Sequence record: MZ574432.2 | Strand: one strand, 5' to 3' | Length of the DNA: 64,000 bases | Part shown: positions 1 to 64,000 of the stretch, in pieces | Position numbering within the stretch: position 1 is the stretch's first letter | Layout: the number at the start of each line of letters is the position of its first letter | Position numbers and translations under genes: made by a program | The notes under the pieces: model-generated | Told to the model about the DNA's origin: nothing | Databases searched by the model: none | Seen by the model: only the letters and a program-made list of their open reading frames with translations

Positions 1-63
1 CTCAACCACGCCAAGAAGAACCGCACCCGCTACGGCAGCCGCAAGATCACCAAGCATACCTGA
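1..63 (+). CDS. 3' end of a gene truncated by the window edge
   Basis: Open frame LNHAKKNRTRYGSRKITKHT ending in TGA at 61-63, overlapping the next ATG (TGATG coupling). Confidence 0.6.
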   Translation, partial: LNHAKKNRTRYGSRKITKHT

Positions 64-503
64 TGAGCACCCTGGCCTACAAAGACGGCGTCCTGGCCGC
101 AGACACTCGCGTCACCGACGGAGGTGTCATTGTCGGCTCGGTGTCCAAAATCCGCCGTGTCGGACCGGTCCTGATCGCTGGCTGCGGGGACCTGCTGGAC
201 TTGGAACGTTTCCACGTCTGGGTGAAGGCGGGCCTGGAGGATGGCTTTGCAGTGGAAGACAGTGAGTGCTGGTTGATCGCACCGGGCCACCCGTTTCTGG
301 TCTTCGAGGCCACGGGCTTTCTGAGCCTGGAGGCGCCGTTTCATGCGGCGGGCTCGGGCGGCAAGTTCGCGCGCGGCGCCCTGTCGATGGGCGCAGATGC
401 GGTTGAGGCGATCCGATGCGCTCAGCAGCACGACACCCTAAGCGGTGGCCCCATCGACGTCCTCTACCTCGACGGCCGCCCCAGTCAACGGCTGGCCATC
501 TGA
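63..503 (+). CDS. HslV/proteasome-beta-like Ntn-hydrolase peptidase
   Basis: Starts MSTLAYKDGVLAADTR and contains AAGSGGKFARGAL and D..SGG, like threonine-nucleophile Ntn hydrolases; paralogue at 49971. Confidence 0.7.
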   Translation: MSTLAYKDGVLAADTRVTDGGVIVGSVSKIRRVGPVLIAGCGDLLDLERFHVWVKAGLEDGFAVEDSECWLIAPGHPFLVFEATGFLSLEAPFHAAGSGGKFARGALSMGADAVEAIRCAQQHDTLSGGPIDVLYLDGRPSQRLAI

Positions 504-622
504 CTTTGCGGCCTGTGGGCTGCGTTAACCATGTTTGTTTACCCTCTTCGCCGCGTTAACCTTAACAAAATCCCAGGTAGTACCCGGTATGGCCGGTACT
601 ACCGGCGGTAATACCGGAGAAA

Positions 623-1159
623 ATGCCCGTGCTTCGCTATCTGAGCGCCCTTTTCGACCACATCGTCCACTACAAGCTCGCCCCCGCCCACCTGAAGGTG
701 GAGAACCAGTACGCCCTGGAGCGCCTCAAGGCCGTCGACCGCGAGATCGCCGCTGGCCGCTATGAGGGCGCCGACCTCTATGGCTCGCGCTCCTGGACCT
801 TCTGGCGCCTGAGCCCCACCGAGCGGCTCAAGCGCGCCAACAAGGCCATCGAAGGCCGCTATGGCCGCTTCCACGCCGGCGTCAATCTGGCCGCCCCGAT
901 CACCCCGGCCCGCCCTGACGCGCGCGATCGCCGCGTCCTGGGTCACAACGCCGCCTATGACGCCGATCTGGTCCTGGGCTTTCACGATGCGCGTGAGGCC
1001 GTCGATGTCGCCCCCGCCCACATCGAGCGCTATCCACGCTACAGCGAACTGCCCGCGTCCCTGCCGGCCCACCTCGACAAGGACAGCTTCCTGGACTCCC
1101 ATCCAGCCGACACCGGCGGGGACCCGTTCGCCTTGGCCTCGGGGACCCTGGCCAAATAG
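623..1159 (+). CDS. hypothetical protein (178 aa)
   Basis: ORF with GGAG Shine-Dalgarno (SD) upstream and phage-like codon usage. Confidence 0.75.
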   Translation: MPVLRYLSALFDHIVHYKLAPAHLKVENQYALERLKAVDREIAAGRYEGADLYGSRSWTFWRLSPTERLKRANKAIEGRYGRFHAGVNLAAPITPARPDARDRRVLGHNAAYDADLVLGFHDAREAVDVAPAHIERYPRYSELPASLPAHLDKDSFLDSHPADTGGDPFALASGTLAK

Positions 1160-1219
1160 CGTCAGGGACCCTGGCCAAATCACGTCGGGGACCCTGGCCC
1201 AAACCGGTCAGGGACCCTG
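1141..1219. repeat. four ~23-bp-period direct repeats GGGACCCTGGCCAAA
   Basis: Copies begin near 1142, 1165, 1188 and 1210 (the last is degenerate). Confidence 0.85.
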
Positions 1220-1243
1220 CGACTTTTCGTTTCCAAGGCCGCC

Positions 1244-1381
1244 ATGAATTACCTGCCCATCCTCGCCTTCTGCGCCACCCTGATCGTCCTGACCCTGGTC
1301 TGCGCCTCCTTGCGCCTGTTCCGCGCCCAGGGCGATCTGCACACGCTCGCCCACGATCTGGCCGGCCTACCCCGGTCATAG
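1244..1381 (+). CDS. small membrane protein (45 aa)
   Basis: Manual translation MNYLPILAFCATLIVLTLVCASLRLFRAQG...; hydrophobic N-terminal half. Confidence 0.55.
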   Translation: MNYLPILAFCATLIVLTLVCASLRLFRAQGDLHTLAHDLAGLPRS

Positions 1382-1455
1382 TTCAGGGCAATCATGACAG
1401 GGTTTGATTTCATTGAGGAATTTCGGCCGCTGTCATCTTTCAGAGTGTTTCACGC

Positions 1456-1596
1456 ATGCCCCGCGCCCTCGAAATCCACCCATTTTGGGCGAAATCGCTC
1501 GATCTCCTGATCTGGACCATCGCCTGGATCATGCTGGCCAAGGACGAGGTGCTCGGACCACCCACCAAGAGGCCGTGGTTGTCAAGACCCGCCTGA
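1456..1596 (+). CDS. small putative membrane protein (46 aa)
   Basis: Manual translation MPRALEIHPFWAKSLDLLIWTIAWIMLAKDEVLGPP... Confidence 0.4.
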   Translation: MPRALEIHPFWAKSLDLLIWTIAWIMLAKDEVLGPPTKRPWLSRPA

Positions 1597-1987
1597 AATC
1601 GTGTCATAGATGGGCGGATTCGTGACAGAGTGGGCGAAAATAAACCCAAAAAGCCTACCAAGGCCCTGAAATCACAGCGAGAATCCTATTCTCCGCCGTT
1701 TCTGCGGCGATTGGGCCGCCTATTCGCCGCATGTCGCCCCCGATGGCGCCGTACCGCAGCGCTTGACACGCCATTCGCCGCCGATTAGACGAAAGGCTCG
1801 GGACCGGCGAGGGGATGTCCACCCTCTCGCGCAGGACCTGCCCTGGAGCTAGGCTTAAGCCGCCTTCTAGCCTCGCGCTCCAGGGGACCTCGTCGAGCGG
1901 CAGGCCCCCATGCAGAGCCGCTCGACCCTGACGCCCGCCCTGGCCGCCCCCCGCGCGCCTCGGCGGGCGTCTTGCATTTGGGACCTT

Positions 1988-2230
1988 AACTTGACGTCGG
2001 ATCATTTCCCCCAGGCGCCGGGCCGGCCGATGTCGACGATCCTCGACATTGACAGGTGTCACCGATCGTCGACTTGACGTCGGATCATTTCGCCCAGACT
2101 TGACGCAAGCGCATTTTGCCGGGCGACTTGACGCGAGCGCATTTTTCAAATTTGACGCGAACGCATTTCGAATTTGACGCGCAAGCATTTCGTTTCCAAA
2201 CTTGACTTGACGTCATTTCATTTCTTGACC
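1988..2230. repeat. iteron-like direct repeats (C/T)TTGACG...CATTT
   Basis: About seven copies, e.g. CTTGACGTCGGATCATTT (twice), CTTGACGCAAGCGCATTT, CTTGACGCGAGCGCATTT, TTTGACGCGAACGCATTT, TTTGACGCGCAAGCATTT. Confidence 0.75.
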
Positions 2231-2251
2231 TGACCGCGTTCCGATTCCCCT

Positions 2252-2527
2252 GGTTAACGAAGAAGGTTAACGGCCGGTTAACCATTGGGCCGTTAGGGTT
2301 AATTTTTAGGGTTAACACCCATGGTAAACAAACATGGTTAACGCGCCTTAAGGTTAACCGTTAGGGTTAATGCGCGTTAAGGTTAACGCCCTTAGGGTAA
2401 AGGGGCCGTTAGGGTTAACGCCCAGGCCCGCAGCGTTAAGGTTAACCCCGCCAGGGCGCGCGTTAGGGTTAATCCCGAGGCCCTGAGGCGTTAAGGTTAA
2501 CGAAAAGGGCCAAAAATTAGGGTTAAG
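2252..2527. promoter_or_regulatory. dense array of TTA(A/G)GGTTAA motifs (CtrA-like boxes and half-sites)
   Basis: More than 10 copies; includes TTAA-CGGCCGG-TTAA and TTAACCAT half-sites. Confidence 0.75.
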
Positions 2528-2842
2528 ACGCGGAAAATCGCCCAAAATCCACGATTTTGGGGTCAAAATGGCCATTTTTAGCGGTTTTTCGGCCGATTTT
2601 GGGCCTTCTAGCCCGTTTTTGGGTTAATTTCGGCGAGTCGCCCGGTTTTGGGTGTGCCCTGAGCGGCGGCGCGCGACCTGTCGTGATCCCAGGTCGCGCG
2701 CGGGTCAATGCAGGAGCCAGAGCAGGAACGCCAGCGTCAGCAGTGACCATCCGTTCAAAAGCTTCAGGCGCTCGCCTCCTTGGTTGCCGTGGCCGCTCGC
2801 CACGTTCAGACCCTAGCGCATAAGAAAAGTGTTGCCAAGCCC

Positions 2843-2882
2843 AACAATGCAGTTGACAGCATAATTCTGCTATGCGACAAAG
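2843..2882 (+). promoter_or_regulatory. early-type promoter motif TTGAC-N1-2-GCAT-N9-ATGCGAC (first copy)
   Basis: GTTGACAGCATAATTCTGCTATGCGACAA, followed by GAGGAG and a start codon. Confidence 0.75.
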
Positions 2883-2908
2883 GCTCATCGAAACGAGGAG
2901 CCGCCCAC

Positions 2909-3049
2909 ATGTGGGAAGTCAAGACCTTCAAGACCCGCCTCGCCAAGGAGGCCTGGATCGCCCGCAATGAGGCGCGTTACCAGATCGTCGAGATCGTGGT
3001 CGCCAACGCCTACGGCGTCGAATTCAAGCCCCTGCGACGCATCGGCTAG
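2909..3049 (+). CDS. early hypothetical protein (46 aa)
   Basis: MWEVKTFKTRLAKEAW...; GAGGAG SD. Confidence 0.75.
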   Translation: MWEVKTFKTRLAKEAWIARNEARYQIVEIVVANAYGVEFKPLRRIG

Positions 3050-3067
3050 ACACGAAAGGAAAGCCCC

Positions 3068-3259
3068 ATGATTCCGCCCGAGGTCCTCAACCCGCGCGAC
3101 TACTGGACCCCCATCGCCACGCGTCAGAAAGCCGAGGCCCTCGCCGAACGCTACGCGGTGGACGACTACGAGGCGCCCGGAACCTACACCGTCGAAGAAA
3201 AGGGCGCGGCCTTCGCCATCGCCTATTACGAAGACGGCGAATTCATCGCCTACGTCTAG
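3068..3259 (+). CDS. early hypothetical protein (63 aa)
   Basis: AAGGA SD; followed by a terminator. Confidence 0.75.
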   Translation: MIPPEVLNPRDYWTPIATRQKAEALAERYAVDDYEAPGTYTVEEKGAAFAIAYYEDGEFIAYV

Positions 3260-3265
3260 GCCAGA

Positions 3266-3446
3266 CCCGGCGCCCCCTCCCCAGGGCGCCGGGTTTTTCC
3301 TGGCGCCCAGCCGTTAAGGTTAACCCGGCGTTAAGGTTAACGCCCCATTAGGGTTAACGCCGCGTTAGGGTTAATCGGCCATTAACCCTCCAGGCGAAAA
3401 TAGTGCAAGAAAGCGGTTGACTGCATATCAGGCCTATGCGACAAGA
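3266..3446 (+). promoter_or_regulatory. cassette control element: terminator + four tandem CtrA-like boxes + early promoter
   Basis: CCCGGCGCCC..GGGCGCCGGG-T5 hairpin; TTAA-N7-TTA(A/G) four times at 17-bp period (3312-3386); GCAAGAAAGCGGTTGACTGCAT..TATGCGAC. Confidence 0.8.
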
Positions 3447-3472
3447 GGGCGTCCCCAACGAGGAGGCCTCTC

Positions 3473-4108
3473 ATGGCTCTGCCGGAACACCTTTTCATCG
3501 CCGATCACGGCGACCTCTACGATACCCGCGTCGAAGGCTGGAGCGCCAAGGCGCCCCTGCGCCGCGCCTATCGCGTCGCCCTGCCCAAAATCGAGAGCAT
3601 GGGCCACGTCAAGGCCGCGCTGCGCTATGGCGACACGACTGACCTGGGCGGCTATCCGCTCTACTTCGTCACGCGCGATGGCGCGGCGCTGTCGTTCGAG
3701 AGCGCCCGCAAGATGCTCTATCAGATCGCGCTCGACTTCCAAGCCGACGCCTCGACCGGCTGGCGCATCGCCGCCGTCCAGATCAACTATGAGGACGGCG
3801 ACTTGCGTTGCGATCATAGTGGCGAGCGCATCCCCTGCGCCTACAATGACCCCGAAGTCATGGCCTGGGCGAGCGGCTCCAACGTGTCGGGCTTCATGCC
3901 GGACAACGAGCCTTCCCATCATGCGACCTGGGAAGAGGCCCGCGACGCGCTCAAGCAAGACATCGAATTCGCGCGCGAGGCCTGCGAGGAGGGGAGCGAG
4001 GAGGACGGCCAATTCGCCCACGTCCTCGACGTCCTGGCCACGCTCCAAGAGGGCGCGGAATTCAACTACGGCGCCAACGGTTACCGTTGGTGGGTCGAAA
4101 AGCTCTAG
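3473..4108 (+). CDS. early hypothetical protein (211 aa)
   Basis: GAGGAGG SD; GGYPLYF and CDHSGERIPCAY motifs typical of conserved phage hypothetical proteins. Confidence 0.8.
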   Translation: MALPEHLFIADHGDLYDTRVEGWSAKAPLRRAYRVALPKIESMGHVKAALRYGDTTDLGGYPLYFVTRDGAALSFESARKMLYQIALDFQADASTGWRIAAVQINYEDGDLRCDHSGERIPCAYNDPEVMAWASGSNVSGFMPDNEPSHHATWEEARDALKQDIEFAREACEEGSEEDGQFAHVLDVLATLQEGAEFNYGANGYRWWVEKL

Positions 4109-4122
4109 CGAAAGGAACGCCC

Positions 4123-4269
4123 ATGTTCATCCTGATTGTCGGCAATCCCGTCGATGGCTACGCCTATTATGGTCCCTTCCATGACCATGACGATGCGACC
4201 AACTATGCCGAGAACACCGGCACGGAAGGAAACCCTTGGTGGGTCGCGCCGCTTGAAGAGGCCGAGTAA
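4123..4269 (+). CDS. early hypothetical protein (48 aa)
   Basis: MFILIVGNPVDGYAYYGPF; AAGGA SD. Confidence 0.75.
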   Translation: MFILIVGNPVDGYAYYGPFHDHDDATNYAENTGTEGNPWWVAPLEEAE

Positions 4270-4306
4270 CCCCGCGATCTAAACCCCCTTTAAGAGGAGA
4301 CCGCCC

Positions 4307-4609
4307 ATGGGCGCCGACTGTTTTGTGACCACCGCCAAGGGCAAGAACGCCAAGGAAGCGTTTCGCGACGCCGTGGACGAAGCCCAGTATAAATATGGCC
4401 ATGGTGGCTATACCGGAACCATCGCCGAAAAGCACGAATTCGCCATGGACAAGGGTTTCAAGCCCGACCCCGCGAGCGAAAAGACGGTGATCGAGCAAGC
4501 CCAAGACTACGCCTGGACCAAGGTCGAGGACGAAGACAAATATGGGCCTGCCGTGTGCCTGGACCTGGGCGAAGGTCAATTCCTGTTCTACGGCGTCGCC
4601 AAATGCTAG
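4307..4609 (+). CDS. early hypothetical protein (100 aa)
   Basis: GAGGAG SD; YGHGGYTGTIAEK motif. Confidence 0.8.
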   Translation: MGADCFVTTAKGKNAKEAFRDAVDEAQYKYGHGGYTGTIAEKHEFAMDKGFKPDPASEKTVIEQAQDYAWTKVEDEDKYGPAVCLDLGEGQFLFYGVAKC

Positions 4610-4614
4610 GCGAG

Positions 4615-4763
4615 TCCAGGCCTTCGCGGCCTGGGCTTTGCCCTCCCGCCGGCGTTAACCTTAACGCGGCATTAGGGTTAACGCCGGCCGCCCAGGCTGT
4701 TAACCACCTTGCGAAAATAGTGCAAGAAAGCTGTTGACTGCATCAAAGCCCCATGCGACAAGA
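4615..4763 (+). promoter_or_regulatory. cassette control element (terminator, CtrA-like palindrome, promoter)
   Basis: GTTAACCTTAAC-GCGGC-ATTAGGGTTAAC; GCAAGAAAGCTGTTGACTGCAT..CATGCGAC. Confidence 0.8.
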
Positions 4764-4787
4764 GGTCATCGAAACGGGAGACACCCC

Positions 4788-5339
4788 ATGACCGACAAGA
4801 CCACCGACCTGCTCTATCCGCAAACCCTGCTGGCCCAGAACCTGCCGGGTCGCCCCGGCATGCTGCCGGCCTGGATCGTGCTGCGCGACATGGGGCCGAA
4901 ATCCCATCACCGCTACGTCACCCATATGCGGCTCGAATATCCGGCCATTGACGAGGCCGGCCCGAAATACGGCTTTGACCATGGCCATTATTTCGCCGAC
5001 CTGCGCGAGGCGATCGAAGACTATAGCCAGCGCTGCGCCGATAAGGTCATGAGCGCCATGCGCCAAGCCTACGACGTACCGCGCGCGCCGGACAAGCCGC
5101 GCACCGTGACCCTGCCGCTGGGCGTGGTCCAGGCCGCCTATGGCCTGATCGACGGCAACACCTTCGACCTCAACGCCGCCACCGAGGACAAGGACTTGGT
5201 GAACGCCACCGAGGAGGCGCTTCGCGAGGCCCTGGGCTCCGATCGCTTTTTCCGCGATGTCGAAGCCGCCTCCAAGGCGCTCGCCGACGCCTACCGCGCC
5301 GCCAATCAACCGCCGGCCGAGGAGACCGCCCATGGCTGA
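4788..5339 (+). CDS. early hypothetical protein (183 aa)
   Basis: Start reassigned to MTDKTT after the conserved leader AACGGGAGACACCCC. Confidence 0.8.
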   Translation: MTDKTTDLLYPQTLLAQNLPGRPGMLPAWIVLRDMGPKSHHRYVTHMRLEYPAIDEAGPKYGFDHGHYFADLREAIEDYSQRCADKVMSAMRQAYDVPRAPDKPRTVTLPLGVVQAAYGLIDGNTFDLNAATEDKDLVNATEEALREALGSDRFFRDVEAASKALADAYRAANQPPAEETAHG

Positions 5340-5847
5340 TTATGAGGCCTATGTGGTCTTGGACAAGCGCCGTCGCCATGTGGCGACGGTGACGTTCAAA
5401 TTCACCGAAAGCCAAGTGACGGCCACCGTCGTCACGCCGTGGTCGGCGCCGGAGTCCCTGGCGCGCATCGCCAAGGTCAAGGGCTGGGTGATCGATCAAA
5501 ACCGGCTCATCGATCCTGCGACCGGCAAGGCCGTGGCCTATGTCTCCAAGGTCCAGGAGCAGACCGGCAAGGCCGGCGGCTACGGCTACGACAAGCGCGC
5601 CGCCTCGCTCGCCGGCCTCTATGTCGATGGCCACGAGATGGGCGACCATTCGTCCAGCCTCGGCGCCCCGAAAAAGCCCAAAGGCGCCGACCTCTACCCG
5701 GCCGACTTCACCCCGCCCAAGGGCTACCGGCTGGCCAACTACCAGAGCGCCACCGAGACCAAGGAAGCCGGCTATATGTCGTGTTTCCGCGAGCAAGGGC
5801 TGAACTACCTGACCGCCCTGGGCTACGACGTTATCCAGGCGCTCTAA
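5332..5847 (+). CDS. early hypothetical protein (171 aa)
   Basis: Start MADYEAY with GAGGAG SD; GKAGGYGYDK motif. Confidence 0.8.
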   Translation: MADYEAYVVLDKRRRHVATVTFKFTESQVTATVVTPWSAPESLARIAKVKGWVIDQNRLIDPATGKAVAYVSKVQEQTGKAGGYGYDKRAASLAGLYVDGHEMGDHSSSLGAPKKPKGADLYPADFTPPKGYRLANYQSATETKEAGYMSCFREQGLNYLTALGYDVIQAL

Positions 5848-5852
5848 GGCGA

Positions 5853-6016
5853 AGGCCCGCCACACCGGCGGGCTTTCTGCTGGCCCTAGGCGTTAACCTT
5901 AACCGGGCGTTAGGGTTAACGGGGCGTAAACAAACATGGTTAACGCGGCCCATGGTCAGCCCAGGCGAAAAGGTGCAAGAAAGCTGTTGACAGCATTTCG
6001 ACCCCATGCGACAAGG
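5853..6016 (+). promoter_or_regulatory. cassette control element (terminator, CtrA-like palindrome, promoter)
   Basis: GCCCGCC..GGCGGGC-TTT; GTTAACCTTAACCGGGCGTTAGGGTTAAC; ATGGTTAA half-site; promoter motif. Confidence 0.8.
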
Positions 6017-6062
6017 GGGCTCCAAACAACGCCAACGCCCCAAGCGGGCAGGGAGACACCCC

Positions 6063-6644
6063 ATGGCCCTGGTCACCGAATCCTTCGCCGTCGACATCGA
6101 CTGCACCCGCGCCCTGACCCCTGCCGAGCGGCGCGGTCTGGCCGCCGCCATCGCCCATCTGCTGGCCATCAACATCGATAAGGTCGAGCCCGAGCCGGGC
6201 GGCTACCTGACCGCCAATATCGGCCGCGTTCGCCCGGCCGGCATGACCGGCGAGGCCGGCCGCGAGGCGCGGATCAGGACCGAGGCCCTGACCAGCCTCG
6301 ACCATGACGCCCCGGTCGCCCTGACCCTGGAGTGTGGCGGCAGCGTCGATGTCATCGCCCGCTTCTACACCATGGCCGACGCCGAAACCTACCTCAACGA
6401 AAACCCGGAAATCGACCCGGTGTCGCTGAACCTGGGCTGCTACGGCATCGACGCCCCCTATGGCGTGGCCAGCGACGCCGACGCTGATAAGCTGCTCTAC
6501 GACCTGGGCTATCGCCTGCACGCCACGGCCGGCGGCTCCTGGACCTTCACCGACCCGAAGGGCTATCTCTGGGACGGCGGCGCCAAGCGTGAGGCCGTGG
6601 TCATGATCGCCCTGGCGCAAGCCGCCCAAATCGAGGAGGCGTAA
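6063..6644 (+). CDS. early hypothetical protein (193 aa)
   Basis: Start MALVTESF after GGGAGACACCCC. Confidence 0.8.
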   Translation: MALVTESFAVDIDCTRALTPAERRGLAAAIAHLLAINIDKVEPEPGGYLTANIGRVRPAGMTGEAGREARIRTEALTSLDHDAPVALTLECGGSVDVIARFYTMADAETYLNENPEIDPVSLNLGCYGIDAPYGVASDADADKLLYDLGYRLHATAGGSWTFTDPKGYLWDGGAKREAVVMIALAQAAQIEEA

Positions 6645-6649
6645 ACGCC

Positions 6650-7075
6650 ATGACCCGCTATTCGATCATGGTCGAGGTCCAGACCCTCGCCGACAGCGAA
6701 ACCCAGGCCCGCAAGGACGTTGAATTCGCCATCATTGAGGGCCGGTTCCCCGAGCACATGAATTGGATGGTTCGCCAGAGCGCCCCTTGCGCCGGCGAGA
6801 CCGTCCAGGCCGATGACACCCCCACCCGCTGGGCGACCTTTGTCGGTCAAGCCTGGGTCCAGGGCCACAGCATGGAGGTGGACGACGCGCGCGTGCGCTA
6901 CGGGATCACCGACGCCGAATTCAACGCCAATGGCGGCGATGAGCCCGCCGACTTCGACGCCCTGGCCCAAGCCGCCCGCGCCCCGCAATGGGTCAAGGAC
7001 TGGTCAGGCCCGTTCGACGTCTATATTTCCGACATCGAGGACGGGGAAGACCCCGAGGAAGTGCGCCAGCTATGA
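6650..7075 (+). CDS. early hypothetical protein (141 aa)
   Basis: GAGGAGG SD. Confidence 0.8.
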   Translation: MTRYSIMVEVQTLADSETQARKDVEFAIIEGRFPEHMNWMVRQSAPCAGETVQADDTPTRWATFVGQAWVQGHSMEVDDARVRYGITDAEFNANGGDEPADFDALAQAARAPQWVKDWSGPFDVYISDIEDGEDPEEVRQL

Positions 7076-7623
7076 AACGCCGCCACAGCCTTTATTTGCT
7101 GGTGATCAACACCGGCCCCCTGGTGATCCTCCAGGCGCCGGCCGATTTCCTGCGCTGGGACATCCACCGCGCCGCCATCCTGCGCATGATGCGCCGTGAC
7201 CATGGCGTCAAGGCCAAGGACGTTCACGCCATCGAAGGCCTCGCCGGCTCGCCCTACGGCGCCGACGATGACCGCGAGGCCCTGGGCAAGCTCAAGGAAA
7301 CCTTCGCGGGCCTGCGCCACGGCTTCGCCGCCTTCCACCTCTACACCTGGGACGGCAAGGACTATCAGCCCTTGCGCGAGCCCCTGACGCGCCCGCAAGG
7401 CCTTGTTCGCCTCCTAGGCCCCTATCCGCCGCCGAGCGGCGTCTATGGGCCGCACGCGCGCAAGACCGCCTCCCACGTCTATCAGGTCTTCAACGCCGAT
7501 GGCGTCAAGCTGGTGGGCGGCTCGTTCGGCCCCGATCCTGACGCGGCCCTGGCCTATGCCCGCGCCCAAGCCGCCGCCAAGGGCTACCCTGACCCGGCGG
7601 TCGAGATCGTCACCCCGAATTAA
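7072..7623 (+). CDS. early hypothetical protein (183 aa)
   Basis: ATGA overlap with the upstream stop; MKRRHSLYLL. Confidence 0.75.
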   Translation: MKRRHSLYLLVINTGPLVILQAPADFLRWDIHRAAILRMMRRDHGVKAKDVHAIEGLAGSPYGADDDREALGKLKETFAGLRHGFAAFHLYTWDGKDYQPLREPLTRPQGLVRLLGPYPPPSGVYGPHARKTASHVYQVFNADGVKLVGGSFGPDPDAALAYARAQAAAKGYPDPAVEIVTPN

Positions 7624-7666
7624 ATGCAAGAAAACTGTTGACAGCCTTTCGGGGCCATGCGAGAAC
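7624..7666 (+). promoter_or_regulatory. early promoter motif without a CtrA-like box
   Basis: GCAAGAAAACTGTTGACAGCCT..CATGCGAG. Confidence 0.7.
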
Positions 7667-7738
7667 AAGGCTCAAGACGAGACAAGAGACAGCCAAGAGG
7701 AGGACATCATGAAGTAGCGACAATCTGGAGCACACCTC

Positions 7739-8197
7739 ATGAATGTATTCGTCCGCGACGATCTTTTTCAAACCGATCTCGACGAGTGTGGTGACCCGCT
7801 TCTGGGTCGCGTCTTCTACGTCGTTGTCGAGGATCAGAACGGCGCCCGCATCGCCCACGATCGTTGTTTCTACGATCACCGGCGCGTCACCGATGAGGAT
7901 GGCTTCGCCTTCTGGCAAGCCCTCTCTTACGAAGACGTCGCCGCCGAGGAAGCCAAGGCGAAAGCCCTGGCCGCCAAGATCGAGAGCCATCTGGCGCGGG
8001 GCGGCGCCCTGGACCCCGAGCACTGGCGAGACATCGACCCGTGCTATGGCTCCAAGGCCTATGCCGATCTCGACCGGTTCGGCTACTTCCTGGCCAAGGA
8101 ACGGGCCGCCGACCGCGATCGAGGCGAGAACGTCCCTGACAGCCCTTGGGACGGCATCGCCGCCATGGTCGATGGCCCCAACTGGTTCGACCGCTGA
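7739..8197 (+). CDS. early hypothetical protein (152 aa)
   Basis: GGAG SD; DPCYGS.AY motif; preceded by an in-frame ATG-AAG-TAG mini-ORF. Confidence 0.8.
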   Translation: MNVFVRDDLFQTDLDECGDPLLGRVFYVVVEDQNGARIAHDRCFYDHRRVTDEDGFAFWQALSYEDVAAEEAKAKALAAKIESHLARGGALDPEHWRDIDPCYGSKAYADLDRFGYFLAKERAADRDRGENVPDSPWDGIAAMVDGPNWFDR

Positions 8198-8203
8198 TCT
8201 TAA

Positions 8204-8343
8204 GGCCTCGCCACCCGGCGGGGCCTTTTGACCACCGCCTGGGCGTTAACCTTAACCGCCCGTTAGGGTTAACCCCGTCGCGCCCGGCGTTAACCCTGTG
8301 GCGCAAGAAAGCTGTTGACAGCATATCAGCCCCATGCGACAAG
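8204..8343 (+). promoter_or_regulatory. cassette control element
   Basis: Hairpin + T4; GTTAACCTTAACCGCCCGTTAGGGTTAAC; promoter motif. Confidence 0.8.
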
Positions 8344-8370
8344 AGCCCATCACAACGAAGGAGGTCGCCC

Positions 8371-9048
8371 ATGGGCGCCGGCATTTCAAAGACCGCACTG
8401 AACGCCCGCGTTCGGCGCCGCCTGCAAAACTTCGCCCACGCCAACGGTGGGACCTACGCCAAATATCAGGCCCAAGGCGTCAAGGACGGCCTGCCCTGGA
8501 CCAAGGGCGTCAACGTACTTCGCGCCTCCAATGGCGAGACCTTTGGCCTTGACTGCATCGTCATCGGTCAGGGCGAGGCCGCCCGCCCCTACGGCTTTTC
8601 CGACCTCGATAGCGCGATCCTGGCCTATCGCCTGGACGAGGCCGAAACCGGCGCGGCGATCTTCGCGGGCCAGCGCGGCGATTACAAGCGCTTGATCGGC
8701 CGGCGTAGCCCGTTCATCCAGACCTGGGGCTTTGACTATTGCCTCGCCCTGGAGTTGGACGACGGCGGGTTTACGCTCTTTCGCCCGAACGGGACCATGC
8801 TTCCCTTCCGGGGCGAGGCCGCCGACAGTTGGGCGCGTGAGCTTTGGGTTCTGTTGCCCAAGGTCTACCGCCGCCACGACGAGCGCAAGCCGCTCTATCG
8901 CAGCGAGGCGATCGCCCAAGCCCAGGCCCTGGACCTGTGGGCCAGCCAGTTCGCCGACGAGGATTGGACCACCGCCGGGGATGACTGGCGCGGCAAGCCC
9001 GACCACTACAAAGGCCCCCGCAACCTGCCCCACGGCGACCCGCTCTAG
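8371..9048 (+). CDS. early hypothetical protein (225 aa)
   Basis: Start MGAGISK with AAGGAGG SD. Confidence 0.8.
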   Translation: MGAGISKTALNARVRRRLQNFAHANGGTYAKYQAQGVKDGLPWTKGVNVLRASNGETFGLDCIVIGQGEAARPYGFSDLDSAILAYRLDEAETGAAIFAGQRGDYKRLIGRRSPFIQTWGFDYCLALELDDGGFTLFRPNGTMLPFRGEAADSWARELWVLLPKVYRRHDERKPLYRSEAIAQAQALDLWASQFADEDWTTAGDDWRGKPDHYKGPRNLPHGDPL

Positions 9049-9097
9049 CCAGAGGATCACCCAGGCCCCGCGCCTGGGTTCGATCCTTGCCGCGTCC

Positions 9098-9177
9098 GTT
9101 AACCCTAACACGGCGTTAAGGTTGACAAAAATAAATGCAAGAAAGCTGTTGACAGCATCGAAGCCACATGCGACAAG
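9098..9177 (+). promoter_or_regulatory. cassette control element
   Basis: GTTAACCCTAACACGGCGTTAAGGTTGAC; promoter motif. Confidence 0.8.
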
Positions 9178-9202
9178 AGGTCATCGAAACGGGAGACACC
9201 CC

Positions 9203-9703
9203 ATGAACGACCAATATCCGCCCCTGACCGATGGCCAGCAAGCGGCCCTGGTCGCCTTCGCCGACCAGCATGGCGGCCTGGGCGAGGCCTGGAAGGAAGC
9301 CCTCGGCGACGCCTGGAGGACGTGCAGCGAGCCCGAGGCCCTCAAGGCCGACCTGCGAACCATCCGCAACACCTATGGCCCCTCCTGGCTCTATGATGAA
9401 TATGCCTGGGGCTGGCGCCCGACCCTGCCGGAGTGGGAGCGCGCCGGGCGCTGGACCGACACCCCGCCGCAGCCGACGCCGGGCAAGGCCCGCTGGAGCG
9501 CGTCGTTCGACCCGCCGGCCATCGGCGAGCGCGTCCGGGTGACCACCAACGGCCTGGGCTGGGCGAGGGTCACCGGCTACTTCGTCGAAGGCGACTGGCT
9601 GGGCGTGATCGTCAAGCTTGAAGCCCCGGCCGACTGGTATGTCAAGCAGAACGGCGGCAACGTCCCCGGCCACAGCTTCGGAACCGAAATCGCCCTGGAT
9701 TAA
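9203..9703 (+). CDS. early hypothetical protein (166 aa)
   Basis: Start MNDQYPPL after the conserved leader AACGGGAGACACCCC. Confidence 0.8.
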   Translation: MNDQYPPLTDGQQAALVAFADQHGGLGEAWKEALGDAWRTCSEPEALKADLRTIRNTYGPSWLYDEYAWGWRPTLPEWERAGRWTDTPPQPTPGKARWSASFDPPAIGERVRVTTNGLGWARVTGYFVEGDWLGVIVKLEAPADWYVKQNGGNVPGHSFGTEIALD

Positions 9704-9770
9704 CCATCTGGGACTAGCCTGGGCGGCCCTGGCTGGGAAACCAGCCGGGGCGCAAGGCCGCCGGCCGGCG

Positions 9771-9890
9771 TTAAGGTTAACCTCTCTCGCCCGGCAGTTA
9801 AGGTTAAACCCGCCGCCCAGGCCGTTAACCAAGGCGCCCAAGAAAGTGCAAGAAAGCTGTTGACAAGCATCTAGGCCACATGCGACAAGA
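9771..9890 (+). promoter_or_regulatory. cassette control element
   Basis: GTTAAGGTTAAC twice plus promoter motif. Confidence 0.75.
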
Positions 9891-9914
9891 GGGCATCACA
9901 ACGGGAGACACCCC

Positions 9915-10769
9915 ATGACCACCGCCCCGCGCCTGTTCGCCGATCTCGACGACCTCGCCAAGACCACCTATGTCGTCCGCATCGTCGACAACGGCGGCGA
10001 GAGCGCCGACCGTTACACGATCGTCACCGCCGACGGCGACTATTACGCCTACAGCGCCAACCCCGGCCATCCCCAAGGCGTGGGCCTGTCGGGCGAAGGC
10101 ATCGACCCCCAAGTGCTGGCCACCTGGGTTGAGCGCGGCGAGGCCGTGGACCTCACCCTAGGCGAGCTTCCCGAGGCCGCCGCAAGGTGCCTGCTGGGCT
10201 CGCTGAACCAGTCTTTCGAGGACTTCCTGAAAGCCGTCGAGGACGGCGCCCGCGACGCCGTGGCCCCGACTCGCGAAAAGGCCTCGATCCATGACGGCTC
10301 TTACGACTCGTTCGGCAAGGGCCTCTATCGGGTCGGTGAGGCCCTGGCCATCCGCCGCGACGGCGACGACGCGGGCGACGATCTAGGCCCCTACATGACC
10401 GCCGTCGAGGCGGTCAAGAACACCCTCCCCGATGAATACGCCTTCGCCGGCGAGGAATATCTGTCGCCCCGCGACATGACCTTGACCGAGCCGGTCGCCA
10501 AGCCGCTGGCCCTGGTCCACGCCCTGGAGGCCATTCGTGACTATGAATATCAGCGCGACAACCCCGGCTCGTTCTTCGACGGCCTCAACGAGGACGACAC
10601 TGACGCGGGCCTGGGGACCGATCGCCGTATCGCCTACCTCAACGCCGTGACCAGTGATGCGCGCATCGTGTCGCGGATCGGCGAGGCCGACGCCCTGGCC
10701 CTGGCCCATGAGTGCCTCGCCGAACTGTGGACCCTCGCCCAAGAGCGTTGGGAAGAGGCCAAGGCCTAA
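9915..10769 (+). CDS. early hypothetical protein (284 aa)
   Basis: Conserved leader; DNGGESADRYT motif. Confidence 0.85.
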   Translation: MTTAPRLFADLDDLAKTTYVVRIVDNGGESADRYTIVTADGDYYAYSANPGHPQGVGLSGEGIDPQVLATWVERGEAVDLTLGELPEAAARCLLGSLNQSFEDFLKAVEDGARDAVAPTREKASIHDGSYDSFGKGLYRVGEALAIRRDGDDAGDDLGPYMTAVEAVKNTLPDEYAFAGEEYLSPRDMTLTEPVAKPLALVHALEAIRDYEYQRDNPGSFFDGLNEDDTDAGLGTDRRIAYLNAVTSDARIVSRIGEADALALAHECLAELWTLAQERWEEAKA

Positions 10770-10782
10770 GACTCCTGCATCG

Positions 10783-10925
10783 CCCCGGCCTCATCGCCGG
10801 GGCGTCTTTTTGACCACCGCCTGGGGTTAACCCTAACGCGACGTTAAGGTTAACCCCGGCGGCCCAGGCCTTAACCATCTTTTCCCGCAAGAAAGCTGTT
10901 GACGGCATGGCATGGACATGCGATG
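10783..10925 (+). promoter_or_regulatory. cassette control element
   Basis: Hairpin + T5; GTTAACCCTAACGCGACGTTAAGGTTAAC; promoter motif. Confidence 0.8.
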
Positions 10926-10957
10926 TCACAGAAACACCGAACGGGAGACACCCCCTC

Positions 10958-11992
10958 ATGACCACCTATCGGACGACCACCCGCCCCGACCGCCTGACGC
11001 AGATGGCGTTTTTCTCGTTCGACGCCCTGCGCTCGGACTCGCCCTTCGCCGTCAAGCCCGCCTGTGGCAAGGCGCCGCGCGAGCGCGCCCTGGAGGACTT
11101 CGACCCGGCCGTGATGTTCACCATCAAGCCGCGCGATCGCGGCGACGGCTACACCGCCCATGCCAATTTCGGCGGCTCTGAGGTGTCGTGGATCAGCATC
11201 GCCGGCTATGGCCTCACCGAGGAGGCCGCCCGCGCTGATCTCCTCGCCCGGTTCATCGCCGATCGCAACGGCGAGGGCAAATATGGCCCTCATGAGCCGC
11301 TGCATGGCTATGCCTGGACCAGCCAACTGGCGCCGTACTGGGATTTGCTGGAGCGTGAGGCGGCCATTCGCCAGCCCTTCGCCCGCACTCTCTATCTGGG
11401 CAAGCTCAAGTCGGGCCGCCCCAATCCCAAGGGCTTTGACGTGTTCGTCGATGTCACATGGACCGGCGAGCGCCTGACGCTGTCGGGCGTCATTGGCCCC
11501 AAGGCTAACGGCAATTCCTGGGGCGGCTGTGGCCAGATCATCGACAGTCTGGAGCGCAAGGCCTTCCTCGAATTCGCCCCGTCCTGGCATTATGACAGCG
11601 CCCTGACGGGCCTTGTGCAGGCCTGGACGCGCTGGCATTTGAACGACCTTCGCGCCGGCTCGCCGGCTCAGGAAAAGCACCTGCGCCACTATCAGGCCAA
11701 GCTCAACATTGAGCAGGCCATGACCGCCGGCGCCCATCATCTGGACGCCACCCGCGCCGAACTGGCGCGCGTGGGCCTGGAGCCTGACCCCTACCACCGC
11801 CACGGCGTCGGCTCCAAGGCCTACAGCTACGGCAGCGGCTGGCTGAAAGAGGAGGTTCCAACCCACGTTCTGGACTTCCTGCGCAACCTACCCGCCCCAT
11901 CAAACAAAGCCCCTGGAGGTAATCGCATGGCCCTAAACACCGCCGGCCTCGTCGCCCGTCTGCGCGAGGTTCTCGCCGCCGCCCGTCCCTGA
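10958..11992 (+). CDS. early hypothetical protein (~344 aa; C-terminus probably affected by a frameshift)
   Basis: WHLNDL and YGSGWL motifs of a widespread phage family; reads into a second SD-preceded ATG at 11927. Confidence 0.75.
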   Translation: MTTYRTTTRPDRLTQMAFFSFDALRSDSPFAVKPACGKAPRERALEDFDPAVMFTIKPRDRGDGYTAHANFGGSEVSWISIAGYGLTEEAARADLLARFIADRNGEGKYGPHEPLHGYAWTSQLAPYWDLLEREAAIRQPFARTLYLGKLKSGRPNPKGFDVFVDVTWTGERLTLSGVIGPKANGNSWGGCGQIIDSLERKAFLEFAPSWHYDSALTGLVQAWTRWHLNDLRAGSPAQEKHLRHYQAKLNIEQAMTAGAHHLDATRAELARVGLEPDPYHRHGVGSKAYSYGSGWLKEEVPTHVLDFLRNLPAPSNKAPGGNRMALNTAGLVARLREVLAAARP

Positions 11993-12321
11993 CCGAATGG
12001 GCCAAGGGGCGCGGTCTACAGCATCAAAACGTGTCCGCCGTGGCGCGTGGCGACACCGTGCCGCAAACCTCGATCGCCACGGCCCTGGGCTTGCGCCGGG
12101 TGACCATCCAAGCCTATCTGGCGCCCAGTGAAGCCCTGCCCCTGCTTCCGCCGGGCTGGGAAGAGGTGCAGCCCGGATCGGCGACCCCGGTCGGCTGGAC
12201 CCCTCGCGACAAGGCCGCCCAACCCATCCCGCAAAGCGGTTCGGCCGATCGCGCCGCCCGCGCCCGCGCCATCCGCCTGGAGCGGCTGCGAAACGAAAAA
12301 GAAATGCGAGAAAGCCGTTGA
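11927..12321 (+). pseudogene. frameshifted XRE/Cro-like helix-turn-helix gene
   Basis: GGAGGT SD + MALNTAGLVARLREVLAAA, continuing in the -1 frame as SLTEWAKGRGLQHQNVSAVARGDTVPQTSIATALGLRRV. Confidence 0.55.
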
Positions 12322-12346
12322 CAGCATAACAAGGCCATGCGACAAA
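12305..12346 (+). promoter_or_regulatory. early promoter motif without a CtrA-like box
   Basis: GCGAGAAAGCCGTTGACAGCAT..CATGCGAC. Confidence 0.7.
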
Positions 12347-12371
12347 GCCTCATCAACTGAGGAGCGCCGCC

Positions 12372-12590
12372 ATGGCCTATGCTCAAGCCTTCGTCGTCAA
12401 CGCCTACATCAACGCTCATGTCGAGGAAATCGCCTATAGCGCCATGATGGAAGACCGCGCCGCCGAGGAACTCGACGGCCTGGACTTTGGCGACCGCTGT
12501 TACTACGGCGACCGCGCTTATACGGAACAAAGGATGCTGGAGCGCTACGCCCTGGCCGCCGCTGATCTTCACCCCATCCTCTACGCCTGA
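12372..12590 (+). CDS. early hypothetical protein (72 aa)
   Basis: GAGGAG SD. Confidence 0.75.
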   Translation: MAYAQAFVVNAYINAHVEEIAYSAMMEDRAAEELDGLDFGDRCYYGDRAYTEQRMLERYALAAADLHPILYA

Positions 12591-12604
12591 AAGGAGGGCG
12601 TTCC

Positions 12605-12997
12605 ATGGCTAAGAAAAAGCTTCCGACGCCAAACCCGTATCGCCGCTACAGCGTCGAGGGCCTGGACGCGGCGACGAAGGCCGCCCGCCGTCCTTCGCGC
12701 GCCTGCATCCGCCATCACGTGGAAGAGGCCGCCAAGCGCCGCGCCGACGCCCTGGCCGCCCTGGCCAGCAAGACCCGCGTTTCGCGCGCCTCGACGATGA
12801 GCCTCCAGATGTGGCAAGAGGCCGCCACCGTCTCGCTCCACATCCTGGCGCGCAAGGCCCTGGAATACCATCGCATGAGAGCGTTCGCCGTCTCCAGCGG
12901 CGGCGGCTCCTACGCCCCGAGCGGCTGGCCTCTCGACCGCCACGCCCGCGACCAATGGGCCGCCCTCAACCCTCAAGCTTTCAGCGAGGCCGCATGA
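12605..12997 (+). CDS. early basic hypothetical protein (130 aa)
   Basis: AAGGAGG SD. Confidence 0.75.
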   Translation: MAKKKLPTPNPYRRYSVEGLDAATKAARRPSRACIRHHVEEAAKRRADALAALASKTRVSRASTMSLQMWQEAATVSLHILARKALEYHRMRAFAVSSGGGSYAPSGWPLDRHARDQWAALNPQAFSEAA

Positions 12998-13206
12998 CCC
13001 TGACCTATCGCACCGACTACACGCCCGACGACGGCAAGACCATCGAGGTCAGCGACCCGATGACGCGTGAGCAGGCCATGCGGCAAGCCGCCTACCTGTC
13101 GCGCACCTACGGGACCGCCTACGCCATCGCCAGCGACGGCAAACGCGACACCGGCCAAAGGGTCTATCAAGACGGCCGGTTCGCCTACCAAGACGACAAG
13201 TTCTAA
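12994..13206 (+). CDS. early hypothetical protein (70 aa)
   Basis: ATGA overlap; MTLTYRTDY. Confidence 0.75.
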   Translation: MTLTYRTDYTPDDGKTIEVSDPMTREQAMRQAAYLSRTYGTAYAIASDGKRDTGQRVYQDGRFAYQDDKF

Positions 13207-13209
13207 GGA

Positions 13210-13351
13210 AGGGCCTGGAGCGATCCGGGCCTTTTCATCGCCGGCCGGCGTTAACCCTAACGCGGCGTTAAGGTTAACCCTGGGACGCGGGGCGTAAACC
13301 AAGGAAAATGCAAGAAAGCTGTTGACACGCATCGAAGGACCATGCGACAAA
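13210..13351 (+). promoter_or_regulatory. cassette control element
   Basis: AGGGCC..GGGCCTTTT terminator; GTTAACCCTAACGCGGCGTTAAGGTTAAC; promoter motif. Confidence 0.8.
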
Positions 13352-13376
13352 GGCTCACCAACAACGGAGAGCCCCG

Positions 13377-13934
13377 ATGCTCGACCACCCGCTGATCGTC
13401 ACCGCCCTGGCCAATCTTCGCGAAGGCCCCGGCATGACCAATTCCGCCGATCGTCAGACCAAGGTCACGAGTCATCAACTGACCACGGCGATCATGCTCA
13501 AGGCCGCCGACCAGATCGCCCAAGCCCTGGGCGACCTCACCCCGCCGCCCTGCCTGGGCTATTTCCTCGCCAACGAGTTTGATCGCCTGGGAGACACCTG
13601 GGGCGACTTCATGACCGCCTTCGACGAAGGTCAGGCCCTTGCGGATGCTGACGAGGTGCTGGCGTGGTATCGCCGCACCGTCCGCGACGATCCCGAGGGC
13701 TACGCCGAGCGCATGGACGGCGCCTTGCCCAACGCCGCCACCCGAGCCCAGATCGAATCCGACTACGCCGCCGCCAAGGCCGGCGGCCGGTTCATCGTGG
13801 TTCACGGCAAGACCGGCTCGCAGTACGGCGACCGCCTGTCGCAACGCTTCGCCACCTACGAGGCGGCCGAAGAAGCCTGCGCCCCCTACCGCAAGCCCGG
13901 AACCTGGGCTTATGTCGATGAGGCCGCCTCGTGA
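13377..13934 (+). CDS. early hypothetical protein (185 aa)
   Basis: GGAG SD. Confidence 0.8.
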
Positions 13935-14332
13935 CCAAGTTCGAGCGCCTGGACGGCTTCACGCAAGCCTTCATTTCGTCGATGGTGACGGGCAAGCCCT
14001 ACGGCTTCGCCGACCTGTCGCCCGACGCCCTGGCCCGCATCATCGCCGATTGCGAGGCCTTCCAATGCGGGCGCCTGGACAAGCCCGCCCGCATGGTCTT
14101 TGGCCGCACGCCGCCGGCCACCACCGCCGTCATGGCCGTGGTCCGGGGCTCCCTGTGCTGGCACGCCGGCCGGCACTTCTGGTTGTCGCGCCAAGGCCTG
14201 CCCGACGGCTTCGACCAGAGCGAGGCCTTCGCCGGGACCTGGGCGCCGCTGCTGCACAAGCTGGCCCTGACCTTCCCGCCCCTCACCGTTCACCAAGACG
14301 CCCAAGGCGTCGTCACCGTCTCGGAGGCCTGA
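13931..14332 (+). CDS. early hypothetical protein (133 aa), paralogue of 22365/23794
   Basis: Shares [26 protein letters not shown] with FTRQYI..MIEDCATFQ..AGHDFWLTRNG. Confidence 0.75.
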
Positions 14333-14334
14333 CC

Positions 14335-14970
14335 GTGGACCGCATCGAATCCGCCACCCGCGCCGTGGACACCTTCGTAGGCGCCACGTGCGCCCCCGCC
14401 TCCATGTTCGGGCATCTGCGAGACGACGACGCCCGCGACGGCGCGCTCTGCGAACTGCTGCGCAATCTGCGCCACTTCGCCGACACCTACGGCCTGGACT
14501 TCGCCGCCCTGGACGCCCGCGCCGGCCGGCTCTACGAGGGCGACACCGCCCAACTCGGGACCCTCGTTCTCGACGAGTCGGCCTGGAGCGCCTACGGCGA
14601 CACCCTGGACACGCGCCGCGCGGCGATCGCCGCCGCCCTGCTGGCCAAGGACCACGCCGAACCGTCCGCCAGCCGCGAGGAGGCCGAAACCGAGGCCATG
14701 ACCGATCACGCCGCCGTCGTCGGAACCGTGATCCGGGTAAACGACATCACCGGCTATTACGGCGAGACCGGGCAAGAGGACTTGCGCCCCCATGACGGCG
14801 CCCCGCCCTTCGCCGTCGTCGTCATGCCCTCGCCGCGCGATGATGTCATCTACTGGAATGACGAGCATCTGGACGCGCGATGGAACGTCGAGCCCGCGCC
14901 GGGCGAAACCCGCCTCTATGGCCTGCGCTCGCTCTGGGTCTTTGGCCGCTCTTTCGTCGTGGAGGGCTGA
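14335..14970 (+). CDS. early hypothetical protein (211 aa)
   Basis: GTG start after GGAGG. Confidence 0.75.
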   Translation: MDRIESATRAVDTFVGATCAPASMFGHLRDDDARDGALCELLRNLRHFADTYGLDFAALDARAGRLYEGDTAQLGTLVLDESAWSAYGDTLDTRRAAIAAALLAKDHAEPSASREEAETEAMTDHAAVVGTVIRVNDITGYYGETGQEDLRPHDGAPPFAVVVMPSPRDDVIYWNDEHLDARWNVEPAPGETRLYGLRSLWVFGRSFVVEG

Positions 14971-14972
14971 TC

Positions 14973-15116
14973 ATGACCAGCCTGCAACGCGCCGGCTACG
15001 AGGCCCAGCGCGCTGGCGTCAAGTGGTGGCACAACCCGCACCCGTCGGGCTCCCCCGCCGCCTATCAATGGGACGAGGGCCACACCTTCGCCCGCCGTTC
15101 GATCACCCCCGTCTAG
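14973..15116 (+). CDS. Rmf/CrpP-like small protein (47 aa), copy 1
   Basis: GYEAQRAG..NPHP..QWDEG pattern resembles the RMF GY.AG..G..CPY..W..GW pattern. Confidence 0.55.
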   Translation: MTSLQRAGYEAQRAGVKWWHNPHPSGSPAAYQWDEGHTFARRSITPV

Positions 15117-15128
15117 GAAAGGCCACCC

Positions 15129-15425
15129 ATGACCGAAGAACCGATTCGCCTGCGGGCCGAGCCCGCCAACATGACCACCGTCGCCGTGGGCGGGGTGCTG
15201 CTGTACTTCTCATATCTGACCCTGGTGGGCTTCCGCTGCCCGCGCCTGGGGACCGTCGTCAACCCCGAGGGCCGGGCCAAGTCCAAGACCACCGCCGCCC
15301 ACATGACCCACTTTGGCCTCAACGCGCCGGGAACGGGTCAATGCAGCACTGAAGAAGACTTTCAGACCCTGGCCATGGGCGCGGTCATGGGTTCGAGCGG
15401 CCCTGATCACCTGTTGCTCAACTAA
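15129..15425 (+). CDS. hypothetical protein (98 aa), copy 1
   Basis: ORF with SD. Confidence 0.75.
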   Translation: MTEEPIRLRAEPANMTTVAVGGVLLYFSYLTLVGFRCPRLGTVVNPEGRAKSKTTAAHMTHFGLNAPGTGQCSTEEDFQTLAMGAVMGSSGPDHLLLN

Positions 15426-15426
15426 C

Positions 15427-15570
15427 ATGACCAGCCTGCAACGCGCCGGCTACGAGGCCCAGCGCGCTGGCGTCAAGTGGTGGCACAACCCGCACCCGTC
15501 GGGCTCCCCCGCCGCCTATCAATGGGACGAGGGCCACACCTTCGCCCGCCGTTCGATCACCCCCGTCTAG
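15427..15570 (+). CDS. Rmf/CrpP-like small protein, copy 2
   Basis: Identical to 14973-15116. Confidence 0.55.
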   Translation: MTSLQRAGYEAQRAGVKWWHNPHPSGSPAAYQWDEGHTFARRSITPV

Positions 15571-15582
15571 GAAAGGCCACCC

Positions 15583-15879
15583 ATGACCGAAGAACCGATT
15601 CGCCTGCGGGCCGAGCCCGCCAACATGACCACCGTCGCCGTGGGCGGGGTGCTGCTGTACTTCTCATATCTGACCCTGGTGGGCTTCCGCTGCCCGCGCC
15701 TGGGGACCGTCGTCAACCCCGAGGGCCGGGCCAAGTCCAAGACCACCGCCGCCCACATGACCCACTTTGGCCTCAACGCGCCGGGAACGGGTCAATGCAG
15801 CACTGAAGAAGACTTTCAGACCCTGGCCATGGGCGCGGTCATGGGTTCGAGCGGCCCTGATCACCTGTTGCTCAACTAA
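15583..15879 (+). CDS. hypothetical protein (98 aa), copy 2
   Basis: Identical to 15129-15425. Confidence 0.75.
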   Translation: MTEEPIRLRAEPANMTTVAVGGVLLYFSYLTLVGFRCPRLGTVVNPEGRAKSKTTAAHMTHFGLNAPGTGQCSTEEDFQTLAMGAVMGSSGPDHLLLN

Positions 15880-16062
15880 AGACCGCTCCAAGGTCTTGGG
15901 CTGTCATCTTCCCGTTAGACTATGACAGCCCAGCCCCGCGAACACTTCCCAACACTCGAAAACACAACCCTGTGTAGAAAGCGATTCCAAGTAATGCGTT
16001 TGATCGAAGGCGGCGGCTTCCTGGCTTTGTGCTTCCTGCTGTGGCTGCTGCACTGAGAAAAC

Positions 16063-16105
16063 TGCAAGAAGGCTGTTGACAGCATCGAGAGCCCATGCGA
16101 CAAAG
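16063..16105 (+). promoter_or_regulatory. early promoter motif
   Basis: GCAAGAAGGCTGTTGACAGCAT..CATGCGAC. Confidence 0.75.
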
Positions 16106-16131
16106 GCCCATCGCAACCGGAGACCGCCGCG

Positions 16132-16398
16132 ATGGCCACCGACTACGACGATTACGGGCAAGACGCCTACGACAATTACGAAGGCTCTGTCATTGACGAG
16201 GCTTTCGAGCGCAACGCCGAAGACGCCTATGAGGACGACCTGGGCGCCGAAGACCCCGACCTCGAATTCCCCGACGAGGAGGACGACGAGGCCGACCTTC
16301 GCCGGGCCGAAGGGCTCATGCCCTGGGCCACCCCCGAGGGCGTGGAGCCGGGGCAGTTCCCCCGCCGCGCCTACGACGACGACGAAATCCCGTTCTAG
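16132..16398 (+). CDS. highly acidic protein ending in an SSB C-terminal-like motif (DDDEIPF)
   Basis: About one third Asp/Glu; C-terminus YDDDEIPF. Confidence 0.8.
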   Translation: MATDYDDYGQDAYDNYEGSVIDEAFERNAEDAYEDDLGAEDPDLEFPDEEDDEADLRRAEGLMPWATPEGVEPGQFPRRAYDDDEIPF

Positions 16399-16403
16399 CG
16401 GGG

Positions 16404-16572
16404 AGGGCCTGGAGCGATCCGGGCCTTTTTCGCGCCGGCCAGCGTTAACCTTAACGCGCGCTTAAGGTTAACCCCGCCCGGACCGTTTTTCGTTTTGGCT
16501 GTCGGGCGGGATTTCGTTTTGTCTGTCGAGTGCAAGAAAGCTGTTGACACGCATCGCAGCCCCATGCGACAA
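16404..16572 (+). promoter_or_regulatory. cassette control element
   Basis: Terminator with the same core as that at 13210 (GGGCCTGGAGCGATCCGGGCCTTTT); GTTAACCTTAACGCGCGCTTAAGGTTAAC; promoter motif. Confidence 0.8.
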
Positions 16573-16600
16573 AGGCTCATCACCAACGGAGGCCTTTTTC

Positions 16601-16900
16601 ATGGCCAGCTACGAGATCACCATTTCGGTTGACGTGTCGGTCGAGGACATCGAACTCCTTTACGCCGCCGCCCTGGCCCGCGCCAAGCAAGAGGGTCAAC
16701 CCGACGACAACGCCGTCGCCCTGCTGACCAATAGCGACCCGCTGGGCCGCCCTGACGTGCCGTCCTGCCTCATGATGCTGTTCGATCCGGGCGTGAGCCC
16801 TGACGGCACCTCGATCAACAACACCGCCGCCAAGCGCGCGGAGTACGACGAGGACGAGGACATGGACGCCTACGAGGAATCCCTGGAGGACGACAAGTGA
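16601..16900 (+). CDS. early hypothetical protein (99 aa, acidic tail)
   Basis: Start MASYEIT after GGAGG. Confidence 0.8.
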   Translation: MASYEITISVDVSVEDIELLYAAALARAKQEGQPDDNAVALLTNSDPLGRPDVPSCLMMLFDPGVSPDGTSINNTAAKRAEYDEDEDMDAYEESLEDDK

Positions 16901-17352
16901 GCTATTCCGGCCCCATCACCATCAGCCAAGGTCTGCGCTGGCGCCTCGATAGCTACGGCAACGGCGCGGCCTATGCGCTCTATGACCTGTCGGCCGGCGC
17001 CAGCGTCTGGATCGACGGCGACGACGCCACCACCTTCCGCGAGGCCCTCGACACGGTCGAAGCGCAACGCCCGCAAGACGAGCCTGACGAAATCCTGGGT
17101 CATCTCTGGGACGAGCACGACTATGGCGCCGCCGCCACGGTGCAGGTTGTCGTCGTGCGCCGGGTGATCCGTGAAGACACCGTCATCGCCTTGCGCCCTG
17201 GCGAGACCGAAGCGCAAGCCAAGGAACGGGCCATCTTCAATCAATCCTCCCTCAAGTGGGATACCTACGACTGCGAATATAGCGCCGACCCCGTCACCAC
17301 CGAGCCGGCGGCCGAATACGACTATCTGCGCCAACTGCCCGGCGCCATCTAA
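16897..17352 (+). CDS. early hypothetical protein (151 aa)
   Basis: GTGA overlap. Confidence 0.75.
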   Translation: MSYSGPITISQGLRWRLDSYGNGAAYALYDLSAGASVWIDGDDATTFREALDTVEAQRPQDEPDEILGHLWDEHDYGAAATVQVVVVRRVIREDTVIALRPGETEAQAKERAIFNQSSLKWDTYDCEYSADPVTTEPAAEYDYLRQLPGAI

Positions 17353-17399
17353 GGCCCTGGCCCGCCCTGACCCGGCGGGCCTTTCTTTCGCCGATCGCC

Positions 17400-17480
17400 G
17401 TTAACCCTAACCGCCCGTTAAGGTTAACGCCAAAGAAACTACAAGAAAGCTGTTGACACGCATAGCGGCCCTATGCGAGA
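17400..17480 (+). promoter_or_regulatory. cassette control element
   Basis: GTTAACCCTAACCGCCCGTTAAGGTTAAC; promoter motif. Confidence 0.8.
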
Positions 17481-17517
17481 ACGTCCCTGCCGCATCGGCG
17501 GCCTGGAGACCTATGCC

Positions 17518-18096
17518 ATGACCCGCGATTTCGTTCCGCACGTCATCACCGCCCGCACCATCGACGGCGCCTGCTATTTCATCGGCGGCCAGTCCTATGG
17601 CGATCACCTGGGCCACGCCCGCGTCATGACCAAGGATGACGCCGAACGCCGCGTCGGCGCCCTCCAGCGCCTGGAGCGCGCCAGCGCCGCGACCCGCCGC
17701 GCCAACGACCCCCATGAGGACGACTTTTCGGGCGTCTATGGCCTCGCCGTCGTGGCCACGACCTGGGAAGCCCTGGACAAGGCCGCCGAGGCGGTCAAGA
17801 CCTGGGAAGAGGCCGACCTTGCCGCCGAGGAGGCTCACGACGCCCTTTATGACGACTATGACCCGAACGAGGGCATGAGCGCCGAGGAGATCGCCGCCGA
17901 AAGCGCGTGGTGGCGCGAGCAGATGGCCAAGGACCAGCCTTTCGCCCCTGGCCAGTCGGTGACCATCACCGATGAGCTTCACCCCGACCACGGCGCCAGC
18001 GCCCGCGTCGTCGAAGCCGAGCAATCGGGCTATCTGGTGCTTGCCCTGGGCGAGCGCCTGACCTGGGGCTTGGCCAAGGGCGTGGCCGCCGCCTAA
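17518..18096 (+). CDS. early hypothetical protein (192 aa)
   Basis: Start MTRDFVP after GGAG. Confidence 0.75.
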   Translation: MTRDFVPHVITARTIDGACYFIGGQSYGDHLGHARVMTKDDAERRVGALQRLERASAATRRANDPHEDDFSGVYGLAVVATTWEALDKAAEAVKTWEEADLAAEEAHDALYDDYDPNEGMSAEEIAAESAWWREQMAKDQPFAPGQSVTITDELHPDHGASARVVEAEQSGYLVLALGERLTWGLAKGVAAA

Positions 18097-18098
18097 AG

Positions 18099-18128
18099 AA
18101 AAAGGCCCTGGCGAGCGCCGGGGCCTTT
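18099..18128. terminator. bidirectional intrinsic terminator
   Basis: AAAAAGGCCC..GGGCCTTT between convergent genes. Confidence 0.7.
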
Positions 18129-18167
18129 CGATCGTAAGCTGTGATTAACCCTAACGCCGCCTTAAGG

Positions 18168-18404
18168 TTAATCCTTGGCCGAGCGACGATGCGGGTTCGA
18201 GCGAAGCCATGTGTCGGCTTCGGTGCGGGTCGAGAACGGCGCCCCGCCAATGCCCGTGGTTCCGTCATCCCATTGGATCGTCCAGCCGACCTGAATGACT
18301 TCCCAGTCCTGGGAGACGCCGAACGGGATCGTAGCATGGATAGGGATACGGTTATGGGGCGGGCGCTTGAGTTGGCGCACCCGCGCCGGGATCACTTGCG
18401 GCAT
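18168..18404 (-). CDS. hypothetical protein (78 aa) inverted relative to the array
   Basis: AGGA SD on the minus strand; WEVIQVGWTIQWDDG composition looks like a real protein; own canonical promoter. Confidence 0.6.
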   Translation of the reverse strand: MPQVIPARVRQLKRPPHNRIPIHATIPFGVSQDWEVIQVGWTIQWDDGTTGIGGAPFSTRTEADTWLRSNPHRRSAKD

Positions 18405-18446
18405 TGGGATTTCCTGTAGGTCAAGCGGAGGCTTGGGCCATCGAGG

Positions 18447-18474
18447 AAAGTACCACGCCGCCGGCCCATGTCAA
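18447..18474 (-). promoter_or_regulatory. canonical sigma70-type promoter for the inverted gene
   Basis: Reverse complement reads TTGACA-N16-TACTTT with a TG extended -10. Confidence 0.6.
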
Positions 18475-18510
18475 GAACGGCGACACGGGTCAAGAAACGC
18501 GGCTCAAGGC

Positions 18511-18551
18511 ACAAGAAAGCTGTTGACACGCATCGCGCCGCCATGCGACAA
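18511..18551 (+). promoter_or_regulatory. early promoter motif
   Basis: ACAAGAAAGCTGTTGACACGCAT..CATGCGAC. Confidence 0.75.
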
Positions 18552-18578
18552 AGGCTCATCACAACAGGGACACCCGCC

Positions 18579-19022
18579 ATGAACCTCGAAGACTGGTTTT
18601 ACCCTTCCTCCGACATCTCCAACTCTGACCAGACCATCGACTCCCGCGACGTCATCAAGCGGGTCGATGAACTGCAAGCCGCTTTCGATGACGCCGAGAT
18701 CGATCCTGATCAGGTGCTCGCCGACGACGAGCTAGACCTGGGCAAGGACGCCGAGGAAATCCGCGACGCCGCCCAAGAGCTTAAGGCGCTCAAGGACTTC
18801 GCCGAGGAGGGCGAGAACTACGCCGCCGACTGGACGAGCGGCGAAACCCTGATCCGAGAAAGCTATTTCGTCGAGTACGCCGAGGAGCTTTGCAAGGACA
18901 TCGGCGTCCTGCCCGACAACATCCCCGGCTATCTGGCCATCGACTGGGAAAAGACCGCCAACAACATCAAGGCCGATTACTCCGAAATCGAGTTTGACGG
19001 CGTCACCTATCTGGTCCGCTAA
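18579..19022 (+). CDS. ArdA-like antirestriction (DNA-mimic) protein
   Basis: Acidic; C-terminal LIRESYF.EYAEEL..DIG..IDWEK..DYSEIEFDGVTY resembles phage ArdA-like proteins. Confidence 0.65.
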   Translation: MNLEDWFYPSSDISNSDQTIDSRDVIKRVDELQAAFDDAEIDPDQVLADDELDLGKDAEEIRDAAQELKALKDFAEEGENYAADWTSGETLIRESYFVEYAEELCKDIGVLPDNIPGYLAIDWEKTANNIKADYSEIEFDGVTYLVR

Positions 19023-19071
19023 GGCGAGCGGCCGGCGTCCCCTGGGCGCCGGCCTTTCCCTGGCCACGATC

Positions 19072-19308
19072 GGTTAATCTTAACGCCTGGGACCAGACGG
19101 TTAAGGTTAACGCAAGGCCGTGGCGAGGGAACGTCAAGGCCGCGAGCTAGGATTACTCGCGAATGGCTTAGCCGGCGTCCAGCCGGCGGCGCCTTCGACC
19201 ACCGCGAGGCGGCCTTGACCCTGACAGTCTCGCCCAAGCGCCGCGCCATGTCAACCGCTTTCTTATGTGCAAGAAACCTGTTGACAGCATGTCCGACCCA
19301 TGCGAGAA
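19072..19308 (+). promoter_or_regulatory. CtrA-like boxes (19072-19112) and early promoter (19268-19308)
   Basis: GGTTAATCTTAAC and GGTTAAGGTTAAC; promoter motif about 155 bp downstream. Confidence 0.7.
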
Positions 19309-19336
19309 AGCCTCATCATTCACTGGGAACGACCCC

Positions 19337-19996
19337 ATGCCCCGCACCGTCACCAAACAGGTCTACAAGTTCACCGAACTGAGCGACAAGGCCAAAGCCA
19401 AGGCCGTCGAGTGGTATCGCGAGCTTGAGATGCAAGAAACCGGCTGGTGGGATTACGTCTTTGAAGAGGCCGACCGCATCGCCGACGCCTTCGGGATCAC
19501 GCTCAATCGCAGCGAAGCCGGCAAGCCCATGTCCGGCCCCGACATCCTGTTCAGCGGCTTCTACAGCCAAGGCGACGGCGCCTGTTTCCAAGGCCGCTAC
19601 GCCAGCCCCCAAATCCCGGCCGTGGAGGGCTTCGCCGCCCTCGGGATCGAAGACGACAACCTCAAGGCCCTCGCCGTGCGCCTGGACGCTCTGAGCGCCA
19701 AGACCGGCGGACGCCTGACGACCGTGGTTCGCCACAGCGGCCACTACTATCACGAGTATTGCACAAACTTCGAAACCGAACTGACCGACCCTGAAGACGG
19801 TTCGGACTTCGACCCCTACGCCTATGACGTGGAGGATGAAAAGGAACTGGTCGACATCATGCGCCGGTTCATGAAGTGGATTTATCGTCAGCTTGAAGAG
19901 GCCGATGAGGCCCGCCTGTCTGACGAGACGATCACCGAAGCCCTCGCCGACTCCGACTACGAGTTTGAGGCCAGCGGCGCGCCGACCAGAGACTAG
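19337..19996 (+). CDS. conserved acidic phage protein (219 aa)
   Basis: VYKFTELSDKAKAKA and FSGFYSQGDGA motifs. Confidence 0.8.
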   Translation: MPRTVTKQVYKFTELSDKAKAKAVEWYRELEMQETGWWDYVFEEADRIADAFGITLNRSEAGKPMSGPDILFSGFYSQGDGACFQGRYASPQIPAVEGFAALGIEDDNLKALAVRLDALSAKTGGRLTTVVRHSGHYYHEYCTNFETELTDPEDGSDFDPYAYDVEDEKELVDIMRRFMKWIYRQLEEADEARLSDETITEALADSDYEFEASGAPTRD

Positions 19997-20036
19997 GCCA
20001 AGACGGCGCCCGGCCCTCCCGCCGGGCGCCGATCGT

Positions 20037-20161
20037 GGTTAACGCCGTGTCGGGTTTTTGTAACCTTAACGCCCTGTTAAGGTTAACGAAAAAGGCCCTT
20101 TCCGTTAACCACGAATAATGCGAGAAAGCTGTTGACACGCATCGCAGCCCCATGCGACAAA
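20037..20161 (+). promoter_or_regulatory. cassette control element
   Basis: TAACCTTAACGCCCTGTTAAGGTTAAC; promoter motif. Confidence 0.8.
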
Positions 20162-20186
20162 GGGCCATCGCAACGGGAGACACCCC

Positions 20187-20474
20187 ATGACGAAACAAGC
20201 CCCAAAGCGCCGCAAGCGCTACCCGCCCAAGAGCGACGCGGCCAAGGCCCGCGCCGCCGCCAAGAGCAAGGCGTTTTTCGCCCGCCACGCCCTCAAGGCC
20301 ACCGAGGCGGCTATCGCCGCCATGGCGGCGGGCGATCAAAAGGCTGTCCAACGCCACGCCAAGGACGCCCGGCGCCTCAATCGCTGGATGTGCCACAAGC
20401 GCGACATCGCCGCCGCCTTCAAGGCCGTGTTCGACATCCGCGCCGCCGCTCAAGCCCTGCGAGCCGCCGCATGA
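20187..20474 (+). CDS. basic early protein (95 aa)
   Basis: Conserved leader; rich in K/R/A. Confidence 0.75.
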   Translation: MTKQAPKRRKRYPPKSDAAKARAAAKSKAFFARHALKATEAAIAAMAAGDQKAVQRHAKDARRLNRWMCHKRDIAAAFKAVFDIRAAAQALRAAA

Positions 20475-20686
20475 TCCGCCGCCCCGCCCTCATGACCTGC
20501 ATCGCCGGCGCCGCCCTCATCCTGTCGGGCATGGCCGTTTCGGCCGCCAGCGCCCCGGAAAAGCGGGTTCTCGTTGGTCAATACTGCGACGGCGACCCCG
20601 TGCGCCTCTATGGCCTGGAGGACGGCGAGGAAGCCGCCCAAGCCTGCGCCATCGTCGAGGTCCACGCCCTGCCGAAAGGACTCTGA
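20471..20686 (+). CDS. small secreted/periplasmic protein (71 aa)
   Basis: Signal-peptide-like N-terminus ending in ASA; two Cys. Confidence 0.65.
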   Translation: MIRRPALMTCIAGAALILSGMAVSAASAPEKRVLVGQYCDGDPVRLYGLEDGEEAAQACAIVEVHALPKGL

Positions 20687-20688
20687 CC

Positions 20689-21147
20689 ATGCCCGGACAT
20701 CCCGCCTTCGATCTTGACGAGCGCGAAGCCGCCGCCGTCATTGCCGGCCTGCGCCTGCTGCAACGCATCGGCGTGCCGGTCGAGCTAGAAGACGTCGCCA
20801 CCAACGGCGGCGCCTTCGACGTGCTCGATGACACCGCCATCGACGCGCTCTGCGAGCGCATCAATCTGGACCTGACCACCACGCCGCCGCCCGTGCTGAT
20901 CGAGAGCCGCGAGGAGCCGGTTCGCGTCGAGGACCTCAAGGGCGGCATGATGTGCGACCTTGAGGGCGACATGTTCGCCGACAACGCCGGCCGTTACCCT
21001 GAGTTCGAGTTCGCCTATGCCGTCGTTGTCGAGGTGCAGGTCAACCCGAAGGGCGAGCCGCCTGGAACCGTGATCGTCGAGTTCGACAAGATCACCGTGG
21101 CCTTTCCCATCGGCCACACCCTGCCGACCATCAAGGACCCGCAATAA
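20689..21147 (+). CDS. early hypothetical protein (152 aa)
   Basis: AAGGA SD. Confidence 0.75.
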   Translation: MPGHPAFDLDEREAAAVIAGLRLLQRIGVPVELEDVATNGGAFDVLDDTAIDALCERINLDLTTTPPPVLIESREEPVRVEDLKGGMMCDLEGDMFADNAGRYPEFEFAYAVVVEVQVNPKGEPPGTVIVEFDKITVAFPIGHTLPTIKDPQ

Positions 21148-21149
21148 AA

Positions 21150-21190
21150 CGCAAGAAAGCTGTTGACAGCATAATCAGGCTATGCGAGAA
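21150..21190 (+). promoter_or_regulatory. early promoter motif without a CtrA-like box
   Basis: GCAAGAAAGCTGTTGACAGCAT..TATGCGAG. Confidence 0.75.
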
Positions 21191-21228
21191 AGGATCGTCA
21201 AAGGCGATCCCGCCTCGTGGAGACACCC

Positions 21229-21573
21229 ATGAAACTGGTCAAGTCCAACATCATCGACAACCACCGCATGACGGCGCTGCGCAACTGCATCACCGTCGCC
21301 ATCGAGCGCTTTCAAGAGCACGTCGATGAGATGAAGCCGGCCGCCGAGCAATACGAGGCCGCCGACGACGCGGGCAAGAAGGCCCTGGAAGCGGCCACGC
21401 CCATGGTTCACCCCCGCGTCTATCGCCAGCTTTCCGACCAGTTCGAGGGCCAGATCGAAGAAGCCCGCAAGCTGCTGGACTGGCTGGACGGCGACGCCTA
21501 CCAAGACGCCTCGGGCGAGTTCCCCGAAGGCACCGATTTCGTCGTCGTCGCCGGCCTCGTCCGCGACTACTGA
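21229..21573 (+). CDS. early hypothetical protein (114 aa)
   Basis: Start MKLVKSN after GGAGACACCC. Confidence 0.75.
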   Translation: MKLVKSNIIDNHRMTALRNCITVAIERFQEHVDEMKPAAEQYEAADDAGKKALEAATPMVHPRVYRQLSDQFEGQIEEARKLLDWLDGDAYQDASGEFPEGTDFVVVAGLVRDY

Positions 21574-21581
21574 CCAAGCCA

Positions 21582-21722
21582 AGGCCCGCCTCACCGGCGG
21601 GCCTTTTTCTCGCCAGCCCACGTTAACCTTAACGCCGCGTTAGGGTTAACGGCGGGCCGGTTTTCGTTAACCAAAGAAAATGCAAGAAACCTGTTGACTG
21701 ACATCTTGGTCCTATGCGACAA
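21582..21722 (+). promoter_or_regulatory. cassette control element
   Basis: GGCCCGCC..GGCGGGCC-T5; GTTAACCTTAACGCCGCGTTAGGGTTAAC; promoter motif. Confidence 0.8.
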
Positions 21723-21749
21723 AGGCTCATCACCAACGGGAACGCTCCC

Positions 21750-22148
21750 ATGACCCAAGACCTGACCACCGAAGAACGCAACGCCAAGCGCGCCGAAATG
21801 GCCGATCACTGGCGCGAGCAACTCAAGGTCGCCCAGGCTCGCCTTGACATGACCGTGCTGGTCGGCAAGGGCTTTATCTGCGCCCTGGAACGCGATCAAT
21901 CGATGGCGATCCGCGCCGATGGTCCCGACCGCTATCGCCTGTGGCCGGTGTCGGCGCACCTGACCCACCTCCTCCACTTCACCAAGCTTGACGCCATGCG
22001 GACCGCCGCCCATTGGAACGCGGGCCTCCCCGACGACAAGCAAGACCTGCGAGTGAGCGCCATCCACTACCGCGACGCGCTCAAAACCTTCGTGGAAGTG
22101 GCCAAGTCGCAAATCGCCTGGATCGAAGGCGGCTGCAAGGCGGCCTGA
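21750..22148 (+). CDS. early hypothetical protein (132 aa), copy 1
   Basis: Start MTQDLTTEE. Confidence 0.8.
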   Translation: MTQDLTTEERNAKRAEMADHWREQLKVAQARLDMTVLVGKGFICALERDQSMAIRADGPDRYRLWPVSAHLTHLLHFTKLDAMRTAAHWNAGLPDDKQDLRVSAIHYRDALKTFVEVAKSQIAWIEGGCKAA

Positions 22149-22177
22149 TCTTGACGCCCTCCGGCTCCGGCCGGAGG

Positions 22178-22336
22178 GTTAATTTTTGGCCAGCCTGCAT
22201 TAACCTTAACGCGCAACCGTTCTCAGGTTAACCTTAACGTGAAAACGGTTGCAGGTTAACCTTAACCCCGCCTGCCCAGGCCTTAACCAAACCACGTGAG
22301 AAAACTGTTGACTCGCATCTAGGCCCCATGCGACAA
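22178..22336 (+). promoter_or_regulatory. cassette control element with multiple TTAACCTTAAC motifs
   Basis: Three (A/G)TTAACCTTAAC copies plus promoter motif; repeated at 23607-23765. Confidence 0.75.
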
Positions 22337-22364
22337 GGTGACATCGACAACCGGAGGCCCTTCC

Positions 22365-23021
22365 ATGGCCAGCCCTGAAGACATCGCCACCGTCCAAGCC
22401 GCCGCCGTCTCTTTCGACCTGGAAGCGTGGGAAGCGGAAAAAGGCGAGTATGCCGAGGCTCATTGGCGGTATCTGAACCCCGCCTTTGAAATCGAGACCT
22501 ATTCGCACATGTTCAGCCAAGCCGAACGCGACGCCGCGCGCCGTCTCATCGAAGAATATGAGACCGCCCAGACCGATCATCAAGGCACCTATGTTGACGA
22601 AAGCGCCGCGCTCATCGCCAGCGCCGACGCCTTCACCCGCCAATATATCGCCAGCGCGGTTTGGACCGGCGTCGAGTTGCCCTATGGCGACGACCGCGCC
22701 GACAGCGGCGGCGCCTATGACCTCGAAGAGGATTCGATCATCCCCGCCACGCTGCGCGACATGATCGAAGATTGCGCCACCTTCCAACGCGACAACGCCG
22801 ACACCCTGGCCAAGGCCTATGAGTCGGACGTGTATATTCAAGGCGAGCGCTACAACGCCAGCAACGCGGGGCACGATTTTTGGCTGACCCGCAACGGCCA
22901 TGGCGCGGGCTTTTGGGATCGCGGCCTAGAAGAGGTCGGCGAGGCCCTGACCAAGGCCTGCAAGGCGTTCGGGGAATACTATCTCGCCATGAGCGACAAC
23001 GGCGAAATCTCCAAGATGTGA
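22365..23021 (+). CDS. conserved phage protein (218 aa), copy 1
   Basis: AGHDFWLTRNGHGAGFWDR motif. Confidence 0.8.
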   Translation: MASPEDIATVQAAAVSFDLEAWEAEKGEYAEAHWRYLNPAFEIETYSHMFSQAERDAARRLIEEYETAQTDHQGTYVDESAALIASADAFTRQYIASAVWTGVELPYGDDRADSGGAYDLEEDSIIPATLRDMIEDCATFQRDNADTLAKAYESDVYIQGERYNASNAGHDFWLTRNGHGAGFWDRGLEEVGEALTKACKAFGEYYLAMSDNGEISKM

Positions 23022-23178
23022 CGATCAAGGCCCGCGCTTGACGCGGGCCTTTTTCTGCCCCGTCCGGGTTAACCTTAACGCCGGGCGACTTTCCGTTAAC
23101 CGAAGAAAATGCAAGAAACCTGTTGACTCGCATCTTGGTCCTATGCGACAAAGGCTCATCACCAACGGGAACGCTCCC

Positions 23179-23577
23179 ATGACCCAAGACCTGACCACCG
23201 AAGAACGCAACGCCAAGCGCGCCGAAATGGCCGATCACTGGCGCGAGCAACTCAAGGTCGCCCAGGCTCGCCTTGACATGACCGTGCTGGTCGGCAAGGG
23301 CTTTATCTGCGCCCTGGAACGCGATCAATCGATGGCGATCCGCGCCGATGGTCCCGACCGCTATCGCCTGTGGCCGGTGTCGGCGCACCTGACCCACCTC
23401 CTCCACTTCACCAAGCTTGACGCCATGCGGACCGCCGCCCATTGGAACGCGGGCCTCCCCGACGACAAGCAAGACCTGCGAGTGAGCGCCATCCACTACC
23501 GCGACGCGCTCAAAACCTTCGTGGAAGTGGCCAAGTCGCAAATCGCCTGGATCGAAGGCGGCTGCAAGGCGGCCTGA
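23179..23577 (+). CDS. early hypothetical protein (132 aa), copy 2
   Basis: Identical to 21750-22148. Confidence 0.8.
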   Translation: MTQDLTTEERNAKRAEMADHWREQLKVAQARLDMTVLVGKGFICALERDQSMAIRADGPDRYRLWPVSAHLTHLLHFTKLDAMRTAAHWNAGLPDDKQDLRVSAIHYRDALKTFVEVAKSQIAWIEGGCKAA

Positions 23578-23793
23578 TCTTGACGCCCTCCGGCTCCGGC
23601 CGGAGGGTTAATTTTTGGCCAGCCTGCATTAACCTTAACGCGCAACCGTTCTCAGGTTAACCTTAACGTGAAAACGGTTGCAGGTTAACCTTAACCCCGC
23701 CTGCCCAGGCCTTAACCAAACCACGTGAGAAAACTGTTGACTCGCATCTAGGCCCCATGCGACAAGGTGACATCGACAACCGGAGGCCCTTCC

Positions 23794-24450
23794 ATGGCCA
23801 GCCCTGAAGACATCGCCACCGTCCAAGCCGCCGCCGTCTCTTTCGACCTGGAAGCGTGGGAAGCGGAAAAAGGCGAGTATGCCGAGGCTCATTGGCGGTA
23901 TCTGAACCCCGCCTTTGAAATCGAGACCTATTCGCACATGTTCAGCCAAGCCGAACGCGACGCCGCGCGCCGTCTCATCGAAGAATATGAGACCGCCCAG
24001 ACCGATCATCAAGGCACCTATGTTGACGAAAGCGCCGCGCTCATCGCCAGCGCCGACGCCTTCACCCGCCAATATATCGCCAGCGCGGTTTGGACCGGCG
24101 TCGAGTTGCCCTATGGCGACGACCGCGCCGACAGCGGCGGCGCCTATGACCTCGAAGAGGATTCGATCATCCCCGCCACGCTGCGCGACATGATCGAAGA
24201 TTGCGCCACCTTCCAACGCGACAACGCCGACACCCTGGCCAAGGCCTATGAGTCGGACGTGTATATTCAAGGCGAGCGCTACAACGCCAGCAACGCGGGG
24301 CACGATTTTTGGCTGACCCGCAACGGCCATGGCGCGGGCTTTTGGGATCGCGGCCTAGAAGAGGTCGGCGAGGCCCTGACCAAGGCCTGCAAGGCGTTCG
24401 GGGAATACTATCTCGCCATGAGCGACAACGGCGAAATCTCCAAGATGTGA
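23794..24450 (+). CDS. conserved phage protein (218 aa), copy 2
   Basis: Identical to 22365-23021. Confidence 0.8.
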   Translation: MASPEDIATVQAAAVSFDLEAWEAEKGEYAEAHWRYLNPAFEIETYSHMFSQAERDAARRLIEEYETAQTDHQGTYVDESAALIASADAFTRQYIASAVWTGVELPYGDDRADSGGAYDLEEDSIIPATLRDMIEDCATFQRDNADTLAKAYESDVYIQGERYNASNAGHDFWLTRNGHGAGFWDRGLEEVGEALTKACKAFGEYYLAMSDNGEISKM

Positions 24451-24454
24451 CGAT

Positions 24455-24579
24455 CAAGGCCCGCGCTTGACGCGGGCCTTTTTCTGCCCCGTCCGGGTTA
24501 ACCTTAACGCCGGGCGACTTTCCGTTAACCGAAGAAAATGCAAGAAACCTGTTGACTCGCATCTTCGTTATATGCGAAC
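24455..24579 (+). promoter_or_regulatory. cassette control element
   Basis: GGCCCGCG..CGCGGGCC-T5; GGTTAACCTTAAC; promoter variant TTGACTCGCAT..TATGCGAAC. Confidence 0.75.
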
Positions 24580-24610
24580 TTGACGACATCGGAAATCAAG
24601 GAACGCCGAC

Positions 24611-24985
24611 ATGGCTAAGACCGAAACCGTCGACCTCGCCCTGGTCATGCTCGATGAGAGCAAGGCCGCCAAGGGCGCCCCCCGCGCCTTCACGTTCGGC
24701 GAAGTCCGCGAGGCCTTCACCGACGCGCACGCCTTGACGTTGCTCCAAGCGCGCTTGCGCCAGATCAACGAAAACGAGTGCAACGGCTATCGCGACGAAA
24801 CCGCCGAACGCCTGGACGCTCGCCGCGAGGAGCGCGCTAAGGCCGCCGTCGTCGAGATCGCCAAGCGCTACGGCCTGACCTTCCATTTCAACGGCGATCC
24901 GCGCGGGTCGGCGCTGAAGCTGAAGACGCCTCACACCGGCCGTTATAACGGCTTTGGCGGCCGTGAGGATGGTTGGGCCGTCTAG
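24611..24985 (+). CDS. conserved phage protein (124 aa)
   Basis: ENECNG and NGDPRG motifs. Confidence 0.8.
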   Translation: MAKTETVDLALVMLDESKAAKGAPRAFTFGEVREAFTDAHALTLLQARLRQINENECNGYRDETAERLDARREERAKAAVVEIAKRYGLTFHFNGDPRGSALKLKTPHTGRYNGFGGREDGWAV

Positions 24986-25053
24986 GCCCAACTTGACGCC
25001 GCTCCACCCCCTGTAACGCGTCCCCTTCCACCCCTAGGCCTTGGAGACACACA

Positions 25054-25263
25054 ATGGCCCGCACTGCCGATCACACCACCGCCGACCGTACCCGCGCCCC
25101 TCGCGACCTCGCGCCGTGGGAACTCGACGCCGAACGCCGCCGCGCGCGCAAGGCTTCCAAGTCCTGGCGCGCCGAACGCAAGGGCGTGCGCTCGATGGGC
25201 GACTATGCCCAGGGCGACGACATGCGCACCCTCGCCGATGGGGCCGATTTCTACCCGAACTAG
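25054..25263 (+). CDS. early hypothetical protein (69 aa)
   Basis: GGAG SD. Confidence 0.7.
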   Translation: MARTADHTTADRTRAPRDLAPWELDAERRRARKASKSWRAERKGVRSMGDYAQGDDMRTLADGADFYPN

Positions 25264-25365
25264 GGCGCGCCCTGGCCAGCGAAAAAAAGTGCCGTCAACG
25301 CAAGAAAGGCGTTGACGGCATAATCGCTATATGCGACAAAGGCTCATCGGCAACGGAGACACGCC

Positions 25366-25560
25366 ATGACCTTCCACCACAACCTGATGAGCAAGCTGGA
25401 CGCGGCCCAAATGGCGGGCGAAATGACCTACGCCCAACACGCCGACATGCGCGCCACGCTGCGGGCCTCCAACATGCGCGGTCAAGTCTTCACCTCGATG
25501 GATGAACTGCGCAAGGCCTGCAAGGGCGCCGGTCGCGACTTCCAAGGCCGGTTCGCCTAA
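25366..25560 (+). CDS. gene A (64 aa), copy 1
   Basis: MTFHHNLMSK; GGAG SD. Confidence 0.8.
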   Translation: MTFHHNLMSKLDAAQMAGEMTYAQHADMRATLRASNMRGQVFTSMDELRKACKGAGRDFQGRFA

Positions 25561-25580
25561 GACCCCCTCCCCTGAGAGGC

Positions 25581-25766
25581 CCGCCCTAGAGGCGGGCTTT
25601 TTCTTGGCCGTTAGCCTCTCGTTAAGGTTAATCCCCAGGCCCTCTGGGGTTAACCTTAACGCGGCGTTAAGGTTAACCCCGGCGGCCCAGGCCTTAACCA
25701 TGGCAAGGAAAAAAGATCGCTTTCCTGCGAGAAAGCTGTTGACCGCATAAAGGCAATATGCGACAA
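25581..25766 (+). promoter_or_regulatory. terminator + CtrA-like boxes + promoter (recurs in each 885-bp unit)
   Basis: GCCCGCC..GGCGGGC-T5; perfect GGGGTTAACCTTAAC-GCGGC-GTTAAGGTTAACCCC palindrome; promoter motif. Confidence 0.85.
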
Positions 25767-25790
25767 AGGGTCATCAACGGAGCTAGTCCA

Positions 25791-25961
25791 ATGTCCTTCC
25801 GCCTCGCCCTTACCGAAGACGCCCGCTTCACCGCCGCCCGTGGCGCGGTCCGCACCGTCCGCGAGCAAGCCCGCCCGGCGCCGCACAAGGACATTGACGG
25901 CAAGGCCCTGCTGGCGCCCGCCTCGGCGCTGGACCGCATCCGCGCCGTTCTCGGGAACTGA
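25791..25961 (+). CDS. gene B (56 aa), copy 1
   Basis: Start MSFRLAL after GGAG. Confidence 0.7.
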   Translation: MSFRLALTEDARFTAARGAVRTVREQARPAPHKDIDGKALLAPASALDRIRAVLGN

Positions 25962-25964
25962 GTC

Positions 25965-26156
25965 ATGAAGGTCATCGCGCACTATGCCAACGGCCTGCAA
26001 CGGGTCATCCCCTGCGAGACCTCGCAAGAGGCTGTGGCCGCGATCAAGGCGGCTCTGACCTATGATCGCGCCGCCAAGTTCACGCTTGACAAGCGCCTTG
26101 CCTCGGCGATCCCGACCCGCGCCGCCTCCGAACGGGTTTGGCTGTTGAGCGCGTGA
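25965..26156 (+). CDS. gene C (63 aa), copy 1
   Basis: ORF directly after gene B. Confidence 0.7.
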   Translation: MKVIAHYANGLQRVIPCETSQEAVAAIKAALTYDRAAKFTLDKRLASAIPTRAASERVWLLSA

Positions 26157-26250
26157 GGGCGATCGAAAAAAGATCGCCTCACCGCAAAAAACCTGTTGAC
26201 TCGCATAAGGCCCCTATGCGATAAAAGGTCATCGGCAACGGAGACACGCC

Positions 26251-26445
26251 ATGACCTTCCACCACAACCTGATGAGCAAGCTGGACGCGGCCCAAATGGC
26301 GGGCGAAATGACCTACGCCCAACACGCCGACATGCGCGCCACGCTGCGGGCCTCCAACATGCGCGGTCAAGTCTTCACCTCGATGGATGAACTGCGCAAG
26401 GCCTGCAAGGGCGCCGGTCGCGACTTCCAAGGCCGGTTCGCCTAA
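26251..26445 (+). CDS. gene A, copy 2
   Basis: Identical translation. Confidence 0.8.
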   Translation: MTFHHNLMSKLDAAQMAGEMTYAQHADMRATLRASNMRGQVFTSMDELRKACKGAGRDFQGRFA

Positions 26446-26674
26446 GACCCCTCCCCTGAGAGGCCCGCCCTAGAGGCGGGCTTTTTCTTGGCCGTTAGCC
26501 TCTCGTTAAGGTTAATCCCCAGGCCCTCTGGGGTTAACCTTAACGCGGCGTTAAGGTTAACCCCGGCGGCCCAGGCCTTAACCATGGCAAGGAAAAAAGA
26601 TCGCTTTCCTGCGAGAAAGCTGTTGACCGCATAAAGGCAATATGCGACAAAGGGTCATCAACGGAGCTAGTCCA

Positions 26675-26845
26675 ATGTCCTTCCGCCTCGCCCTTACCGA
26701 AGACGCCCGCTTCACCGCCGCCCGTGGCGCGGTCCGCACCGTCCGCGAGCAAGCCCGCCCGGCGCCGCACAAGGACATTGACGGCAAGGCCCTGCTGGCG
26801 CCCGCCTCGGCGCTGGACCGCATCCGCGCCGTTCTCGGGAACTGA
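26675..26845 (+). CDS. gene B, copy 2
   Basis: Identical translation. Confidence 0.7.
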   Translation: MSFRLALTEDARFTAARGAVRTVREQARPAPHKDIDGKALLAPASALDRIRAVLGN

Positions 26846-26848
26846 GTC

Positions 26849-27040
26849 ATGAAGGTCATCGCGCACTATGCCAACGGCCTGCAACGGGTCATCCCCTGCG
26901 AGACCTCGCAAGAGGCTGTGGCCGCGATCAAGGCGGCTCTGACCTATGATCGCGCCGCCAAGTTCACGCTTGACAAGCGCCTTGCCTCGGCGATCCCGAC
27001 CCGCGCCGCCTCCGAACGGGTTTGGCTGTTGAGCGCGTGA
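26849..27040 (+). CDS. gene C, copy 2
   Basis: Identical translation. Confidence 0.7.
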   Translation: MKVIAHYANGLQRVIPCETSQEAVAAIKAALTYDRAAKFTLDKRLASAIPTRAASERVWLLSA

Positions 27041-27134
27041 GGGCGATCGAAAAAAGATCGCCTCACCGCAAAAAACCTGTTGACTCGCATAAGGCCCCTA
27101 TGCGATAAAAGGTCATCGGCAACGGAGACACGCC

Positions 27135-27329
27135 ATGACCTTCCACCACAACCTGATGAGCAAGCTGGACGCGGCCCAAATGGCGGGCGAAATGACCTAC
27201 GCCCAACACGCCGACATGCGCGCCACGCTGCGGGCCTCCAACATGCGCGGTCAAGTCTTCACCTCGATGGATGAACTGCGCAAGGCCTGCAAGGGCGCCG
27301 GTCGCGACTTCCAAGGCCGGTTCGCCTAA
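27135..27329 (+). CDS. gene A, copy 3
   Basis: Identical translation. Confidence 0.8.
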   Translation: MTFHHNLMSKLDAAQMAGEMTYAQHADMRATLRASNMRGQVFTSMDELRKACKGAGRDFQGRFA

Positions 27330-27559
27330 GACCCCCTCCCCTGAGAGGCCCGCCCTAGAGGCGGGCTTTTTCTTGGCCGTTAGCCTCTCGTTAAGGTTAA
27401 TCCCCAGGCCCTCTGGGGTTAACCTTAACGCGGCGTTAAGGTTAACCCCGGCGGCCCAGGCCTTAACCATGGCAAGGAAAAAAGATCGCTTTCCTGCGAG
27501 AAAGCTGTTGACCGCATAAAGGCAATATGCGACAAAGGGTCATCAACGGAGCTAGTCCA

Positions 27560-27730
27560 ATGTCCTTCCGCCTCGCCCTTACCGAAGACGCCCGCTTCAC
27601 CGCCGCCCGTGGCGCGGTCCGCACCGTCCGCGAGCAAGCCCGCCCGGCGCCGCACAAGGACATTGACGGCAAGGCCCTGCTGGCGCCCGCCTCGGCGCTG
27701 GACCGCATCCGCGCCGTTCTCGGGAACTGA
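27560..27730 (+). CDS. gene B, copy 3
   Basis: Identical translation. Confidence 0.7.
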   Translation: MSFRLALTEDARFTAARGAVRTVREQARPAPHKDIDGKALLAPASALDRIRAVLGN

Positions 27731-27733
27731 GTC

Positions 27734-27925
27734 ATGAAGGTCATCGCGCACTATGCCAACGGCCTGCAACGGGTCATCCCCTGCGAGACCTCGCAAGAGG
27801 CTGTGGCCGCGATCAAGGCGGCTCTGACCTATGATCGCGCCGCCAAGTTCACGCTTGACAAGCGCCTTGCCTCGGCGATCCCGACCCGCGCCGCCTCCGA
27901 ACGGGTTTGGCTGTTGAGCGCGTGA
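27734..27925 (+). CDS. gene C, copy 3
   Basis: Identical translation. Confidence 0.7.
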   Translation: MKVIAHYANGLQRVIPCETSQEAVAAIKAALTYDRAAKFTLDKRLASAIPTRAASERVWLLSA

Positions 27926-28019
27926 GGGCGATCGAAAAAAGATCGCCTCACCGCAAAAAACCTGTTGACTCGCATAAGGCCCCTATGCGATAAAAGGTCA
28001 TCGGCAACGGAGACACGCC

Positions 28020-28214
28020 ATGACCTTCCACCACAACCTGATGAGCAAGCTGGACGCGGCCCAAATGGCGGGCGAAATGACCTACGCCCAACACGCCGAC
28101 ATGCGCGCCACGCTGCGGGCCTCCAACATGCGCGGTCAAGTCTTCACCTCGATGGATGAACTGCGCAAGGCCTGCAAGGGCGCCGGTCGCGACTTCCAAG
28201 GCCGGTTCGCCTAA
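28020..28214 (+). CDS. gene A, copy 4
   Basis: Identical translation. Confidence 0.8.
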   Translation: MTFHHNLMSKLDAAQMAGEMTYAQHADMRATLRASNMRGQVFTSMDELRKACKGAGRDFQGRFA

Positions 28215-28444
28215 GACCCCCTCCCCTGAGAGGCCCGCCCTAGAGGCGGGCTTTTTCTTGGCCGTTAGCCTCTCGTTAAGGTTAATCCCCAGGCCCTCTG
28301 GGGTTAACCTTAACGCGGCGTTAAGGTTAACCCCGGCGGCCCAGGCCTTAACCATGGCAAGGAAAAAAGATCGCTTTCCTGCGAGAAAGCTGTTGACCGC
28401 ATAAAGGCAATATGCGACAAAGGGTCATCAACGGAGCTAGTCCA

Positions 28445-28615
28445 ATGTCCTTCCGCCTCGCCCTTACCGAAGACGCCCGCTTCACCGCCGCCCGTGGCGC
28501 GGTCCGCACCGTCCGCGAGCAAGCCCGCCCGGCGCCGCACAAGGACATTGACGGCAAGGCCCTGCTGGCGCCCGCCTCGGCGCTGGACCGCATCCGCGCC
28601 GTTCTCGGGAACTGA
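28445..28615 (+). CDS. gene B, copy 4
   Basis: Identical translation. Confidence 0.7.
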   Translation: MSFRLALTEDARFTAARGAVRTVREQARPAPHKDIDGKALLAPASALDRIRAVLGN

Positions 28616-28618
28616 GTC

Positions 28619-28810
28619 ATGAAGGTCATCGCGCACTATGCCAACGGCCTGCAACGGGTCATCCCCTGCGAGACCTCGCAAGAGGCTGTGGCCGCGATCA
28701 AGGCGGCTCTGACCTATGATCGCGCCGCCAAGTTCACGCTTGACAAGCGCCTTGCCTCGGCGATCCCGACCCGCGCCGCCTCCGAACGGGTTTGGCTGTT
28801 GAGCGCGTGA
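28619..28810 (+). CDS. gene C, copy 4
   Basis: Identical translation. Confidence 0.7.
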   Translation: MKVIAHYANGLQRVIPCETSQEAVAAIKAALTYDRAAKFTLDKRLASAIPTRAASERVWLLSA

Positions 28811-28904
28811 GGGCGATCGAAAAAAGATCGCCTCACCGCAAAAAACCTGTTGACTCGCATAAGGCCCCTATGCGATAAAAGGTCATCGGCAACGGAGACA
28901 CGCC

Positions 28905-29099
28905 ATGACCTTCCACCACAACCTGATGAGCAAGCTGGACGCGGCCCAAATGGCGGGCGAAATGACCTACGCCCAACACGCCGACATGCGCGCCACGCTG
29001 CGGGCCTCCAACATGCGCGGTCAAGTCTTCACCTCGATGGATGAACTGCGCAAGGCCTGCAAGGGCGCCGGTCGCGACTTCCAAGGCCGGTTCGCCTAA
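28905..29099 (+). CDS. gene A, copy 5
   Basis: Identical translation. Confidence 0.8.
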   Translation: MTFHHNLMSKLDAAQMAGEMTYAQHADMRATLRASNMRGQVFTSMDELRKACKGAGRDFQGRFA

Positions 29100-29329
29100 G
29101 ACCCCCTCCCCTGAGAGGCCCGCCCTAGAGGCGGGCTTTTTCTTGGCCGTTAGCCTCTCGTTAAGGTTAATCCCCAGGCCCTCTGGGGTTAACCTTAACG
29201 CGGCGTTAAGGTTAACCCCGGCGGCCCAGGCCTTAACCATGGCAAGGAAAAAAGATCGCTTTCCTGCGAGAAAGCTGTTGACCGCATAAAGGCAATATGC
29301 GACAAAGGGTCATCAACGGAGCTAGTCCA

Positions 29330-29500
29330 ATGTCCTTCCGCCTCGCCCTTACCGAAGACGCCCGCTTCACCGCCGCCCGTGGCGCGGTCCGCACCGTCCG
29401 CGAGCAAGCCCGCCCGGCGCCGCACAAGGACATTGACGGCAAGGCCCTGCTGGCGCCCGCCTCGGCGCTGGACCGCATCCGCGCCGTTCTCGGGAACTGA
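29330..29500 (+). CDS. gene B, copy 5
   Basis: Identical translation. Confidence 0.7.
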   Translation: MSFRLALTEDARFTAARGAVRTVREQARPAPHKDIDGKALLAPASALDRIRAVLGN

Positions 29501-29503
29501 GTC

Positions 29504-29695
29504 ATGAAGGTCATCGCGCACTATGCCAACGGCCTGCAACGGGTCATCCCCTGCGAGACCTCGCAAGAGGCTGTGGCCGCGATCAAGGCGGCTCTGACCT
29601 ATGATCGCGCCGCCAAGTTCACGCTTGACAAGCGCCTTGCCTCGGCGATCCCGACCCGCGCCGCCTCCGAACGGGTTTGGCTGTTGAGCGCGTGA
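29504..29695 (+). CDS. gene C, copy 5
   Basis: Identical translation. Confidence 0.7.
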   Translation: MKVIAHYANGLQRVIPCETSQEAVAAIKAALTYDRAAKFTLDKRLASAIPTRAASERVWLLSA

Positions 29696-29789
29696 GGGCG
29701 ATCGAAAAAAGATCGCCTCACCGCAAAAAACCTGTTGACTCGCATAAGGCCCCTATGCGATAAAAGGTCATCGGCAACGGAGACACGCC

Positions 29790-29984
29790 ATGACCTTCCA
29801 CCACACCATGATGAGCAAGCTGGACGCGGCGATGATGTCGGGCGAACTGACCTACGCGCAACACAGCGACATGCGCGCGGCCCTCCGCGCCGCCAACATG
29901 AGCGGCCAAGTCTTCACCTCGATGAACGAGCTTCGCGCCGCTTGCAAGGGCGCGGGTCGCGACTTCCAAGGCCGGTTCGCTTAA
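29790..29984 (+). CDS. gene A' (64 aa), diverged paralogue of gene A
   Basis: MTFHHTMMSKLDAAMMSGELT.. versus MTFHHNLMSKLDAAQMAGEMT.. Confidence 0.8.
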   Translation: MTFHHTMMSKLDAAMMSGELTYAQHSDMRAALRAANMSGQVFTSMNELRAACKGAGRDFQGRFA

Positions 29985-30008
29985 GAGCCGGCAACCTTAC
30001 TGACCAGA

Positions 30009-30034
30009 GCCCGCCCTTCGAGGCGGGCTTTTTC
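30009..30034 (+). terminator. intrinsic terminator ending the early array
   Basis: AGCCCGCC-CTTCGA-GGCGGGCT-TTTT. Confidence 0.8.
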
Positions 30035-30039
30035 GTGCG

Positions 30040-30540
30040 CGCCGCTAAGGGAGGCTCCAAGGCCGGCGCCCAGGCCGGTATGACCATAAGAAGGTTCCAA
30101 GAAAGTATGGCCCTACCCAAAGGGTCCAGGGACCCAAGGCCGGGGTTTGTTGCATTTCTGCAACAGGCCCCTCAGGCGCCTCTGAATCACATTGAAAAAT
30201 CCAGATACCAAAGGTCTCTGAAAATCGAAGGCCCTGTTTTTCCGGCCGGCGATCGCCTAAATCCAGGACCCCTGTCTCTAAAAATTTTATAAAAAATTCA
30301 AGCACTTGGAAAGGGGTCCCTGTTTTCCGGCAGGGTAAAAATAATTCTCAAGTACCACTTCTAAAAATTTTTTATAAAAATGCAGCTTTAGGTAAAGTAC
30401 CCCTATAAGTTGCATATCCGGCCATTTGCCGGACATTTGCCGGACATGTCCAGCGCGCACCAGTATCAATGAATTCAAAGGCTTAGGTGAAAAGCTGGAC
30501 ATTTGCCGGACATCATCCGGCCAAATCCGGCCAGAGCCCC
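30040..30540. other. AT-rich non-coding boundary with short repeats
   Basis: A/T tracts TCTAAAAATTTT..ATAAAAA twice, CCCTGTTTTCCGGC twice, GGACATTTGCC repeats. Confidence 0.65.
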
Positions 30541-30546
30541 ACAACC

Positions 30547-30879
30547 TTAGCGGATGACACCCGAGGTCATCAGGTCCTGGCAGGCGTCTTCGACCGGCGG
30601 CGCGGCGGTATAGGCCTGGGTGTGATCGCGCATCGACAGCGCCGGCAGGGCGTCCAGATAGAGGCGATTGAACCGCGCGGCCTTGAGCATGTAGTCCTGG
30701 GTGAGCGCCGCGCGCCCGACAGTGCCGGCTGGCGCCTCGCAGACCTTGAGCGCTGCGTCCATCCACTGGCGCTGGGCCAGATTGAGCGCCTCGATCTGGC
30801 GATTGTGACGATCCCACGGCGTGGCCAGTATCACGACCACGACGATGACGCCAAAGAGGATCACGGAAAGGCGCATCAT
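30547..30879 (-). CDS. membrane-anchored hypothetical protein (~110 aa)
   Basis: N-terminal hydrophobic helix; ATGA coupling. Confidence 0.7.
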   Translation of the reverse strand: MMRLSVILFGVIVVVVILATPWDRHNRQIEALNLAQRQWMDAALKVCEAPAGTVGRAALTQDYMLKAARFNRLYLDALPALSMRDHTQAYTAAPPVEDACQDLMTSGVIR

Positions 30880-31100
30880 CGGTGTCTCATCCAATCGAGC
30901 AGCGGCGGCAGGAAGCCGTCATAGAAGGCAAAGACCATCAGCACCAGGAACACCAGCCACAGCACGATCCCGGCGATGTCGGCCAGCAGGTTGGGCTCCT
31001 CGCCCATCGGCTCCCAGCCGGTGCCGTCGCACTCGCCCATCTGGCAGAGGATGCAGTCCTCGTGGTGGTGGTAGAGGACCTTGTCAGGCTTGGACGCCAT
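30876..31100 (-). CDS. small Cys-containing membrane protein (74 aa)
   Basis: CILC..CDG motif followed by a transmembrane helix. Confidence 0.7.
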   Translation of the reverse strand: MASKPDKVLYHHHEDCILCQMGECDGTGWEPMGEEPNLLADIAGIVLWLVFLVLMVFAFYDGFLPPLLDWMRHR

Positions 31101-31317
31101 CGTCGTCCTCGTCGTCGGGGTTTTCCTCGTCATAGACGCAGTCGGGGCAGGTCAGGTCGCCGTCCATGTTCACCCGCCAGCCATTGACCTCCAGTTCGGT
31201 CTTGGCCTCTTCCAGCGACAGGGTCAGCGGCCCGCCCGCGCGGAAGGCCTCCACCGGCTCGCTCTCGGTCTTGCACTTGTCGCACGACACGTCGACCATG
31301 GCTCGATCAAACCCCAT
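31084..31317 (-). CDS. small zinc-ribbon protein (77 aa)
   Basis: CDKC..CPDC. Confidence 0.65.
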   Translation of the reverse strand: MGFDRAMVDVSCDKCKTESEPVEAFRAGGPLTLSLEEAKTELEVNGWRVNMDGDLTCPDCVYDEENPDDEDDDGVQA

Positions 31318-31888
31318 GGGCCTCACTCCTCTCACTTTCGGCAAGGTGCGCCAGCACCGTCGGATACCGCTTGGCCATCTCGGCGGCGAACGACTTGGCG
31401 TCGATGCGCCCATCGGGCGTGGCGCGCCCGGCCGCCAGCTTGTCGAGCCGCTCGATCAGCGCGTAGGCGCTCGCCTCGCAGCCGTTATAGTAGGCTTCCA
31501 TCATCCCGATCAGCGAGTCCAACTCCGAGATCACCTCGTCGAGGACGCTGGCCTTGACCACCACCATGCGCTCGGCGCGGAACGCGGCTTCCTGCGCCTC
31601 GGCCTGCTTGCGCGCCCGGCGCTCCTCGTTGACGGCATGACACACCCGGTCGATCGCCTTGTCAAAGCCGGTGACCTCGGGATGCGACGAGCGCACGTGA
31701 TCGCGCAGCGGGGCAAACAGGCGATGGTAGTGATAGCCGTCGCGCTTCCAGGTCTTCTCGCAGAACGGGCAGAACATGCGCCCGCCGCCGGCCATGGCGC
31801 TGAGCGCGGTGATCGTGCCGGTCGCCATCGACGGCGGCGCCTTCAGCATCGCCTGGGCGTGGCGCTGGTAGTCGCAGGCCTCAAACAT
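31307..31888 (-). CDS. zinc-finger-containing hypothetical protein (193 aa)
   Basis: CPFC..H..H motif. Confidence 0.75.
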   Translation of the reverse strand: MFEACDYQRHAQAMLKAPPSMATGTITALSAMAGGGRMFCPFCEKTWKRDGYHYHRLFAPLRDHVRSSHPEVTGFDKAIDRVCHAVNEERRARKQAEAQEAAFRAERMVVVKASVLDEVISELDSLIGMMEAYYNGCEASAYALIERLDKLAAGRATPDGRIDAKSFAAEMAKRYPTVLAHLAESERSEAHGV

Positions 31889-32597
31889 CGCGGCGCTCCC
31901 AGGTGGCGATGACCTCGCGCACCAGGGCGTGCAGCACGTGGCGGCGATTGCGGTCCATGAAGAGGTATTGGCGTTCGGCCGCGTCCTGGGCCGGCATCGG
32001 GCCTAGCAAGAGGTTCTGGCGCGTGACGACGTCATTGCCGAACACGAAGTCGGACTTGGCCTCGGCCAGTTGCGCCTGGGCCGCCGCGACCTGGGTCGTC
32101 TCATCGGCGCCGGCCGTGGTCTTGAAGCCCACCGCGATCACGTCGGGACGGTGGTTCTTGATCTTGCCCAGGAGCTTGGTCGCCGGCGTCAGCCGCATGG
32201 TCTGCTCGCCGTGACGGCTTTTCAGGCGCTCGGCGTGAGACCCTGACGGCGTCGGCTGCCCATCCTCCAGGATCGTGCCGTTGTAGTCGCACAAGGCCAC
32301 GTTCATGATCACCACGGCGGTGGCCGGATCATCCAGGATCGCTTCGAGCCGGTAGTTGACGTCGCGGTTGGTGATCAGCGTGCTTCTGTGGTCGGCCATC
32401 TTGGTCAGGTGCAGCTTGACCTCCGGCTGCCCAGGCAGGATGAACCCCTCGACCGGGTGGCGCGTCTGGGGCAGGTAGAGATTGAAGAGAGCCGTCAGAT
32501 CACGCGCCGTTCCGCCAAACGCCCGCGCCGCCAGCGACAGGTGACTGCGCACGTCGCTGAAGGTGCCGCCGCCCAGGATGTGGATGTTGCCGCGCAT
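31881..32597 (-). CDS. CoaB-like phosphopantothenate-cysteine ligase (DFP C-terminal domain)
   Basis: ILGGGT..VR, NVALCDY, VGFKTT and FGNDV motifs match CoaB/PPCS. Confidence 0.75.
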   Translation of the reverse strand: MRGNIHILGGGTFSDVRSHLSLAARAFGGTARDLTALFNLYLPQTRHPVEGFILPGQPEVKLHLTKMADHRSTLITNRDVNYRLEAILDDPATAVVIMNVALCDYNGTILEDGQPTPSGSHAERLKSRHGEQTMRLTPATKLLGKIKNHRPDVIAVGFKTTAGADETTQVAAAQAQLAEAKSDFVFGNDVVTRQNLLLGPMPAQDAAERQYLFMDRNRRHVLHALVREVIATWERRDV

Positions 32598-32601
32598 GAT
32601 C

Positions 32602-32781
32602 TCAGACCCATTCCGCATAGAGGATGTTGCCGGGGCAGTCTGCCCCATCGCCGCCTTTGTGCCGGCGCGGGAACCGTTCGCTGCCATCGCCCACATGGCG
32701 GCCTTCACGCGGCAGCCGACCCGCCGACAGCTTGCCGCAGACGACGCACTTGAACCGCGTGGGCTGGCCGGCCTCAGTCAA
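32602..32781 (-). CDS. small zinc-finger protein (59 aa)
   Basis: Manual translation from TTG: MTEAGQPTRFKCVVCGK..RH..DCPG; fills the gap with a coupled start. Confidence 0.55.
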   Translation of the reverse strand: MTEAGQPTRFKCVVCGKLSAGRLPREGRHVGDGSERFPRRHKGGDGADCPGNILYAEWV

Positions 32782-33217
32782 GTCGATCCACGATGCTCAC
32801 GCCATGGAACATCGCCGTCGGATAGACCTTGGCCATGTACTGGCCGTGCAGGTCCTCCTCGATCTCCTCGGTCAGGACCTTGGCCACCTCCAGGTCGGCG
32901 CTGGCCTGCCGCCCGCGCAGCAGCGCGATCGTCACCCGGATCAGCGCGCGCAGCAGCAGAGCGTGACGATCTCTCGACCCGGCCGCGTCGAGCAGCAATT
33001 CCATGCCTTCCAGTCGCATGGCGGCGCGGTACGACGTCTCATAGTAGGGGCGCGAGCCCTCGGCTGGCGCGATCGTATCGAGCAGCATCACGAACGTCGA
33101 AGGCGTGGCGTTGTCGCTCGTCCCGAGCAAGAGCTTCCAGGCGCGCGCGACGCGGTCGATCAGGTCGACGACCGGCGCAAGGCGGATCGGATCATGACCT
33201 TCGATAGCATCGATCAT
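32774..33217 (-). CDS. hypothetical protein (147 aa)
   Basis: Coupled ORF in the operon. Confidence 0.75.
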   Translation of the reverse strand: MIDAIEGHDPIRLAPVVDLIDRVARAWKLLLGTSDNATPSTFVMLLDTIAPAEGSRPYYETSYRAAMRLEGMELLLDAAGSRDRHALLLRALIRVTIALLRGRQASADLEVAKVLTEEIEEDLHGQYMAKVYPTAMFHGVSIVDRLD

Positions 33218-33681
33218 GCCGCACCCGCCTTCTCGGTGCTCAGCGGCAGCACGACCTCACCACACGGGGCCTCGGCCGGCGCATCCACGGGTGGGAAGAC
33301 CGACAGGTCCACATAGGTCCAGGTCTTGATCCACCAGCACCAGCACAGGCGCCCGTGAGGCTTGGGACGGTCGCGGTTGGGCGCCACCTCATCGCTGAGC
33401 CCGTAGAGTTTCTTCAGTTCATGGCGGATGGCTCTGGCCAGCGTCTCGGGCGCGACGGCCTCGGCGGTCCAGGGCACGGCGACCAGATCGATGTCGCGCT
33501 CGCGGCTGCCATGCACCGCCAGGGCATAGCCCAGCTTCCGCGCCTCACGCCGCAGCGGGCGGATCAGGCGGCGCGCCAGGGCCTTGACCTTCTTGGGGTC
33601 GGCCGCGTCGGTGGAGTAGCCCCCATTGTGGACCTTGATCGGCTCGACCGACTTGTCGGGCGACTTCTTCTTCATGCTCAC
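33214..33681 (-). CDS. minimal nucleotidyltransferase-like protein
   Basis: VHGS..RDIDLVAVPW (GS + DxD) motif. Confidence 0.6.
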   Translation of the reverse strand: MSMKKKSPDKSVEPIKVHNGGYSTDAADPKKVKALARRLIRPLRREARKLGYALAVHGSRERDIDLVAVPWTAEAVAPETLARAIRHELKKLYGLSDEVAPNRDRPKPHGRLCWCWWIKTWTYVDLSVFPPVDAPAEAPCGEVVLPLSTEKAGAA

Positions 33682-34097
33682 TTCCAGGCATCCTTCGGCA
33701 GCAGCGGGCGCAGGATGCGGCTGATCGTCGAGGTGGCGGCATACAGCAGGTCCCGCACGCCGCTGGGATTGTTGTCGCCGGCAAAGCGGCTCTCACGCAC
33801 GACCTGATCGCTGTATTCGAGATTGCCCAGCGCGCGATGCAGGTCCTTGACCTGATAGGCCGGCAGCGTCACGGTCACCGCGCCGTCACGGGGCATGTCG
33901 CTGATCGCGTCGAAGACCCGGTCGACCCACTGGGCGAACCGCGCCGCCGTCTCAGCGTCCGTGAACGACACGGACTTGACGAACATGCGGTTGAGCAACG
34001 CCAAGTCCTCATTCTCCTCGATCAGCTTCGACAGGCGCACCAGATGCGTCACGGGCTCGATCTCGTCGATGGAGGCCCAGGTCGTGTACTCGGTCAT
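33678..34097 (-). CDS. hypothetical protein (139 aa)
   Basis: Coupled ORF. Confidence 0.75.
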   Translation of the reverse strand: MTEYTTWASIDEIEPVTHLVRLSKLIEENEDLALLNRMFVKSVSFTDAETAARFAQWVDRVFDAISDMPRDGAVTVTLPAYQVKDLHRALGNLEYSDQVVRESRFAGDNNPSGVRDLLYAATSTISRILRPLLPKDAWK

Positions 34098-34345
34098 CAG
34101 TAGCTCTGTTTTCTGTCCCGAGGCGTGAACTGCCCCGGATTGAGATCAGCGTTCGGCTCGCGCTTGATCGACAGCAGGCGCGAGCCGTCATCGGCCTCAT
34201 GCCAGTCGTCAAGATCGCCAGCGTCCAGCCGCGCGCGGGCCTCGGCCTCCGAGGTCGCCTCGACATACTGGATGATCTCGCGGCGCACGGCCACGCGGTA
34301 GGCGTACTGCTTGATCAGCTTGGGCGCCGGCTCAGTCCTGCTCAC
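34097..34345 (-). CDS. hypothetical protein (82 aa)
   Basis: Coupled ORF with GTG start. Confidence 0.7.
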   Translation of the reverse strand: MSRTEPAPKLIKQYAYRVAVRREIIQYVEATSEAEARARLDAGDLDDWHEADDGSRLLSIKREPNADLNPGQFTPRDRKQSY

Positions 34346-34719
34346 GTGTCCTGGTCCCCTGACTTGAGGCCATGCAGGCGGGTCATCAGGTTGGCCGCGA
34401 GCAGTTCCGGGAACAGCTTTGGATGATTCCAGCGGGTATCAGGCGGGAACAGCACCAGTTTCTCGCCGCTGAGATAGGTGAAGACCCGATCGACGATCTC
34501 GATCATCAGCGACTTCATCTCTTCGTCCGAGATGCGGCTAAGATCGTTCCAGGCGATCTCGCCATAGGGCGAGACCACCTTCACGTCGCTGTAATCGCCC
34601 GTCTTGGAGGACGGGAAGATACCGGCGTGGAGGTCTTCTAGCTGCGTGTTGCGCACGCAGTTGAGCACCAGCGACAGGACGTCGAGTTCATCGGCGTTCC
34701 AGCCGTCATAGAGGCCCAT
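34342..34719 (-). CDS. hypothetical protein (125 aa)
   Basis: Coupled ORF; SRISDEEMKSLM motif. Confidence 0.75.
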   Translation of the reverse strand: MGLYDGWNADELDVLSLVLNCVRNTQLEDLHAGIFPSSKTGDYSDVKVVSPYGEIAWNDLSRISDEEMKSLMIEIVDRVFTYLSGEKLVLFPPDTRWNHPKLFPELLAANLMTRLHGLKSGDQDT

Positions 34720-34964
34720 CAGTAGTCCCTCGGCGGATCATAGGCGCGCTGGTTGTGCATGATCACCGCCTCGTCCATGAACTCGTCGACGAGATCGGCG
34801 AACGCCTCGGCCGACTCCCTGGTCGGGAACGTCGTGGCCAGCGCCAGCCCGTGGCGGAAGCGCTCGGTCTCGATGGGCGTCAGCCGCACGTACCAGATCA
34901 GGCGTTGCAGAGCCGGATCGACGTCCGAATAGACCAGGGTCCAGTCGCTCTCACGATGTTGCAT
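34719..34964 (-). CDS. hypothetical protein (81 aa)
   Basis: Coupled ORF. Confidence 0.7.
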   Translation of the reverse strand: MQHRESDWTLVYSDVDPALQRLIWYVRLTPIETERFRHGLALATTFPTRESAEAFADLVDEFMDEAVIMHNQRAYDPPRDY

Positions 34965-35535
34965 TATAGACCTGCTTGAGCGTCCTGCGGCGGGGGAAGT
35001 GCGGGGTCAGGAACCAGCCGACCTCGTGATCGCCCGGCCGGGAGAACCCCGGAACGATGACGAAGCGGGCCTCGCCGCCGATCACGTCCCAGTCGCCCAC
35101 GTGCTCGGGCTTGACCCCGCGCCCAGGCACGATGCGCACCTGGGCCACGGCGCGGAAGAGGAGGTAGTGGCTGCGCGGCAGGGTGATGCGCAGGTCCGCC
35201 GGCCCCACCTCGGGATCGAACCCAAACAGCATGTCGACGCCAGGATAGTGCTGATCCAGCGTCTCGCCGCGCACCAGTTCCAGCACCACCGCGCCCAGGT
35301 CGTCGCGCCCGTCGGACAGCACGTACCAGTAGCTGGAGTAGATGTGCGGGATCGTCGGGTCGTCGAACACCTGGGCGATGACCATCACCCCGTCTTCGAG
35401 GATGGTGTTGATCTCGCCCAGCGTCGTCGTGCCGATGATGTCGCCCAGGGCGCCGACGTCATCGTCGCCGTGCGGGAACGTCAGCACGAGGTTGACTTCG
35501 TCCTCGGGATTGCCCTTCAGGTGTCGCATCACCAC
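34951..35535 (-). CDS. hypothetical protein (~194 aa)
   Basis: ORF in the operon. Confidence 0.75.
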   Translation of the reverse strand: MVMRHLKGNPEDEVNLVLTFPHGDDDVGALGDIIGTTTLGEINTILEDGVMVIAQVFDDPTIPHIYSSYWYVLSDGRDDLGAVVLELVRGETLDQHYPGVDMLFGFDPEVGPADLRITLPRSHYLLFRAVAQVRIVPGRGVKPEHVGDWDVIGGEARFVIVPGFSRPGDHEVGWFLTPHFPRRRTLKQVYNATS

Positions 35536-35795
35536 GCCTCGCCGTACCAGCCGCCATGATCCTCGTCGGCCGGCGGGCGATAGTCCAGCAGCAGCGTCAA
35601 TTCGTCATCGGCGTAGGGGTGGATGTACCAGTCGCCCCAGTAGTCCTCGCCCAGGTCATAGTCATGCCCTTCCCAGACTTCCAGCTTCCCCTCGGCGATC
35701 GCCGCATGGAAGTCGGCGGCCGGCAGCGTCACGCGCGTGTCGTCCAGGCCGATGTGGTCGGCAAAGCGCAGATGGGCTGTGATGGTCTCGGACAT
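35529..35795 (-). CDS. acidic hypothetical protein (88 aa)
   Basis: ORF in the operon. Confidence 0.7.
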   Translation of the reverse strand: MSETITAHLRFADHIGLDDTRVTLPAADFHAAIAEGKLEVWEGHDYDLGEDYWGDWYIHPYADDELTLLLDYRPPADEDHGGWYGEAW

Positions 35796-35804
35796 GGATG
35801 GCGC

Positions 35805-36137
35805 CTAGCGAGCGACGGGCGCGGCGATCACCGGCCGGCGGTGCGTCGGCGTCCAGCCTTCGGGCTTGGGCGCGCCGTAGTCCACCGAGCAGTCGCCGGT
35901 GAGTTCCTGGGTGCGGCCCGAGGTCTGGCTGGTGTAGTAGAAGCCATCGCTCTCGCCGTGCTTGGACACCTTGCCGGTGGAGAAGTCGTCGACCGTGATG
36001 TACCCGCCGCTGAAGCAGGTGATCCGCGCGGGCTTGCCGTAGTTGCTGAAGCTGTAGTCGGCTTCGGCTTGGGTGCAGGCCGACAGGGCCGCAAGGCTCA
36101 GCGCCGAGGCGCCGGCGATCAACAGGGTCTTGAGCAT
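35805..36137 (-). CDS. lipoprotein (110 aa)
   Basis: Signal peptide with lipobox LSA-C; GAGGA SD. Confidence 0.8.
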   Translation of the reverse strand: MLKTLLIAGASALSLAALSACTQAEADYSFSNYGKPARITCFSGGYITVDDFSTGKVSKHGESDGFYYTSQTSGRTQELTGDCSVDYGAPKPEGWTPTHRRPVIAAPVAR

Positions 36138-36149
36138 GGTGTCCTCGTG

Positions 36150-36198
36150 CTGTGATGTTGCATGACACCTACGGCGTCACCATGTCACTGTCAACAGC
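36150..36198 (-). promoter_or_regulatory. putative promoter for the lipoprotein operon
   Basis: Reverse complement GCTGTTGACAGTGACATGG.. upstream of the SD. Confidence 0.45.
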
Positions 36199-36199
36199 A

Positions 36200-36436
36200 T
36201 TATGGCGCCAGCACCAGCCCCGCTTCCATCCAGGCGTCATCGACCTCGCCGTTCACCGCCACCGGCTCGTTGAGATAGATGATCCGCACCACTGGATCGT
36301 CGACCAGTCGCCGCCGCCGGCCGTCAAAGGCCAAGCGCTGGAACGGCGAGGCGCCCTCGACGATCCGCGTCGTCCCGGCCGGCCATTCGGGATGGGTGAC
36401 GACGTCGCCGGTGTTAAGGGAATGGGGCTCAGCCAT
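36200..36436 (-). CDS. hypothetical protein (78 aa)
   Basis: ORF in the operon. Confidence 0.7.
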   Translation of the reverse strand: MAEPHSLNTGDVVTHPEWPAGTTRIVEGASPFQRLAFDGRRRRLVDDPVVRIIYLNEPVAVNGEVDDAWMEAGLVLAP

Positions 36437-36439
36437 GGG

Positions 36440-36736
36440 TCACCACATCGAGCGCTCGGGATCGAAGTCTCGCGTCAGCGCATGCACCGACATCGATTCC
36501 ACCACCGCGTCGTCCCAGCGGAACATGCCGATGACGTCCTTGAACACCTCGGTGATCTCGATGGTCCACACGCCGGCCGGCAGGTCATCCTCGTCCCTGG
36601 ACCGGAAGGTCAGGACATCGCCCTTGCGCAGGGTCAGCGCGTCGCCGCGCGTCCAGTTGTCGCTCCAGACCTTGTGGACCGTGTCCCCGTGGCCGATGTG
36701 GAACTGGATGTTGATCTGCTTGTCGCTCATGCGCAC
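36440..36736 (-). CDS. hypothetical protein (98 aa), ALTLRKG family
   Basis: Shares a motif with 36727, 37566 and 38199. Confidence 0.7.
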   Translation of the reverse strand: MRMSDKQINIQFHIGHGDTVHKVWSDNWTRGDALTLRKGDVLTFRSRDEDDLPAGVWTIEITEVFKDVIGMFRWDDAVVESMSVHALTRDFDPERSMW

Positions 36737-37023
36737 ATCTCGTCTTCGGGATCGTAGCCGATCAGCGTTGCGAACACCTCAAGGTGCCAGAGCGCGGCGG
36801 CGGCGGGGTGATCGAAATCGTCGGCGACCTTGATCACCGAGATCAGGTGGAGGAGATGGCGCCCGGCGGGCAAATTATCGACCCCGTGGACGAACACCTG
36901 CTTGAGGTAGTCGCCGCCTTTGAGCGACAGCGCCAGATCGGTCGGCCAGCGCCCGGAGATCACCGTGGCCACGGGATCGCCTTCACCATCGCGGATGATC
37001 AGCTTGACAGTACAGGTGCTCAC
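36727..37023 (-). CDS. hypothetical protein (98 aa), ALSLKGG family
   Basis: Coupled ORF. Confidence 0.7.
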   Translation of the reverse strand: MSTCTVKLIIRDGEGDPVATVISGRWPTDLALSLKGGDYLKQVFVHGVDNLPAGRHLLHLISVIKVADDFDHPAAAALWHLEVFATLIGYDPEDEMCA

Positions 37024-37295
37024 GGTCGGTTTCCTCTCAACTCTTCGCGCCGCGCCTGGGCGACAAGATCGCAGGCGGTCCCGTGGATTTGCTCCAGCAC
37101 CGCCAAACTGACCTGCGCCTCGGCGATACCATCTGTGATCCGGCTAATCTCCTCGAAGAAGCGAGGATCATCAGGGTTCAGCATCAACTCGCAGTAGCGC
37201 AGCGACAGGTTCTCGATGTGCTGGCGGATCGCCACCTTCTTGGAACCGATCGACGCGGCGACACGACTGCGCTCCGCCAGCGACACGCTAGTCAT
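37020..37295 (-). CDS. helical hypothetical protein (91 aa)
   Basis: Start MTSVSLAE. Confidence 0.7.
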   Translation of the reverse strand: MTSVSLAERSRVAASIGSKKVAIRQHIENLSLRYCELMLNPDDPRFFEEISRITDGIAEAQVSLAVLEQIHGTACDLVAQARREELRGNRP

Positions 37296-37566
37296 GCGGC
37301 GGCGCCCACAGATCGTTGTTGACCGCTTCGGCGCCGCGCAGCACCTCCCGCAGGAGCGCCTCATCCGAGATCGCCGAGCGCAGGTCCGCGCCCATGGTCG
37401 CCATGAGACAAGCGACCGCCATTGGCGAGCTACCCTTGGCCTTGAGCATGCGCAGACCGATCGCCTTGGACAGCGACTTCACCCGCCCCTCGGCGGCGCG
37501 AAGCTGCGAGCGCAAGGTCGCGACCAGTTCGGAGGCCTCGCGCTGCTCGTCGGTCATCTCGATCAT
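37288..37566 (-). CDS. hypothetical protein (92 aa)
   Basis: Coupled ORF. Confidence 0.7.
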   Translation of the reverse strand: MIEMTDEQREASELVATLRSQLRAAEGRVKSLSKAIGLRMLKAKGSSPMAVACLMATMGADLRSAISDEALLREVLRGAEAVNNDLWAPPHD

Positions 37567-37796
37567 CAGCCCTGCTTTCCCATCGGCGTCACGTCCGCGC
37601 GGATGTCGCTGACCACGATGCCGGCCGGCGCGCCGTGCTGCTCGACCGTCTCGATGTCGCGCACCACCTGACCGACCACCCAGAAGGCGCCGGCCTGCTT
37701 GAAGGTCGAGCCCTCCTCGATCGTCAGGGCCGCCTCCTGCTGGGTGTGGAACGACGCCACGCGCGTGCCTTCGTGCCAGAACTCAACCCGCGTCAT
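37566..37796 (-). CDS. hypothetical protein (76 aa)
   Basis: Start MTRVEFW. Confidence 0.7.
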   Translation of the reverse strand: MTRVEFWHEGTRVASFHTQQEAALTIEEGSTFKQAGAFWVVGQVVRDIETVEQHGAPAGIVVSDIRADVTPMGKQG

Positions 37797-38202
37797 GCGC
37801 CGCCTTTCGTTCAGCCCGCAGCCGCTCCATGGTCGAGGCGACAAGCTCGCGGTCGAGCCAGATCACCATGCCGAACTTGTCCAGGCCCCTGTCGAACGAG
37901 ATGGTGTTCTCCGTCTCGAACGACACGATCGTCGAGCCCCGCGAGGCGCTCCAGTCCAGGTCGCGCACGCAGGTGTCCAGCGGCTGGAAGCCGATCGCCG
38001 CATCGCCCACGGCGTTGAGCAGCGTCGTCATCGTGATCGGACCCTTCGGGGCCGGCACGACATCGTCGACGATCGACATCAGGAAGAGAGCTTCCTTGGC
38101 CTCGTCCATCGCGACCTGGAGCGTCGGGCTCCAGGCCTCGCCGGACTTGACGGCGCTGGCCAGCATCGCCAGGGCCGCGCCGATCTTGGCGCTGTGGCTC
38201 AT
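37783..38202 (-). CDS. hypothetical protein (139 aa)
   Basis: Coupled ORF. Confidence 0.75.
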   Translation of the reverse strand: MSHSAKIGAALAMLASAVKSGEAWSPTLQVAMDEAKEALFLMSIVDDVVPAPKGPITMTTLLNAVGDAAIGFQPLDTCVRDLDWSASRGSTIVSFETENTISFDRGLDKFGMVIWLDRELVASTMERLRAERKAAHDAG

Positions 38203-38534
38203 TCCGTAGGGTCTCCCGGCCGATGGGTGATCAGCACCTTGATGTCGACCGAACTGACGAAGCCTTCCCAGCCCTTTTGTCCATTCTTGGTTTCGAACGG
38301 CGTCGTGATGACGGTCTTAGCCAGATCGATGATGCGACCGACATAGCCGCCGGCCTCCAGCCGATGGCCATCAAAGTCCCCGCCCATGGCGTGGAAGCTG
38401 ATCTCCTCGCCGATGCGCAGCGACAGAGCATGGCCCTCAGGCATCGGCCCCAGGCTGTACTCGGTCGGCCACAGCTTCACACCCCTGGTCGGGTAGTGAA
38501 GCTCGGCAAAGACCATCATGGTGTCCTTGGCCAT
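38199..38534 (-). CDS. hypothetical protein (111 aa), ALSLRIG family
   Basis: Start MAKDTMM. Confidence 0.7.
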   Translation of the reverse strand: MAKDTMMVFAELHYPTRGVKLWPTEYSLGPMPEGHALSLRIGEEISFHAMGGDFDGHRLEAGGYVGRIIDLAKTVITTPFETKNGQKGWEGFVSSVDIKVLITHRPGDPTE

Positions 38535-38535
38535 G

Positions 38536-39291
38536 TCAGCCCCCGTTGGCGATCTGCGACGCCAGCTTGCCGTCGAAACGGCCGGCATGATGCGTCTTCA
38601 GGTACGCCATGATCTCGCCGATCTTGGCGTCGGCCTTGGCCGCCTTGAACGCAGCGATCACGCCACGCAGTTCGTCCTCGGTCAGCGGCGTCGGCGCGGC
38701 CGGCAGATAAGTGCCCAGGAGCGCGGCTTCCATCAGCGCCTTTTCGGCGCCGGCCTTGTCGCCGCGCTTCTCCAGGGCGATGGCCGAGGCCTGCGCGCCC
38801 TTGTAGAAGTTGCGCACGACCTCGATCACCTCCTCGTCGGTCGGGTCTTCCTTGGCCTTCTGGGCCAGATCATACAGCGCCTGCTCCAGACGACCCAGCG
38901 GCCAGCCCTCGGCTTCGGCCTGCTGCTCGGCGGCGGCGATCGCGCTGCCCTCCATGGCGGCGAACTCGTCGTTGACGACGTTGATGGCGTCAAGCACCAC
39001 CTGCTCGCCCCGGCCGGCATAGTCGGCCTGCACCTTTTCCAGGGCGGCGGCGCGCAGCGGCTTGAAGAAGGCGATCGTGTCCTTGCGGGCTTGTTCGAGT
39101 TGACCCAGCGGCCACTTCTCGACCTCGGCCTGCTTGCGGATGGGCTTGGCGCCCTCATTGTACTTGGTCGCCGCGACCGAGTTGGTCAGTTCCGAAAGCA
39201 GCAGCGACAGCAGCGTGGCCTCGGCCACCCGCGCGGGTTTTTCGGACTTGGCGCTGGCGAGGTCGGCGCGGATTACATTGATGAGGCTCAT
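38536..39291 (-). CDS. GatB/YqeY-domain protein with a large internal insertion
   Basis: MSL..IRADL..A N-terminus and TDEEVIEVV..E..LL..YLP..LTEDEL..IGEIM..L...GRFDGK C-terminus. Confidence 0.8.
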   Translation of the reverse strand: MSLINVIRADLASAKSEKPARVAEATLLSLLLSELTNSVAATKYNEGAKPIRKQAEVEKWPLGQLEQARKDTIAFFKPLRAAALEKVQADYAGRGEQVVLDAINVVNDEFAAMEGSAIAAAEQQAEAEGWPLGRLEQALYDLAQKAKEDPTDEEVIEVVRNFYKGAQASAIALEKRGDKAGAEKALMEAALLGTYLPAAPTPLTEDELRGVIAAFKAAKADAKIGEIMAYLKTHHAGRFDGKLASQIANGG

Positions 39292-39534
39292 GAAAACTCC
39301 CGATTGCGGGACGCAGTAGGCCCCAACTTAAAATAGAATACGCGCGCCGCCTTCATCATTCTCGGCGGCGCGCTGGCTCTGATCGGCCGGATTGGCTCCG
39401 GTGGGCGAAAGACTACTTCATGACCGCCTCCTGGGTGGCTCTGTAGCCGCGCCCTCGTCGTTATGGAGCGCAGCCTGGATCAAGATGACGGAACCTCTAC
39501 CGATCCGAGCAGGGTGTCAACAGAAAAATCGCGG

Positions 39535-39572
39535 TGACGTAATTCTTGACACGTGTCGTTAACCATGTCACA
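39535..39572 (+). promoter_or_regulatory. late/middle-type promoter motif with a CtrA half-site
   Basis: TGACGTAATTCTTGACACGTGTCGTTAACCATGTCA. Confidence 0.65.
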
Positions 39573-39706
39573 CCGGCCTCACGGTCGAGCCGCATCCCGC
39601 GACCCGATCGTTCTTTCGTCATCGGCCTTGGGCGGGGCCAGTAAAGCCGGATCAGCATGCCGGCCTGAATACCCCGCCTCTTTTTTCAGACCGCGAACCG
39701 ACCAAT

Positions 39707-41515
39707 ATGGCTGGCCAATCCGCCAACTCCGTCAATATCGAACGCGTCTCGCGCGCCGTGTCCAACACGACGAACGCGATCGTCCACCCGGAGTACCAGT
39801 ATTGGCTGCCCGACTGGGTCAAGCTACGCGACACCCTGGCTGGCCAGCGCGTCGTCAAGTCCAAGGGCGAGGCCTACCTGCCCCGGAACCTCGGCGCTGA
39901 AGCCCTGGAATACAAGGCCTATCTCGACGGCGCAATCTTCTTCAACATGGTCGATCAGACCCTGAACGGCATGACCGGTCAGGTCTTCCGGCGCGCGCCG
40001 GTGATCCGCAACCTGCCCGAAAAGCTCCAGGACAAGATCATCCACCTGGGCCAGGACGGCTCCAGCCATGTCGCCTTCACCAAGACCGTCGTGCGCGAAG
40101 TCTGCGCCATGGGCCGCTACGGCGTCCTTGTCGACGCGCCCAAGACCTCCGGCGACAGCTACGCCGTCGGCTACCGCGCCGAGGACATCCTGGACTGGAC
40201 CATCGAGAGCATCGGTGGCGTCCAGCGTCTGACCCGCGTGCTGCTGCGTGAATTCAAGCGCGTCCAATCGACCCTGACCGGCCGCGCCAAGGTGCGCAGC
40301 GGCGGCCAGACCTACCAGTACGAGACCGTCTACCGCGAACTGGTCCTGGAATTCGTCGACGGCCGCTGGACCTACTTCCAGAACATCTACGACAAGGGCG
40401 GCCCCCAGGGCGTGCCGACCGACATCATCCGTCCGGTCATCAACGGCAACCCGCTGACGGCGATCCCGTTCGTCTTCTTCGGCCCGACGGGCAACACGCC
40501 CGACTGCGAAAAGCCGCCGCTGATCGACATCGCCGAACTGAACCTGTCGCACTACGAAGACTATGCCGACTTCCAGCACGGCAAGAAGTACACCTCCCTG
40601 CCGATCTACGTCGTGCCGGGCGGCAGCGAAGGCGGCGCCGACGAGTACAAGATCGGTCCCAACACCATTTGGGAAGTGCCGATCAACTCCAAGCCCGAAA
40701 TCCTGGAGTACAAGGGTGACGGCCTGAAGACCCAGGCCAACGCCCTGTCGACCAAGGAGCGCCAGATCGCCGCGATCGGCGGCCGGCTGCTGCCGGGCAT
40801 GGGGCAGGGCATCTCGGAGTCGAGCGAGCAGGCGACCATGCGCGGCGCCTCCGAGCAGTCGATCCTGCTCAACGTCATCCTGTCCGTCCAGGACGGCATG
40901 TCGCTGGTCCTGCGCTACTGGGCCGCGTGGCGCGACGTGCCCATGGCCACCACCGCCCAGGTCCGCTACGTCATCAATTCCAACTTCCTGGTCGGTCACG
41001 TCGACGCCCGCGTGCTGCGCGCCCTACAGATGCTGTGGGAAGCCGGCCTCGTGCCGATCGAGGTGCTGTTCGACAACCTGCGCGACCTGGAGGTCCTGTC
41101 CGACGACTGGACCCTGGAGATGTTCATCGAGCGCATGCAGGACCCGACCGCCTTCGTCAACAACCCCGACGCCCAGGCCAAGACGCGCGGCTACGCCAGC
41201 CGCAAGCAGGAACTGGACGAGGCCGCCCGCAAGATCGAGCAAGGCCAGCAGGACCGCGCCCTGGACATCCAGGAAGAGAGCATCGACGGCCTGGACGACG
41301 GCGACGTGCTGCGCAAGCGCGAGGACCAGCAGATGGACTTCGAGCGCCAGCAGCACGAGGACCAGATGCAGTTCCAGTACGACAAGCTGGCCTCCGACGA
41401 GGCCCTGGCCAAGCAGAAACTGGCGACCCAGAAGGCGATCGCGGCCAAGGCCGCCCAACGCCCGGCCGTCCCGGCGCAACAACCCAGCCGGCCGCCGGCC
41501 GGTGGTCAAACCTAA
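39707..41515 (+). CDS. portal protein (DUF4055-type)
   Basis: 602 aa; HPEY..W..LRD..G..K..YLP N-terminus, IPFVF and PPLIDIAELNLSHY motifs; positioned upstream of the head genes. Confidence 0.85.
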   Translation: MAGQSANSVNIERVSRAVSNTTNAIVHPEYQYWLPDWVKLRDTLAGQRVVKSKGEAYLPRNLGAEALEYKAYLDGAIFFNMVDQTLNGMTGQVFRRAPVIRNLPEKLQDKIIHLGQDGSSHVAFTKTVVREVCAMGRYGVLVDAPKTSGDSYAVGYRAEDILDWTIESIGGVQRLTRVLLREFKRVQSTLTGRAKVRSGGQTYQYETVYRELVLEFVDGRWTYFQNIYDKGGPQGVPTDIIRPVINGNPLTAIPFVFFGPTGNTPDCEKPPLIDIAELNLSHYEDYADFQHGKKYTSLPIYVVPGGSEGGADEYKIGPNTIWEVPINSKPEILEYKGDGLKTQANALSTKERQIAAIGGRLLPGMGQGISESSEQATMRGASEQSILLNVILSVQDGMSLVLRYWAAWRDVPMATTAQVRYVINSNFLVGHVDARVLRALQMLWEAGLVPIEVLFDNLRDLEVLSDDWTLEMFIERMQDPTAFVNNPDAQAKTRGYASRKQELDEAARKIEQGQQDRALDIQEESIDGLDDGDVLRKREDQQMDFERQQHEDQMQFQYDKLASDEALAKQKLATQKAIAAKAAQRPAVPAQQPSRPPAGGQT

Positions 41516-41533
41516 GCTAGATCAGACAGTTCC

Positions 41534-41698
41534 ATGACTACCCCGCGTTACGAGTCCTACGAAGACTTCGTCCATGACCTGGACCAGTCCGGCCATCTCT
41601 CCGACGATCCCTTCGGGATCGATCTGGACATCGGGGCGCTCGACGACGCTGACCTCGAACTGCTGATCCCCACCGCCAAGAAGAAGAAGGCGACCTGA
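41534..41698 (+). CDS. small acidic protein (54 aa)
   Basis: Manual translation MTTPRYESYEDF.. Confidence 0.65.
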   Translation: MTTPRYESYEDFVHDLDQSGHLSDDPFGIDLDIGALDDADLELLIPTAKKKKAT

Positions 41699-41700
41699 TC

Positions 41701-41835
41701 ATGAGCACCACCACCGACGCCCTGGGCGCCAAGGCCGAGACCGCCATCGGCAAGGCCGCCGCCTGGGTCCAGGCCCACACCACCATGGTGCTGGTCTTCA
41801 TCCTCGGCTTCGCCGCCGGCGTCCTGTTCGTCTGA
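41701..41835 (+). CDS. small membrane protein (44 aa)
   Basis: C-terminal VLVFILGFAAGVLFV. Confidence 0.65.
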   Translation: MSTTTDALGAKAETAIGKAAAWVQAHTTMVLVFILGFAAGVLFV

Positions 41836-42010
41836 TCCCGACGCGGTCCCTGAAACGATAGGGGACCTCTGGCCGCGCCCTTTTGAAAAACGCCCGCGCG
41901 GGGGGCGAGCCTGAGACCCTCCACCGTCTCCAGCCCTGGCTGCTTTTGAAACCTGATCGGTCGCCAGGGCGCCGGCCAGACCAACAATCCCACCCGACGG
42001 GAACATTCCG

Positions 42011-42247
42011 ATGACCTTCCATTACGACGCGCTCGACGAGTGCGTGAACTCGTGCGCGCCGGCTCCGACGATCTCGGTGGTGCGCGGCCTCTTCATCGAC
42101 GACGGTGACAAGGCCCTGGGCAGCCCGCGCTTTGTCGCCTCCGAGGCTGGCCGCTTCATCGACATCACCACGCCGGCCTTCGAAGGCGTGCTGCATGAGG
42201 ACGAGGCCTATCCGCTGCTCAAGCAACTGACGGCGGTGCTCCTGTGA
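42011..42247 (+). CDS. hypothetical protein (78 aa)
   Basis: ORF. Confidence 0.7.
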   Translation: MTFHYDALDECVNSCAPAPTISVVRGLFIDDGDKALGSPRFVASEAGRFIDITTPAFEGVLHEDEAYPLLKQLTAVLL

Positions 42248-42453
42248 GCCCCTTCATCACCCTGACCCTGGCGGTTGAATACGACGACGTCGAGGTGACG
42301 CTGAACGCCATCATGGTCGAGGCCTTCTTCGCCAGCGCCAGCATCGCGGGCGTCACCGAGGTCCGCACCACGAGCGGCAAGGGCTACAACGTCCGTGAGA
42401 CCTACGAGGTCGTCAAGGAGCGCGTGGCCGCCGGCCTGCGCTGGGAGGCGTAA
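42244..42453 (+). CDS. FlbD/SwrD (PF06289)-like small protein 1
   Basis: FITLT..LN..VE..T.V....G..Y.V.E..E.V pattern. Confidence 0.55.
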   Translation: MSPFITLTLAVEYDDVEVTLNAIMVEAFFASASIAGVTEVRTTSGKGYNVRETYEVVKERVAAGLRWEA

Positions 42454-42459
42454 AGCCCC

Positions 42460-42717
42460 ATGTTCGTCAAGCTCACCCACGCCCATGGCAGCGAGGCCAC
42501 CGAGGACCTCTACGTCAACCCGCTCAACATCATCGCGATCCGAGCCGACGGCGCCAACGCCCGGCTCTACGCGACCGATGGCGGCCTTTATCCGGTCGCC
42601 GAGAGCGCCGGCGACGTGGCCGAGGTCTTCGCCCAGGCGCTCGACACCAACCGTGAAAGCAACGACGCCATGCAGACGCTGCTGTCGCTGTTCGTCCAGA
42701 GGAGCCCCGCGTCGTGA
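42460..42717 (+). CDS. FlbD/SwrD-like small protein 2
   Basis: MFVKLT..YVNP..I..I..G..Y.V.ES...V. Confidence 0.6.
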   Translation: MFVKLTHAHGSEATEDLYVNPLNIIAIRADGANARLYATDGGLYPVAESAGDVAEVFAQALDTNRESNDAMQTLLSLFVQRSPAS

Positions 42718-43052
42718 TCATCCTGCATCGCAAGCACCCGGTCGGCGGCGGCCAGTTCACCATCCAGCGCATCGCCATTCGACCGAGCGCCCTGGACTTG
42801 ATCATCGAGACCGCCCCCGACGCCCCGGCCACCATCGAAGTCAGCGGCGACCGCTATGACGTCGTCGAGACCTTCGAGCAGATCACCGGCCTGATCGGCT
42901 GCTGGAAGCACAGCGACATCCTGATCAGGGGTCACGCCCTGGCCAAGGGCGAATCGCTCCAGGACTTCCATCTGGCCGGCATCGAGTACGAGCCCGGCGC
43001 CGCTGAGAAGCACGAAGAGATGGTTCTGGTCTTGAACCCCTGGACCGAATGA
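42714..43052 (+). CDS. FlbD/SwrD-like small protein 3
   Basis: MIILHR..I.P..I.ET..TI.VSG..Y.V.ET.EQI. Confidence 0.55.
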   Translation: MIILHRKHPVGGGQFTIQRIAIRPSALDLIIETAPDAPATIEVSGDRYDVVETFEQITGLIGCWKHSDILIRGHALAKGESLQDFHLAGIEYEPGAAEKHEEMVLVLNPWTE

Positions 43053-43324
43053 TCGTCGTTCACTGCCATTTCGCGCCCAACGAGGCGATCTTCCTCCACC
43101 CCGAGCGGATCACCAAGTTGCACAAGCCCTCGACCACGCAACTGTGGGTCGAAGGCTATGAGTGCTGCCTTCAGATCAAGGAGACCCCCGAACAGGTCGC
43201 CAAGCTCTGCGCGGCCTGGGCCGATCGCTGGCGGTGGGAAGACTTCAACAACGCAACCGCCAACTACGCCGTCTTCGACAAGGAAGCCGGCGTGGTGGTC
43301 TTCAACTTCAGCGAAAGACCCTGA
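43049..43324 (+). CDS. FlbD/SwrD-like small protein 4
   Basis: IFLHPERI..T.L.V.G..I.ET.EQV. Confidence 0.5.
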   Translation: MIVVHCHFAPNEAIFLHPERITKLHKPSTTQLWVEGYECCLQIKETPEQVAKLCAAWADRWRWEDFNNATANYAVFDKEAGVVVFNFSERP

Positions 43325-43572
43325 TGAGCAAGCACACCGACAGCCTCATGGCTGACTGCCAGAAGCTGGTCGCCCTGACCGAGAAGATCACCGAGGCCTC
43401 CGACGGCCTGCGCGACCTGATCGTCCAGATTCCGAGGAGCCGCGAGGGCGCCCTGGCCCTGACCAAGCTCGACGAGTTGGACTACTGGGCCGGCCGCGCC
43501 ATGCGCGAAATCCTCGAACCGATCCTGGGCGAGCTTCAGGAAGCCGGCCTCGTCAAGATCACCGAAGCCTAA
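43324..43572 (+). CDS. Acb2/Tad1-like helical-hairpin protein (candidate anti-defence)
   Basis: SREGALALTKLDELDYWAGRAM motif. Confidence 0.55.
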   Translation: MSKHTDSLMADCQKLVALTEKITEASDGLRDLIVQIPRSREGALALTKLDELDYWAGRAMREILEPILGELQEAGLVKITEA

Positions 43573-43631
43573 CTGGCCACATTTGGCCAGTTAGCCCCGG
43601 TTCTCCCTCACATCTGGCCACATTTGGCCAC
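43570..43631. repeat. two copies of the palindrome CTGGCCA-CATT-TGGCCA(G/C)
   Basis: First copy has a 10-bp stem (43570-43593); second copy at 43614-43631. Confidence 0.8.
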
Positions 43632-43656
43632 TTAAGCCTAAGCCAAAGACCACGCT

Positions 43657-44481
43657 ATGACCCTCACCTACACCAAGGCGCTCGTCTGCGCCGCTGAGCA
43701 CGCGCTTGCCGAAGCCATGGCCACCAAGGCCATCTATCCCGGCAACGAGCACATGACCGCCGCCATGGGCGAGGAGTTTGGCGAGGTCTGTCAGGCCCTC
43801 CTCGACGCCAGCCGCGCCCCCAAGAGCGAGACCGCCCAGGCCAAGGTCTACGCCGAGGCCATGCAACTGGCCGCCATGGCCCTGCGCATCGCCATCGAAG
43901 GCAGCGCCGAATTCCCCTATGCCTTCAAGGACGACTACGCCGCCGCCTTCAAGCCGACGACGTCCAAGAAGTCCGCGCCGGCCGACAAGCCCAAGAAGGT
44001 CAAGGAGCAGGACAAGGCCCAGGCCGACGCCGAGGCCCTGAAGAAACTCTTCGACGAACTGCGCCGGTTCGAACAGGTCAAGAAGACCGAGCCCTGGGAA
44101 TATGACATCCGCTATGGCGCCGCACCAGCGCCCCGCGCCATGTGGGCCGGAGGTGGCTCGGGCACGCCGGGCGTCGGCCTGGGCGTCAGCAGCCAAGGCG
44201 CTGCGAGCGGAGGCCACTGCGTTGGTGGCGCGGGCGGAGCCTACAGCTACAACGGCGCCGCCGAAACCGACCGACTGGTCGCCGAGACCCTGGCCAAGGC
44301 TAAGGCAGCCGCCGCCGTCAGCAAGAAGATCGCCGCCAAGACCGACGGAGCCTTGACCGTCGACAAGGACCCCGCCCCGCCGACGGGTGACGACGCCCTG
44401 TCGGCCACGCTCGACATCATCGGCGGCCTTTTCGGCGCGATCGCCGACAACATCCCCGATCTGGACATCGACTTCTCGTGA
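43657..44481 (+). CDS. MazG-like nucleotide pyrophosphohydrolase domain + low-complexity C-terminus
   Basis: EEFGEV..EAMQLAAMALR motif. Confidence 0.65.
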   Translation: MTLTYTKALVCAAEHALAEAMATKAIYPGNEHMTAAMGEEFGEVCQALLDASRAPKSETAQAKVYAEAMQLAAMALRIAIEGSAEFPYAFKDDYAAAFKPTTSKKSAPADKPKKVKEQDKAQADAEALKKLFDELRRFEQVKKTEPWEYDIRYGAAPAPRAMWAGGGSGTPGVGLGVSSQGAASGGHCVGGAGGAYSYNGAAETDRLVAETLAKAKAAAAVSKKIAAKTDGALTVDKDPAPPTGDDALSATLDIIGGLFGAIADNIPDLDIDFS

Positions 44482-44654
44482 CCGAGCGCCCCACCATCCA
44501 AGTCCTGGCCATGCACGAGGACGAGCACGCCGTCTTCGTCCCCACGCCCGAGCAGGCCGCCGCGATCGCCAACGGCTCCTTGCGCATCGGCATCATCCGC
44601 TACGCGCCCAACCCCGACTATGTGCCGCCCGCCGGCCAGGACGCCGCCCCGTGA
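44478..44654 (+). CDS. hypothetical protein (58 aa)
   Basis: GTGA-coupled at both ends. Confidence 0.6.
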   Translation: MTERPTIQVLAMHEDEHAVFVPTPEQAAAIANGSLRIGIIRYAPNPDYVPPAGQDAAP

Positions 44655-45970
44655 TCTCCATCACCATCGACAAGATCGCCCAGGAGCTTTCCCTGGACGA
44701 GACCGCCTCGGTCCCCGCCCGCTTCCTGGCCAACGCCATCCTGCTGCGCGCGATCGAGGACGACGACCTGCGCGCCGAGCATGAAGCGCTCGAACGCGTC
44801 GTCGAGAGCCTGCGCGACAAGCTCGAAGACGCCGAGCGCAAGATCGATCGCGCTTTCGAAACCGGCCGCGACGCGGTCATGGTCACCACCCAGATCGAGC
44901 GCGCCAAGCAGCGCGAACTGCTCGACGAGATCGGCGACCTGAAAGCCAAGCTCGTCGTCGGCGATCCCGACCTGATCGCCAAGCTGCGTCGCGACATCCG
45001 CGACTACCAGACCCGCGAAACCCGCGCCGACACCAAGCTGGCCGAGTTCCGCGACAACAACATCGGCCTCTTGAAGGACCGCGAGGCGCTCGTCGAGGAA
45101 AACGACGCCCTGGTCGAGGAACTGAGGCTCGCCGACGAAGCGCGTGGCGCGGCCGAGGAACTGAGCCATGGTCTCTTGGCGCGCGCCCGCGCCGCCGAGG
45201 ACGCCCACGATGCGCTCCAGGAGGCGCTGAAGAAGGCGCAAGGCGAGATCGCCACCGCCAGGGTCCGCTACGACGACCTGCTCAAGTCCAGGGCCAACCT
45301 CCAGAGCCGCGTCGACAACGCCCTCCAGGCCCAGGAAGACGGCGAGCGCGAGCGCCGCATCATGCTGGCCAATCAGCGTGACATCGAAGCGCGCATGAAC
45401 CAGTACAAGCGCGTCGCCGAGAAGCTCGAACAGACCGCCGACGTGGCCTATGTCGACAAGCTGATCCGCGAGAACGAAAAGCTCACCGCGCGCGACCGCG
45501 AACTGTCCACGACCCTGTTCGACCGCGATCGCACCATCGCCGAACTCAAGGCCCGGCTCAACGAGCCCGAAAATCGCCCCGCCAAGGACCTGATCGACAC
45601 GATCAACGCCCAGGCCAAGCGAATGGGCGAGCTTGAGGCCAAGCTGGCCCGTGGCGATGGCTTCGAGGCCGCCAGCATCGAGCGCACCACCGCCGAGGTC
45701 CCCGTCCTGGTCGCCTGCGAGAGCGAAGTCGACCTCCTGAGCCTGCGCAACAGCTTCTGGCGCACCTCCCTGGCCGGCCATCTGGTCTTCCGCGTCATCG
45801 GCCACGACGAAGTGCCCGATCACCCGCTCGGCGGCATCATCGTCATGCCCGAGCAGGCCAAGCGCCTCAAGCGCGCCGCCGCCAAGGGCCAGGACCGCAA
45901 CGAATGGCTGGCCAAGGCCCAAGCCCAACTCGTCGACGGCGCCGTGCAAGTCACGATCGCCAAGAACTAG
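44651..45970 (+). CDS. long coiled-coil protein (439 aa)
   Basis: Heptad-rich in E/R/A/L; GTGA coupling. Confidence 0.8.
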   Translation: MISITIDKIAQELSLDETASVPARFLANAILLRAIEDDDLRAEHEALERVVESLRDKLEDAERKIDRAFETGRDAVMVTTQIERAKQRELLDEIGDLKAKLVVGDPDLIAKLRRDIRDYQTRETRADTKLAEFRDNNIGLLKDREALVEENDALVEELRLADEARGAAEELSHGLLARARAAEDAHDALQEALKKAQGEIATARVRYDDLLKSRANLQSRVDNALQAQEDGERERRIMLANQRDIEARMNQYKRVAEKLEQTADVAYVDKLIRENEKLTARDRELSTTLFDRDRTIAELKARLNEPENRPAKDLIDTINAQAKRMGELEAKLARGDGFEAASIERTTAEVPVLVACESEVDLLSLRNSFWRTSLAGHLVFRVIGHDEVPDHPLGGIIVMPEQAKRLKRAAAKGQDRNEWLAKAQAQLVDGAVQVTIAKN

Positions 45971-45985
45971 AAAAGAAAGACGCCG

Positions 45986-46186
45986 ATGACCTCTCCGACC
46001 CTCTCCCTGACCGTCTCGGGCGCCCGCAGCGCCGGCAAGACCGTCCTGATCCGCAAGATCGCCCAGTTCCTGCGCGAGCAGGGCTACACCGTCGACACCG
46101 AGCGCCTGCCGCGTGGGACCGACTACGCCTTCGACGGCGTCAAGGCCGACGGCCGCGCCGTCACCCTGTTCGAAGGCGGCCTCTGA
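45986..46186 (+). CDS. small protein with a P-loop-like motif (66 aa)
   Basis: GARSAGKT. Confidence 0.65.
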   Translation: MTSPTLSLTVSGARSAGKTVLIRKIAQFLREQGYTVDTERLPRGTDYAFDGVKADGRAVTLFEGGL

Positions 46187-46536
46187 TGGGACGCTATCGC
46201 AAGACCACGGTGATCGATGCGGTCCAGTACATCGCCGGCGAGACCCTGCCCGACGGCGTCCACGTTTCTCCCGACGGCGTGGCCTTCCTGATCACCCTCC
46301 AGGGCTCGACCATCGTCTATTCGGGCGACTGGGTCTGCACCGGGCCGGGCGATCAGCAGTGGGTGGTGCGCAAGGCCGTCTTCGCCGCCAACTACGAGCA
46401 AGTTCCCGACGAGCCGGCCGCCGGCGTCCCCATCGACGAGGTCCGCGACGACCTGCGTTACGCCGATCCGCTCGCCTGGGCGATCGCCAACCGTCCTGGC
46501 CTGATCATCGGCCGCGACCCCATTCCGCACGGCTGA
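46186..46536 (+). CDS. PGDYG-like domain protein (116 aa)
   Basis: Y.K...I.AVQ..GDWV..GPG..W.V....F...YE pattern. Confidence 0.65.
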   Translation: MGRYRKTTVIDAVQYIAGETLPDGVHVSPDGVAFLITLQGSTIVYSGDWVCTGPGDQQWVVRKAVFAANYEQVPDEPAAGVPIDEVRDDLRYADPLAWAIANRPGLIIGRDPIPHG

Positions 46537-46539
46537 TCC

Positions 46540-46932
46540 ATGACCCTTCCCGACCCGACCAATGTCGGCCAGATGCAGATCACCGCTGCCCTGGAAGGCT
46601 ATAACCCCAACGACCACTATCCGCCCAAGGGCACGCCCAACACCTGCCTGATCCTGGCCCTGACGTGCGACAACTTCACCGTCCTGGGACACACCGGCCG
46701 CTATCTGCATGCCATGATCAACTGCGCCGGCTTCAACGGCGAGGAACTGGGCCTGGAGAACGTCCCCGACGAGCCCGGCTACTGGGTCTGCGAGAACGGC
46801 GACGTCAACGCCGGCACCGACAGCTTCACCGGCGAGGGCTATGCGGAGATGTATGGCGATTGGCGTCGCGCCCGCCTGAGCGACTTTGCGCGCTTTGAGG
46901 TCGACATGCCGCTGGACCTCTCGGAGGCCTGA
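46540..46932 (+). CDS. hypothetical protein (130 aa)
   Basis: ORF in the operon. Confidence 0.75.
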   Translation: MTLPDPTNVGQMQITAALEGYNPNDHYPPKGTPNTCLILALTCDNFTVLGHTGRYLHAMINCAGFNGEELGLENVPDEPGYWVCENGDVNAGTDSFTGEGYAEMYGDWRRARLSDFARFEVDMPLDLSEA

Positions 46933-47201
46933 TGGGCTACGCCTACCGCTATCGCACCACCCGCGCGATCCCGCAACGCAAGCCCTCCTCGGCCAACTTC
47001 CATCGCTACAAGCCCCAGGCGAGCAAGCCGCCGGCCGCCAAGCTGAGCGTGACCAAACCTCCGATGCGGCCCAAGCGCCCCAGCCCCGTCATCGAAGGCG
47101 GCTTGAACCTGTCGCCGGTCTGGACCCGCATCGCCGAGATCGCCGGCTCCGCCCTGGGCGGCTGGCTGGGCGTCTGGGCCTATCACGCGGTGTTTGGATG
47201 A
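46932..47201 (+). CDS. basic protein with a C-terminal transmembrane helix (89 aa)
   Basis: Coupled ORF. Confidence 0.65.
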   Translation: MGYAYRYRTTRAIPQRKPSSANFHRYKPQASKPPAAKLSVTKPPMRPKRPSPVIEGGLNLSPVWTRIAEIAGSALGGWLGVWAYHAVFG

Positions 47202-47512
47202 GCAGCTATTCCGACTACGCCGCCTATCGCGAGAAGGAATTGCGGCTGGCCAAGCTGGTCGGCGGTGAAAGCGAACTGAGGCGCCTGCTCCAGGAGGGTC
47301 GCCGCATAGGCCCTGGCGCCATTCTTCGCCGCGATCCCTACACCCACAAATACCACTACGCCCATCCTGGCTCCTCGGTCCAGAAGCCGGCCAAGCCCCG
47401 AGGCCTGTCGGTCGCCAAGCCTCCCGCTCCCAAGCCACCCGCGCCCCAACCGCCGCCTCGGCGAACCTTTCTGCAATCACTACGGGAATTCCTCCTCTAT
47501 CTCTCCACCTAA
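47198..47512 (+). CDS. basic, Pro-rich protein (104 aa)
   Basis: ATGA coupling; followed by AAAGCCGCC-TTCG-GGCGGCTTTTT. Confidence 0.65.
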   Translation: MSSYSDYAAYREKELRLAKLVGGESELRRLLQEGRRIGPGAILRRDPYTHKYHYAHPGSSVQKPAKPRGLSVAKPPAPKPPAPQPPPRRTFLQSLREFLLYLST

Positions 47513-47537
47513 AGCCGCCTTCGGGCGGCTTTTTCGT
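47511..47537 (+). terminator. intrinsic terminator
   Basis: AAAGCCGCC-TTCG-GGCGGCTTTTT. Confidence 0.8.
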
Positions 47538-47617
47538 GACGCGTCCATTTTCTTGGTGCTGTTTTTCTTGACGCATGACGTGATCCATGACACGACATGG
47601 TTAATCACGAGGTTCAC

Positions 47618-48331
47618 ATGAACGCCCTCCTCTCCCAAGACGAAATCGACGGCCTCTTCGACGACGAACCGGCCGTCTACACCCTCACCGGCGTCACTCA
47701 CGTGCCGACCCTCAAGCCGGGCGTCTACCAGACCGGCTACGAGACCACCGCCAACATGAACTACGCCCCCGGCGTCTCCCAGACCGAGATCAGCACCCTG
47801 ACCGTGCCGGGCATCCACACCACCGCCCGCTATCTGAGCGCCACGGTCCCGACCGACGCGCTGCTGCATGGCGTCGGCGACACCATGGTCGGCGCGCCGA
47901 TCTTCTCGGACGTGTTCGTCATCGACGAGGCGGCGCCGCTGCTGTCGCGCGATCTGGTCGCCAGCCTGGGCCTGGAAGGCTACTATGGCGACATCGCTCC
48001 GCTGCAAGCCCCCGGCCCTGGCCGCGTGATCGATGGCGGCGACGTCACCTTCACCGTCAACACCTTCTCCTGGCCCAAGGCCGCGCCCCTGGCCGGCGAC
48101 CTGGACGATGAGGAGGAATTCTTCCTCGACGAAAGCCCCGACGGCTTTAGCTGGTGCCTGATCCCCGACGCCAAGCGCACCGCCTGGAACGCCTTCTGCG
48201 CCGGCTTCGAAGCCACTGCCTTCGACGATCCCGATGATCCGCCGTCGGCGCATCTGCCCGACTGGGTCAAGGTCATTGAAGGCCACCCGCGCTGGACCGT
48301 CTTCAAGCGCCCCCGCCAGAAGTTCTCGTAA
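47618..48331 (+). CDS. hypothetical protein with an N-terminal FliM-like motif (237 aa)
   Basis: GAGG SD; begins MNALLSQDEIDGLF. Confidence 0.75.
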   Translation: MNALLSQDEIDGLFDDEPAVYTLTGVTHVPTLKPGVYQTGYETTANMNYAPGVSQTEISTLTVPGIHTTARYLSATVPTDALLHGVGDTMVGAPIFSDVFVIDEAAPLLSRDLVASLGLEGYYGDIAPLQAPGPGRVIDGGDVTFTVNTFSWPKAAPLAGDLDDEEEFFLDESPDGFSWCLIPDAKRTAWNAFCAGFEATAFDDPDDPPSAHLPDWVKVIEGHPRWTVFKRPRQKFS

Positions 48332-48353
48332 CCCCCGCGTCCGAGTAGCCGAC

Positions 48354-48635
48354 ATGACCACGACCGCCAAGACCGTCGATCAGTTCGCCGCCAACGAGCG
48401 TGAAAAGATCGCCGACCAACTCAACCCCTTCGCCCGCGAGCGCTTCCTGGCCGGAAAGCTGCCGCTGGACGTCATCGAATACCGTGGCGAGGGCGTGCGC
48501 TCGATGGAACGCGCCATCGCCGCCAAGCGCCGCAACGGCCAGAGCGTCACCAAGGACGAACTGGAAGAACTGGCCTTCGTCAAGAAGTGGACGGCCGATC
48601 CGATCATCGTCATCCCCACCGATCTGGCGGCCTGA
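48354..48635 (+). CDS. hypothetical protein (93 aa)
   Basis: Start MTTTAKT. Confidence 0.7.
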   Translation: MTTTAKTVDQFAANEREKIADQLNPFARERFLAGKLPLDVIEYRGEGVRSMERAIAAKRRNGQSVTKDELEELAFVKKWTADPIIVIPTDLAA

Positions 48636-48853
48636 TGATCCCGTACGATCTTCGCCAGCAGCATGACGAGTGGGGCAACAGCCCCGCCCTGCTGTCGGCC
48701 GAGGATCGTGCGGCCCTCGACCTCGGCGCCTGGAAGCGGGCGGGTCATGAAACCCTCTGCCAGACCTGCGACCGCCCCTACTGGAAACACCCCGAGGTCA
48801 TCGGCGCCCTGTGGCTCCATCGCCTCTGCGACAACACCCTGGTGAAGCTATGA
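48635..48853 (+). CDS. small Cys/His protein (72 aa)
   Basis: CQTC..H..LC motif. Confidence 0.7.
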   Translation: MIPYDLRQQHDEWGNSPALLSAEDRAALDLGAWKRAGHETLCQTCDRPYWKHPEVIGALWLHRLCDNTLVKL

Positions 48854-49098
48854 GCAAGATCAACGGCCCCTTCTGGGCCATCACCTACAAGACCGAGAGC
48901 GGCGACGAGGGCTTCTACGGCGTCTTCAACGAGGAGCCGACCGACGAGCACTTCATGGCCATCGCCATGGAGGACTTTCCCGACGAGGTGATCGAGGAAG
49001 AGAACGACGAGGGCGAGACCATCCGCAGCCTCTACATCTACTTCCGCGCCCACGAGATCGAGAGCATCGTCGATCTGCCCGAACCGGTGGAGGTCTGA
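48850..49098 (+). CDS. acidic protein (82 aa)
   Basis: ATGA coupling. Confidence 0.7.
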   Translation: MSKINGPFWAITYKTESGDEGFYGVFNEEPTDEHFMAIAMEDFPDEVIEEENDEGETIRSLYIYFRAHEIESIVDLPEPVEV

Positions 49099-49100
49099 TC

Positions 49101-49406
49101 ATGGCCCTCATCCAAGCCTCCGAGGCCCTGCGACTGGTGGCCGGAACCACCGCCGACGAACTGCTCGAAAAGCTGAACGCCGAGATCACCAGCGCCGCCA
49201 AGGCCGGCCGCCGCGCGATCACCATCGGCCAGAGCTTGGTCCGCCAGACCCTGATCGACGATCACGTCAACGGCAAGAGCAAGCCCGGCGATCTGCTGGT
49301 GGTGATCGAAAACCGCCTCAACGCCGCCGGCTACACCCTGACCAAGAACAAGGGCTACTCCGATCCGCGCGAGTACCAGTCGCCCTACCTGTCCGTGACG
49401 TGGTGA
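49101..49406 (+). CDS. hypothetical protein (101 aa)
   Basis: GGAGG SD. Confidence 0.75.
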   Translation: MALIQASEALRLVAGTTADELLEKLNAEITSAAKAGRRAITIGQSLVRQTLIDDHVNGKSKPGDLLVVIENRLNAAGYTLTKNKGYSDPREYQSPYLSVTW

Positions 49407-49678
49407 GCATCATGCCCGAGCAAGCCATCATCTGTCTCGACGACGAGGCCCTCGACCAGGAGATCGCCGCCGCCGCCCAGGTGGAGACCTGCCCCTTCTG
49501 CTGCTCGACGCGCATCGAGGCGCCGATGGAAGGACACCCGTCCGGCTACGGCGCGATGATGCAGACCGGTCCGACCGTCTGCTTCGATTGCGAGGCCTAC
49601 GAGATGTCGCACTGGCGCGACTATCCCGAGGCCACGCCCGAGGAGAAGCAAAAGGGCTGGATCAGGGGCACGGTCTGA
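49400..49678 (+). CDS. zinc-ribbon protein (~92 aa)
   Basis: CPFC..CFDC. Confidence 0.7.
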   Translation: MVSIMPEQAIICLDDEALDQEIAAAAQVETCPFCCSTRIEAPMEGHPSGYGAMMQTGPTVCFDCEAYEMSHWRDYPEATPEEKQKGWIRGTV

Positions 49679-49950
49679 TGAGCGCGCCGCTGATGATCGA
49701 ATACAGCAACGCCCAGACGGGCTTGCGTGGCTTCATCTCGCCCGAGCATGTCATCCAGGCCTTCTGGAGCAACGGCCGGCGCTACATCGTCCTGGCCCAC
49801 GACAAGTCGGCCATGGAGATCGACCAAGCCCCTGACGTGATCGCCGCCCTACGGCGCGTCGCTCTGCGGGGGACGGGCGGGCAGCCTCAAGACTACGCGG
49901 TTCGTTGGGACGGCCGCGCTGGAAACATCCGGTTCGTCGGCCCTCAGTAG
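49678..49950 (+). CDS. hypothetical protein (90 aa)
   Basis: TGATG coupling. Confidence 0.7.
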   Translation: MSAPLMIEYSNAQTGLRGFISPEHVIQAFWSNGRRYIVLAHDKSAMEIDQAPDVIAALRRVALRGTGGQPQDYAVRWDGRAGNIRFVGPQ

Positions 49951-49970
49951 CTTTTTCGGAGTACCCTCGC

Positions 49971-50402
49971 GTGACCACCATCGTCTTCAAGGACGGCGTC
50001 GTCGCCGCTGACCGTCTCGTGACGGAACGCGGCGCCAGCCTTGGCTACAAGACCAAGATCGTCAAGAAAGGTGGGGCGATCGCGGCGGGCGCGGGCTCCT
50101 CTATCGTCTGCCGCCAGTTCACCGACTGGTTCCTGGCCGGCATGCGAGGCAACCCGCCGGCCATGCGCACCGATCCACAGCGCCCGGCCTCCGAGTGCGT
50201 CATCTATTTCGGCAAGGACCGCTTCGTCACCTTCGATGGTGACGGCGTCAGCGAAATCTTCGCCGACCACCACACCCTGGGCTCGGGGGCTCCGTTCGCG
50301 CGGGGCGCCCTGGCCGCCGGCGCTGATCCGCGTCGCGCCGTGGAGATCGCCATGCAGTTTGATCTCTACAGCGGCGGCGCGATCGACGTCCTTTCCCTCT
50401 GA
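49971..50402 (+). CDS. HslV/proteasome-beta-like Ntn-hydrolase peptidase
   Basis: GTG start giving (M)TTIVFKDGVVAAD; LGSGAPFARGAL; D.YSGG. Confidence 0.75.
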   Translation: MTTIVFKDGVVAADRLVTERGASLGYKTKIVKKGGAIAAGAGSSIVCRQFTDWFLAGMRGNPPAMRTDPQRPASECVIYFGKDRFVTFDGDGVSEIFADHHTLGSGAPFARGALAAGADPRRAVEIAMQFDLYSGGAIDVLSL

Positions 50403-50411
50403 GCCAAGCCC

Positions 50412-51200
50412 ATGTCCTCCTGCATCGTCTGCCGTCCCAAGCCCAAGGACGGAAAACCCGTCCCCAAGCTGAAGGCCTACAAGGTCCTGGAGGTCGACGA
50501 ACACACTGGTGGGATCGTCTTCGCCGCGCACCACGCCGTCGCCCGCCGGGCCGGCGCCAACGAATGGGGTGACGGCGAATGGGACTATGTCGAGTGCAGC
50601 CGCGCGCCGCAGTTCGACGCCATCGGTCCCGAGGGCATGAACGATCTGGTGCTGTGGCGCGATGGCTGGTGGTTTGAGTGCCACTGCGGCGCGCGGATCG
50701 ACGACAGCTTCCCCAAGCGGTCCAGCGACATGGTCTGGGACCCCGCAGAAGGGGACTTCGTCCAGCGCAAGCATCCGCTCAAGCGCCTCTACTGCGCGCC
50801 GGCCAGGGACGAGCCGGTCCTGCACAAGGGCTCGCTCTATTGCGACCCCTGGTGCGTGTTGACGCGCAAGGACTTCATGCTCCAGCGCGCCCAGGAAGCC
50901 CGTCTGGCCCTGACCATGGCGCGCCTGACGGGCAAGCTCGAAGGCTGCACCCACCTGTCGGGCCGCGCCTACCACGAGACCCTGTACGACGAGGACGAAG
51001 AGTTCATCGATCGCTATGGCCGCCCGCGCCGCCGGCGTCGGGAAGTCAAGGTCTACGAGGTCACGTTCAGATTTCCGGGGTCCAAGTTCAACGGCTCCTG
51101 GAAGCACACCGATCCGACCAAGGTCTATGTCAGCAAGACCGACATTGAGGCTTGGCACAAGTTCGAGGAGACGCGCCGTGCCGCGAGTTCAACTGGATGA
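50412..51200 (+). CDS. Cys-rich hypothetical protein (262 aa)
   Basis: WWFEC.CG and YCDPWC motifs. Confidence 0.75.
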   Translation: MSSCIVCRPKPKDGKPVPKLKAYKVLEVDEHTGGIVFAAHHAVARRAGANEWGDGEWDYVECSRAPQFDAIGPEGMNDLVLWRDGWWFECHCGARIDDSFPKRSSDMVWDPAEGDFVQRKHPLKRLYCAPARDEPVLHKGSLYCDPWCVLTRKDFMLQRAQEARLALTMARLTGKLEGCTHLSGRAYHETLYDEDEEFIDRYGRPRRRRREVKVYEVTFRFPGSKFNGSWKHTDPTKVYVSKTDIEAWHKFEETRRAASSTG

Positions 51201-51789
51201 CTATGACGACGAAGAAGACGACCTGAGCTACGGCGGCGCGGTCCGCCCGCTCAAGCCCAAGTTCTCCAAGATCAAGGACGGCTCCAAGCGCCGCAACTAC
51301 GAGAAGTACGTCAAGCGCGAATTCGAGATCAAGAACATCGCTCCGATCTGCATCGAGTGCGGCTCCCTGGCCAAGCTCACCAGTGGCGCGATCGCCTTCC
51401 CCCGCCGACCCGAGTTCCACCGCGAGCAGGCCTATCTCTGCGACTGCGGCGCACGGGTCCGCTGCCACCCCGGCACCACCATCGCCCAAGGCTTCCCGGC
51501 CAAGCACCGGGTCTCCGAGGCGCGCTGGAGCGCCCACAACGCCTTCGACGCCCTGTGGCGCGATGGTCCCTTCACCCGGTTCCTGAACGCCCGCTCTCGC
51601 GCCTATGCGTGGCTGGCCGAGGAACTGGAGATGGACATCGAAGACTGCCACTTCGGCATGTTCGATCTCAACACCTGCCGCCGGGCGACCACCCTGTGTG
51701 AGACCCTGGCCCGAACCGGAACCGTGTCATGGCCGATTGGCGCCGCACCCGCTACGTCGACGACATCCTCAAGCGCCTGGAGACCATGA
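51178..51789 (+). CDS. DUF3268-like zinc-finger protein
   Basis: CIECG..YLCDCGA.V.CHPGT..AH.AFD.LW..AY.WLA..CH.GMFD pattern; GTG start after GAGGAG. Confidence 0.75.
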   Translation: MPRVQLDDYDDEEDDLSYGGAVRPLKPKFSKIKDGSKRRNYEKYVKREFEIKNIAPICIECGSLAKLTSGAIAFPRRPEFHREQAYLCDCGARVRCHPGTTIAQGFPAKHRVSEARWSAHNAFDALWRDGPFTRFLNARSRAYAWLAEELEMDIEDCHFGMFDLNTCRRATTLCETLARTGTVSWPIGAAPATSTTSSSAWRP

Positions 51790-51929
51790 CCATCCGCGAG
51801 ATCGCCGAGGCGATCGACGATCTCGAAGTCAAGGTCGAGGACCTGGAGTCCGAGGTCGTCCGGCAGGCCAACGAGATCGACGACTACCACTACCAGACGT
51901 CGATGGGAGACAGCGATGCGTCGGACTGA
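51729..51929 (+). CDS. small coiled-coil protein (66 aa)
   Basis: ORF. Confidence 0.6.
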   Translation: MADWRRTRYVDDILKRLETMTIREIAEAIDDLEVKVEDLESEVVRQANEIDDYHYQTSMGDSDASD

Positions 51930-52242
51930 CCGCGAGATCAAACCCACCGACCTCTTCCCGTCGGCGTTCACCGGCGGCCTCAACCGCTACCTGCCGATCA
52001 GCATGGCCTCCTACGACTATGACGGGCCAGCGCCCGACGAAGCCGTGGTCAAGGTCGAGCGCGAGCAGCACTACAAGATCAAGGTCTGGATCGACGACCT
52101 CGTCGACAAGACCAACGATGTCATCTGGGTCCGATGCCTGGGTGATCAGGTCCTTCAGGACCATCCATGGCTTCTGCTGCGTTTCACCAACCACGCACAC
52201 CGAAGCAAATTCCTCAACGATTTCAAGGAGTACCTCTGTTGA
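51916..52242 (+). CDS. hypothetical protein (108 aa)
   Basis: GGGAG SD. Confidence 0.7.
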   Translation: MRRTDREIKPTDLFPSAFTGGLNRYLPISMASYDYDGPAPDEAVVKVEREQHYKIKVWIDDLVDKTNDVIWVRCLGDQVLQDHPWLLLRFTNHAHRSKFLNDFKEYLC

Positions 52243-52439
52243 GCAAGATCATCTCTTTCCAGGACGTGACCAACGAACTGGGCAACCGCATTTCGCTGAA
52301 GGTGCTGTTGAACGACGACGCCACCCTGACGATCGAGATCACCGGTCCCGACAGCCAGTCGACCAACACCCTGACGCCGACCGAGTTCAAGGCCCTGGCC
52401 GGCGTGCTGCGCACCGCCCTGCCCAGCATCACCTTCTAG
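52239..52439 (+). CDS. hypothetical protein (66 aa)
   Basis: TTG start after AAGGAG, TTGA overlap. Confidence 0.65.
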   Translation: MSKIISFQDVTNELGNRISLKVLLNDDATLTIEITGPDSQSTNTLTPTEFKALAGVLRTALPSITF

Positions 52440-52451
52440 GGCGCTCCAGCC

Positions 52452-52967
52452 ATGACGTCGCAGATCAGCACTGAACGGATCGCTCAGATCATGCGCGAGC
52501 AGACCCTGCGGCGTCTGGCCTTGGAAAACCCCTGCCGTCCGTGTGGCGCCCTTGGTCGTGTCAAGATCGACGACACCGAGGACGCCGACGGCTACTACGA
52601 GACCAAGGACTGCGAGCACTGCAAGGGCCGAGGCTGGTTCAAAAAGACGCTGGACGAGGTCATGGCCATGCGCTTTGGCCCCGAGTGGCCGACCCGCCTG
52701 ACCCTAGAGCAGAAGCTTCGGGCCTTGGAGAACCGCTTCTACAACCGAGCGACCTGGGAGCCCAAACCCGGCGATCTCTACACCACCAGCCGCGCCGATT
52801 TGGAGCTTTACGAGGTCGTCGATGTTGCCGACGGACATATTTGCACACGCTACCGGACGCAACCGGACGGGGCGATCTCGCGGTGGCCGGCGGAAGAGTT
52901 CCTCGCCGAGCACACCTTCGGACACGCAAGGACCCACGTACCCAATTGGGTCATCGCCTTTTCCTAG
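52452..52967 (+). CDS. zinc-finger-containing hypothetical protein (171 aa)
   Basis: DnaJ-like CxxCxxxG twice. Confidence 0.7.
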   Translation: MTSQISTERIAQIMREQTLRRLALENPCRPCGALGRVKIDDTEDADGYYETKDCEHCKGRGWFKKTLDEVMAMRFGPEWPTRLTLEQKLRALENRFYNRATWEPKPGDLYTTSRADLELYEVVDVADGHICTRYRTQPDGAISRWPAEEFLAEHTFGHARTHVPNWVIAFS

Positions 52968-53475
52968 GGGACAGCATCGCGTCTGGCCGGGCAAGTTTGC
53001 CCCGTTCGAGCGCGGCTGCTGCCGCTGGTGCGGCGCCACTATCCTGCGGGCCGACGGCACGGTCAACCGGCGCAAGCAGTTTTGCGATCGCCACTGCGTC
53101 AACGAGTTCCTGCTGCGGACCGATCCGCAGCGCTGGCGGCGCAACTGCTACAAGGAGTCGATGGGCATCTGCCATCGGTGCAGCGAGGTCTTCGACTATT
53201 ACGAGGACGACGGATGGGAGGCCGATCACATCGTGCCCCTCTACCACGCCCACCGGATCGGCGACTGGACCGCCTGGGACCCCGAGAACCTCCAGCTTCT
53301 CTGCATCCCCTGTCACAAGGACAAGACGCAGGAAGACTACGACACCTACGGCCGGCCCTGGCTGGACGAAAGCCCCGACGTGCTGCCCACCAGCGACCAG
53401 CCGCACCCGGATGATCTGCCTGACTTCGGCGAAGAAGACGAAATCGACTTCGACGCCGATGAAATCCCATTCTAA
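52822..53475 (+). CDS. HNH endonuclease (start uncertain) with an SSB-Ct-like tail
   Basis: C..C..ADHIVPL..ENLQLLC..CH..KT; ends DFDADEIPF. Confidence 0.8.
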   Translation: MLPTDIFAHATGRNRTGRSRGGRRKSSSPSTPSDTQGPTYPIGSSPFPRGQHRVWPGKFAPFERGCCRWCGATILRADGTVNRRKQFCDRHCVNEFLLRTDPQRWRRNCYKESMGICHRCSEVFDYYEDDGWEADHIVPLYHAHRIGDWTAWDPENLQLLCIPCHKDKTQEDYDTYGRPWLDESPDVLPTSDQPHPDDLPDFGEEDEIDFDADEIPF

Positions 53476-53491
53476 GACAAAGACTTAAGCT

Positions 53492-54376
53492 ATGATCATC
53501 GACCGCTTGCAAAAGGACGGCCTGATTGCGCCGCCCAAGTGGCTGCCGGCCAACACCCACTACCTGACCCAGATGGGCTCGATCGCCTATGCGGTCCACA
53601 CGCCCGAGAGCGACATCGACGTGGTGGGCTTCGCCATCCCGGCCAAGACCGAGGTCTTCCCGCATCTGGCCGGCCACATCGAAGGCTTCGGCGCGCCGCG
53701 CAACCCGTTCTCGTCCTGGGCGCAGCATCACGTCCAGCCGCCGGGCGGCCAGGAATACGACTTCACCGTCTACTCGATCATCAAGTTCTTCCAGCTTTGC
53801 CTGGAGAACAACCCCAACATGATCGACACCCTGTTCACCCCGCGCCGCTGCGTGCTGCACGCCTCCAACATCGGCAACTACGTGCTGGAGAACCGGCGCC
53901 TGTTCCTGCACAAGGGAAGCTGCCGCAAGTTCCGGGGCTATGCCTTCTCGCAACTGGCCAAGATCAGGTCCAAGACCGCCTCCCAGAACCCCAAGCGCCA
54001 AGCCTCGATCGACGCCCACGGCTACGACGTCAAGTTCGCCTATCACGTCGTGCGGCTGGCGCTCGAAGCCGAGCAAATCCTGACCGAGCACGACCTGAAC
54101 CTGGAGGCCAACGCCCCCATCCTGCGCGACATCCGCGCCGGCAACTGGTCGCTGGATCACCTGGAAAAGTGGTTCGAGGTCAAGGAGATCGCCCTGGAGG
54201 AACTGCTGGGCAAGTCCGACCTGCGCGCCACGCCCGACGAGGACGCCATCCGCACGGTCCTGCTCAACGCCCTGGAGATGCACTACGGCACCATCTCCCA
54301 GGCGATCGCGCGCGAGACCAATGTCGAGCGGGTCCTGAGCGAGATGCGGGCGGTCATCGACCGGCACGCCGCATGA
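53492..54376 (+). CDS. Pol-beta superfamily nucleotidyltransferase (PF10127/RlaP-like)
   Basis: GS.AY....ESDIDVVG, NPNMIDTLF and K.AYHVVRL motifs. Confidence 0.8.
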   Translation: MIIDRLQKDGLIAPPKWLPANTHYLTQMGSIAYAVHTPESDIDVVGFAIPAKTEVFPHLAGHIEGFGAPRNPFSSWAQHHVQPPGGQEYDFTVYSIIKFFQLCLENNPNMIDTLFTPRRCVLHASNIGNYVLENRRLFLHKGSCRKFRGYAFSQLAKIRSKTASQNPKRQASIDAHGYDVKFAYHVVRLALEAEQILTEHDLNLEANAPILRDIRAGNWSLDHLEKWFEVKEIALEELLGKSDLRATPDEDAIRTVLLNALEMHYGTISQAIARETNVERVLSEMRAVIDRHAA

Positions 54377-54954
54377 GCGCCATCCCCACCTCCAAGCGCG
54401 ACATCGTCGACGCCATCCTCGCGGACATCCCGGCCTGGATGGCGCCGGCCATGACCGCCCAGTTCGGTGACGACCCCGAGGATGGTCCGATCGTCGACCA
54501 CACCGCCCCGTCCAGCCTGCGCAAGCTGCTGGAGGAGACCGTGCCCTTCGCCGCCGTCGAGGAGAGCGAGTTCTGGTATCGGATCGGTGTCGTCCACGGC
54601 GTCCTGGCCCACGGCTCTGGCCGCTTTGACTGGCCGGCCGCCTTCGAGGAGGCCAAGCTGATCATGAAGGCGCGACGCGGCGACATCCCGCCCGAGCGTG
54701 TCCAGAACCGCACCTATACCCACCCCGACTGGTACACCGGCGACTGCCCCCACTTGGCGCCCTACCGCACGGCCGGCGGCTACGACGGCGCGGTCCTGCC
54801 GCGCTATCCGCTGCGCTACGGCAGCGCCGAGGTCGAGGTCTGCAACGCCTGTGAGGCCTACCGCCTCAACGTCCACAGCCCCAAGCAGTGGTGGAAGGGA
54901 CCGTACCTCGAAAAATACCGCCAAGCCATGCAGGACATAGAAGACGAATGTTAA
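54373..54954 (+). CDS. hypothetical protein (193 aa)
   Basis: ATGA coupling; C-terminal CPH..CNAC. Confidence 0.7.
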   Translation: MSAIPTSKRDIVDAILADIPAWMAPAMTAQFGDDPEDGPIVDHTAPSSLRKLLEETVPFAAVEESEFWYRIGVVHGVLAHGSGRFDWPAAFEEAKLIMKARRGDIPPERVQNRTYTHPDWYTGDCPHLAPYRTAGGYDGAVLPRYPLRYGSAEVEVCNACEAYRLNVHSPKQWWKGPYLEKYRQAMQDIEDEC

Positions 54955-55346
54955 GCGCCGCCGAATCCCGCATCGAAATCCTTGAAGAAGACCTGGAGCA
55001 GACCAAAGAAGCCCTGTCCATAACCAAGGTCTGGCTCACCGAGGACAAGCAGCGTTTCGCCGACCTGTCCAAGGACTTTGACCGGCTGGTCGAGCAGGAC
55101 GCCCTCAAGGCGGCCGAAATCCGCGATCAGGAAGCCCAGATCGAGGCCCTGACCGAGGCGCTGCAACAGGCCGAAGACGCCCGCGACAACTGGCAGGAAG
55201 CCTATCAGGACGTCGCCACGCGCCTGGAGGACATCGCCGACTATCTGCGTGAGCATCTGCCGATCGGGCACCTTCAGCGAAAGGCCAAGCAGATCAACGC
55301 CGTCCTGGCGCTGTTCGCCGCCGACGACCCCCTCACCGAAATCTAA
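54948..55346 (+). CDS. coiled-coil protein (132 aa)
   Basis: Start MLSAAESRI. Confidence 0.7.
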   Translation: MLSAAESRIEILEEDLEQTKEALSITKVWLTEDKQRFADLSKDFDRLVEQDALKAAEIRDQEAQIEALTEALQQAEDARDNWQEAYQDVATRLEDIADYLREHLPIGHLQRKAKQINAVLALFAADDPLTEI

Positions 55347-55363
55347 CCGACGAAAGACCTTCT

Positions 55364-55822
55364 ATGCCCATCCTTACCTACGGCTCGCTTCCCGAGGTTC
55401 CCGAAGCGCTCCGCTCGATCGCCAAGTCCTGCGCCTTCCCCGTCGGCGGCTATCAGGTCGAAGTCGTCCCCGCGCTGCGACTGGACGAATTCCGTGAGGC
55501 CAACATCGCCATCACCAAGGAAAATCACACCCTCAAGACCGAGAACGCCGCGCTCAAGCTGATCGACGAGGCCGCCGAGTCCGTCGCCGCCAAGCTGCGC
55601 GAGGTCCAGAACGCCTTTGAGATCGCCTGCGCCGAACGCGACACCTACAAGGCCGCCTGCAAGGAACACCAGGACACGGCCAACGAGGCCCTGAGCGAAG
55701 TGGCGCTGCTGGCCGAGTTCATCCGCGCGCGCATCGGCCTTCAGGGCCTGCGCCAGGAAGCCGCCGCCATCGACATGGTCCACGACATCGTCATCGACAT
55801 CACCGGCGAGGACGACCAGTGA
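55364..55822 (+). CDS. paralogue of the scaffold N-terminal domain (152 aa)
   Basis: MPI...L..VPEALRS.AK..V.VVP...L.EFR..NI..TK.N, shared with 56638. Confidence 0.7.
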   Translation: MPILTYGSLPEVPEALRSIAKSCAFPVGGYQVEVVPALRLDEFREANIAITKENHTLKTENAALKLIDEAAESVAAKLREVQNAFEIACAERDTYKAACKEHQDTANEALSEVALLAEFIRARIGLQGLRQEAAAIDMVHDIVIDITGEDDQ

Positions 55823-56223
55823 CTAGCATCCTCTACGCCACCAAGGCCGACGTTCCCGTCGAACTGAGCGCCTACGCCAAGCCCTACCGCGATGAGCAGC
55901 ATTTCGGCGCCGCCGTCATCACCACTGAGGGCTTGGCCGTCGAGGTGGTCGCCAAGGCCGAGTACGATGCGACCAAGGCCGCGCTCGATCTGCTGGACAG
56001 CGCCTATGGCGCCCTGGCGGCCGATCACAAGGCCCTCACCGCCGAGCGCGCCCGCCTGATCTACCAGAACGAGCAGATGAGCGCTGAGCATGCTCGCCTG
56101 ACGGCCCAGGCCGAGGAGCGCGCCCTGCTCAAGGCCTTCGTCCTCGACCACATCGCCGAGAGCGACATCGAAGATCGCATCCTCGACCTCAAGGCGGTCC
56201 GGGACGTCGTCTTCCGTCACTGA
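55819..56223 (+). CDS. distant scaffold-N-like coiled-coil protein (134 aa)
   Basis: DVPVELSAYAK..VEVV pattern. Confidence 0.65.
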   Translation: MTSILYATKADVPVELSAYAKPYRDEQHFGAAVITTEGLAVEVVAKAEYDATKAALDLLDSAYGALAADHKALTAERARLIYQNEQMSAEHARLTAQAEERALLKAFVLDHIAESDIEDRILDLKAVRDVVFRH

Positions 56224-56248
56224 TTTCGCTTAAAATACAAACGATTAG

Positions 56249-56283
56249 GCCCGCCATGACCGACATCATGGCGGGCCTTTTCT
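56249..56283 (+). terminator. intrinsic terminator
   Basis: GGCCCGCCATGA..TCATGGCGGGCC-TTTT. Confidence 0.8.
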
Positions 56284-56462
56284 GTCGTCATGGGCCTTGG
56301 GAGACACCAACGGCGGAGGACCTGCGGAGACACCCGGAGCCCTCCGCCGCTTCGCGTCCAGAGGCCGGCGGGGCCTGTGATCTGAACGCCCCCGAAGAGT
56401 GCCGAAAAACATTTCCGTCGTCAACTCAACAAAAAGCTTGACAGACGCGAGAAATGGCGCCG

Positions 56463-56500
56463 TGACGCAATTCTTGACATTAGGAATGTTTTCCTATACG
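56463..56500 (+). promoter_or_regulatory. late-type promoter motif upstream of the scaffold gene
   Basis: TGACGCAATTCTTGACA, matching 39535 and 62927. Confidence 0.6.
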
Positions 56501-56637
56501 TTGCGCCACATCCCGACAACCGGTGGTGGCTACCGAAAGCCACAGCCTACAAGTGTGTCTTAGCTCGACTGCACGAGACGGGTCGTCACGCGCGCTCCCC
56601 AGGGTGGGGAAGCCCAACCGAGAAAGTCTAAAGTTTC

Positions 56638-57456
56638 ATGCCCATCATTTCGTTCGAGGACCTGAACGCGGTCCCGGAAGCCCTTCGCTCCTTCGCCAAG
56701 ACCGAGGAAGCCACGGGTAAGGTTACCGTCAACGTCGTTCCCGAGGTCAAGCTGTCGGAGTTCCGTGACAAGAACATCGAACTGACCAAGAGCAACGAAG
56801 ACCTGAACGCCCGAGTCACCATGCTTGCTGGCATCGTCGGTGAAGACCCCGACAAGTTCAAGCAAGAGATCGAAGACATGCGCGCCGTGCGGCAGCGCGT
56901 CGCCGACGGTGAACTGCGTGAAGGCCGGCAGATCGAAGAAGCGATCGCCAAGCGGACCGAGGAGATGCGCAAGGGCTACACCGACCAACTCGCCTCCGAG
57001 AGCCGTGAAAAGGCCCTCTGGAAGCAGAAGTGGGAACAGGAGAACAACAAGTACAAGGAACAGATCGTCGTCGGCGCGATCAAGGATGCGTGTATGGACC
57101 CCGCCCTGGGCGTGGTCACGTCGGCCATCGGCGACATCACGCAGCGCGCCAAGTCGGTCTTCCGGGTTTCGGACGACGGTCGTCTGACGGCCTACAACGG
57201 CGAAGCGGTCATCTACGGCGGCGACGGCACCTCGTCGATCACGCCGAAGGACTGGGTCGTCAAGCTGAAGGACGAAGCCGACTACTTCTTCAAGGGCAGC
57301 CACGGTGGTGGCGCCGGCGGTGAAGGCGGGCGTAGCTCGTCGACCGACAAGAAGGTCGCCGGCAAGTACACGCCCGAGCAGTGGGCCAAGATGGACGCTC
57401 GCGCCCGTCTCGCCGCCGCCAACGGTCAAGACCCCAACGCCGCGTTGGGCTTCTAA
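56638..57456 (+). CDS. capsid scaffolding protein
   Basis: Coiled coil followed by YFFKGSHGGGAG; immediately upstream of the capsid gene. Confidence 0.75.
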   Translation: MPIISFEDLNAVPEALRSFAKTEEATGKVTVNVVPEVKLSEFRDKNIELTKSNEDLNARVTMLAGIVGEDPDKFKQEIEDMRAVRQRVADGELREGRQIEEAIAKRTEEMRKGYTDQLASESREKALWKQKWEQENNKYKEQIVVGAIKDACMDPALGVVTSAIGDITQRAKSVFRVSDDGRLTAYNGEAVIYGGDGTSSITPKDWVVKLKDEADYFFKGSHGGGAGGEGGRSSSTDKKVAGKYTPEQWAKMDARARLAAANGQDPNAALGF

Positions 57457-57655
57457 GAACTACCCGGTTGCAGGCCCGCGCGGTGATCCGCTGCGGGCCG
57501 CACCACCCACGAGTTTCGTACGCGGCTCTCACGACCTCAAGTCGGAGGGCTGTATGCGCAAAGAATACCCTCGGTGTCGCTGACGGCCGAGGGGCGATCC
57601 GAGGCGGGGGCCGTCTCTCAACTGTCAGTATTTTTCACCAAGAGGAGCTAGCCCA

Positions 57656-58591
57656 ATGGCTGCTTTGACCCTTCTGCAAGCCGCCGAAATGGCGAACGGC
57701 CGCGACGAAGTTAAGCGCGGCGCCATCATCGAACTGTTCGCGGAGCCCGATCTGCTGCGCGTCCTGCCGTTCATGAACGTGACCGGCTCGGCCTACTCGT
57801 ACATCCAAGAAGGCCAACTGCCCGGCGTCGCCTTCCGTGGTATCAACGAGTCGTACACGACCACGACCGGCGTCGTCAACCCCCAGACCGAACGCCTGCG
57901 CATCGCCGGCGGCGACCTGGACGTCGACAAGTCGCTGATCAAGACCCACGGCGCCGACGTTCGCGGCACCCAGGAAGCCATGAAGGTCAAGGCTCTGGCC
58001 CTGTACCTCGCTGGCAAGATCGTCAACGGCGACAGCGAAGCCGATCCGCGTGAGTTCGACGGCCTGCGCAAGCGCATCGTCGGCGACCAACTGATCGCGG
58101 CCGGCGCTTCGGCCGGTGGTGACGCCCTGAGCCTGACGGTGCTGGACACCGCCATCGACCAAGTCGACGGCGCGACCCACATCATCATGTCGAAGAAGAT
58201 GCGTAACCGTCTGAACGCGGCCTCGCGTCAGACCGGCGTCGCGGGCTTCATCACCTGGGACAAGAACGAGTTCGGCACCCGCATCGCGTTCTACAACGAC
58301 CTGCCGATCCTCGTCACCGACTACGACGACAAGAACCAGCAAGTCATCGCCTTCAACGAAGCCTGCCCTGGCGGCGGCGCTACGGTCGGCACCTCGATCT
58401 ACGTCGTGAACATCTCGGAAGCCGGCGTCGTCGGTCTCCAGAACGGCGTGATGGACGTCACCGACCTGGGCGAAGTCCAAGACAAGCCGGTGCTCCGCAC
58501 CCGCGTCGAGTGGCTGATCTCGCTCGCCGTCCTGAACGGCCGCGCTGCGGCCCGTATCTGGGGCATCAAGGACGCGGCGGTGGTGGCCTAA
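57656..58591 (+). CDS. major capsid protein (HK97-fold, phiCbK-like)
   Basis: 311 aa; GAGGAG SD; LPGVAFRGINE and GGDLDVDK motifs; highly biased codons; terminator downstream. Confidence 0.9.
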   Translation: MAALTLLQAAEMANGRDEVKRGAIIELFAEPDLLRVLPFMNVTGSAYSYIQEGQLPGVAFRGINESYTTTTGVVNPQTERLRIAGGDLDVDKSLIKTHGADVRGTQEAMKVKALALYLAGKIVNGDSEADPREFDGLRKRIVGDQLIAAGASAGGDALSLTVLDTAIDQVDGATHIIMSKKMRNRLNAASRQTGVAGFITWDKNEFGTRIAFYNDLPILVTDYDDKNQQVIAFNEACPGGGATVGTSIYVVNISEAGVVGLQNGVMDVTDLGEVQDKPVLRTRVEWLISLAVLNGRAAARIWGIKDAAVVA

Positions 58592-58626
58592 CGGTCACCC
58601 CCACCTACTCCTTCTAGGATTGTGAT

Positions 58627-58676
58627 GGGAGGGCTTCGGCCCTCCCTCCCACCGTCCACCTTCAACCTCTTTTTCT
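58627..58676 (+). terminator. hairpin after the major capsid gene
   Basis: GGGAGGGC-TTCG-GCCCTCCC, with a T-run about 25 nt downstream. Confidence 0.55.
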
Positions 58677-58691
58677 AGGGAAGCTCCTGAT

Positions 58692-59132
58692 ATGGAATCC
58701 GCCGTCCGTCACCAATACGACGCCCTGCTCGCGCTGCAAGCCATCGGCTCGGCCGCTGTCACCGCCACCGCCGTCGGCAGCAACAAGATCAGCCTGCAAC
58801 GCCTGACCGCCGGTCGCGGCGACCTCAATGGCCGCTACGGCCAAGGCGCCTTCGACGTGGTTGTCTACGTCTCGGCTCTCGACGCCACCTCGGGCAACGA
58901 GACCTACGAACTCCAGTTCGTGACCTACGACGCCGCTGGCGCCAACGAGACCGTCATCGAGAAGGCCACGATCACGTCGGCCCAGGTCGGTGAAGTCCTG
59001 GAATTCAAGTTCCAGCCGATCACCATCGCCAAGCTCGATGCCGACGCCGCCCAGTTCGGCGTCAAGATGGTTCTCGCCGGCACCACGCCGTCGGTCACCT
59101 ACTACGCCTTCGCCTCGCAGGACACCCACTAA
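58692..59132 (+). CDS. putative capsid decoration/minor head protein (146 aa)
   Basis: Beta-rich; directly after the major capsid gene. Confidence 0.65.
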   Translation: MESAVRHQYDALLALQAIGSAAVTATAVGSNKISLQRLTAGRGDLNGRYGQGAFDVVVYVSALDATSGNETYELQFVTYDAAGANETVIEKATITSAQVGEVLEFKFQPITIAKLDADAAQFGVKMVLAGTTPSVTYYAFASQDTH

Positions 59133-59250
59133 CACTGGGTCCCTGCCCGAGAGGGCATCGACGATCAAGAAGCCGCCAGCCAAAAACTGGCGGCTTTTTG
59201 CTGCCTGAACTCCGCCGCCCATAGCCTCCAAGCTATAGTGGCATCAGGCA

Positions 59251-59324
59251 TTTATGCTCTTTAGGACATAAATCTGGTTTATGCTCTTTAGGACATAAAT
59301 CTGGTTTATGCCCTTTCGGGCATA
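59251..59324. repeat. 27-bp tandem repeat of AT-rich hairpins (2.7 copies)
   Basis: TTTATGCTCTTTAGGACATAAATCTGG twice, then TTTATGCCCTTTCGGGCATA. Confidence 0.85.
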
Positions 59325-59373
59325 TCGTGACGCCGATCCTGTCATGTGACACGCATGCTATCTTAATGCAGCG

Positions 59374-59403
59374 TTTCTTGACATGCGTCGTTAACCATGT
59401 CAT
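59374..59403 (+). promoter_or_regulatory. late/middle-type promoter motif with a CtrA half-site
   Basis: TTCTTGACATGCGTCGTTAACCATGTCA, near-identical to 39543. Confidence 0.65.
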
Positions 59404-59483
59404 CAAGGACGCCTCTTCTCGCACGCCTTTGTGGCGTTGCGTCGGCCCGTTGGTGGCCCACCCTCCTCCACATTGAGAGCCCC

Positions 59484-59903
59484 ATGACGATCCCTTACGT
59501 TACCGTCTACACGCCGGACGGCGATGCCGAGACCCACAGCCGCCTGAACGCCGTCGATCTGGTCCGCAACAACGGCTATACCTACAAGCCCGGCCGCGCC
59601 TACACCCCGGTCGAGTCCGCGCCCTACGCCCAGCACGCCGCCCCCAACACGCCCGAGCCGGCTCATGCCGTCCTGGCCTCGGTCGGCAGCGGTTCGGCCA
59701 TCGGCGCGATGGACGCCGCCCCCGTCGCGTTCAACGCCCCGGCCGCCGCTGTCGCCACCCCGGCTCCGACCGAAATCTTCGACGCCGGCAAGGAAGCCGA
59801 AGCGCCGGTGATCGCCACCGAGAGCAAGCCGGCCGTGCGCCGTGGCCGTCCCTCGAAGGCCCAACTGGAAGCTGAAGCCGCCGCCGCCGCTGGCGACGAA
59901 TAA
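59484..59903 (+). CDS. putative virion protein (139 aa), Ala/Pro-rich
   Basis: Start MTIPYVTV. Confidence 0.7.
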   Translation: MTIPYVTVYTPDGDAETHSRLNAVDLVRNNGYTYKPGRAYTPVESAPYAQHAAPNTPEPAHAVLASVGSGSAIGAMDAAPVAFNAPAAAVATPAPTEIFDAGKEAEAPVIATESKPAVRRGRPSKAQLEAEAAAAAGDE

Positions 59904-60008
59904 TCCCTGGGCCTTGGCCGGAAGAGTACCCGGCTAGGCCGCGTTCCCAAGATCAAAGCCCGCCGACTACTCGGCGGGCTTTGTCGTATCTCAGCAGGAC
60001 AACCTTAA

Positions 60009-60299
60009 ATGGACACTCGCATCCTTCTGCTCGGCCCGACCGACAAGCAGACCCTGGTCGAAGGCGCGGCCAATACCTTCGAGGCCCAGCGCCCCTATTC
60101 GTCGGTGGTCATCCACAGCGATCGCAACCTCTATGTGCGCACCGGCGGCGGCGACGCCACCCCCGCTGATTTCTACTGGCTCAAGGACGCCTACCTGACC
60201 CTGGCGTCCGACGAGGGCATGGAAATCTCCGTGCTGGTGGCGGCCGACCAGGACAGCGGCGGCGTGGTGCGTTTCACTCAGGCAGGCGTGGCGGGCTAA
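60009..60299 (+). CDS. putative virion protein (96 aa)
   Basis: ORF in the structural block. Confidence 0.7.
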   Translation: MDTRILLLGPTDKQTLVEGAANTFEAQRPYSSVVIHSDRNLYVRTGGGDATPADFYWLKDAYLTLASDEGMEISVLVAADQDSGGVVRFTQAGVAG

Positions 60300-60306
60300 C
60301 CCACGG

Positions 60307-60702
60307 ATGCCATCGCTTTCCTACCCGGTCCACGCCAAGCTTTTCAACTGGATGAAGGGCGCAAGCTTCGGCGCTGCGCCCACCTCGCTCAAGGTCGGTC
60401 TTCTGACCGCTCCGCCCAATCCCGACGGCACCGGCATCGTTGAACCCGTCGGTGGCGGTTATGCCCGCCAGACCCTCGTCCTGGGCGCGATCGCCGTCGC
60501 CGACGGCATTTCCACCGCCAAGAACGACAACGCCGTGATCTTCGGCGCCGCCACCGTGCAGTGGCCGGCGGTCACCCACCTGGGTGTCTTCGGCAGTGAC
60601 GGCACGCTCCTCTTCTATGGCCCCCTGGCGGCCTCGCGCGTCTGCACGGTCGGCGACAGCATCGCCTTTGGCATCGGGGCGATCCAACTGCGTCTGCGGT
60701 GA
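60307..60702 (+). CDS. virion structural protein (tail-fibre-associated type), paralogue of 63144
   Basis: EP..GGYARQ..F...T..W..VTH.G.F..G.LLFYG motif. Confidence 0.75.
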   Translation: MPSLSYPVHAKLFNWMKGASFGAAPTSLKVGLLTAPPNPDGTGIVEPVGGGYARQTLVLGAIAVADGISTAKNDNAVIFGAATVQWPAVTHLGVFGSDGTLLFYGPLAASRVCTVGDSIAFGIGAIQLRLR

Positions 60703-61178
60703 CGGTCCTTTCCGTCAAATACACCGGCAACGGTGGCGCCATACCGGACCAGCCCCTGGCGCGTCCGGTATTGCTGCTTCAGGTCTCTGCCGACCTGATC
60801 ATGGACACCACCGGCTGGGCCGGCACGTCCTGGACCCTCGACAGCGGCGCTGTGCTGTTTTCGGATACCTCCGGGTCGGTCTGGGAACGCGCCGCTTACG
60901 GTGGCTGGGCCAGCCTCTACGCGGGCCTGCAACCCAACGACGCCTTCTGCGACGACGTCATCGCCGTCATTGATGATCCGGCCAGCGCCGTCGTCTTCGA
61001 GGTAGGCGCGATCGACGAATCGATCGAGCCGATCCTTGATCTCCCCAAGCTCCTGGCCATCACCGAGGCCCAGGTCGCAGAACTCGAAGCCGCGTTCCAA
61101 CGCGCCGGCATCGATCCCGACACCCCTGACGTCCCCGACGACGTCGACTTCGTCCTTATCTTCAACGCCGGTCTCTAG
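60699..61178 (+). CDS. putative virion protein (159 aa)
   Basis: GTGA coupling; ends like 61185 (FN.GL). Confidence 0.7.
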   Translation: MTVLSVKYTGNGGAIPDQPLARPVLLLQVSADLIMDTTGWAGTSWTLDSGAVLFSDTSGSVWERAAYGGWASLYAGLQPNDAFCDDVIAVIDDPASAVVFEVGAIDESIEPILDLPKLLAITEAQVAELEAAFQRAGIDPDTPDVPDDVDFVLIFNAGL

Positions 61179-61184
61179 GAACCC

Positions 61185-61691
61185 ATGGCAACTCTCGTCA
61201 CACGCATTTCCGATCTCGCCAGCCGCATCTCGGCCGAGATCAAAGCCCTTCGCACCCTGGTCAACGGCAACGCCGCCGATCTCTCGGCTCTGACGACCAC
61301 CGACAAGTCCAGCCTTGTCGCCGCCCTCAACGAACTGCGCACCTACACCGCCTCGGTCATCGACGACACCGCCACCTCGGCGGCGACGGCCAAGACGTGG
61401 TCGGCCAGCAAGATCACTGGCCAGATCAACGCCGCCGTCAGCGCCCTGGTCAATGGCTCGCCCGGCGCGCTCGACACGCTGAAGGAACTGGCCGACGCCC
61501 TGGGCAACGACCCCAACTTCGCCGCCACCCTGACCACGGCCCTGGGCAACCGCGTCCGTGTCGACGCGGCCCAGACCTTCACCGCCCCGCAGATGACCCA
61601 GGCGCGCGCCAACATCGACGCGGCCCAGGCCAGCGCCATCGGTGATCCCGACACCAACTTCGTCGCCGTCTTCAACACCGGCCTGACCTGA
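61185..61691 (+). CDS. fibre/head-filament-like virion protein (168 aa)
   Basis: ALDTLKELADALGNDPNFA motif typical of phage fibres. Confidence 0.75.
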   Translation: MATLVTRISDLASRISAEIKALRTLVNGNAADLSALTTTDKSSLVAALNELRTYTASVIDDTATSAATAKTWSASKITGQINAAVSALVNGSPGALDTLKELADALGNDPNFAATLTTALGNRVRVDAAQTFTAPQMTQARANIDAAQASAIGDPDTNFVAVFNTGLT

Positions 61692-61695
61692 TCCC

Positions 61696-62106
61696 ATGAC
61701 CCTGGCGGCCCGGATTAGCGCCCTCGCCGGCGCGGTCCGCGACAAGCTCAACTCCATGACCCCGCGTCTCCTGCCCGCTGGCGGGAGCGTGGGTCAGGTG
61801 CTGACCAAGACCGCAGGGACAGACTACGCCGCTGGGTGGGCAGGCCCCGCGCCCGCCACGCCAGCGACGGTCACCGTGCCCTTCCCGCCCCGCTACGAGT
61901 GGGAAGAAGCCGTGGCCAACACCAGCCTCACCGGAGCCGAGGTTCTGGCGGTCTGGCTGGCGCCTACGACGTCGAGCGACGAGAACGAAAGCGATATGCT
62001 CGATCTCGTCACCCTGACGGCCCAGGCCAGCGCCGGCGTCGTCACCTTCAAGCTCTCTTTTTCCGAACCCACGAGCGGCCCCATCAAGCTGCTCTACAAA
62101 TCCTGA
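61696..62106 (+). CDS. putative fibre-associated virion protein (136 aa)
   Basis: LPAGG..GQVL.K...TDY...W motif. Confidence 0.7.
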   Translation: MTLAARISALAGAVRDKLNSMTPRLLPAGGSVGQVLTKTAGTDYAAGWAGPAPATPATVTVPFPPRYEWEEAVANTSLTGAEVLAVWLAPTTSSDENESDMLDLVTLTAQASAGVVTFKLSFSEPTSGPIKLLYKS

Positions 62107-62109
62107 TCC

Positions 62110-62850
62110 ATGGCGCGCCTTTCCAAAGACCAGTCCGCTGGCACCCTGCATCCTCGCGAGAACTACGTCGCCAATGGCACGCTCGGCAGCGTCAACGCCG
62201 AGATCGTCCTGGAGACCCACGGCAATTCCACCGTCACCCTGGACCTGCGCGGCACCTTCAACCTGACCGTCGAGCTTCAAGGCTCGGTGGACCTGATCAA
62301 CTGGGTGGCCCTGCCCACCCTGCCGCTGATGGAAAACAGCGGCCTGTCGATGAACATCGCCGGCTCCACGCCCGGTAGCTGGATGGCGCGGTGCGCCGGC
62401 TTCCAGCGGCTGAAGGCCAAGGTGACCGGCTACACCTCGGGCGCGGCGACCGCGACCATGGTGGCGTCCACGGCCCCCTTCGGCCTGGGCGCGGAGCCCA
62501 CGACCCCCAACATCGTCACCGCCACGGGCTCGGCCGGCGCGGCGGTCACCCTGACCCTGCCGACCGCAGCGCCCCTGACCCACCACATCACCTTCATCTC
62601 GATCACGCGCTTTGCCGCCGTCGCGCTCACCGCCAACGGCGCGCCCTCGATCGTGACGACGACCAACCTTCCTGGCGGCTTGGCCTACAGCCTGCCGCGC
62701 GAGGCCGCCGCCCTGGGCTCGGCGTTCAGCATGCGCGAGGACTACTCCAACGCCTTGCGCGCCTCCGACGTTGGACCCACCACCATCGTCCTGCCGGCCA
62801 CGACCGGTGTCATCTGGCGTGTCACGGTCGGCTACTACAACGCCCCCTGA
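62110..62850 (+). CDS. putative virion protein (246 aa), Thr/Ala-rich beta protein
   Basis: Composition and position in the structural block. Confidence 0.7.
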   Translation: MARLSKDQSAGTLHPRENYVANGTLGSVNAEIVLETHGNSTVTLDLRGTFNLTVELQGSVDLINWVALPTLPLMENSGLSMNIAGSTPGSWMARCAGFQRLKAKVTGYTSGAATATMVASTAPFGLGAEPTTPNIVTATGSAGAAVTLTLPTAAPLTHHITFISITRFAAVALTANGAPSIVTTTNLPGGLAYSLPREAAALGSAFSMREDYSNALRASDVGPTTIVLPATTGVIWRVTVGYYNAP

Positions 62851-62926
62851 TCGCCACAGGCCTTCTAAACCGCTGCAAACCGTCAACGCCAAGGCCCTGG
62901 TCTCGGTGACGCGAACCCTTGCGCGA

Positions 62927-62972
62927 TGACGCAATCCTTGACACGCGGCACATCTTGTGGCACATGTCAAGA
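62927..62972 (+). promoter_or_regulatory. late-type promoter motif
   Basis: TGACGCAATCCTTGACA..TGTCAAG. Confidence 0.55.
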
Positions 62973-63005
62973 TCATTTTCCCCCCAAAAATTTGGAGAGC
63001 GCCCC

Positions 63006-63122
63006 ATGCGTCGTCCCATCGTGCTTCGCGACGGTTTCAGCGGCCTGGGTGACGGGGGCGGCGGCTGCATCGGCGATGGCGGCAGCGAAGGCCTCACCGG
63101 GGACGGCGGCACCCAGATTTAA
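63006..63122 (+). CDS. small Gly/Asp-rich peptide (38 aa)
   Basis: GGAG SD; MRRPIVLRDGFSGLGDGGGG.. Confidence 0.45.
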   Translation: MRRPIVLRDGFSGLGDGGGGCIGDGGSEGLTGDGGTQI

Positions 63123-63143
63123 CCTTAACCAGCGGACCTCCTC

Positions 63144-63515
63144 GTGCCGAATTTCACCTACCTCATTCATGACGAACTGGTCGATCGCCTCGCAGGCGCC
63201 AAGGCCGGCGTCCTGACGGGTGCGCCAAACCCGGACGGCACGGGCGTGTTCGAGCCCAGCGTCGCCGACGGCTACGCGCGCCAGGACTTCGTGTTCAACG
63301 TCACCAAGTCCCAGGGCGTCACCACCATCTCCAATAGCCAGCCCCTCGTCTTCGGCCCGGCGCTGAACCAATGGCTGGCGGTCACCTATTTTGGCCTGTT
63401 CGACGGCGTGTCGGGCGACCTGCTGCTCTATGGCCGCCTGCGCTCCACGCGCGTGGCCAATGCCGGCGACTCCCTCTCGTTCCAGGTGGATGCGATCAAC
63501 ATCGGACTGCGCTAG
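63144..63515 (+). CDS. virion structural protein, paralogue of 60307
   Basis: Same EP..GYARQ..W..VT.FG.FD..G.LL.YG pattern. Confidence 0.75.
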   Translation: MPNFTYLIHDELVDRLAGAKAGVLTGAPNPDGTGVFEPSVADGYARQDFVFNVTKSQGVTTISNSQPLVFGPALNQWLAVTYFGLFDGVSGDLLLYGRLRSTRVANAGDSLSFQVDAINIGLR

Positions 63516-63518
63516 TCC

Positions 63519-64000
63519 GTGGCCGTCGCGCAGCTTCAATCCAATGCCAAGCTGGAAGTTGTGGTCGACGCCAATCTGGCCGTCTTCCTCGACAATCCGG
63601 CTGATGGCGACAGCGAACTGCGCTGCAACACCTTCGACATGTGGTTGGAGGTGGGCGAGGACATCAACATCCGCCACGCCCAGCCGCTGGTGTTTGGCAC
63701 CCAGCCCGAGGACGAAGGTCCCACGGCCGGCGTCCTGGAAGCCTGCGATGTGGAGACCTTCTGCGGGCCTTGCGGCACGGGTGGGTCGACGGGCGGCGGC
63801 GGCGGCGAGTTCGACGGCACGGGCTTTGACATCGTCCTTGGTCCGGTCGCCCAGCAGGGTGATGGCTCCTGGGATGGCGCTGCGCCCCTGAACGACAGCA
63901 CGCCGGTTTCGGAGGCTATCGATCGCCTCAACGAAATCCTCGGCCGGCTGGTGCCCAGCGCGCCGCCGGAATTCCCCAACGGGACCCTGTCGGTGTCCAA
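63519..64000 (+). CDS. 5' part of a virion protein truncated by the window edge
   Basis: Manual translation from GTG is open to the end (..SEAIDRLNEILGRLVPSAPPEFPN..). Confidence 0.65.
   Translation, partial: MAVAQLQSNAKLEVVVDANLAVFLDNPADGDSELRCNTFDMWLEVGEDINIRHAQPLVFGTQPEDEGPTAGVLEACDVETFCGPCGTGGSTGGGGGEFDGTGFDIVLGPVAQQGDGSWDGAAPLNDSTPVSEAIDRLNEILGRLVPSAPPEFPNGTLSVS

Follow-up and report, generated by a model that had tools for sequence, protein, structure and literature searches.

Organization of the Promoter Array in the Terminal Repeat

The window analyzed in this study (64,000 nucleotides), bases 1-64000 of the genome of Caulobacter phage BL47 (MZ574432.2, Bertelyvirus), contains an array of co-oriented promoter/leader modules and their genes, which sits within the direct terminal repeat (DTR) of 30,174 bp that is annotated for this phage.

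1..30174 (+), left DTR of BL47 (annotation in MZ574432.2)
From record base 296621, right DTR copy of BL47
2841..30034 (+), array of 34 co-oriented promoter/leader modules and their genes, comprising 24 unique units
2841..2880 (+), module 1, upstream block degenerate, TTGAC and ATGCGACAA intact; predicted promoter of gp006-007
3405..3445 (+), module; predicted promoter of gp008-010
4722..4762 (+), module; predicted promoter of gp011-012
5975..6015 (+), module with a long ATG distance (88 nt); predicted promoter of gp013-015
7626..7666 (+), module adjoining the gp015 stop, without terminator or palindrome; predicted promoter of gp016
8303..8343 (+), module; predicted promoter of gp017; cassette missing in CcrSC and CcrBL9
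9137..9177 (+), module; predicted promoter of gp018
9848..9889 (+), module; predicted promoter of gp019
10887..10927 (+), module; predicted promoter of gp020-021
12306..12346 (+), module overlapping the 3' end of gp021; predicted promoter of gp022-024
13310..13351 (+), module; predicted promoter of gp025-031
16064..16104 (+), module; predicted promoter of gp032
16532..16573 (+), module; predicted promoter of gp033-034
17441..17482 (+), module; predicted promoter of gp035
18511..18552 (+), module; predicted promoter of the ArdA-like gene (gp037)
18579..19022 (+), gp037 read from the promoter-proximal ATG; candidate ArdA-like antirestriction protein
19250..19266 (-), reverse copy of the 17-mer without ATGCGA, back to back with the module at 19269
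19269..19309 (+), module; predicted promoter of gp038
20120..20161 (+), module; predicted promoter of gp039-041
21151..21191 (+), module adjoining the gp041 stop; predicted promoter of gp042
21682..21723 (+), module; predicted promoter of gp043; left parent of the 1429-bp duplication
22296..22337 (+), module; predicted promoter of gp044
23111..23152 (+), hybrid module at the junction of the 1429-bp duplication (5' part from the 24540 copy, 3' part from the 21682 copy)
23725..23766 (+), duplicate of the 22296 module
24540..24581 (+), module; predicted promoter of gp047-048; right parent of the 1429-bp duplication
25300..25340 (+), A-type module, first copy; predicted promoter of gp049
25727..25767 (+), B-type module, copy 1 of 5 (others at 26611, 27496, 28381, and 29266); predicted promoter of gp050-051
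26184..26225 (+), hybrid A-type module, copy 1 of 4 (others at 27068, 27953, and 28838)
29723..29764 (+), A-type module, last copy; predicted promoter of gp064

The 17-nt 5' half of the module (17-mer) gave 34 matches at no more than two mismatches (33 on the + strand and one on the - strand) compared with 0.10 expected by chance. The combination TTGAC-N13-16-ATGCGA is present 34 times on the + strand, always within 2853-29760 and including the degenerate first copy, and is absent from the + strand of the 266-kb unique part of the genome. The first-pass annotation of this DNA had counted about 34 copies and described them as heading self-contained units of promoter, leader, genes, and terminator; both the number and the units are real, although one to seven annotated genes per unit were found and not one to six. 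Ten of the 34 copies are BL47-specific products of amplification, which leaves 24 unique modules, and the sister phages carry 23 modules plus the degenerate one. The position of the reverse 17-mer copy is conserved in CcrSC and CcrBL9. Two annotated gene starts conflict with the promoters: that of gp035 (17473) falls within its promoter, the likely start being 17518, and that of gp037 (18468) lies upstream of its promoter. With regard to the host-takeover or anti-defence roles proposed for the cassettes in the first-pass annotation, one sub-threshold ArdA match was identified among the 42 unique DTR proteins, and two further Pfam matches were weaker and not credible.

Module Anatomy and Putative Recognition

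The promoter/leader module is approximately 68 nt long and begins with an A-rich block fused to a perfect host-type -35 element (TTGAC), followed by a spacer of 14-15 nt, an invariant -10 region containing ATGCGA, and a leader of approximately 20-25 nt, in which a GGAG ribosome-binding site keeps a constant distance to the ATG. TTGAC and ATGCGA are conserved in 24/24 unique copies, and the upstream block in 18-24 of 24 per position. A distance of 64-71 nt between the 17-mer start and the ATG, with a GGAG-type ribosome-binding site before the latter, is kept in 27 of 33 modules; the leader string proposed in the first-pass annotation, by contrast, has only six matches at no more than three mismatches, so that the leader is conserved in geometry and not in strict sequence. 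The six A-type copies of the 885-bp array described below have a leader variant one G shorter.

The -10 region can be read as TG-extended, and it agrees with the Caulobacter RpoD -10 at six of eight positions (host consensus TTGaCgS / GCtANAWC; PMC8144410). A scan with an E. coli-type sigma-70 model did not detect the modules. The 17-mer also heads 29 promoter-like sites outside the array, at 157-284 kb; it is a genome-wide promoter signature, and the module is not array-specific in this part.

It is conceivable, although somewhat unlikely, that the DTR promoters form a distinct class that needs a dedicated factor (CtrA-dependent recruitment, or a virion-delivered or very early phage protein) and not the sigma-73 holoenzyme alone, the ATGCGA region separating their timing from that of the 29 other 17-mer promoters. 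The same 17-mer is indeed joined to two -10 classes with a strict split by location, and the exact 17-mer was found in no Caulobacter genome. The invariant ATGCGA has a G at the position of the conserved T of the host consensus, which, together with the near-invariance of both blocks, could indicate recognition other than by the plain sigma-73 holoenzyme. However, no candidate factor was found, and the -35 matches that of the host perfectly; with this -35 and a TG two bases upstream, which fits an extended -10, the host enzyme alone may suffice. A dedicated factor would refine, and not exclude, the reading of the modules as host-polymerase early promoters that we favor below.

Terminators and CtrA-Type Boxes

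A terminator hairpin (at least 7 bp plus a T-run, 30-160 nt upstream of the module) precedes 12 of 23 unique modules compared with 2.2% of random windows, and laxer criteria with amplified copies included gave 21 of 33 modules. A 29-nt palindrome of 12-5-12 structure with a central CtrA box (TTAA-N7-TTAA) has 18 matches at no more than three mismatches compared with 0 expected. A terminator and a palindrome, previously assigned to most modules, are therefore associated with only about half of them.

4654..4682 (+), 12-5-12 palindrome (example) with a central TTAA-N7-TTAR CtrA-type box
Starts of the other 17 palindromes: 3313, 3330, 5892, 8245, 9098, 10826, 13250, 16444, 17400, 18144, 20059, 21622, 25649, 26533, 27418, 28303, and 29188

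CtrA-type boxes are restricted to the DTR: exact TTAA-N7-TTAA is found 10 times within it and 0 times in the 266 kb outside, and the density of TTAACC/GGTTAA is 3.98 per kb compared with 0.09 per kb elsewhere. In many units, a TTAACC half-site lies approximately 25-35 nt upstream of the -35. This organization agrees with the CtrA-site-rich DTRs published for phiCbK-like phages (Mascolo et al., 2022; PMC9437464), which belong to the same subfamily and in which TTAA-N7-TTAA likewise clusters in the intergenic parts of the DTR, upstream of functionally uncharacterized genes. CcrSC and CcrBL9, of the same genus as BL47, belong with phiCbK to the group with clustered CtrA sites, CtrA~P binds and activates phiCbK DTR promoters, and gain and loss of sites accompany DTR rearrangements in these phages (PMC9437464). 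The repeated promoter of the phiCbK DTR is a different one, in which the CtrA box replaces the -35 and activation has been measured, whereas BL47 promoters have their own TTGAC with boxes further upstream, known from sequence. Because the boxes lie upstream of the -35 and not at the -35 as in the tested phiCbK promoters, CtrA dependence may differ between the two phages. The stereotyped 17-mer/ATGCGA promoter and amplifications at module junctions are not described in PMC9437464.

Tandem Amplifications and Their Junctions

21682..24539 (+), tandem duplication of 2 x 1429 bp, single copy in C1, C2, J4, and RB23
23131..23136 (+), 6-nt crossover interval of the 1429-bp duplication, in the -35/-10 spacer
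25727..29722 (+), tandem array of 884/885-bp units (five B promoters and four hybrid A promoters)
26229..26266 (+), 38-nt crossover interval of the 885-bp amplification, covering leader, ribosome-binding site, ATG, and first codons
14972..15879 (+), exact tandem duplication of 2 x 454 bp (gp028-029 = gp030-031), gene-bounded

Two tandem amplifications had been proposed to have junctions inside modules, and both junctions indeed map there. The crossover of the 1429-bp duplication lies in approximately 43 nt of similarity between the parent promoters (3 mismatches). Sister phages have one B copy between two A copies in the region of the 885-bp array; its hybrid A-type copies combine the promoter of the last A copy with the coding part of the first, and every hybrid copy has the same 38-nt crossover interval. 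Both exchanges map to the core promoter or leader and not to the CtrA palindromes. The expected copy-number variation is likewise seen among near-identical natural isolates, with single copies in four sister phages.

The 454-bp duplication is absent from the first-pass annotation. Its junction shows neither a module nor microhomology or longer homology.

The BL47 tandem copies are known from one assembly, all three duplications are found in BL47 only when seven near-identical records are compared, and the tandem units are 100% identical, as would fit artefacts of assembly or laboratory passage, with the modules being mere promoters that play no part in genome change. We consider this explanation improbable. 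The junction copies are precise hybrids of their parent modules with the polarity expected of unequal exchange, a pattern that collapse or expansion of repeats by an assembler would not create; PacBio long reads, which the same laboratory reported for related phages (PMC12195562), can span 4.4 kb; and the species also differ by module-bounded block transpositions.

Breakpoints in Related Phages

Gene adjacencies were compared among BL47, CcrSC, and CcrBL9 (three Bertelyvirus species), which revealed that module junctions are not enriched in adjacency breaks relative to module-free gene junctions in any of the six pairwise comparisons (OR 0.66-2.06, p >= 0.67). Three multi-gene block transpositions relative to CcrSC/CcrBL9 are all module-bounded, and many single-gene gains and losses fall within operons. 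Homology blocks end three times as often in module windows as at random positions, a value confounded by the modules being conserved islands.

The first-pass annotation had interpreted the array as an integron-like system without an integrase, in which the control module is a dedicated crossover site for the gain, loss, and amplification of early or anti-defence cassettes, possibly via excised circles. Two of the three amplification junctions within modules, the module-bounded transpositions, the copy-number differences between co-isolated phages, and the precedent of PeSL mini-circles (PMC2839356) would suit such a system, and, as in integrons, small genes are arrayed in units whose 3' ends carry palindromic elements. 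Integron cassettes, however, are promoterless and moved by an adjacent IntI at attI/attC, whereas each BL47 unit brings a promoter with it, attC-like sites are missing (the palindrome arms depart from GTTRRRY at base seven), the array has no neighboring recombinase gene, and the mapped junctions point to homology-driven exchange. The 17-mer being a genome-wide promoter signature, the single-gene changes inside operons, and a 454-bp duplication that needs neither module nor homology also argue against this interpretation. By the gene-adjacency measure, breaks are equally frequent at module-free junctions and independent of the modules, the outcome that the first-pass annotation itself had named as refuting its proposal. 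A role of the module as the crossover site is thus not supported, and we regard an integron-like system as very unlikely. The observation of the first-pass annotation was confirmed; of its interpretation, the array, the junctions, the copy-number variation, and the PeSL analogy stand, and the integron-like part does not.

Contrary to the proposed lack of an integrase, the genome encodes gp229, with a Phage_integrase catalytic domain (62 bits), although nothing ties this sole tyrosine recombinase to the array. The palindromes, found only in the DTR at cassette 3' ends, consist of two inverted 12-bp arms separated by a short spacer, as core sites of gp229 would, in which case the cassettes would be moved site-specifically. 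This is extremely unlikely: every mapped crossover falls in the core promoter or leader and none in the palindrome spacer, which at 5 bp is shorter than the usual 6-8 bp, and transposed blocks keep their palindromes intact, with homology continuing through them. In addition, the gp229 gene is 128 kb distant, and the central TTAA-N7-TTAA is a CtrA box, CtrA binding having been experimentally shown in the related phiCbK.

A Probable By-Product of Promoter Repetition

The BL47 array is a real but ordinary pattern, already known from other phages. The analogy with the promoter-early stem-loops (PeSLs) of T4-type phages (Arbiol et al., 2010, PMC2839356; Comeau et al., 2014, PMC4122927) fits: both are small composite motifs of terminator and strong host-type promoter, present in many copies among small ORFan genes of plastic regions, with recombination between copies leading to duplications, deletions, and replacements. 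The two are unrelated in sequence and phage lineage, and only BL47 has its copies in a 30-kb terminal repeat, with CtrA boxes and a fixed leader reaching the ATG. Mini-circles are on record for PeSLs, whereas the BL47 modules are known from sequence alone and breakpoints are no more frequent at them than at other gene junctions.

The DTR modules are probably early promoters of the host RNA polymerase with upstream CtrA sites, which as dispersed repeats allow unequal crossing-over as a by-product and not as a dedicated system. The region would represent the compartment for early genes in a jumbo phage of the phiCbK type, with the long terminal repeat split into about 24 short co-oriented transcription units with one stereotyped promoter each; in about half of these units, an intrinsic terminator and then a CtrA-box palindrome would close the unit. 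Host RNA polymerase would fire these promoters upon DNA entry, and CtrA~P would modulate them from class-I-like positions upstream. Since dozens of directly oriented copies share the same 40-70 nt, the modules can act as portable homology; recombination would therefore be a by-product of promoter repetition, as in PeSLs, and not dedicated cassette capture. An exchange between two different modules, by unequal crossing-over or by template switching, probably produced the BL47-specific 1429-bp duplication and also seeded the 885-bp array, which would then have grown by ordinary repeat recombination.

The pre-early genes of coliphage T5 offer a similar arrangement, with co-oriented small genes and strong host-type promoters in a long direct terminal repeat at the genome end; we know of no sequence relationship between T5 and the BL47 DTR and of no two-step DNA transfer in BL47. 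The genes amplified in BL47, which are without known function, also recall the "genomic accordions" of poxviruses, in which small early genes near the genome termini undergo tandem copy-number expansion.

The sequence and its relatives

Megablast assigned the window to Caulobacter phage BL47 (record MZ574432.2; 326,794 bp; Dolichocephalovirinae, Bertelyvirus), where it corresponds in register and with 100% identity to bases 1-64000. Six near-identical records were identified (C1, C2, J4, RB23, OP620777, and OP620778), together with two other species, CcrSC and CcrBL9, that share ~80% identity with BL47. Our comparisons covered the direct terminal repeats (DTRs) of C1, C2, J4, RB23, CcrSC, and CcrBL9, the remaining BL47 genome, and the phiCbK DTR. 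The record places the left DTR as follows:

1-30174, left direct terminal repeat (record annotation)

The array at 2843-30034 therefore spans nearly all of the gene-bearing DTR, the ~64 genes of which are all annotated as "hypothetical protein." An Rfam search of bases 1-31000 matched no family.

A repeated putative promoter module in the terminal repeat

The first-pass annotation of this DNA reported about 34 copies of a control module, a count that was reproduced here: the 17-mer pattern of the module (an upstream block plus TTGAC) has 34 matches at up to two mismatches compared with 0.10 expected, 33 on the + strand and one on the - strand (19250-19266). A + strand search for the module as TTGAC-N13-16-ATGCGA gave 34 copies in the DTR and none in the 266-kb unique region. 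These 34 copies, which include a first one with a degenerate upstream block (2841-2880), are all oriented with the genes. Ten copies are products of BL47-specific amplification, leaving 24 unique modules; the sister phages C1, C2, J4, and RB23 have 23 plus the degenerate one, CcrSC has ~21, and CcrBL9 has ~22.

Across the 24 unique copies, TTGAC and ATGCGA are conserved at every position (24/24), each of the 12 bases 5′ of TTGAC is conserved in 18-24 copies, and the spacer is 14 nt in 14 copies and 15 nt in the other 10. An ATG preceded by a GGAG-type ribosome-binding site is located 64-71 nt past the 17-mer start in 27 of 33 copies. The strict leader string of the first-pass annotation was limited to six copies at up to three mismatches, and each of the six A-type modules in the 885-bp array (see below) has a variant that is one G shorter. 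A custom hairpin scan with a background control was used for terminators in place of generic consensus scans. Of 23 unique modules, 12 have a hairpin of at least 7 bp with a T-run at a distance of 30-160 nt upstream, versus 2.2% of random windows; a terminator and palindrome, previously said to precede most modules, thus apply to about half of the unique set. Five of the unique modules adjoin or overlap the gene before them, and these lack both elements. The remainder of the first-pass description of the module was accurate. A generic terminator consensus scan with strict T-run rules gave no terminator excess.

The RpoD consensus of Caulobacter consists of a -35 element TTGaCgS and a -10 element GCtANAWC (PMC8144410). 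The module carries a perfect TTGAC and, 17 bases on, a stretch that matches the host -10 at six of eight positions, with an invariant G at the host-consensus T position. Two bases upstream of this -10 is an invariant TG, which we take to be the extended -10 position, and a conserved CATC is found ~7 nt after the -10, at the predicted transcription start. The modules escaped a generic E. coli-type sigma-70 consensus scan because their -10 is not TATAAT-like. Judging from these sequence features, we conclude that the modules are predicted promoters for host RNA polymerase. Three annotated gene starts fall inside or upstream of their own module and are probably mis-set, and the module geometry predicts other positions for them:

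17473, annotated start of gp035; predicted near 17518
18468, annotated start of gp037; predicted near 18579
23038, annotated start of gp045; predicted near 23179

The - strand 17-mer (19250-19266) lies back to back with the gp038 promoter, lacks ATGCGA, and is kept in place in both CcrSC (17845) and CcrBL9 (17041). Transcription from this copy would run antisense to the ArdA-like gene and toward gp036c, which is the only reverse-strand gene of the array.

Palindromes and CtrA boxes

The palindrome associated with the modules is 29 nt long, with an inverted 12-nt arm on either side of 5 nt, and its pattern has 18 matches at up to three mismatches with 0 expected. The inner halves of the palindrome form TTAA-N7-TTAA or TTAA-N7-TTAG, the type of element known as a CtrA box (PMC9437464). 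Ten exact TTAA-N7-TTAA sites are present in the DTR and none in the unique 266 kb, and TTAACC/GGTTAA half-sites are 44-fold denser inside the DTR than outside (3.98 versus 0.09 per kb). Twelve of the 24 unique modules have a half-site located 13-23 nt upstream of their 17-mer. The CtrA boxes of BL47 are ~40-100 nt upstream of the 17-mer, and the modules keep their own TTGAC.

Previous work demonstrated a high density of CtrA sites in the DTRs of phiCbK-like phages and the binding of CtrA~P to two DTR promoters of phiCbK (gp005 and gp018), whose activity is lost in a ctrA mutant; it also assigned CcrSC and CcrBL9 to the same site-clustered group (Mascolo et al., PMC9437464). The "cell-cycle-responsive" element proposed for the array is therefore already known in kind. 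Similar to phiCbK-like DTRs, BL47 concentrates TTAA-N7-TTAA in the intergenic regions of its DTR, and the CtrA-site-rich DTR of phiCbK-like phages is its closest relative by descent. The promoter design of Bertelyviruses differs from that of phiCbK, however: at least eight phiCbK DTR genes have another stereotyped promoter with the CtrA box at -35, as in the promoters tested in that phage, whereas BL47 has a host-type -35 with the boxes further upstream. The palindrome part of the module has weak matches in Brevundimonas jumbo phages.

A dense, non-coding block at 2240-2530 contains at least seven GTTA(A/G)GGTTAA(C/T) units, which are pairs of CtrA-type half-sites, and recalls the TTAA-rich gap of vB_BsubS-Delta, a Brevundimonas phage (PMC9437464). 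RB23 lacks one 17-bp unit of a GTTAAGGTTAAC-containing tandem repeat at 3312-3328, upstream of the gp008 promoter, a copy-number variation in CtrA-type sites.

A second class of promoter-like sites outside the terminal repeat

The array is not the only place where the upstream/-35 block of the module occurs. With up to two mismatches, the 17-nt block was identified 29 times in the unique region, in each case matching the local gene orientation:

Record 157772-283608 (fetched sequences L034-L037, outside the window), 23 copies on the + strand and 6 on the - strand, second-class 17-mer copies

These copies lie in an ORFan-rich region (157-284 kb), and at the same threshold the block is absent from the structural and replication modules (30-157 kb). 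They have a C-T-A-type -10, 17 nt after TTGAC, that is closer to the host consensus than the module -10. The 34 DTR sites and 29 unique-region sites add up to at least 63 promoter-like sites with a common upstream/-35 block, forming two classes that have different -10 and leader sequences and occupy strictly separate locations. A less likely alternative to recognition by the host sigma-73 holoenzyme alone is that a dedicated factor reads the DTR promoter class, the -10 and leader of which are its own and the -35 block of which is common to both classes.

The exact 17-mer was found in no Caulobacter genome among the 185,579 bacterial and archaeal genomes searched. The search returned 106 scattered single matches, about the chance level, and host-promoter mimicry by the exact 17-mer was rejected. 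In viral and metagenome collections, including IMG/VR, full modules were detected in the genomes of CcrBL9 and CcrSC only; one metagenome match was an unrelated AT-rich chance match.

Tandem amplifications in BL47

Three tandem duplications of BL47 are absent from C1, C2, J4, and RB23:

21682-24539, two copies of 1429 bp, with a hybrid middle promoter at 23111
25727-29722, array of 884/885-bp units
14972-15879, two exact copies of 454 bp, starting one base ahead of the gp028 ATG and ending with the gp029 stop

The earlier claim that two amplifications have junctions inside modules was borne out by the hybrids of the first two. The promoter at 23111 matches the 24540 copy exactly over the 1409 nt upstream and up to and including offset +25, and it matches the 21682 copy exactly from offset +20 onward. 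This overlap of parental identities places the exchange within six bases (23131-23136) of the -35/-10 spacer, inside ~43 nt of parental similarity with three mismatches. In the second duplication, the sister phages have the promoter-gene order A-B-A′, in which A and A′ are the first and last A-type copies, and BL47 has A, four B-plus-hybrid-A units, and then B for a fifth time before A′. All internal A copies take their promoter from A′ and their coding sequence from A, and the exchange interval is a 38-nt stretch common to all three (26229-26266 in the first hybrid) that comprises the leader, ribosome-binding site, ATG, and five codons. As A and A′ are paralogues, their homology reaches beyond the module; the longest perfect stretch between them is the module leader.

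At both module junctions the downstream parent contributed the 5′ part of the hybrid and the upstream parent its 3′ part, a polarity that would be expected from unequal exchange. An assembly artefact is an unlikely alternative source of the duplications, which are confined to BL47 among these phages; the hybrids, with their polarity, speak against it. Neither a module nor microhomology was found at the junction of the 454-bp duplication, which shows that duplication here does not require a module. The gp028 gene within that duplication has its CcrSC homologue in another operon and may be a small gene moving on its own.

Breakpoints and exchange among relatives

At the DNA level, the blocks gp006-007, gp011-012, and gp016 are in a different order in CcrSC and CcrBL9, and in both genomes the homology of these three moved blocks starts -10 to +12 nt from the 17-mer start. 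Among homology blocks of at least 250 bp, 11 of 36 ends (CcrSC) and 12 of 32 (CcrBL9) fall in module windows that make up 10% of the region tested (p about 1e-3 to 1e-5), an enrichment that is confounded because modules are conserved islands where alignments naturally stop. As a fairer null, gene junctions with and without a module were compared using reciprocal best hits among 42, 41, and 39 DTR genes. Between BL47 and CcrSC, 12 of 23 module junctions and 11 of 18 module-free junctions are broken, and none of the six directions gave enrichment of breaks at module over module-free junctions (odds ratios 0.66-2.06, all p ≥ 0.67). Breakpoints independent of the module had been named in the first-pass annotation as refuting its proposal, and by that measure the dedicated-crossover model is not supported across the three species. 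What is left is the use of modules by two recent duplications and by moves at the level of blocks. Of the 42 unique DTR genes, only 31-35 had reciprocal best hits in CcrSC and CcrBL9, and many of the differences are gains, losses, or replacements of one gene within an operon.

Single-nucleotide differences are distributed as mosaics with recombinant patches. From ~3 to 16.9 kb BL47 barely differs from C2, beyond which the two are ~1% diverged to the end of the DTR, and RB23 has a divergent patch at ~8.67-12.92 kb. These patterns are evidence that co-occurring phages have recently exchanged DNA; with a resolution of only 1-5 kb, the edges of the patches are not assignable to modules.

Comparison with integrons and T4-type phages

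A dedicated integron-like system, as suggested initially for the array of units, is considered unlikely, and the region does not show the features that define integrons. Integrons contain adjacent IntI, attI, and a common promoter, whereas no recombinase gene was found within the DTR of BL47; integron cassettes are promoterless and end in attC, whereas every BL47 unit has its own promoter and the arms of the 29-nt palindrome do not fit the attC core pattern. The system had also been described as "without an integrase," which the genome contradicts:

Record 157846-158622 (L034:43846-44622, in a fetched sequence), gp229, 258 aa, Phage_integrase catalytic domain at 62 bits

This tyrosine recombinase gene is 128 kb from the array and behind a second-class promoter. 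BL47 is a lytic jumbo phage; an episomal state has been reported for its subfamily (PMC12195562), and gp229 may be connected with that state.

Palindrome-directed site-specific recombination is another alternative, in which the repeated palindromes beside the modules would serve as attC-like or recombinase core sites. No mapped junction lies in a palindrome spacer and the transposed blocks carry their palindromes intact, so there is no sign of site-specific exchange; with arms unlike the attC core pattern and junctions located elsewhere, this role of the palindromes was rejected.

In terms of architecture, the closest functional analogue is the promoter-early stem-loop (PeSL) of T4-type phages. 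PeSLs combine a terminator and a promoter in one motif and lie in plastic regions, where they mediate modular shuffling through homologous recombination and where mini-circles arise when neighbouring copies exchange (PMC2839356, PMC4122927). BL47 modules similarly have an adjacent terminating stem-loop (12/23 unique modules) and cluster among small non-conserved genes in plastic regions. They may also be strong early promoters of the host sigma-70 type, with the -35 in 24/24, the -10 at 6/8 positions plus a TG extension, and a location and direction relative to the ATGs that would fit. Recombination between copies is represented in BL47 by two hybrid junctions and three module-bounded transpositions, although breaks are not enriched over module-free gene junctions. 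Since BL47 belongs to an unrelated subfamily, its module is treated as an analogue and not a member of the T4-type PeSLs, likened by architecture and not by sequence. Taken together, the initial observation of the array was confirmed and its interpretation partly supported.

Gene content of the array

Pfam searches of the 42 unique DTR proteins yielded three matches, all weak and none to a credible family, and Pfam and PHROGs combined gave these proteins no function beyond a weak ArdA lead. The 885-bp unit, which is present five-fold and thus in ten copies per genome, encodes three tiny conserved genes, and the amplified genes matched no family of known function. The ArdA lead concerns one gene:

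18579-19022, gp037, read from the promoter-proximal ATG at 18579, candidate ArdA-like gene

The gp037 protein scores 20.7 bits against Pfam ArdA, below the cut-off of 27. It has 309 homologues, of which 21 of 40 sampled match ArdA (best 1.5e-10), and one source names its gp037 homologue an antirestriction protein. The structural model (pLDDT 90.8) has ArdA 2w82 as its top PDB match, which is not significant (E 0.45, TM 0.31), and PDB sequences yielded no match with phmmer or in a profile search. We regard gp037 as a candidate antirestriction protein from a family at the edge of Pfam ArdA, and the "anti-defence" role once proposed for the cassettes is a lead for this one. Novel restriction systems limiting these phages have been reported in Caulobacter strains (PMC11945714).

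Proposed function and evolution of the array

We infer that host RNA polymerase with sigma-73 would transcribe the 24 units upon DNA entry, that terminators would insulate about half of them, and that upstream-bound CtrA~P would tune their output with the cell cycle. The directly repeated 40-70-nt modules may supply homology for occasional unequal crossing-over or template switching, and a duplication, once formed, might expand via ordinary recombination between long repeats. A bolder idea, which we consider unlikely, is that the repeated modules are more than incidental homology and that the DTR of phiCbK-like phages is a diversity-generating early compartment, in which module-to-module exchange and DTR copies homogenizing each other would lead to routine copy-number "accordions" and shuffled cassettes under selection, the five-fold 885-bp unit being a dosage adaptation against host defence.

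The array is no new kind of genetic system. Its 24 predicted early promoters and the second class of 29 represent a testable map of the least understood tenth of a jumbo-phage genome, and its junctions reveal, at base-pair resolution, repeated regulatory modules seeding gene amplification in a siphovirus terminal repeat, which carries the PeSL idea beyond T4-like phages. The promoter design, its two-class use, and the base-pair-resolved junctions appear to be undescribed in the literature covered, which excludes the genome paper of BL47 and its sisters, where a prior motif description is possible.

Other repeats and record boundaries

Annotated DTR boundaries vary between sister records. The C2 record (fetched as L002) begins with its extreme left end duplicated in near-tandem as a 578-bp unit with 98% identity (64-1207), which could be genuine or an artefact of the way in which the boundary of the repeat was drawn. 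About six tandem-like TTGACGC-N4-GCATTT repeats (four exact) are located at 2086-2230 in BL47, in a gene-free stretch upstream of the first module, and may be iteron-like or protein-binding sites. Five 23-bp repeats containing GGGACCC are present near the left end (1119-1219), with one copy of this type at 30129, 45 nt inside the right DTR boundary. In phiCbK, similar GGGGACCC repeats are found near the left end (about 850-1000 of the fetched sequence L038) and just past the right DTR boundary. Both sets of repeats may be packaging or boundary signals. Two further tandem repeats were identified in the window: an 11-bp unit repeated 2.7 times at 30418-30447, in an AT-rich, gene-free stretch just past the DTR boundary, and a 27-bp unit repeated 2.7 times at 59251-59324 (59.25 kb).

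Follow-up and report, generated by a model that had tools for sequence, protein, structure and literature searches.

Arrays of a 12-bp double-TTAA unit in the terminal repeat of Caulobacter phage BL47, predicted to be half-site arrays for the host response regulator CtrA

The window analyzed here, a 64-kb stretch (64,000 nucleotides) of record MZ574432.2, is the start of Caulobacter phage BL47, a jumbo phage (Bertelyvirus) whose host is Caulobacter vibrioides CB15. Its left direct terminal repeat (DTR) contains about 64 small early genes, arranged in approximately 20 small transcription units, as well as 34 host-type promoters and every array of the repeated unit described below. All 34 conserved early promoters lie on the plus strand inside the DTR and match the Caulobacter RpoD consensus TTGaCgS / GCtANAWC (PMC8144410). 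The tetranucleotide TTAA is concentrated in the same compartment, since 143 of its 157 copies in the window fall within positions 1-30174.

The dominant repeated element is a 12-bp unit, GTTAAGGTTAAC, in which two TTAA lie 6 bp apart. It is found 63 times in the DTR versus twice in the remaining 34 kb of the window. Across the 326,794-bp record, 110 matches with at most one mismatch are observed (reversed-pattern control: 0); 106 of them lie in the two DTR copies and only four in the 266-kb unique part. The enrichment over shuffled sequence is striking: 62 TTARGGTTAA versus 0.0 expected in the window, 10 TTAA-N7-TTAA versus 0.04, and 22 distinct places with TTAA-N7-TTAR versus 0.2. The high load of CtrA-like TTAA repeats that a first-pass annotation had reported is therefore real and far beyond shuffle expectation, whereas its "dozens" of TTAA-N7-TTA(A/G) sites are reduced to these 22. 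Three tandem duplications inflate the counts (885 bp, 5.5 copies; 1429 bp, two copies; 454 bp, two copies); after they are collapsed, 18 TTAA-N7-TTAR boxes and 45 units are left. A full-text search of the literature with the 12-mer and variant forms of it gave no relevant paper.

What is more challenging is the relation of this unit to the canonical CtrA box, in which the TTAA starts are 11 bp apart. Such boxes are present, though most of the 143 TTAA lie outside them: paired TTAA are most often 6 bp apart (45 pairs), and only 10 pairs show the exact CtrA spacing. The annotated main element, the CtrA box, thus gives way to the 12-bp unit. The 6-bp pairs, which are the majority, are unusable as a canonical box by two CtrA monomers, and this speaks against a CtrA reading. 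The distance from unit to unit is nearly always 17 or 27/28 bp, whatever the orientation. Where the step is 17 bp, a canonical TTAA-N7-TTAA box arises from the TTAA of adjacent units that face each other; the arrays with 27/28-bp spacing are devoid of N7 boxes and were not called by the published matrix. To judge from the sequence, the 17/28-bp spacing is compatible with cooperative CtrA binding. In the sister phages the unit persists between divergent spacers, and the arrays grow or shrink by full steps of 17 bp.

Table 1. Coordinates of the DTR, an example promoter and the unit arrays in the window (strand "." = none assigned).
Feature	Position	Strand	Remarks
Left DTR	1..30174	+	30,174 bp; repeat_region annotated in MZ574432.2, 100% match
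Single GTTAAGGTTAAC-type unit	555		
Block of ~12 units	2250..2530	+	mostly one orientation, irregular 13-42 bp spacing
Four direct units, 17-bp period, plus terminal TTAACC half-site	3313..3385	+	14 nt past terminator; 41 nt ahead of -35 of promoter at 3417
Conserved early promoter (example)	3417..3443	+	TTGAC-N17/18-ATGCGACA
Inverted unit pair, 17-bp offset	4654..4682	.	past terminator 4614-4639; TTAACCA at 4700; -35 at 4734
Inverted unit pair	5892..5920	.	15 nt past terminator
Inverted unit pair	8245..8273	.	15 nt past terminator; 41 nt ahead of -35 at 8315
Inverted unit pair	9098..9126	.	22 nt ahead of -35 at 9149
Two direct units, 27-bp offset	9770..9808	+	hence no canonical N7 box between
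Inverted unit pair	10826..10854	.	TTAACCAT at 10871; -35 at 10899
Inverted unit pair	13250..13278	.	14 nt past terminator; 43 nt ahead of -35 at 13322
Inverted unit pair	16444..16472	.	inner half-sites both TTAA
Inverted unit pair	17400..17428	.	24 nt ahead of -35 at 17453
Inverted unit pair	18144..18172	.	15 nt past terminator; next plus-strand promoter 350 nt away
Inverted units, 27-bp offset	19073..19111	.	15 nt past terminator; next promoter 169 nt away
Inverted unit pair	20059..20087	.	TTAACCA at 20105; -35 at 20132
Inverted unit pair	21622..21650	.	at start of 1429-bp duplication
Three same-orientation units, 28-bp period	22199..22266	-	no N7 box; second copy 23628-23695
One unit, at +28 bp perfect palindrome GGGGTTAACCTTAAC-GCGGC-GTTAAGGTTAACCCC, then TTAACCAT	25621..25700	.	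repeated four more times at +884/885 bp: 26505, 27390, 28275, 29160

All arrays are intergenic, and BL47 thereby shows the LPEG signature, i.e. predicted sites concentrated in one region and between genes. The annotated group of four tandem units with a 17-bp period is present at 3312-3386; the arrays start earlier than this proposed beginning, with the single unit and the 12-unit block upstream of it. This block sits in a 700-bp non-coding region, adjoins iteron-like repeats and phased A/T tracts, and has orthologous blocks in the phages CcrBL9, CcrSC and phiCbK.

Because many units face each other, the arrays could be taken for a structural element of DNA or RNA: a cruciform, a hairpin for back-up termination or processing, or a site at which cassettes recombine and are shuffled. 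We regard this as highly improbable. Perfect repeats with 12-15-bp stems had been annotated, and one such palindrome does exist at 25646-25680; it has a 15-bp stem and a DNA folding energy of -18.1 kcal/mol (z = -6.1), and recurs at 26530, 27415, 28300 and 29185, which represents a single locus in the 885-bp tandem duplication. The position of the arrays at cassette borders, and the fact that the 1429-bp duplication has one end within a palindrome, would also suit a structural role. However, perfect arms are found in only one of 12 distinct palindromes of BL47 and in two of 29 of three phages; the arms often contain internal T-G and C-A mismatches that no second change compensates, and imperfect palindromes fold weakly (e.g. 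-8.6 kcal/mol, z = -1.9). Orthologous places show single arms, lost or gained, and direct-repeat arrays. Cruciform extrusion, as suggested in the first-pass annotation, is rejected on these grounds: the arms are imperfect, and their symmetry is not conserved by compensating change. Nor is the palindrome an intrinsic terminator, for it is followed by CCCCGG-type sequence instead of a T-run, and the true terminators are found further upstream, at a distance of 13-18 nt.

The placement of the units relative to these terminators and to the promoters is remarkably regular. At 17 of the 18 early-unit terminators, called by a custom scan (a scan demanding five T in eight missed most), a unit starts 13-18 nt past the terminator, while the sequence of the linker varies. 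Units are located upstream of 21 of the 34 RpoD-type early promoters in a register of about 10 bp, with TTAA positions clustering at -25/-27, -35, -47, -54, -66 and -72 relative to the -35 element. The array-to-promoter distance has a periodicity of about 10 bp in BL47, CcrBL9 and CcrSC; since the cassettes share ancestry, these positional statistics overstate independence. Often an extra TTAACCA(T) half-site is seen near -62, and a promoter-proximal TTAACCA(T) accompanies about 12 promoters. In CtrA-activated promoters of the Caulobacter/phiCbK type, which lack a -35 consensus of their own, the box lies over the -35 region; this arrangement is absent from BL47, where 14-71 nt separate the array ends from the downstream -35 of promoters carrying both TTGAC and ATGCGACA. 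Furthermore, 13 of the 34 early promoters have no array at all. Because the -35 and -10 consensus is complete either way, there is no obvious requirement for CtrA in initiation. The array at 18144..18172 is tied to a terminator, not to a promoter.

On balance, we propose that the TTAA-rich repeats, made of the 12-bp unit, are probably half-site arrays for CtrA. According to this model, CtrA~P, which is carried by swarmer cells, the target cells of such phages, would bind the arrays cooperatively, and their occupancy would couple early transcription to the cell-cycle state of the host. The bound protein might act on RNA polymerase from upstream, insulate neighbouring units, or both. The sequence anatomy, the enrichment, the positioning and the conservation in sister phages are results of the present analysis; CtrA binding and CtrA-dependent expression are taken from published work on relatives of BL47. 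Mascolo et al. (2022; PMC9437464) found that phiCbK-like phages, CcrBL9 and CcrSC among them, have their CtrA sites concentrated in the DTRs, and the sites predicted in CcrSC are the centres of palindromes shared with BL47. With the published matrix, the orthologous palindrome centres score 9.6-13.6 in CcrSC (not BL47), compared with 17.2 for the best site. For the phiCbK gp005 and gp018 DTR promoters, the same authors presented CtrA~P gel shifts and CtrA-dependent reporters, whose activity drops in a ctrA-ts strain; the gel shifts cover these two promoters and two other phages (PMC9437464). By analogy with these phiCbK and sister-phage data, cell-cycle sensing through CtrA, as proposed in the first-pass annotation, is supported for BL47.

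An alternative that we consider rather unlikely is that the unit is the operator of another protein and not of CtrA alone, either of a phage-encoded or virion-delivered regulator of early genes or of a CtrA-SciP composite. The conserved element is indeed the 12-mer and not the N7 box, the 28-bp-spaced arrays lack any N7 box, and the promoter-proximal TTAACCA(T) at about 12 promoters is consistent with such an operator as well. SciP is a candidate partner: its ChIP motif (G/A)TTAACCAT(A/G) is an extended CtrA half-site (Fumeaux et al. 2014, PMC4083442), and the phage unit, which reads GTTAACC(T/C)TA, resembles it except for a single position, where A is replaced by T or C; SciP binding to the unit is putative. 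On the other hand, Mascolo et al. saw no positional asymmetry of the SciP motif in these phages (PMC9437464), and no phage gene with a recognisable DNA-binding, OmpR-type or SciP-like domain was found. The search for a phage-encoded binder gave no OmpR-type domain above the cut-off and no SciP homologue: sub-threshold matches were limited to one for PF00486, within a 537-aa frame in the structural region, and one for GcrA (PF07750), at 279689; DUF1153 (SciP) gave none. For the 30 DTR proteins scanned, Pfam yielded no family above the cut-off and no DNA-binding domain; PHROGs assigned no function to 10 DTR proteins, save for a short match labelled 'DNA ligase' (phrog_18452) in gp008.

The distribution of the pattern outside BL47 bears on the same question. 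In 105 of 120 bacterial matches, nearly all from Hyphomicrobiales, TTAAC-N5-GTTAGGGTTAAC is found upstream of the same gene, which codes for an orthologous TPR lipoprotein and adjoins cpaD-cpaE-cpaF-tadB-tadC, the Tad-pilus locus. Because the pattern marks a pilus locus in bacteria, it is presumably recognised by a host-encoded alphaproteobacterial factor; no phage protein is present there. Pilus genes belong to the classical CtrA regulon. Against the CtrA reading stands a search of 151 genomes from a single alphaproteobacterial order, to which a Parvularculaceae genome with a pattern match belongs: the exact 12-mer shows no enrichment there (30 hits versus about 57 for the reversed control). 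An Rfam search of six bacterial loci with the pattern returned nothing. About 40 uncultivated viral contigs bear 9-26 units per approximately 10 kb, which fits a factor of the phage lineage and a conserved host factor equally well. A search of sequencing runs with sampled words retrieved two wastewater runs, with 6% of the words each and no RNA recorded.

A further possibility, to which we assign a low probability, is that a composite operator of CtrA and SciP, placed 13-18 nt behind weak terminators (3-5 T), serves as a cell-cycle-dependent roadblock or insulator. If so, RNA polymerase at the U-tract would run with its front edge into the bound complex, and swarmer cells, in which CtrA~P and SciP are present, would keep each early cassette closed off; both proteins are degraded after the swarmer-to-stalked transition, and read-through would then join the cassettes. 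The unit would in that case be a widely used phage module, occurring also in the viral contigs.

The number of sites raises the question of whether the arrays mainly soak up CtrA~P, so that host replication control is relieved or the CtrA regulon shut down. The genome carries 2 x 143 TTAA half-sites (about 286), a number close to that of the entire host regulon (54 full and 124 half sites), and replication to a few dozen genomes would bring the sites level with all the CtrA of a cell, about 10^4 molecules. A single infecting genome, however, corresponds to approximately 3% of this pool, so before replication the sites do not approach the copy number of the factor; nor are they untied to promoters. 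They are confined to where the early promoters are, with fixed terminator distances and a helical promoter register that a sponge would not need. Hence, we reject a pure sponge, and with it the titration suggested in the first-pass annotation, and consider a predominantly titrating role very unlikely.

The closest known systems are the phiCbK-like phages with their terminal-repeat clusters of CtrA sites, associated with the LPEG signature and with lytic deferment (Mascolo et al. 2022, PMC9437464). These phages have the host genus, the phage subfamily and the DTR compartment in common with BL47; in both, the sites are intergenic and precede small genes of unknown function. Two phages named in that study, CcrBL9 and CcrSC, share about 80% DNA identity with BL47. 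By analogy, BL47 is one more member of the published group of phages that monitor the cell cycle of their host via terminal-repeat CtrA sites, which alone is not new. That study, however, scores only 17-bp N7 boxes and covers phages other than BL47; the 12-bp double-TTAA unit, its 17/28-bp spacing, the fixed terminator distance and the promoter phasing are absent from it, and cooperativity, titration and inverted repeats are not mentioned (PMC9437464). The first three of these features, together with the helical register with complete promoters, may be useful to specialists. In phiCbK gp005 and gp018 the box overlaps the -35 element, whereas the BL47 arrays lie upstream (14-71 nt, counted from unit end to -35) of complete RpoD-type promoters; this different anatomy offers precise probes for an activating, repressing or insulating action of CtrA on early units, be it on its own or together with SciP, and the Tad-pilus gene pattern in Hyphomicrobiales provides a host-side comparison. 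Like the CtrA sites [a]-[e] of Cori, which are bound cooperatively by CtrA~P, BL47 has several TTAA-N7-TTAA clustered in non-coding DNA. A candidate likeness to Cori is the block at about 2250-2530 (within 2040-2700), beside iteron-like repeats and A/T tracts as expected of an origin; unlike in Cori, most BL47 arrays are situated at gene borders. A more distant parallel, drawn by Mascolo et al. (PMC9437464), is that of the Spo0A boxes in Bacillus phage phi29, likewise a lytic phage with sites for a master developmental regulator of its host, which ties infection to the state of the host cell; there, regulator, host and site architecture are different, and the sites repress early promoters and replication.

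The window matches the record of Caulobacter phage BL47 (MZ574432.2; 326,794 bp; genus Bertelyvirus; host C. vibrioides CB15) with 100% identity and unchanged coordinates over bases 3000-13000 and 40000-55000. The whole region 3312-29240, described in the first-pass annotation as rich in CtrA-like boxes, falls within the direct terminal repeat (DTR), whose approximately 64 genes are small, almost all on the + strand, and annotated without exception as 'hypothetical protein'. The repeats are real and extremely enriched: the canonical CtrA box TTAA-N7-TTAA (N7 box) occurs 10 times in the window against 0.04 expected from shuffles, TTAA-N7-TTAR at 22 distinct places against 0.2, and TTARGGTTAA 62 times against 0.0; the DTR holds 143 of the window's 157 TTAA. 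The repeated element, however, is not the N7 box but a 12-bp unit, GTTAAGGTTAAC, with two TTAA starting 6 bp apart: this offset accounts for 45 TTAA pairs, the canonical 11-bp offset for only 10. With at most one mismatch, the 12-mer has 110 matches in the whole phage record, 106 in the two DTR copies and four in the intervening 266 kb, compared with none for the reversed-pattern control.

These raw counts are inflated by three tandem duplications (885 bp x5.5, 1429 bp x2, 454 bp x2); when collapsed, 18 N7-type boxes and 45 units are left. Each 885-bp copy comprises three small genes, two promoters, one terminator and one cluster of units (array). CcrBL9 and CcrSC, two sister phages, have only about one and a half copies according to their annotations, and much of the longer BL47 DTR is thus due to this repeat. 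The first copy of the 1429-bp duplication begins inside an inverted unit pair, while its junction and end carry a single unit only.

Coordinates of the left DTR copy, its repeats and the related bacterial element
Feature	Position	Remark
Left DTR copy	1-30174	annotated in MZ574432.2
Non-coding stretch	2040-2700	700 bp, lowest GC of the window
1429-bp tandem duplication	21635-24492	two copies, 96% identity
885-bp tandem repeat	25318-30041	5.5 copies
Bacterial element TTAAC-N5-GTTAGGGTTAAC-N4-TATTGCT	L025:5408-6300 and 104 other loci (L006-L125)	5' of TPR lipoprotein gene

The non-coding stretch contains, in this order, about six TTGACGC-N5-GCATTT repeats with a period of 22-28 bp, about 12 TTAA units and phased A/T tracts, and its make-up is suggestive of an origin or packaging region. 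An equivalent unit block is present in CcrBL9, CcrSC and the relative phiCbK (at 1920-2104 in the latter). The annotated gene gp005c (1655-2188, - strand), which may be spurious, overlaps the first of these repeats. Elsewhere in the DTR, the protein gp037 (18468-19022) has a sub-threshold match to the antirestriction protein ArdA (PF07275, E = 3e-4, 21.7 bits against a cut-off of 27); such a putative identity would be plausible for an early gene.

The 63 units are grouped into 25 arrays. Adjacent units are nearly always spaced by 17 bp or 27/28 bp, in inverted, direct and everted orientations; four units with a 17-bp period lie at 3312-3386, as originally described. Two units spaced by 17 bp form an N7 box from their facing TTAA; with 28 bp (17+11), the facing TTAA are separated by two helical turns and there is no such box. 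The most common arrangement is the inverted pair at 17 bp (palindrome), with 12 distinct cases in BL47. The perfect inverted repeat GGGGTTAACCTTAAC-GCGGC-GTTAAGGTTAACCCC does exist, at 25646-25680 and four further places, but it is a single locus copied five times; each of the remaining 11 distinct palindromes has arms with one or two mismatches. This bears on the proposed extrusion of cruciforms. The perfect palindrome folds as DNA at -18.1 kcal/mol, an imperfect one only weakly at -8.6 kcal/mol (z = -1.9). Perfect 12-nt arms are found in only two of 29 distinct palindromes from the three phages, the frequent internal T-G or C-A mismatch at arm position 8 is uncompensated, and at orthologous places palindromes are replaced by single arms or direct repeats. 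Cruciform formation is therefore not supported.

A custom scan for GC-rich hairpins with a downstream run of three or more T identified 18 intergenic terminators on the + strand, and at 17 of them a unit starts 13-18 nt past the T-run, after a linker of constant length and variable sequence; only the last one, which lies at the edge of the DTR, is not followed by such a unit. The gap from array to the next -35 element varies more than that from terminator to unit. Across BL47, CcrBL9 and CcrSC its values group at 14, 22-24, 32-36, 41-44, 51, 61-62, 66-67 and 71 nt, and a Rayleigh test yields R = 0.5-0.8 at periods of 9.5-10.5 bp, with p-values that are optimistic because the cassettes share ancestry. 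Counted from the first T of the -35 element, TTAA starts cluster at -25/-27, -35, -47, -54, -66 and -72. A lone TTAACCA(T) near -27 is found at about 12 promoters, which would correspond to approximately -62 from the presumed transcription start.

The early promoter itself, TTGAC-N17/18-ATGCGACA preceded by GCAAGAAAGCTG, occurs 34 times in the DTR, always on the + strand, and is absent from the other 34 kb of the window. It matches the Caulobacter RpoD consensus, TTGaCgS / GCtANAWC (PMC8144410). Thirteen of the 34 promoters have no array; they directly follow a gene, lack a terminator, and share the core consensus of the rest. Conversely, the arrays at 18144 and 19073 lie behind terminators with the next promoter 350 and 169 nt away, respectively. 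Hence, arrays are tied to terminators at least as tightly as to promoters. All 34 promoters (e.g. 8315-8341) are almost palindromic, TTGACAGCAT-N9-ATGCGACAA, the reverse complement of the -10 element being TTGTCGCAT. They include TGTCGC, which is close to TGTCGCG, a motif reportedly once proposed for SciP.

The same organization is found in the sister phages, which share about 80% DNA identity with BL47. The DTRs of CcrBL9 and CcrSC contain 38 and 41 units, the adjoining 8-18 kb none, and both spacing (17/28 bp) and early promoter are the same. In orthologous spacers the flanks diverge and the unit is retained; differences come as whole units: CcrBL9 shows one unit in place of the pair shared by BL47 and CcrSC, and CcrSC three units in place of the pair in BL47 and CcrBL9. 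When IMG/VR was searched with TTAAC-N5-GTTARGGTTAAC, 54 stretches matched; some 40 have a GC content of 53-60% and 9-26 units per approximately 10 kb. Because these uncultivated viral contigs are so rich in units, the element is used well beyond cultured Caulobacter phages. Unit spacings in such contigs (L132, L154, L166 and other IMG/VR loci) are 17, 27, 30-32 and 42-44 bp.

As to the protein that binds, no phage-encoded OmpR-type winged-helix domain above cut-off and no SciP/DUF1153 was found, and the only GcrA-like match, at 279689, is sub-threshold. In 30 DTR proteins scanned, Pfam shows no DNA-binding domain; in 10 DTR proteins, the PHROGs matches are to families without known function, except for a short gp008 match to a family labelled 'DNA ligase'. 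On the host side, Fumeaux et al. (2014, PMC4083442) term the SciP ChIP-seq motif (G/A)TTAACCAT(A/G) an extended CtrA box, found at promoters of late S phase that are under SciP repression in G1. In sequence, the phage unit GTTAACC(T/C)TA and the proximal half-site TTAACCA(T) resemble this motif; with their own SciP motif, Mascolo et al. (PMC9437464) observed no positional asymmetry.

Bacterial genomes provide evidence for a host factor that recognizes this pattern. In one genome per bacterial species, TTAAC-N5-GTTARGGTTAAC is found in at least 120 stretches, and those listed belong nearly all to Hyphomicrobiales, including Rhizobium, Bradyrhizobium, Mesorhizobium and Pseudolabrys. In 105 of the 120 matches listed, a TPR lipoprotein homolog lies downstream on the same strand; in the annotated Bradyrhizobium locus this gene is next to cpaD, a cpaE-like ATPase gene, cpaF and two tadB/C genes. 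The bacterial site has a conserved TATTGCT, and the element beside the cpa/tad pilus genes is deeply conserved; we came across no account of it in the literature searched. In Caulobacter, CtrA classically targets pilus genes, and we infer by analogy that CtrA may control the TPR lipoprotein promoter. Among targets bound by both CtrA and SciP is cpaB (PMC4083442). One of the pattern matches is a Parvularculaceae genome, and in 151 genomes of its order the exact 12-mer is not enriched (30 matches; reversed control, about 57), yet it is present at a few conserved promoter-like sites. In nine of these genomes (L192-L194, L196-L201), GTTAAGGTTAAC is followed by CAAAACCTTAATAG..GAGATCACTGA.AAAGGCTTA at a conserved site.

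CtrA boxes as a means of sensing the host cell cycle, as initially suggested, are how published work explains the sister phages; by analogy, BL47 is a new member of this kind. According to Mascolo et al. (2022, PMC9437464), predicted CtrA sites in phiCbK-like phages, including CcrBL9, CcrBL10, CcrSC and CcrPW, are concentrated in the DTRs, where they are intergenic and higher-scoring; phiCbK gp005 and gp018 probes are shifted by CtrA~P, and the reporter activity of both is lost in a ctrA-ts strain. For CcrBL9 and CcrSC, the supplementary table of that study contains 32 and 38 sites, respectively. The CcrSC sites listed at 6006, 7072, 7747, 9487, 9504, 11604, 14275, 16330, 16347 and 17684 are the centers of our palindromes at 6001, 7067, 7742, 9482, 11599, 14270, 16325 and 17679; the 28-bp arrays are not among the predicted sites, and cooperativity, titration and inverted repeats are not mentioned in that paper. 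Cooperative binding would fit the 17/28-bp spacing, given that CtrA~P is strongly cooperative on paired half-sites (PMC8640480). Alternatively, the boxes might act as a CtrA sponge. The 2 x 143 TTAA half-sites per genome are near the number of host sites (54 full and 124 half sites), yet correspond to only about 3% of the ~10^4 CtrA molecules per cell (PMC8640480). Since mere soaking-up requires neither fixed terminator distances nor helical register with promoters, a pure sponge is unsupported, though titration is conceivable once the genome has been replicated to several dozen copies.

Beyond this published reading, our analysis adds detail that yields hypotheses for testing, though not a new class of system: the 12-bp unit, its spacing, the coupling to terminators, the counterpart at the Tad locus, the resemblance to the SciP motif, and the contrast to the overlapping boxes of phiCbK. 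In the tested phiCbK promoters gp005 and gp018, TTAACGGTTTGTTAAC overlaps the -35 element, whereas the BL47 arrays lie upstream of complete promoters.

Follow-up and report, generated by a model that had tools for sequence, protein, structure and literature searches.

Caulobacter phage BL47 encodes a small, very acidic protein, gp032, whose C-terminus copies the SSB tip of its host's family, and we read it, with moderate confidence, as a decoy, disordered and probably early, that would use its tail to enter the pockets in which host proteins receive the SSB tip. On the comparisons below, gp032 would work like an SSB tip, or at least it appears to present one. The SSB tip is described, in the available text of two articles, as the hub by which, in bacteria, over a dozen enzymes of replication, repair, and recombination reach ssDNA (PMC10018359, PMC5872125).

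BL47 (MZ574432.2; 326,794 bp, 64% GC) belongs to the genus Bertelyvirus within the Dolichocephalovirinae and has C. vibrioides CB15 as its host. The window analyzed here is a stretch of 64,000 nucleotides of this record, and coordinates are identical in the window and in the record. The gene, CcrBL47_gp032, occupies positions 16132–16398 on the plus strand, is labeled "hypothetical protein," and encodes 88 amino acids plus a stop, with an ATG start and a TAG stop. A first-pass annotation had described an open reading frame of this length, about one-third D/E and ending in YDDDEIPF; it is indeed an annotated gene with that ending, and 36% of its residues are acidic (18 D and 14 E). The same annotation saw no basic surface, which is nearly right insofar as K and H are absent altogether, but four of the five Arg stand as two RR pairs within residues 56–80. 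The calculated pI is ~4.05 and the net charge is ~−27 at pH 7. Codon composition is strongly position dependent, with GC at 84% in third positions versus 36% in second positions, a contrast in keeping with a genuine gene at a genomic GC of 64%; overlapping ORFs, whether in the other frames or on the minus strand, were dismissed as the usual artefacts of high GC.

Three segments can be distinguished along the protein. The N-terminal part, residues 1–55 (16132–16296, plus strand), is polyanionic, studded with aromatics, and helix-prone, with 25 D/E, a single R, and seven F/W/Y. A pre-tail segment follows at residues 56–80 (16297–16371, plus strand), rich in P and G (7 of 25 residues), with a net charge of +1, the two RR pairs, and an MPW motif. 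The last eight residues, 81–88 (16372–16395, plus strand), form the acidic tip YDDDEIPF, the final six of which, DDEIPF, constitute an SSB tip of the host type.

This assignment of the tip comes from several sources. When bacterial genomes were scanned for DDEIPF directly before a stop, most of the matches listed were alphaproteobacterial SSBs, at least two of them from Phenylobacterium, a genus of the Caulobacteraceae. Among the best 120 matches listed for Phenylobacterium-like SSBs (the Caulobacteraceae type), 119 end in DDEIPF and 99 in DLDDEIPF, and the SSB of Caulobacter phage Sansa (CPT_Sansa75) has the same C-terminal DDEIPF. A published survey gives LDDEIPF as the SSB tip in 5795 of 18841 alphaproteobacterial assemblies (PMC13490951). 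Caulobacter itself was absent from the at least 120 matches listed in the genome-collection scan, and the organisms named among the best 120 matches of a protein search from the Phenylobacterium SSB were Phenylobacterium or unclassified; nor was a Caulobacter SSB reached through a plasmid tblastn or through the sequence cluster of the Sansa SSB, which is a singleton. The case that the gp032 tip equals that of the C. vibrioides SSB is thus strong but indirect, with the host side taken from family relatives, the Sansa SSB, and the published consensus. On this basis, the earlier description of the ending as an SSB C-terminal mimic is upheld.

Such an ending is not expected by chance. With BL47 residue frequencies, ~9e-6 DDEIPF C-termini are expected in ~520 proteins, and the chance of two BL47 proteins ending in DEIPF is ~8e-9. 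In a six-frame survey of the unique genome, DEIPF closes just 2 of 4131 stop-to-stop segments of ≥40 amino acids, each of them an annotated gene: gp032 and an HNH endonuclease, which is the only other protein with this ending. A chance origin of the BL47 DEIPF tails is excluded.

The conservation of gp032 is narrow in breadth and concentrated at one end. Relatives were sought among 5.8e9 proteins with a word index and among 1.84e9 representatives with full phmmer; only the Bertelyvirus copies and one metagenomic ORF were recovered. A 2108-aa protein that matched gp032 in four acidic stretches was rejected as a compositional match, and the C-terminal module had no significant match outside the Bertelyvirus records. 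Between BL47 and CcrBL9 or CcrSC, identity is 82–84%; the last 33 codons carry 0 non-synonymous and 5–7 synonymous differences, versus 11–14 non-synonymous and 2–5 synonymous in the 42 codons before them. The tail and the preceding 25 residues are 100% identical in 11 of 11 Bertelyvirus records. By these codon counts, purifying selection bears mainly on the last 33 codons, and the invariance of tail and pre-tail segment across homologues marks them as the constrained part of the protein. Across lineages, the N-terminal part shifts in sequence while its composition stays at 25–26 D/E and 6–7 aromatics, as expected of a polyanion rather than of a specific fold.

The metagenomic relative, on contig L004, has a called ORF that lacks the tail through one apparent frameshift inside the gene, which may be an assembly error; in another frame of the same contig, a pre-tail stretch that has diverged leads into DDDEIPF and a stop. 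Conservation of the tail in homologues, on which the original proposal had hinged, was therefore checked: it holds in the 11 Bertelyvirus records, and the DNA of L004 encodes the tip too. This frameshift and the orphan status of gp032, which has no family, could be taken as signs of a spurious or decaying ORF with a coincidental ending. That reading is extremely improbable and close to refuted already: the chance of the ending is ~1e-5 or lower, GC by codon position is coding-like, the last 33 codons change only synonymously, and the surrounding cassette is conserved in four lineages.

No recognizable domain accompanies the tip. There was no family match to gp032 in Pfam, PHROG, or PADLOC, and the one PDB sequence match was not significant (E = 0.8). 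An OB fold or other domain was sought with Pfam, PHROG, PADLOC, phmmer, the PDB sequence search, and tblastn with the Phenylobacterium SSB, and none was found; in the last of these, the final six residues were the sole similarity. Two further explanations of the tip were rejected. One was that gp032 is the remnant of a captured ssb gene, as similarity stops at six residues; the other was a degron or export signal, and we know of none that resembles the DDEIPF tip. In a charge-hydropathy plot, gp032 scores 0.364, well to the disordered side of the boundary at 0.523, and the protein alone is predicted to be disordered. An AlphaFold2 model built from a two-sequence alignment (pLDDT 57, pTM 0.18) is too weak for fold comparison; at this low confidence, it places helices at residues 5–16, 23–37, and 49–59 and leaves the last 29 residues (60–88) as coil, without secondary structure.

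Bacterial SSBs (PF00436) are the natural point of comparison. DDEIPF with its terminal Phe is identical in the two and stands at the extreme C-terminus in both. The P/G-rich pre-tail segment of gp032, modeled as coil at low confidence, may correspond to the disordered Gly/Pro/Gln-rich linker that precedes the tip in SSBs. The SSBs, however, have an OB fold, whereas gp032 does not, and at a charge of −27 no ssDNA binding is possible; since the OB fold was tested for and is absent, gp032 is not an SSB. Two differences lie nearer the tip. SSB linkers vary, whereas the pre-tail segment of the 88-residue gp032 is invariant, and residue −7 is L or F in SSBs but D in gp032. The Sansa SSB resembles gp032 in being a protein of a mobile element with a host-type tip that presumably engages host SSB partners, but it is a complete SSB, 65% identical to the Phenylobacterium SSB, and the six-residue tip is all that gp032 shares with it.

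The acidity of gp032 also invites comparison with acidic early proteins that mimic DNA. Ocr, ArdA, and SPO1 Gp44 are, in the available text of the articles that describe them, small, very acidic, early proteins that occupy nucleic-acid sites (PMC2806950, PMC4872106, PMC8208478). With 32 D/E among 88 residues, a pI of ~4, and helices predicted at low confidence in its acidic part, gp032 could be a plain mimic of the Ocr/ArdA kind, its polyanionic body blocking restriction or other DNA-binding defenses and its tip a mere accessory; its place in an early-type cassette near a weakly ArdA-like gene would suit such a role. We give this reading little credence. There is no sequence likeness or confident structural likeness to Ocr, ArdA, Gp44, or any family (Pfam, PHROG, PADLOC, and PDB), and no confident fold that presents a DNA-like array of charges. 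Unlike in the acidic DNA mimics, moreover, the conserved part of gp032 is the tip and the non-acidic pre-tail segment, where constraint is strongest, and not the acidic body.

The genomic setting of gp032 suggests host-type transcription. The gene sits inside the 30,174-bp terminal repeat of BL47 and is thus present in two copies in the packaged genome. Upstream lies a promoter-like motif, GTTGACA-N11-CCATGCGACAAAGG (16075–16106, plus strand; an exact match to the query motif), the two boxes of which appear to resemble the Caulobacter sigma-73 promoter consensus. Allowing three mismatches, the window holds 16 copies of this motif, all on the plus strand and all within 1–30174, where 0.01 would be expected; a strict scan of bases 1–297000 gave 11 copies, again all on the plus strand, between 2852 and 21162. 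From the end of the motif to the gp032 ATG there are 25 nt in BL47, CcrBL9, CcrSC, and L004 alike, and a direct reading of this interval gives GGAG at 16119–16122 (plus strand), 9 nt 5' of the ATG, as the likely ribosome-binding site.

Downstream, a terminator-like hairpin (16398–16433, plus strand) combines a 16-bp stem and a 4-nt loop with a U-run in its 3' arm, and the RNA fold of 16396–16500 has an energy of −48.7 kcal/mol (z = −2.1). The motif and the hairpin were detected by direct pattern search and folding; a scan with sigma-70 and terminator consensus sequences listed neither. The cassette is closed by a palindrome, TTAACCTTAA-N7-TTAAGGTTAA (16445–16471, plus strand), a candidate second hairpin or operator that occurs in 18 copies in the window, all within 3314–29215, against an expectation of 0. 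The next promoter-like motif 3' of gp032 begins at 16543, and the order of motif, gene, and palindrome is kept in CcrBL9, CcrSC, and the metagenomic contig L004. The claim that gp032 forms its own cassette is thereby confirmed: on this layout, it is a monocistronic unit in a block of cassettes of the host-promoter type. From its position and promoter type, early expression is a reasonable inference. Two cassettes downstream of gp032, the product of gp037 has a weak ArdA match (E = 3e-4) that falls below the Pfam threshold.

The second BL47 protein with this ending is the HNH endonuclease, encoded at 52822–53475 on the plus strand and annotated only as 53161–53475 (gp120). It matches Pfam HNH at 5e-8 and phrog_11604 at 1e-39, and the family match begins upstream of the annotated gp120 start. 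Its C-terminus reads DFDADEIPF, and an acidic linker plus the tip (53353–53472, plus strand) form an extension that is limited to Bertelyvirus and one close metagenomic relative. CcrSC (P0124) has the extension; the metagenomic protein P0125 has it with one extra terminal residue, so that it ends in IPFG and the Phe is no longer terminal. The more distant homologues P0126 and P0127 lack the extension, as do phiCbK, CcrRogue, and Brevundimonas phage Marchewka; the ends of all five are basic or neutral rather than acidic, with basic residues at the end in the orthologues of phiCbK, CcrRogue, and Marchewka. Among the phages examined, then, the gp032 and HNH tails are, as far as sequence comparison can tell, restricted to the BL47 lineage. 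The two tails share an aromatic residue at −8 and a D at −7, the latter position being hydrophobic (L) in SSBs; these departures from SSBs leave room for a different pocket, possibly a phage one.

T7 offers a precedent for such a pocket. Its helicase-primase, gp4, bears an acidic C-terminal docking tail, as does its SSB, gp2.5, so that in T7, as in BL47, several proteins of one phage share a tail device. According to the available text of one report, the gp2.5 tail is an acidic, unstructured docking peptide with an essential terminal Phe that binds the T7 polymerase and helicase (10.64898/2026.02.22.705581); the gp032 tail is likewise acidic and ends in an aromatic. BL47 encodes a T7-like DNA polymerase (gp192) and helicases, and a third BL47 protein, gp510, has an acidic run at its end and a terminal LF. 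A phage replication protein such as gp192 might accordingly offer a basic patch to the tails of gp032, HNH, and gp510, and at this site gp032 would regulate or compete; the likeness of the gp032 and HNH tails at −8 and −7, and the fact that both are innovations of the BL47 lineage, would suit this arrangement. We nonetheless regard it as improbable. The tip is letter for letter the host-type DDEIPF, which goes beyond "acidic plus Phe"; gp032 belongs to the cassettes of the terminal repeat, and over 110 kb separate it from the replication module; and among the viral matches listed below, the tails of unrelated phages also copy the bacterial tip. The T7 tails, furthermore, extend from domains that bind DNA or are enzymatic, have the phage polymerase as their docking site, and do not copy a host SSB tip, whereas gp032 has no such domain.

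Our search for a phage SSB bears on which proteins would meet phage ssDNA. A tblastn search of the unique genome with a bacterial SSB found no bacterial-type SSB in BL47, and no OB fold was found; the best match (L010:32865–32951, E = 0.06) was rejected because stops interrupt it. Pfam likewise found no SSB of any type in the ten unannotated BL47 replication-module proteins that were covered. With no SSB found in BL47, host SSB and its partners likely meet phage ssDNA.

The same tip is carried by many other viral proteins. In IMG/VR, at least 120 viral ORFs have DDEIPF directly before a stop, and Pfam was run on all 120 listed. Four unrelated SSB-type Pfam families are represented among these matches, with at least 25 canonical SSBs, at least five Enc34-type and at least five T7-type ssDNA-binding proteins, and at least one SSB_1. 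Also among the matches listed are at least four SF2 helicases, at least three AEP primases, at least two AAA_5 ATPases, at least one ERF recombinase, and at least four Pam3 gp34-like proteins, while the majority have no Pfam family. Occurring as it does on many unrelated viral proteins, DDEIPF looks like a portable docking peptide in phages. Both gp032 and the BL47 HNH protein fit the class of phage-encoded proteins that lack an SSB fold and carry a host-type SSB tip directly before the stop. Three of the listed ORFs (L201, L219, and L221) are, like gp032, small and acidic (pI ~4.1) without an evident DNA-binding domain, but only one small acidic viral ORF among the matches listed reaches 25% D/E, versus 36% in gp032. 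Judged by these sequences, gp032 is the extreme case, with little left besides the peptide and a polyanion.

Among the viral matches listed, the usual carriers of the tip are functional enzymes (helicases, primases, ATPases, and a recombinase), to which it apparently lends a handle, a distribution that argues for recruitment rather than blocking. By extension, gp032 could be an adaptor that captures an SSB-interacting enzyme of the host with its tip and, through its remaining part, ties that enzyme to a phage or host component, so as to redirect it to or from phage DNA. The HNH nuclease of the same phage bears the same tip, and the invariant 25-residue pre-tail segment could serve as a second binding site. 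Still, we think such a role unlikely for gp032: nothing points to a second partner, and the N-terminal part, which has no recognizable domain and a fast-evolving sequence, is unlike a specific second interface.

For a protein with neither a DNA-binding nor an enzyme domain, the simplest outcome would be occupation of the pocket, that is, a decoy, and with no DNA-binding or catalytic domain and a charge of ~−27, gp032 cannot replace SSB on DNA. In the decoy mechanism that we propose, gp032 would be expressed from a terminal-repeat promoter of the host type, probably as an immediate-early product. Its working part would be the invariant C-terminal 33 residues (16297–16395, plus strand), in which DDEIPF with a free C-terminal Phe would reproduce the tip by which the host-family SSB recruits partner enzymes. 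In the infected cell, this tip would lodge in the SSB-tip pocket of at least one SSB-interacting protein, and an enzyme with its pocket occupied would be uncoupled from SSB-coated DNA. The invariant 25 pre-tail residues probably provide extra contacts for affinity and target choice, and the polyanionic N-terminal part may fill the nucleic-acid site of the target, giving a bivalent binding that would imitate SSB-coated ssDNA. As gp032 would be a one-tail monomer facing an abundant tetrameric SSB, titration needs either high expression or extra contacts, both of which are assumed here. Expression time, binding, target identity, and inhibitory outcome are the elements of this scheme that we infer.

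The decoy reading of the first-pass annotation is, on the available sequence evidence, partly supported; its DNA-mimic component appears to derive from the composition of gp032 only. The partners that it had named for the tip, ExoI, RecQ, PriA, and RecO, are known as such from E. coli. It had also pointed to defenses that sense SSB. DARNA, DRT4, and Retron-Eco8 are defenses that sense phage SSBs, and the available text on them does not report recognition of an IPF tip. The literature searched contained no precedent for a phage SSB-tip mimic or decoy, an absence that is not proof of novelty. We tentatively suggest, as a possibility short of our main reading, that gp032 may be the first described dedicated viral SSB-tip decoy: a free copy of the tip joined to a polyanion and made early, which would disconnect or capture host repair enzymes, restart enzymes, or nucleases that depend on SSB, or a defense relying on these, and which would be one case of a wider phage mimicry of this motif on unrelated proteins.

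Copying of short linear motifs is well known for viruses of eukaryotes and, to our knowledge, hardly documented for phages. In gp032, we appear to have a clean, conserved case of phage motif mimicry, so far confined to one small phage genus. If the proposal is true, phages attack or exploit the SSB hub by copying a short linear motif, which would help to explain why uncultivated phages have the tip on helicases, primases, nucleases, and several unrelated SSB folds, and gp032 would be a compact natural ligand with which to map SSB-tip pockets in an alphaproteobacterium.

A relative of gp032, the 88-aa acidic protein that ends in YDDDEIPF, is encoded on a 7.5-kb metagenomic contig (L004:3856-4212, Logan SRR27946880). 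One apparent frameshift deprives the ORF called there, of 118 aa, of the tail; read in another frame, this DNA encodes DDDEIPF directly before a stop codon. The DDEIPF tip of Caulobacteraceae-type SSBs was also present on a range of other proteins. Among the IMG/VR matches listed (L132-L251), it was carried by members of at least four SSB-type Pfam families (SSB, Enc34, T7-type, and SSB_1), and also by SF2 helicases, AEP primases, AAA_5 ATPases, one ERF recombinase, Pam3 gp34-like proteins, and many ORFs without a family. A few non-SSB cases were found in bacterial genomes as well (L079 and L094, among the matches listed).

Within BL47, the HNH endonuclease (window 52822-53475) is annotated only from a start at 53161 (104 aa). 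The HNH family match begins ~190 nt 5' of this position, and no in-frame start codon was found in the HNH reading frame from 52960 to ~53030. The longest ORF begins at 52822, a candidate start that entails a 146-nt overlap with gp119 (52452-52967) in a different frame. A metagenomic relative of the HNH protein, 80% identical (L252:1501-1920, Logan SRR22868754), has the C-terminal end DADEIPFG, with a single additional codon between the Phe and the stop. SSB-tip pockets bind the terminal carboxylate of the SSB tip, which this additional codon would bury; the DADEIPFG ending may reflect true variation or a misassembly. BL47 has a third acidic tail with a terminal Phe, not of the IPF type, on gp510 (L010:35656-36210; BL47 record 291656-292210), where a long acidic run precedes a terminal LF. 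This protein is annotated as a "DNase H-like domain protein" (phrog_12078).

In the terminal repeat, directly upstream of the gp032 cassette, lies a perfect 454-bp tandem duplication (14972-15879; 2.0 copies, 100% match), as a result of which gp028/gp029 and gp030/gp031 are identical pairs. Close relatives align across this stretch in two pieces and are ~450 bases shorter over the same query, which suggests that they carry a single copy of the unit. The inner end of the terminal repeat (~25300-30000) contains an ~885-bp unit five times over, and with it five copies of a three-gene set (gp049-gp064). The promoter-like motif recurs in these units at 25738, 26622, 27507, 28392, and 29277, and a palindrome, TTAACCTTAA-N7-TTAAGGTTAA, follows the same ~885-bp period. 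This palindrome was located at 18 sites between 3314 and 29215 (e.g., 16445-16471); it follows most terminal-repeat cassettes, and relatives have it too. Candidate roles are those of a second terminator hairpin and of an operator bound by a regulator.

Also in the cassette block, gp037 (18468-19022) gave a weak match to the Pfam antirestriction family ArdA (E = 3e-4; 21.7 bits vs a cut-off of 27) and matched phrog_25535, which hints that counter-defence genes are present there. A bacterial-type SSB was not found by tblastn in the unique genome of the 327-kb phage, including record positions 64001-297000 (L006-L010). BL47 itself encodes a polymerase, helicases, a ribonucleotide reductase, and ~30 tRNAs; for single-stranded DNA binding, it either depends on the host SSB or else encodes an unrecognised ssDNA-binding protein of its own.
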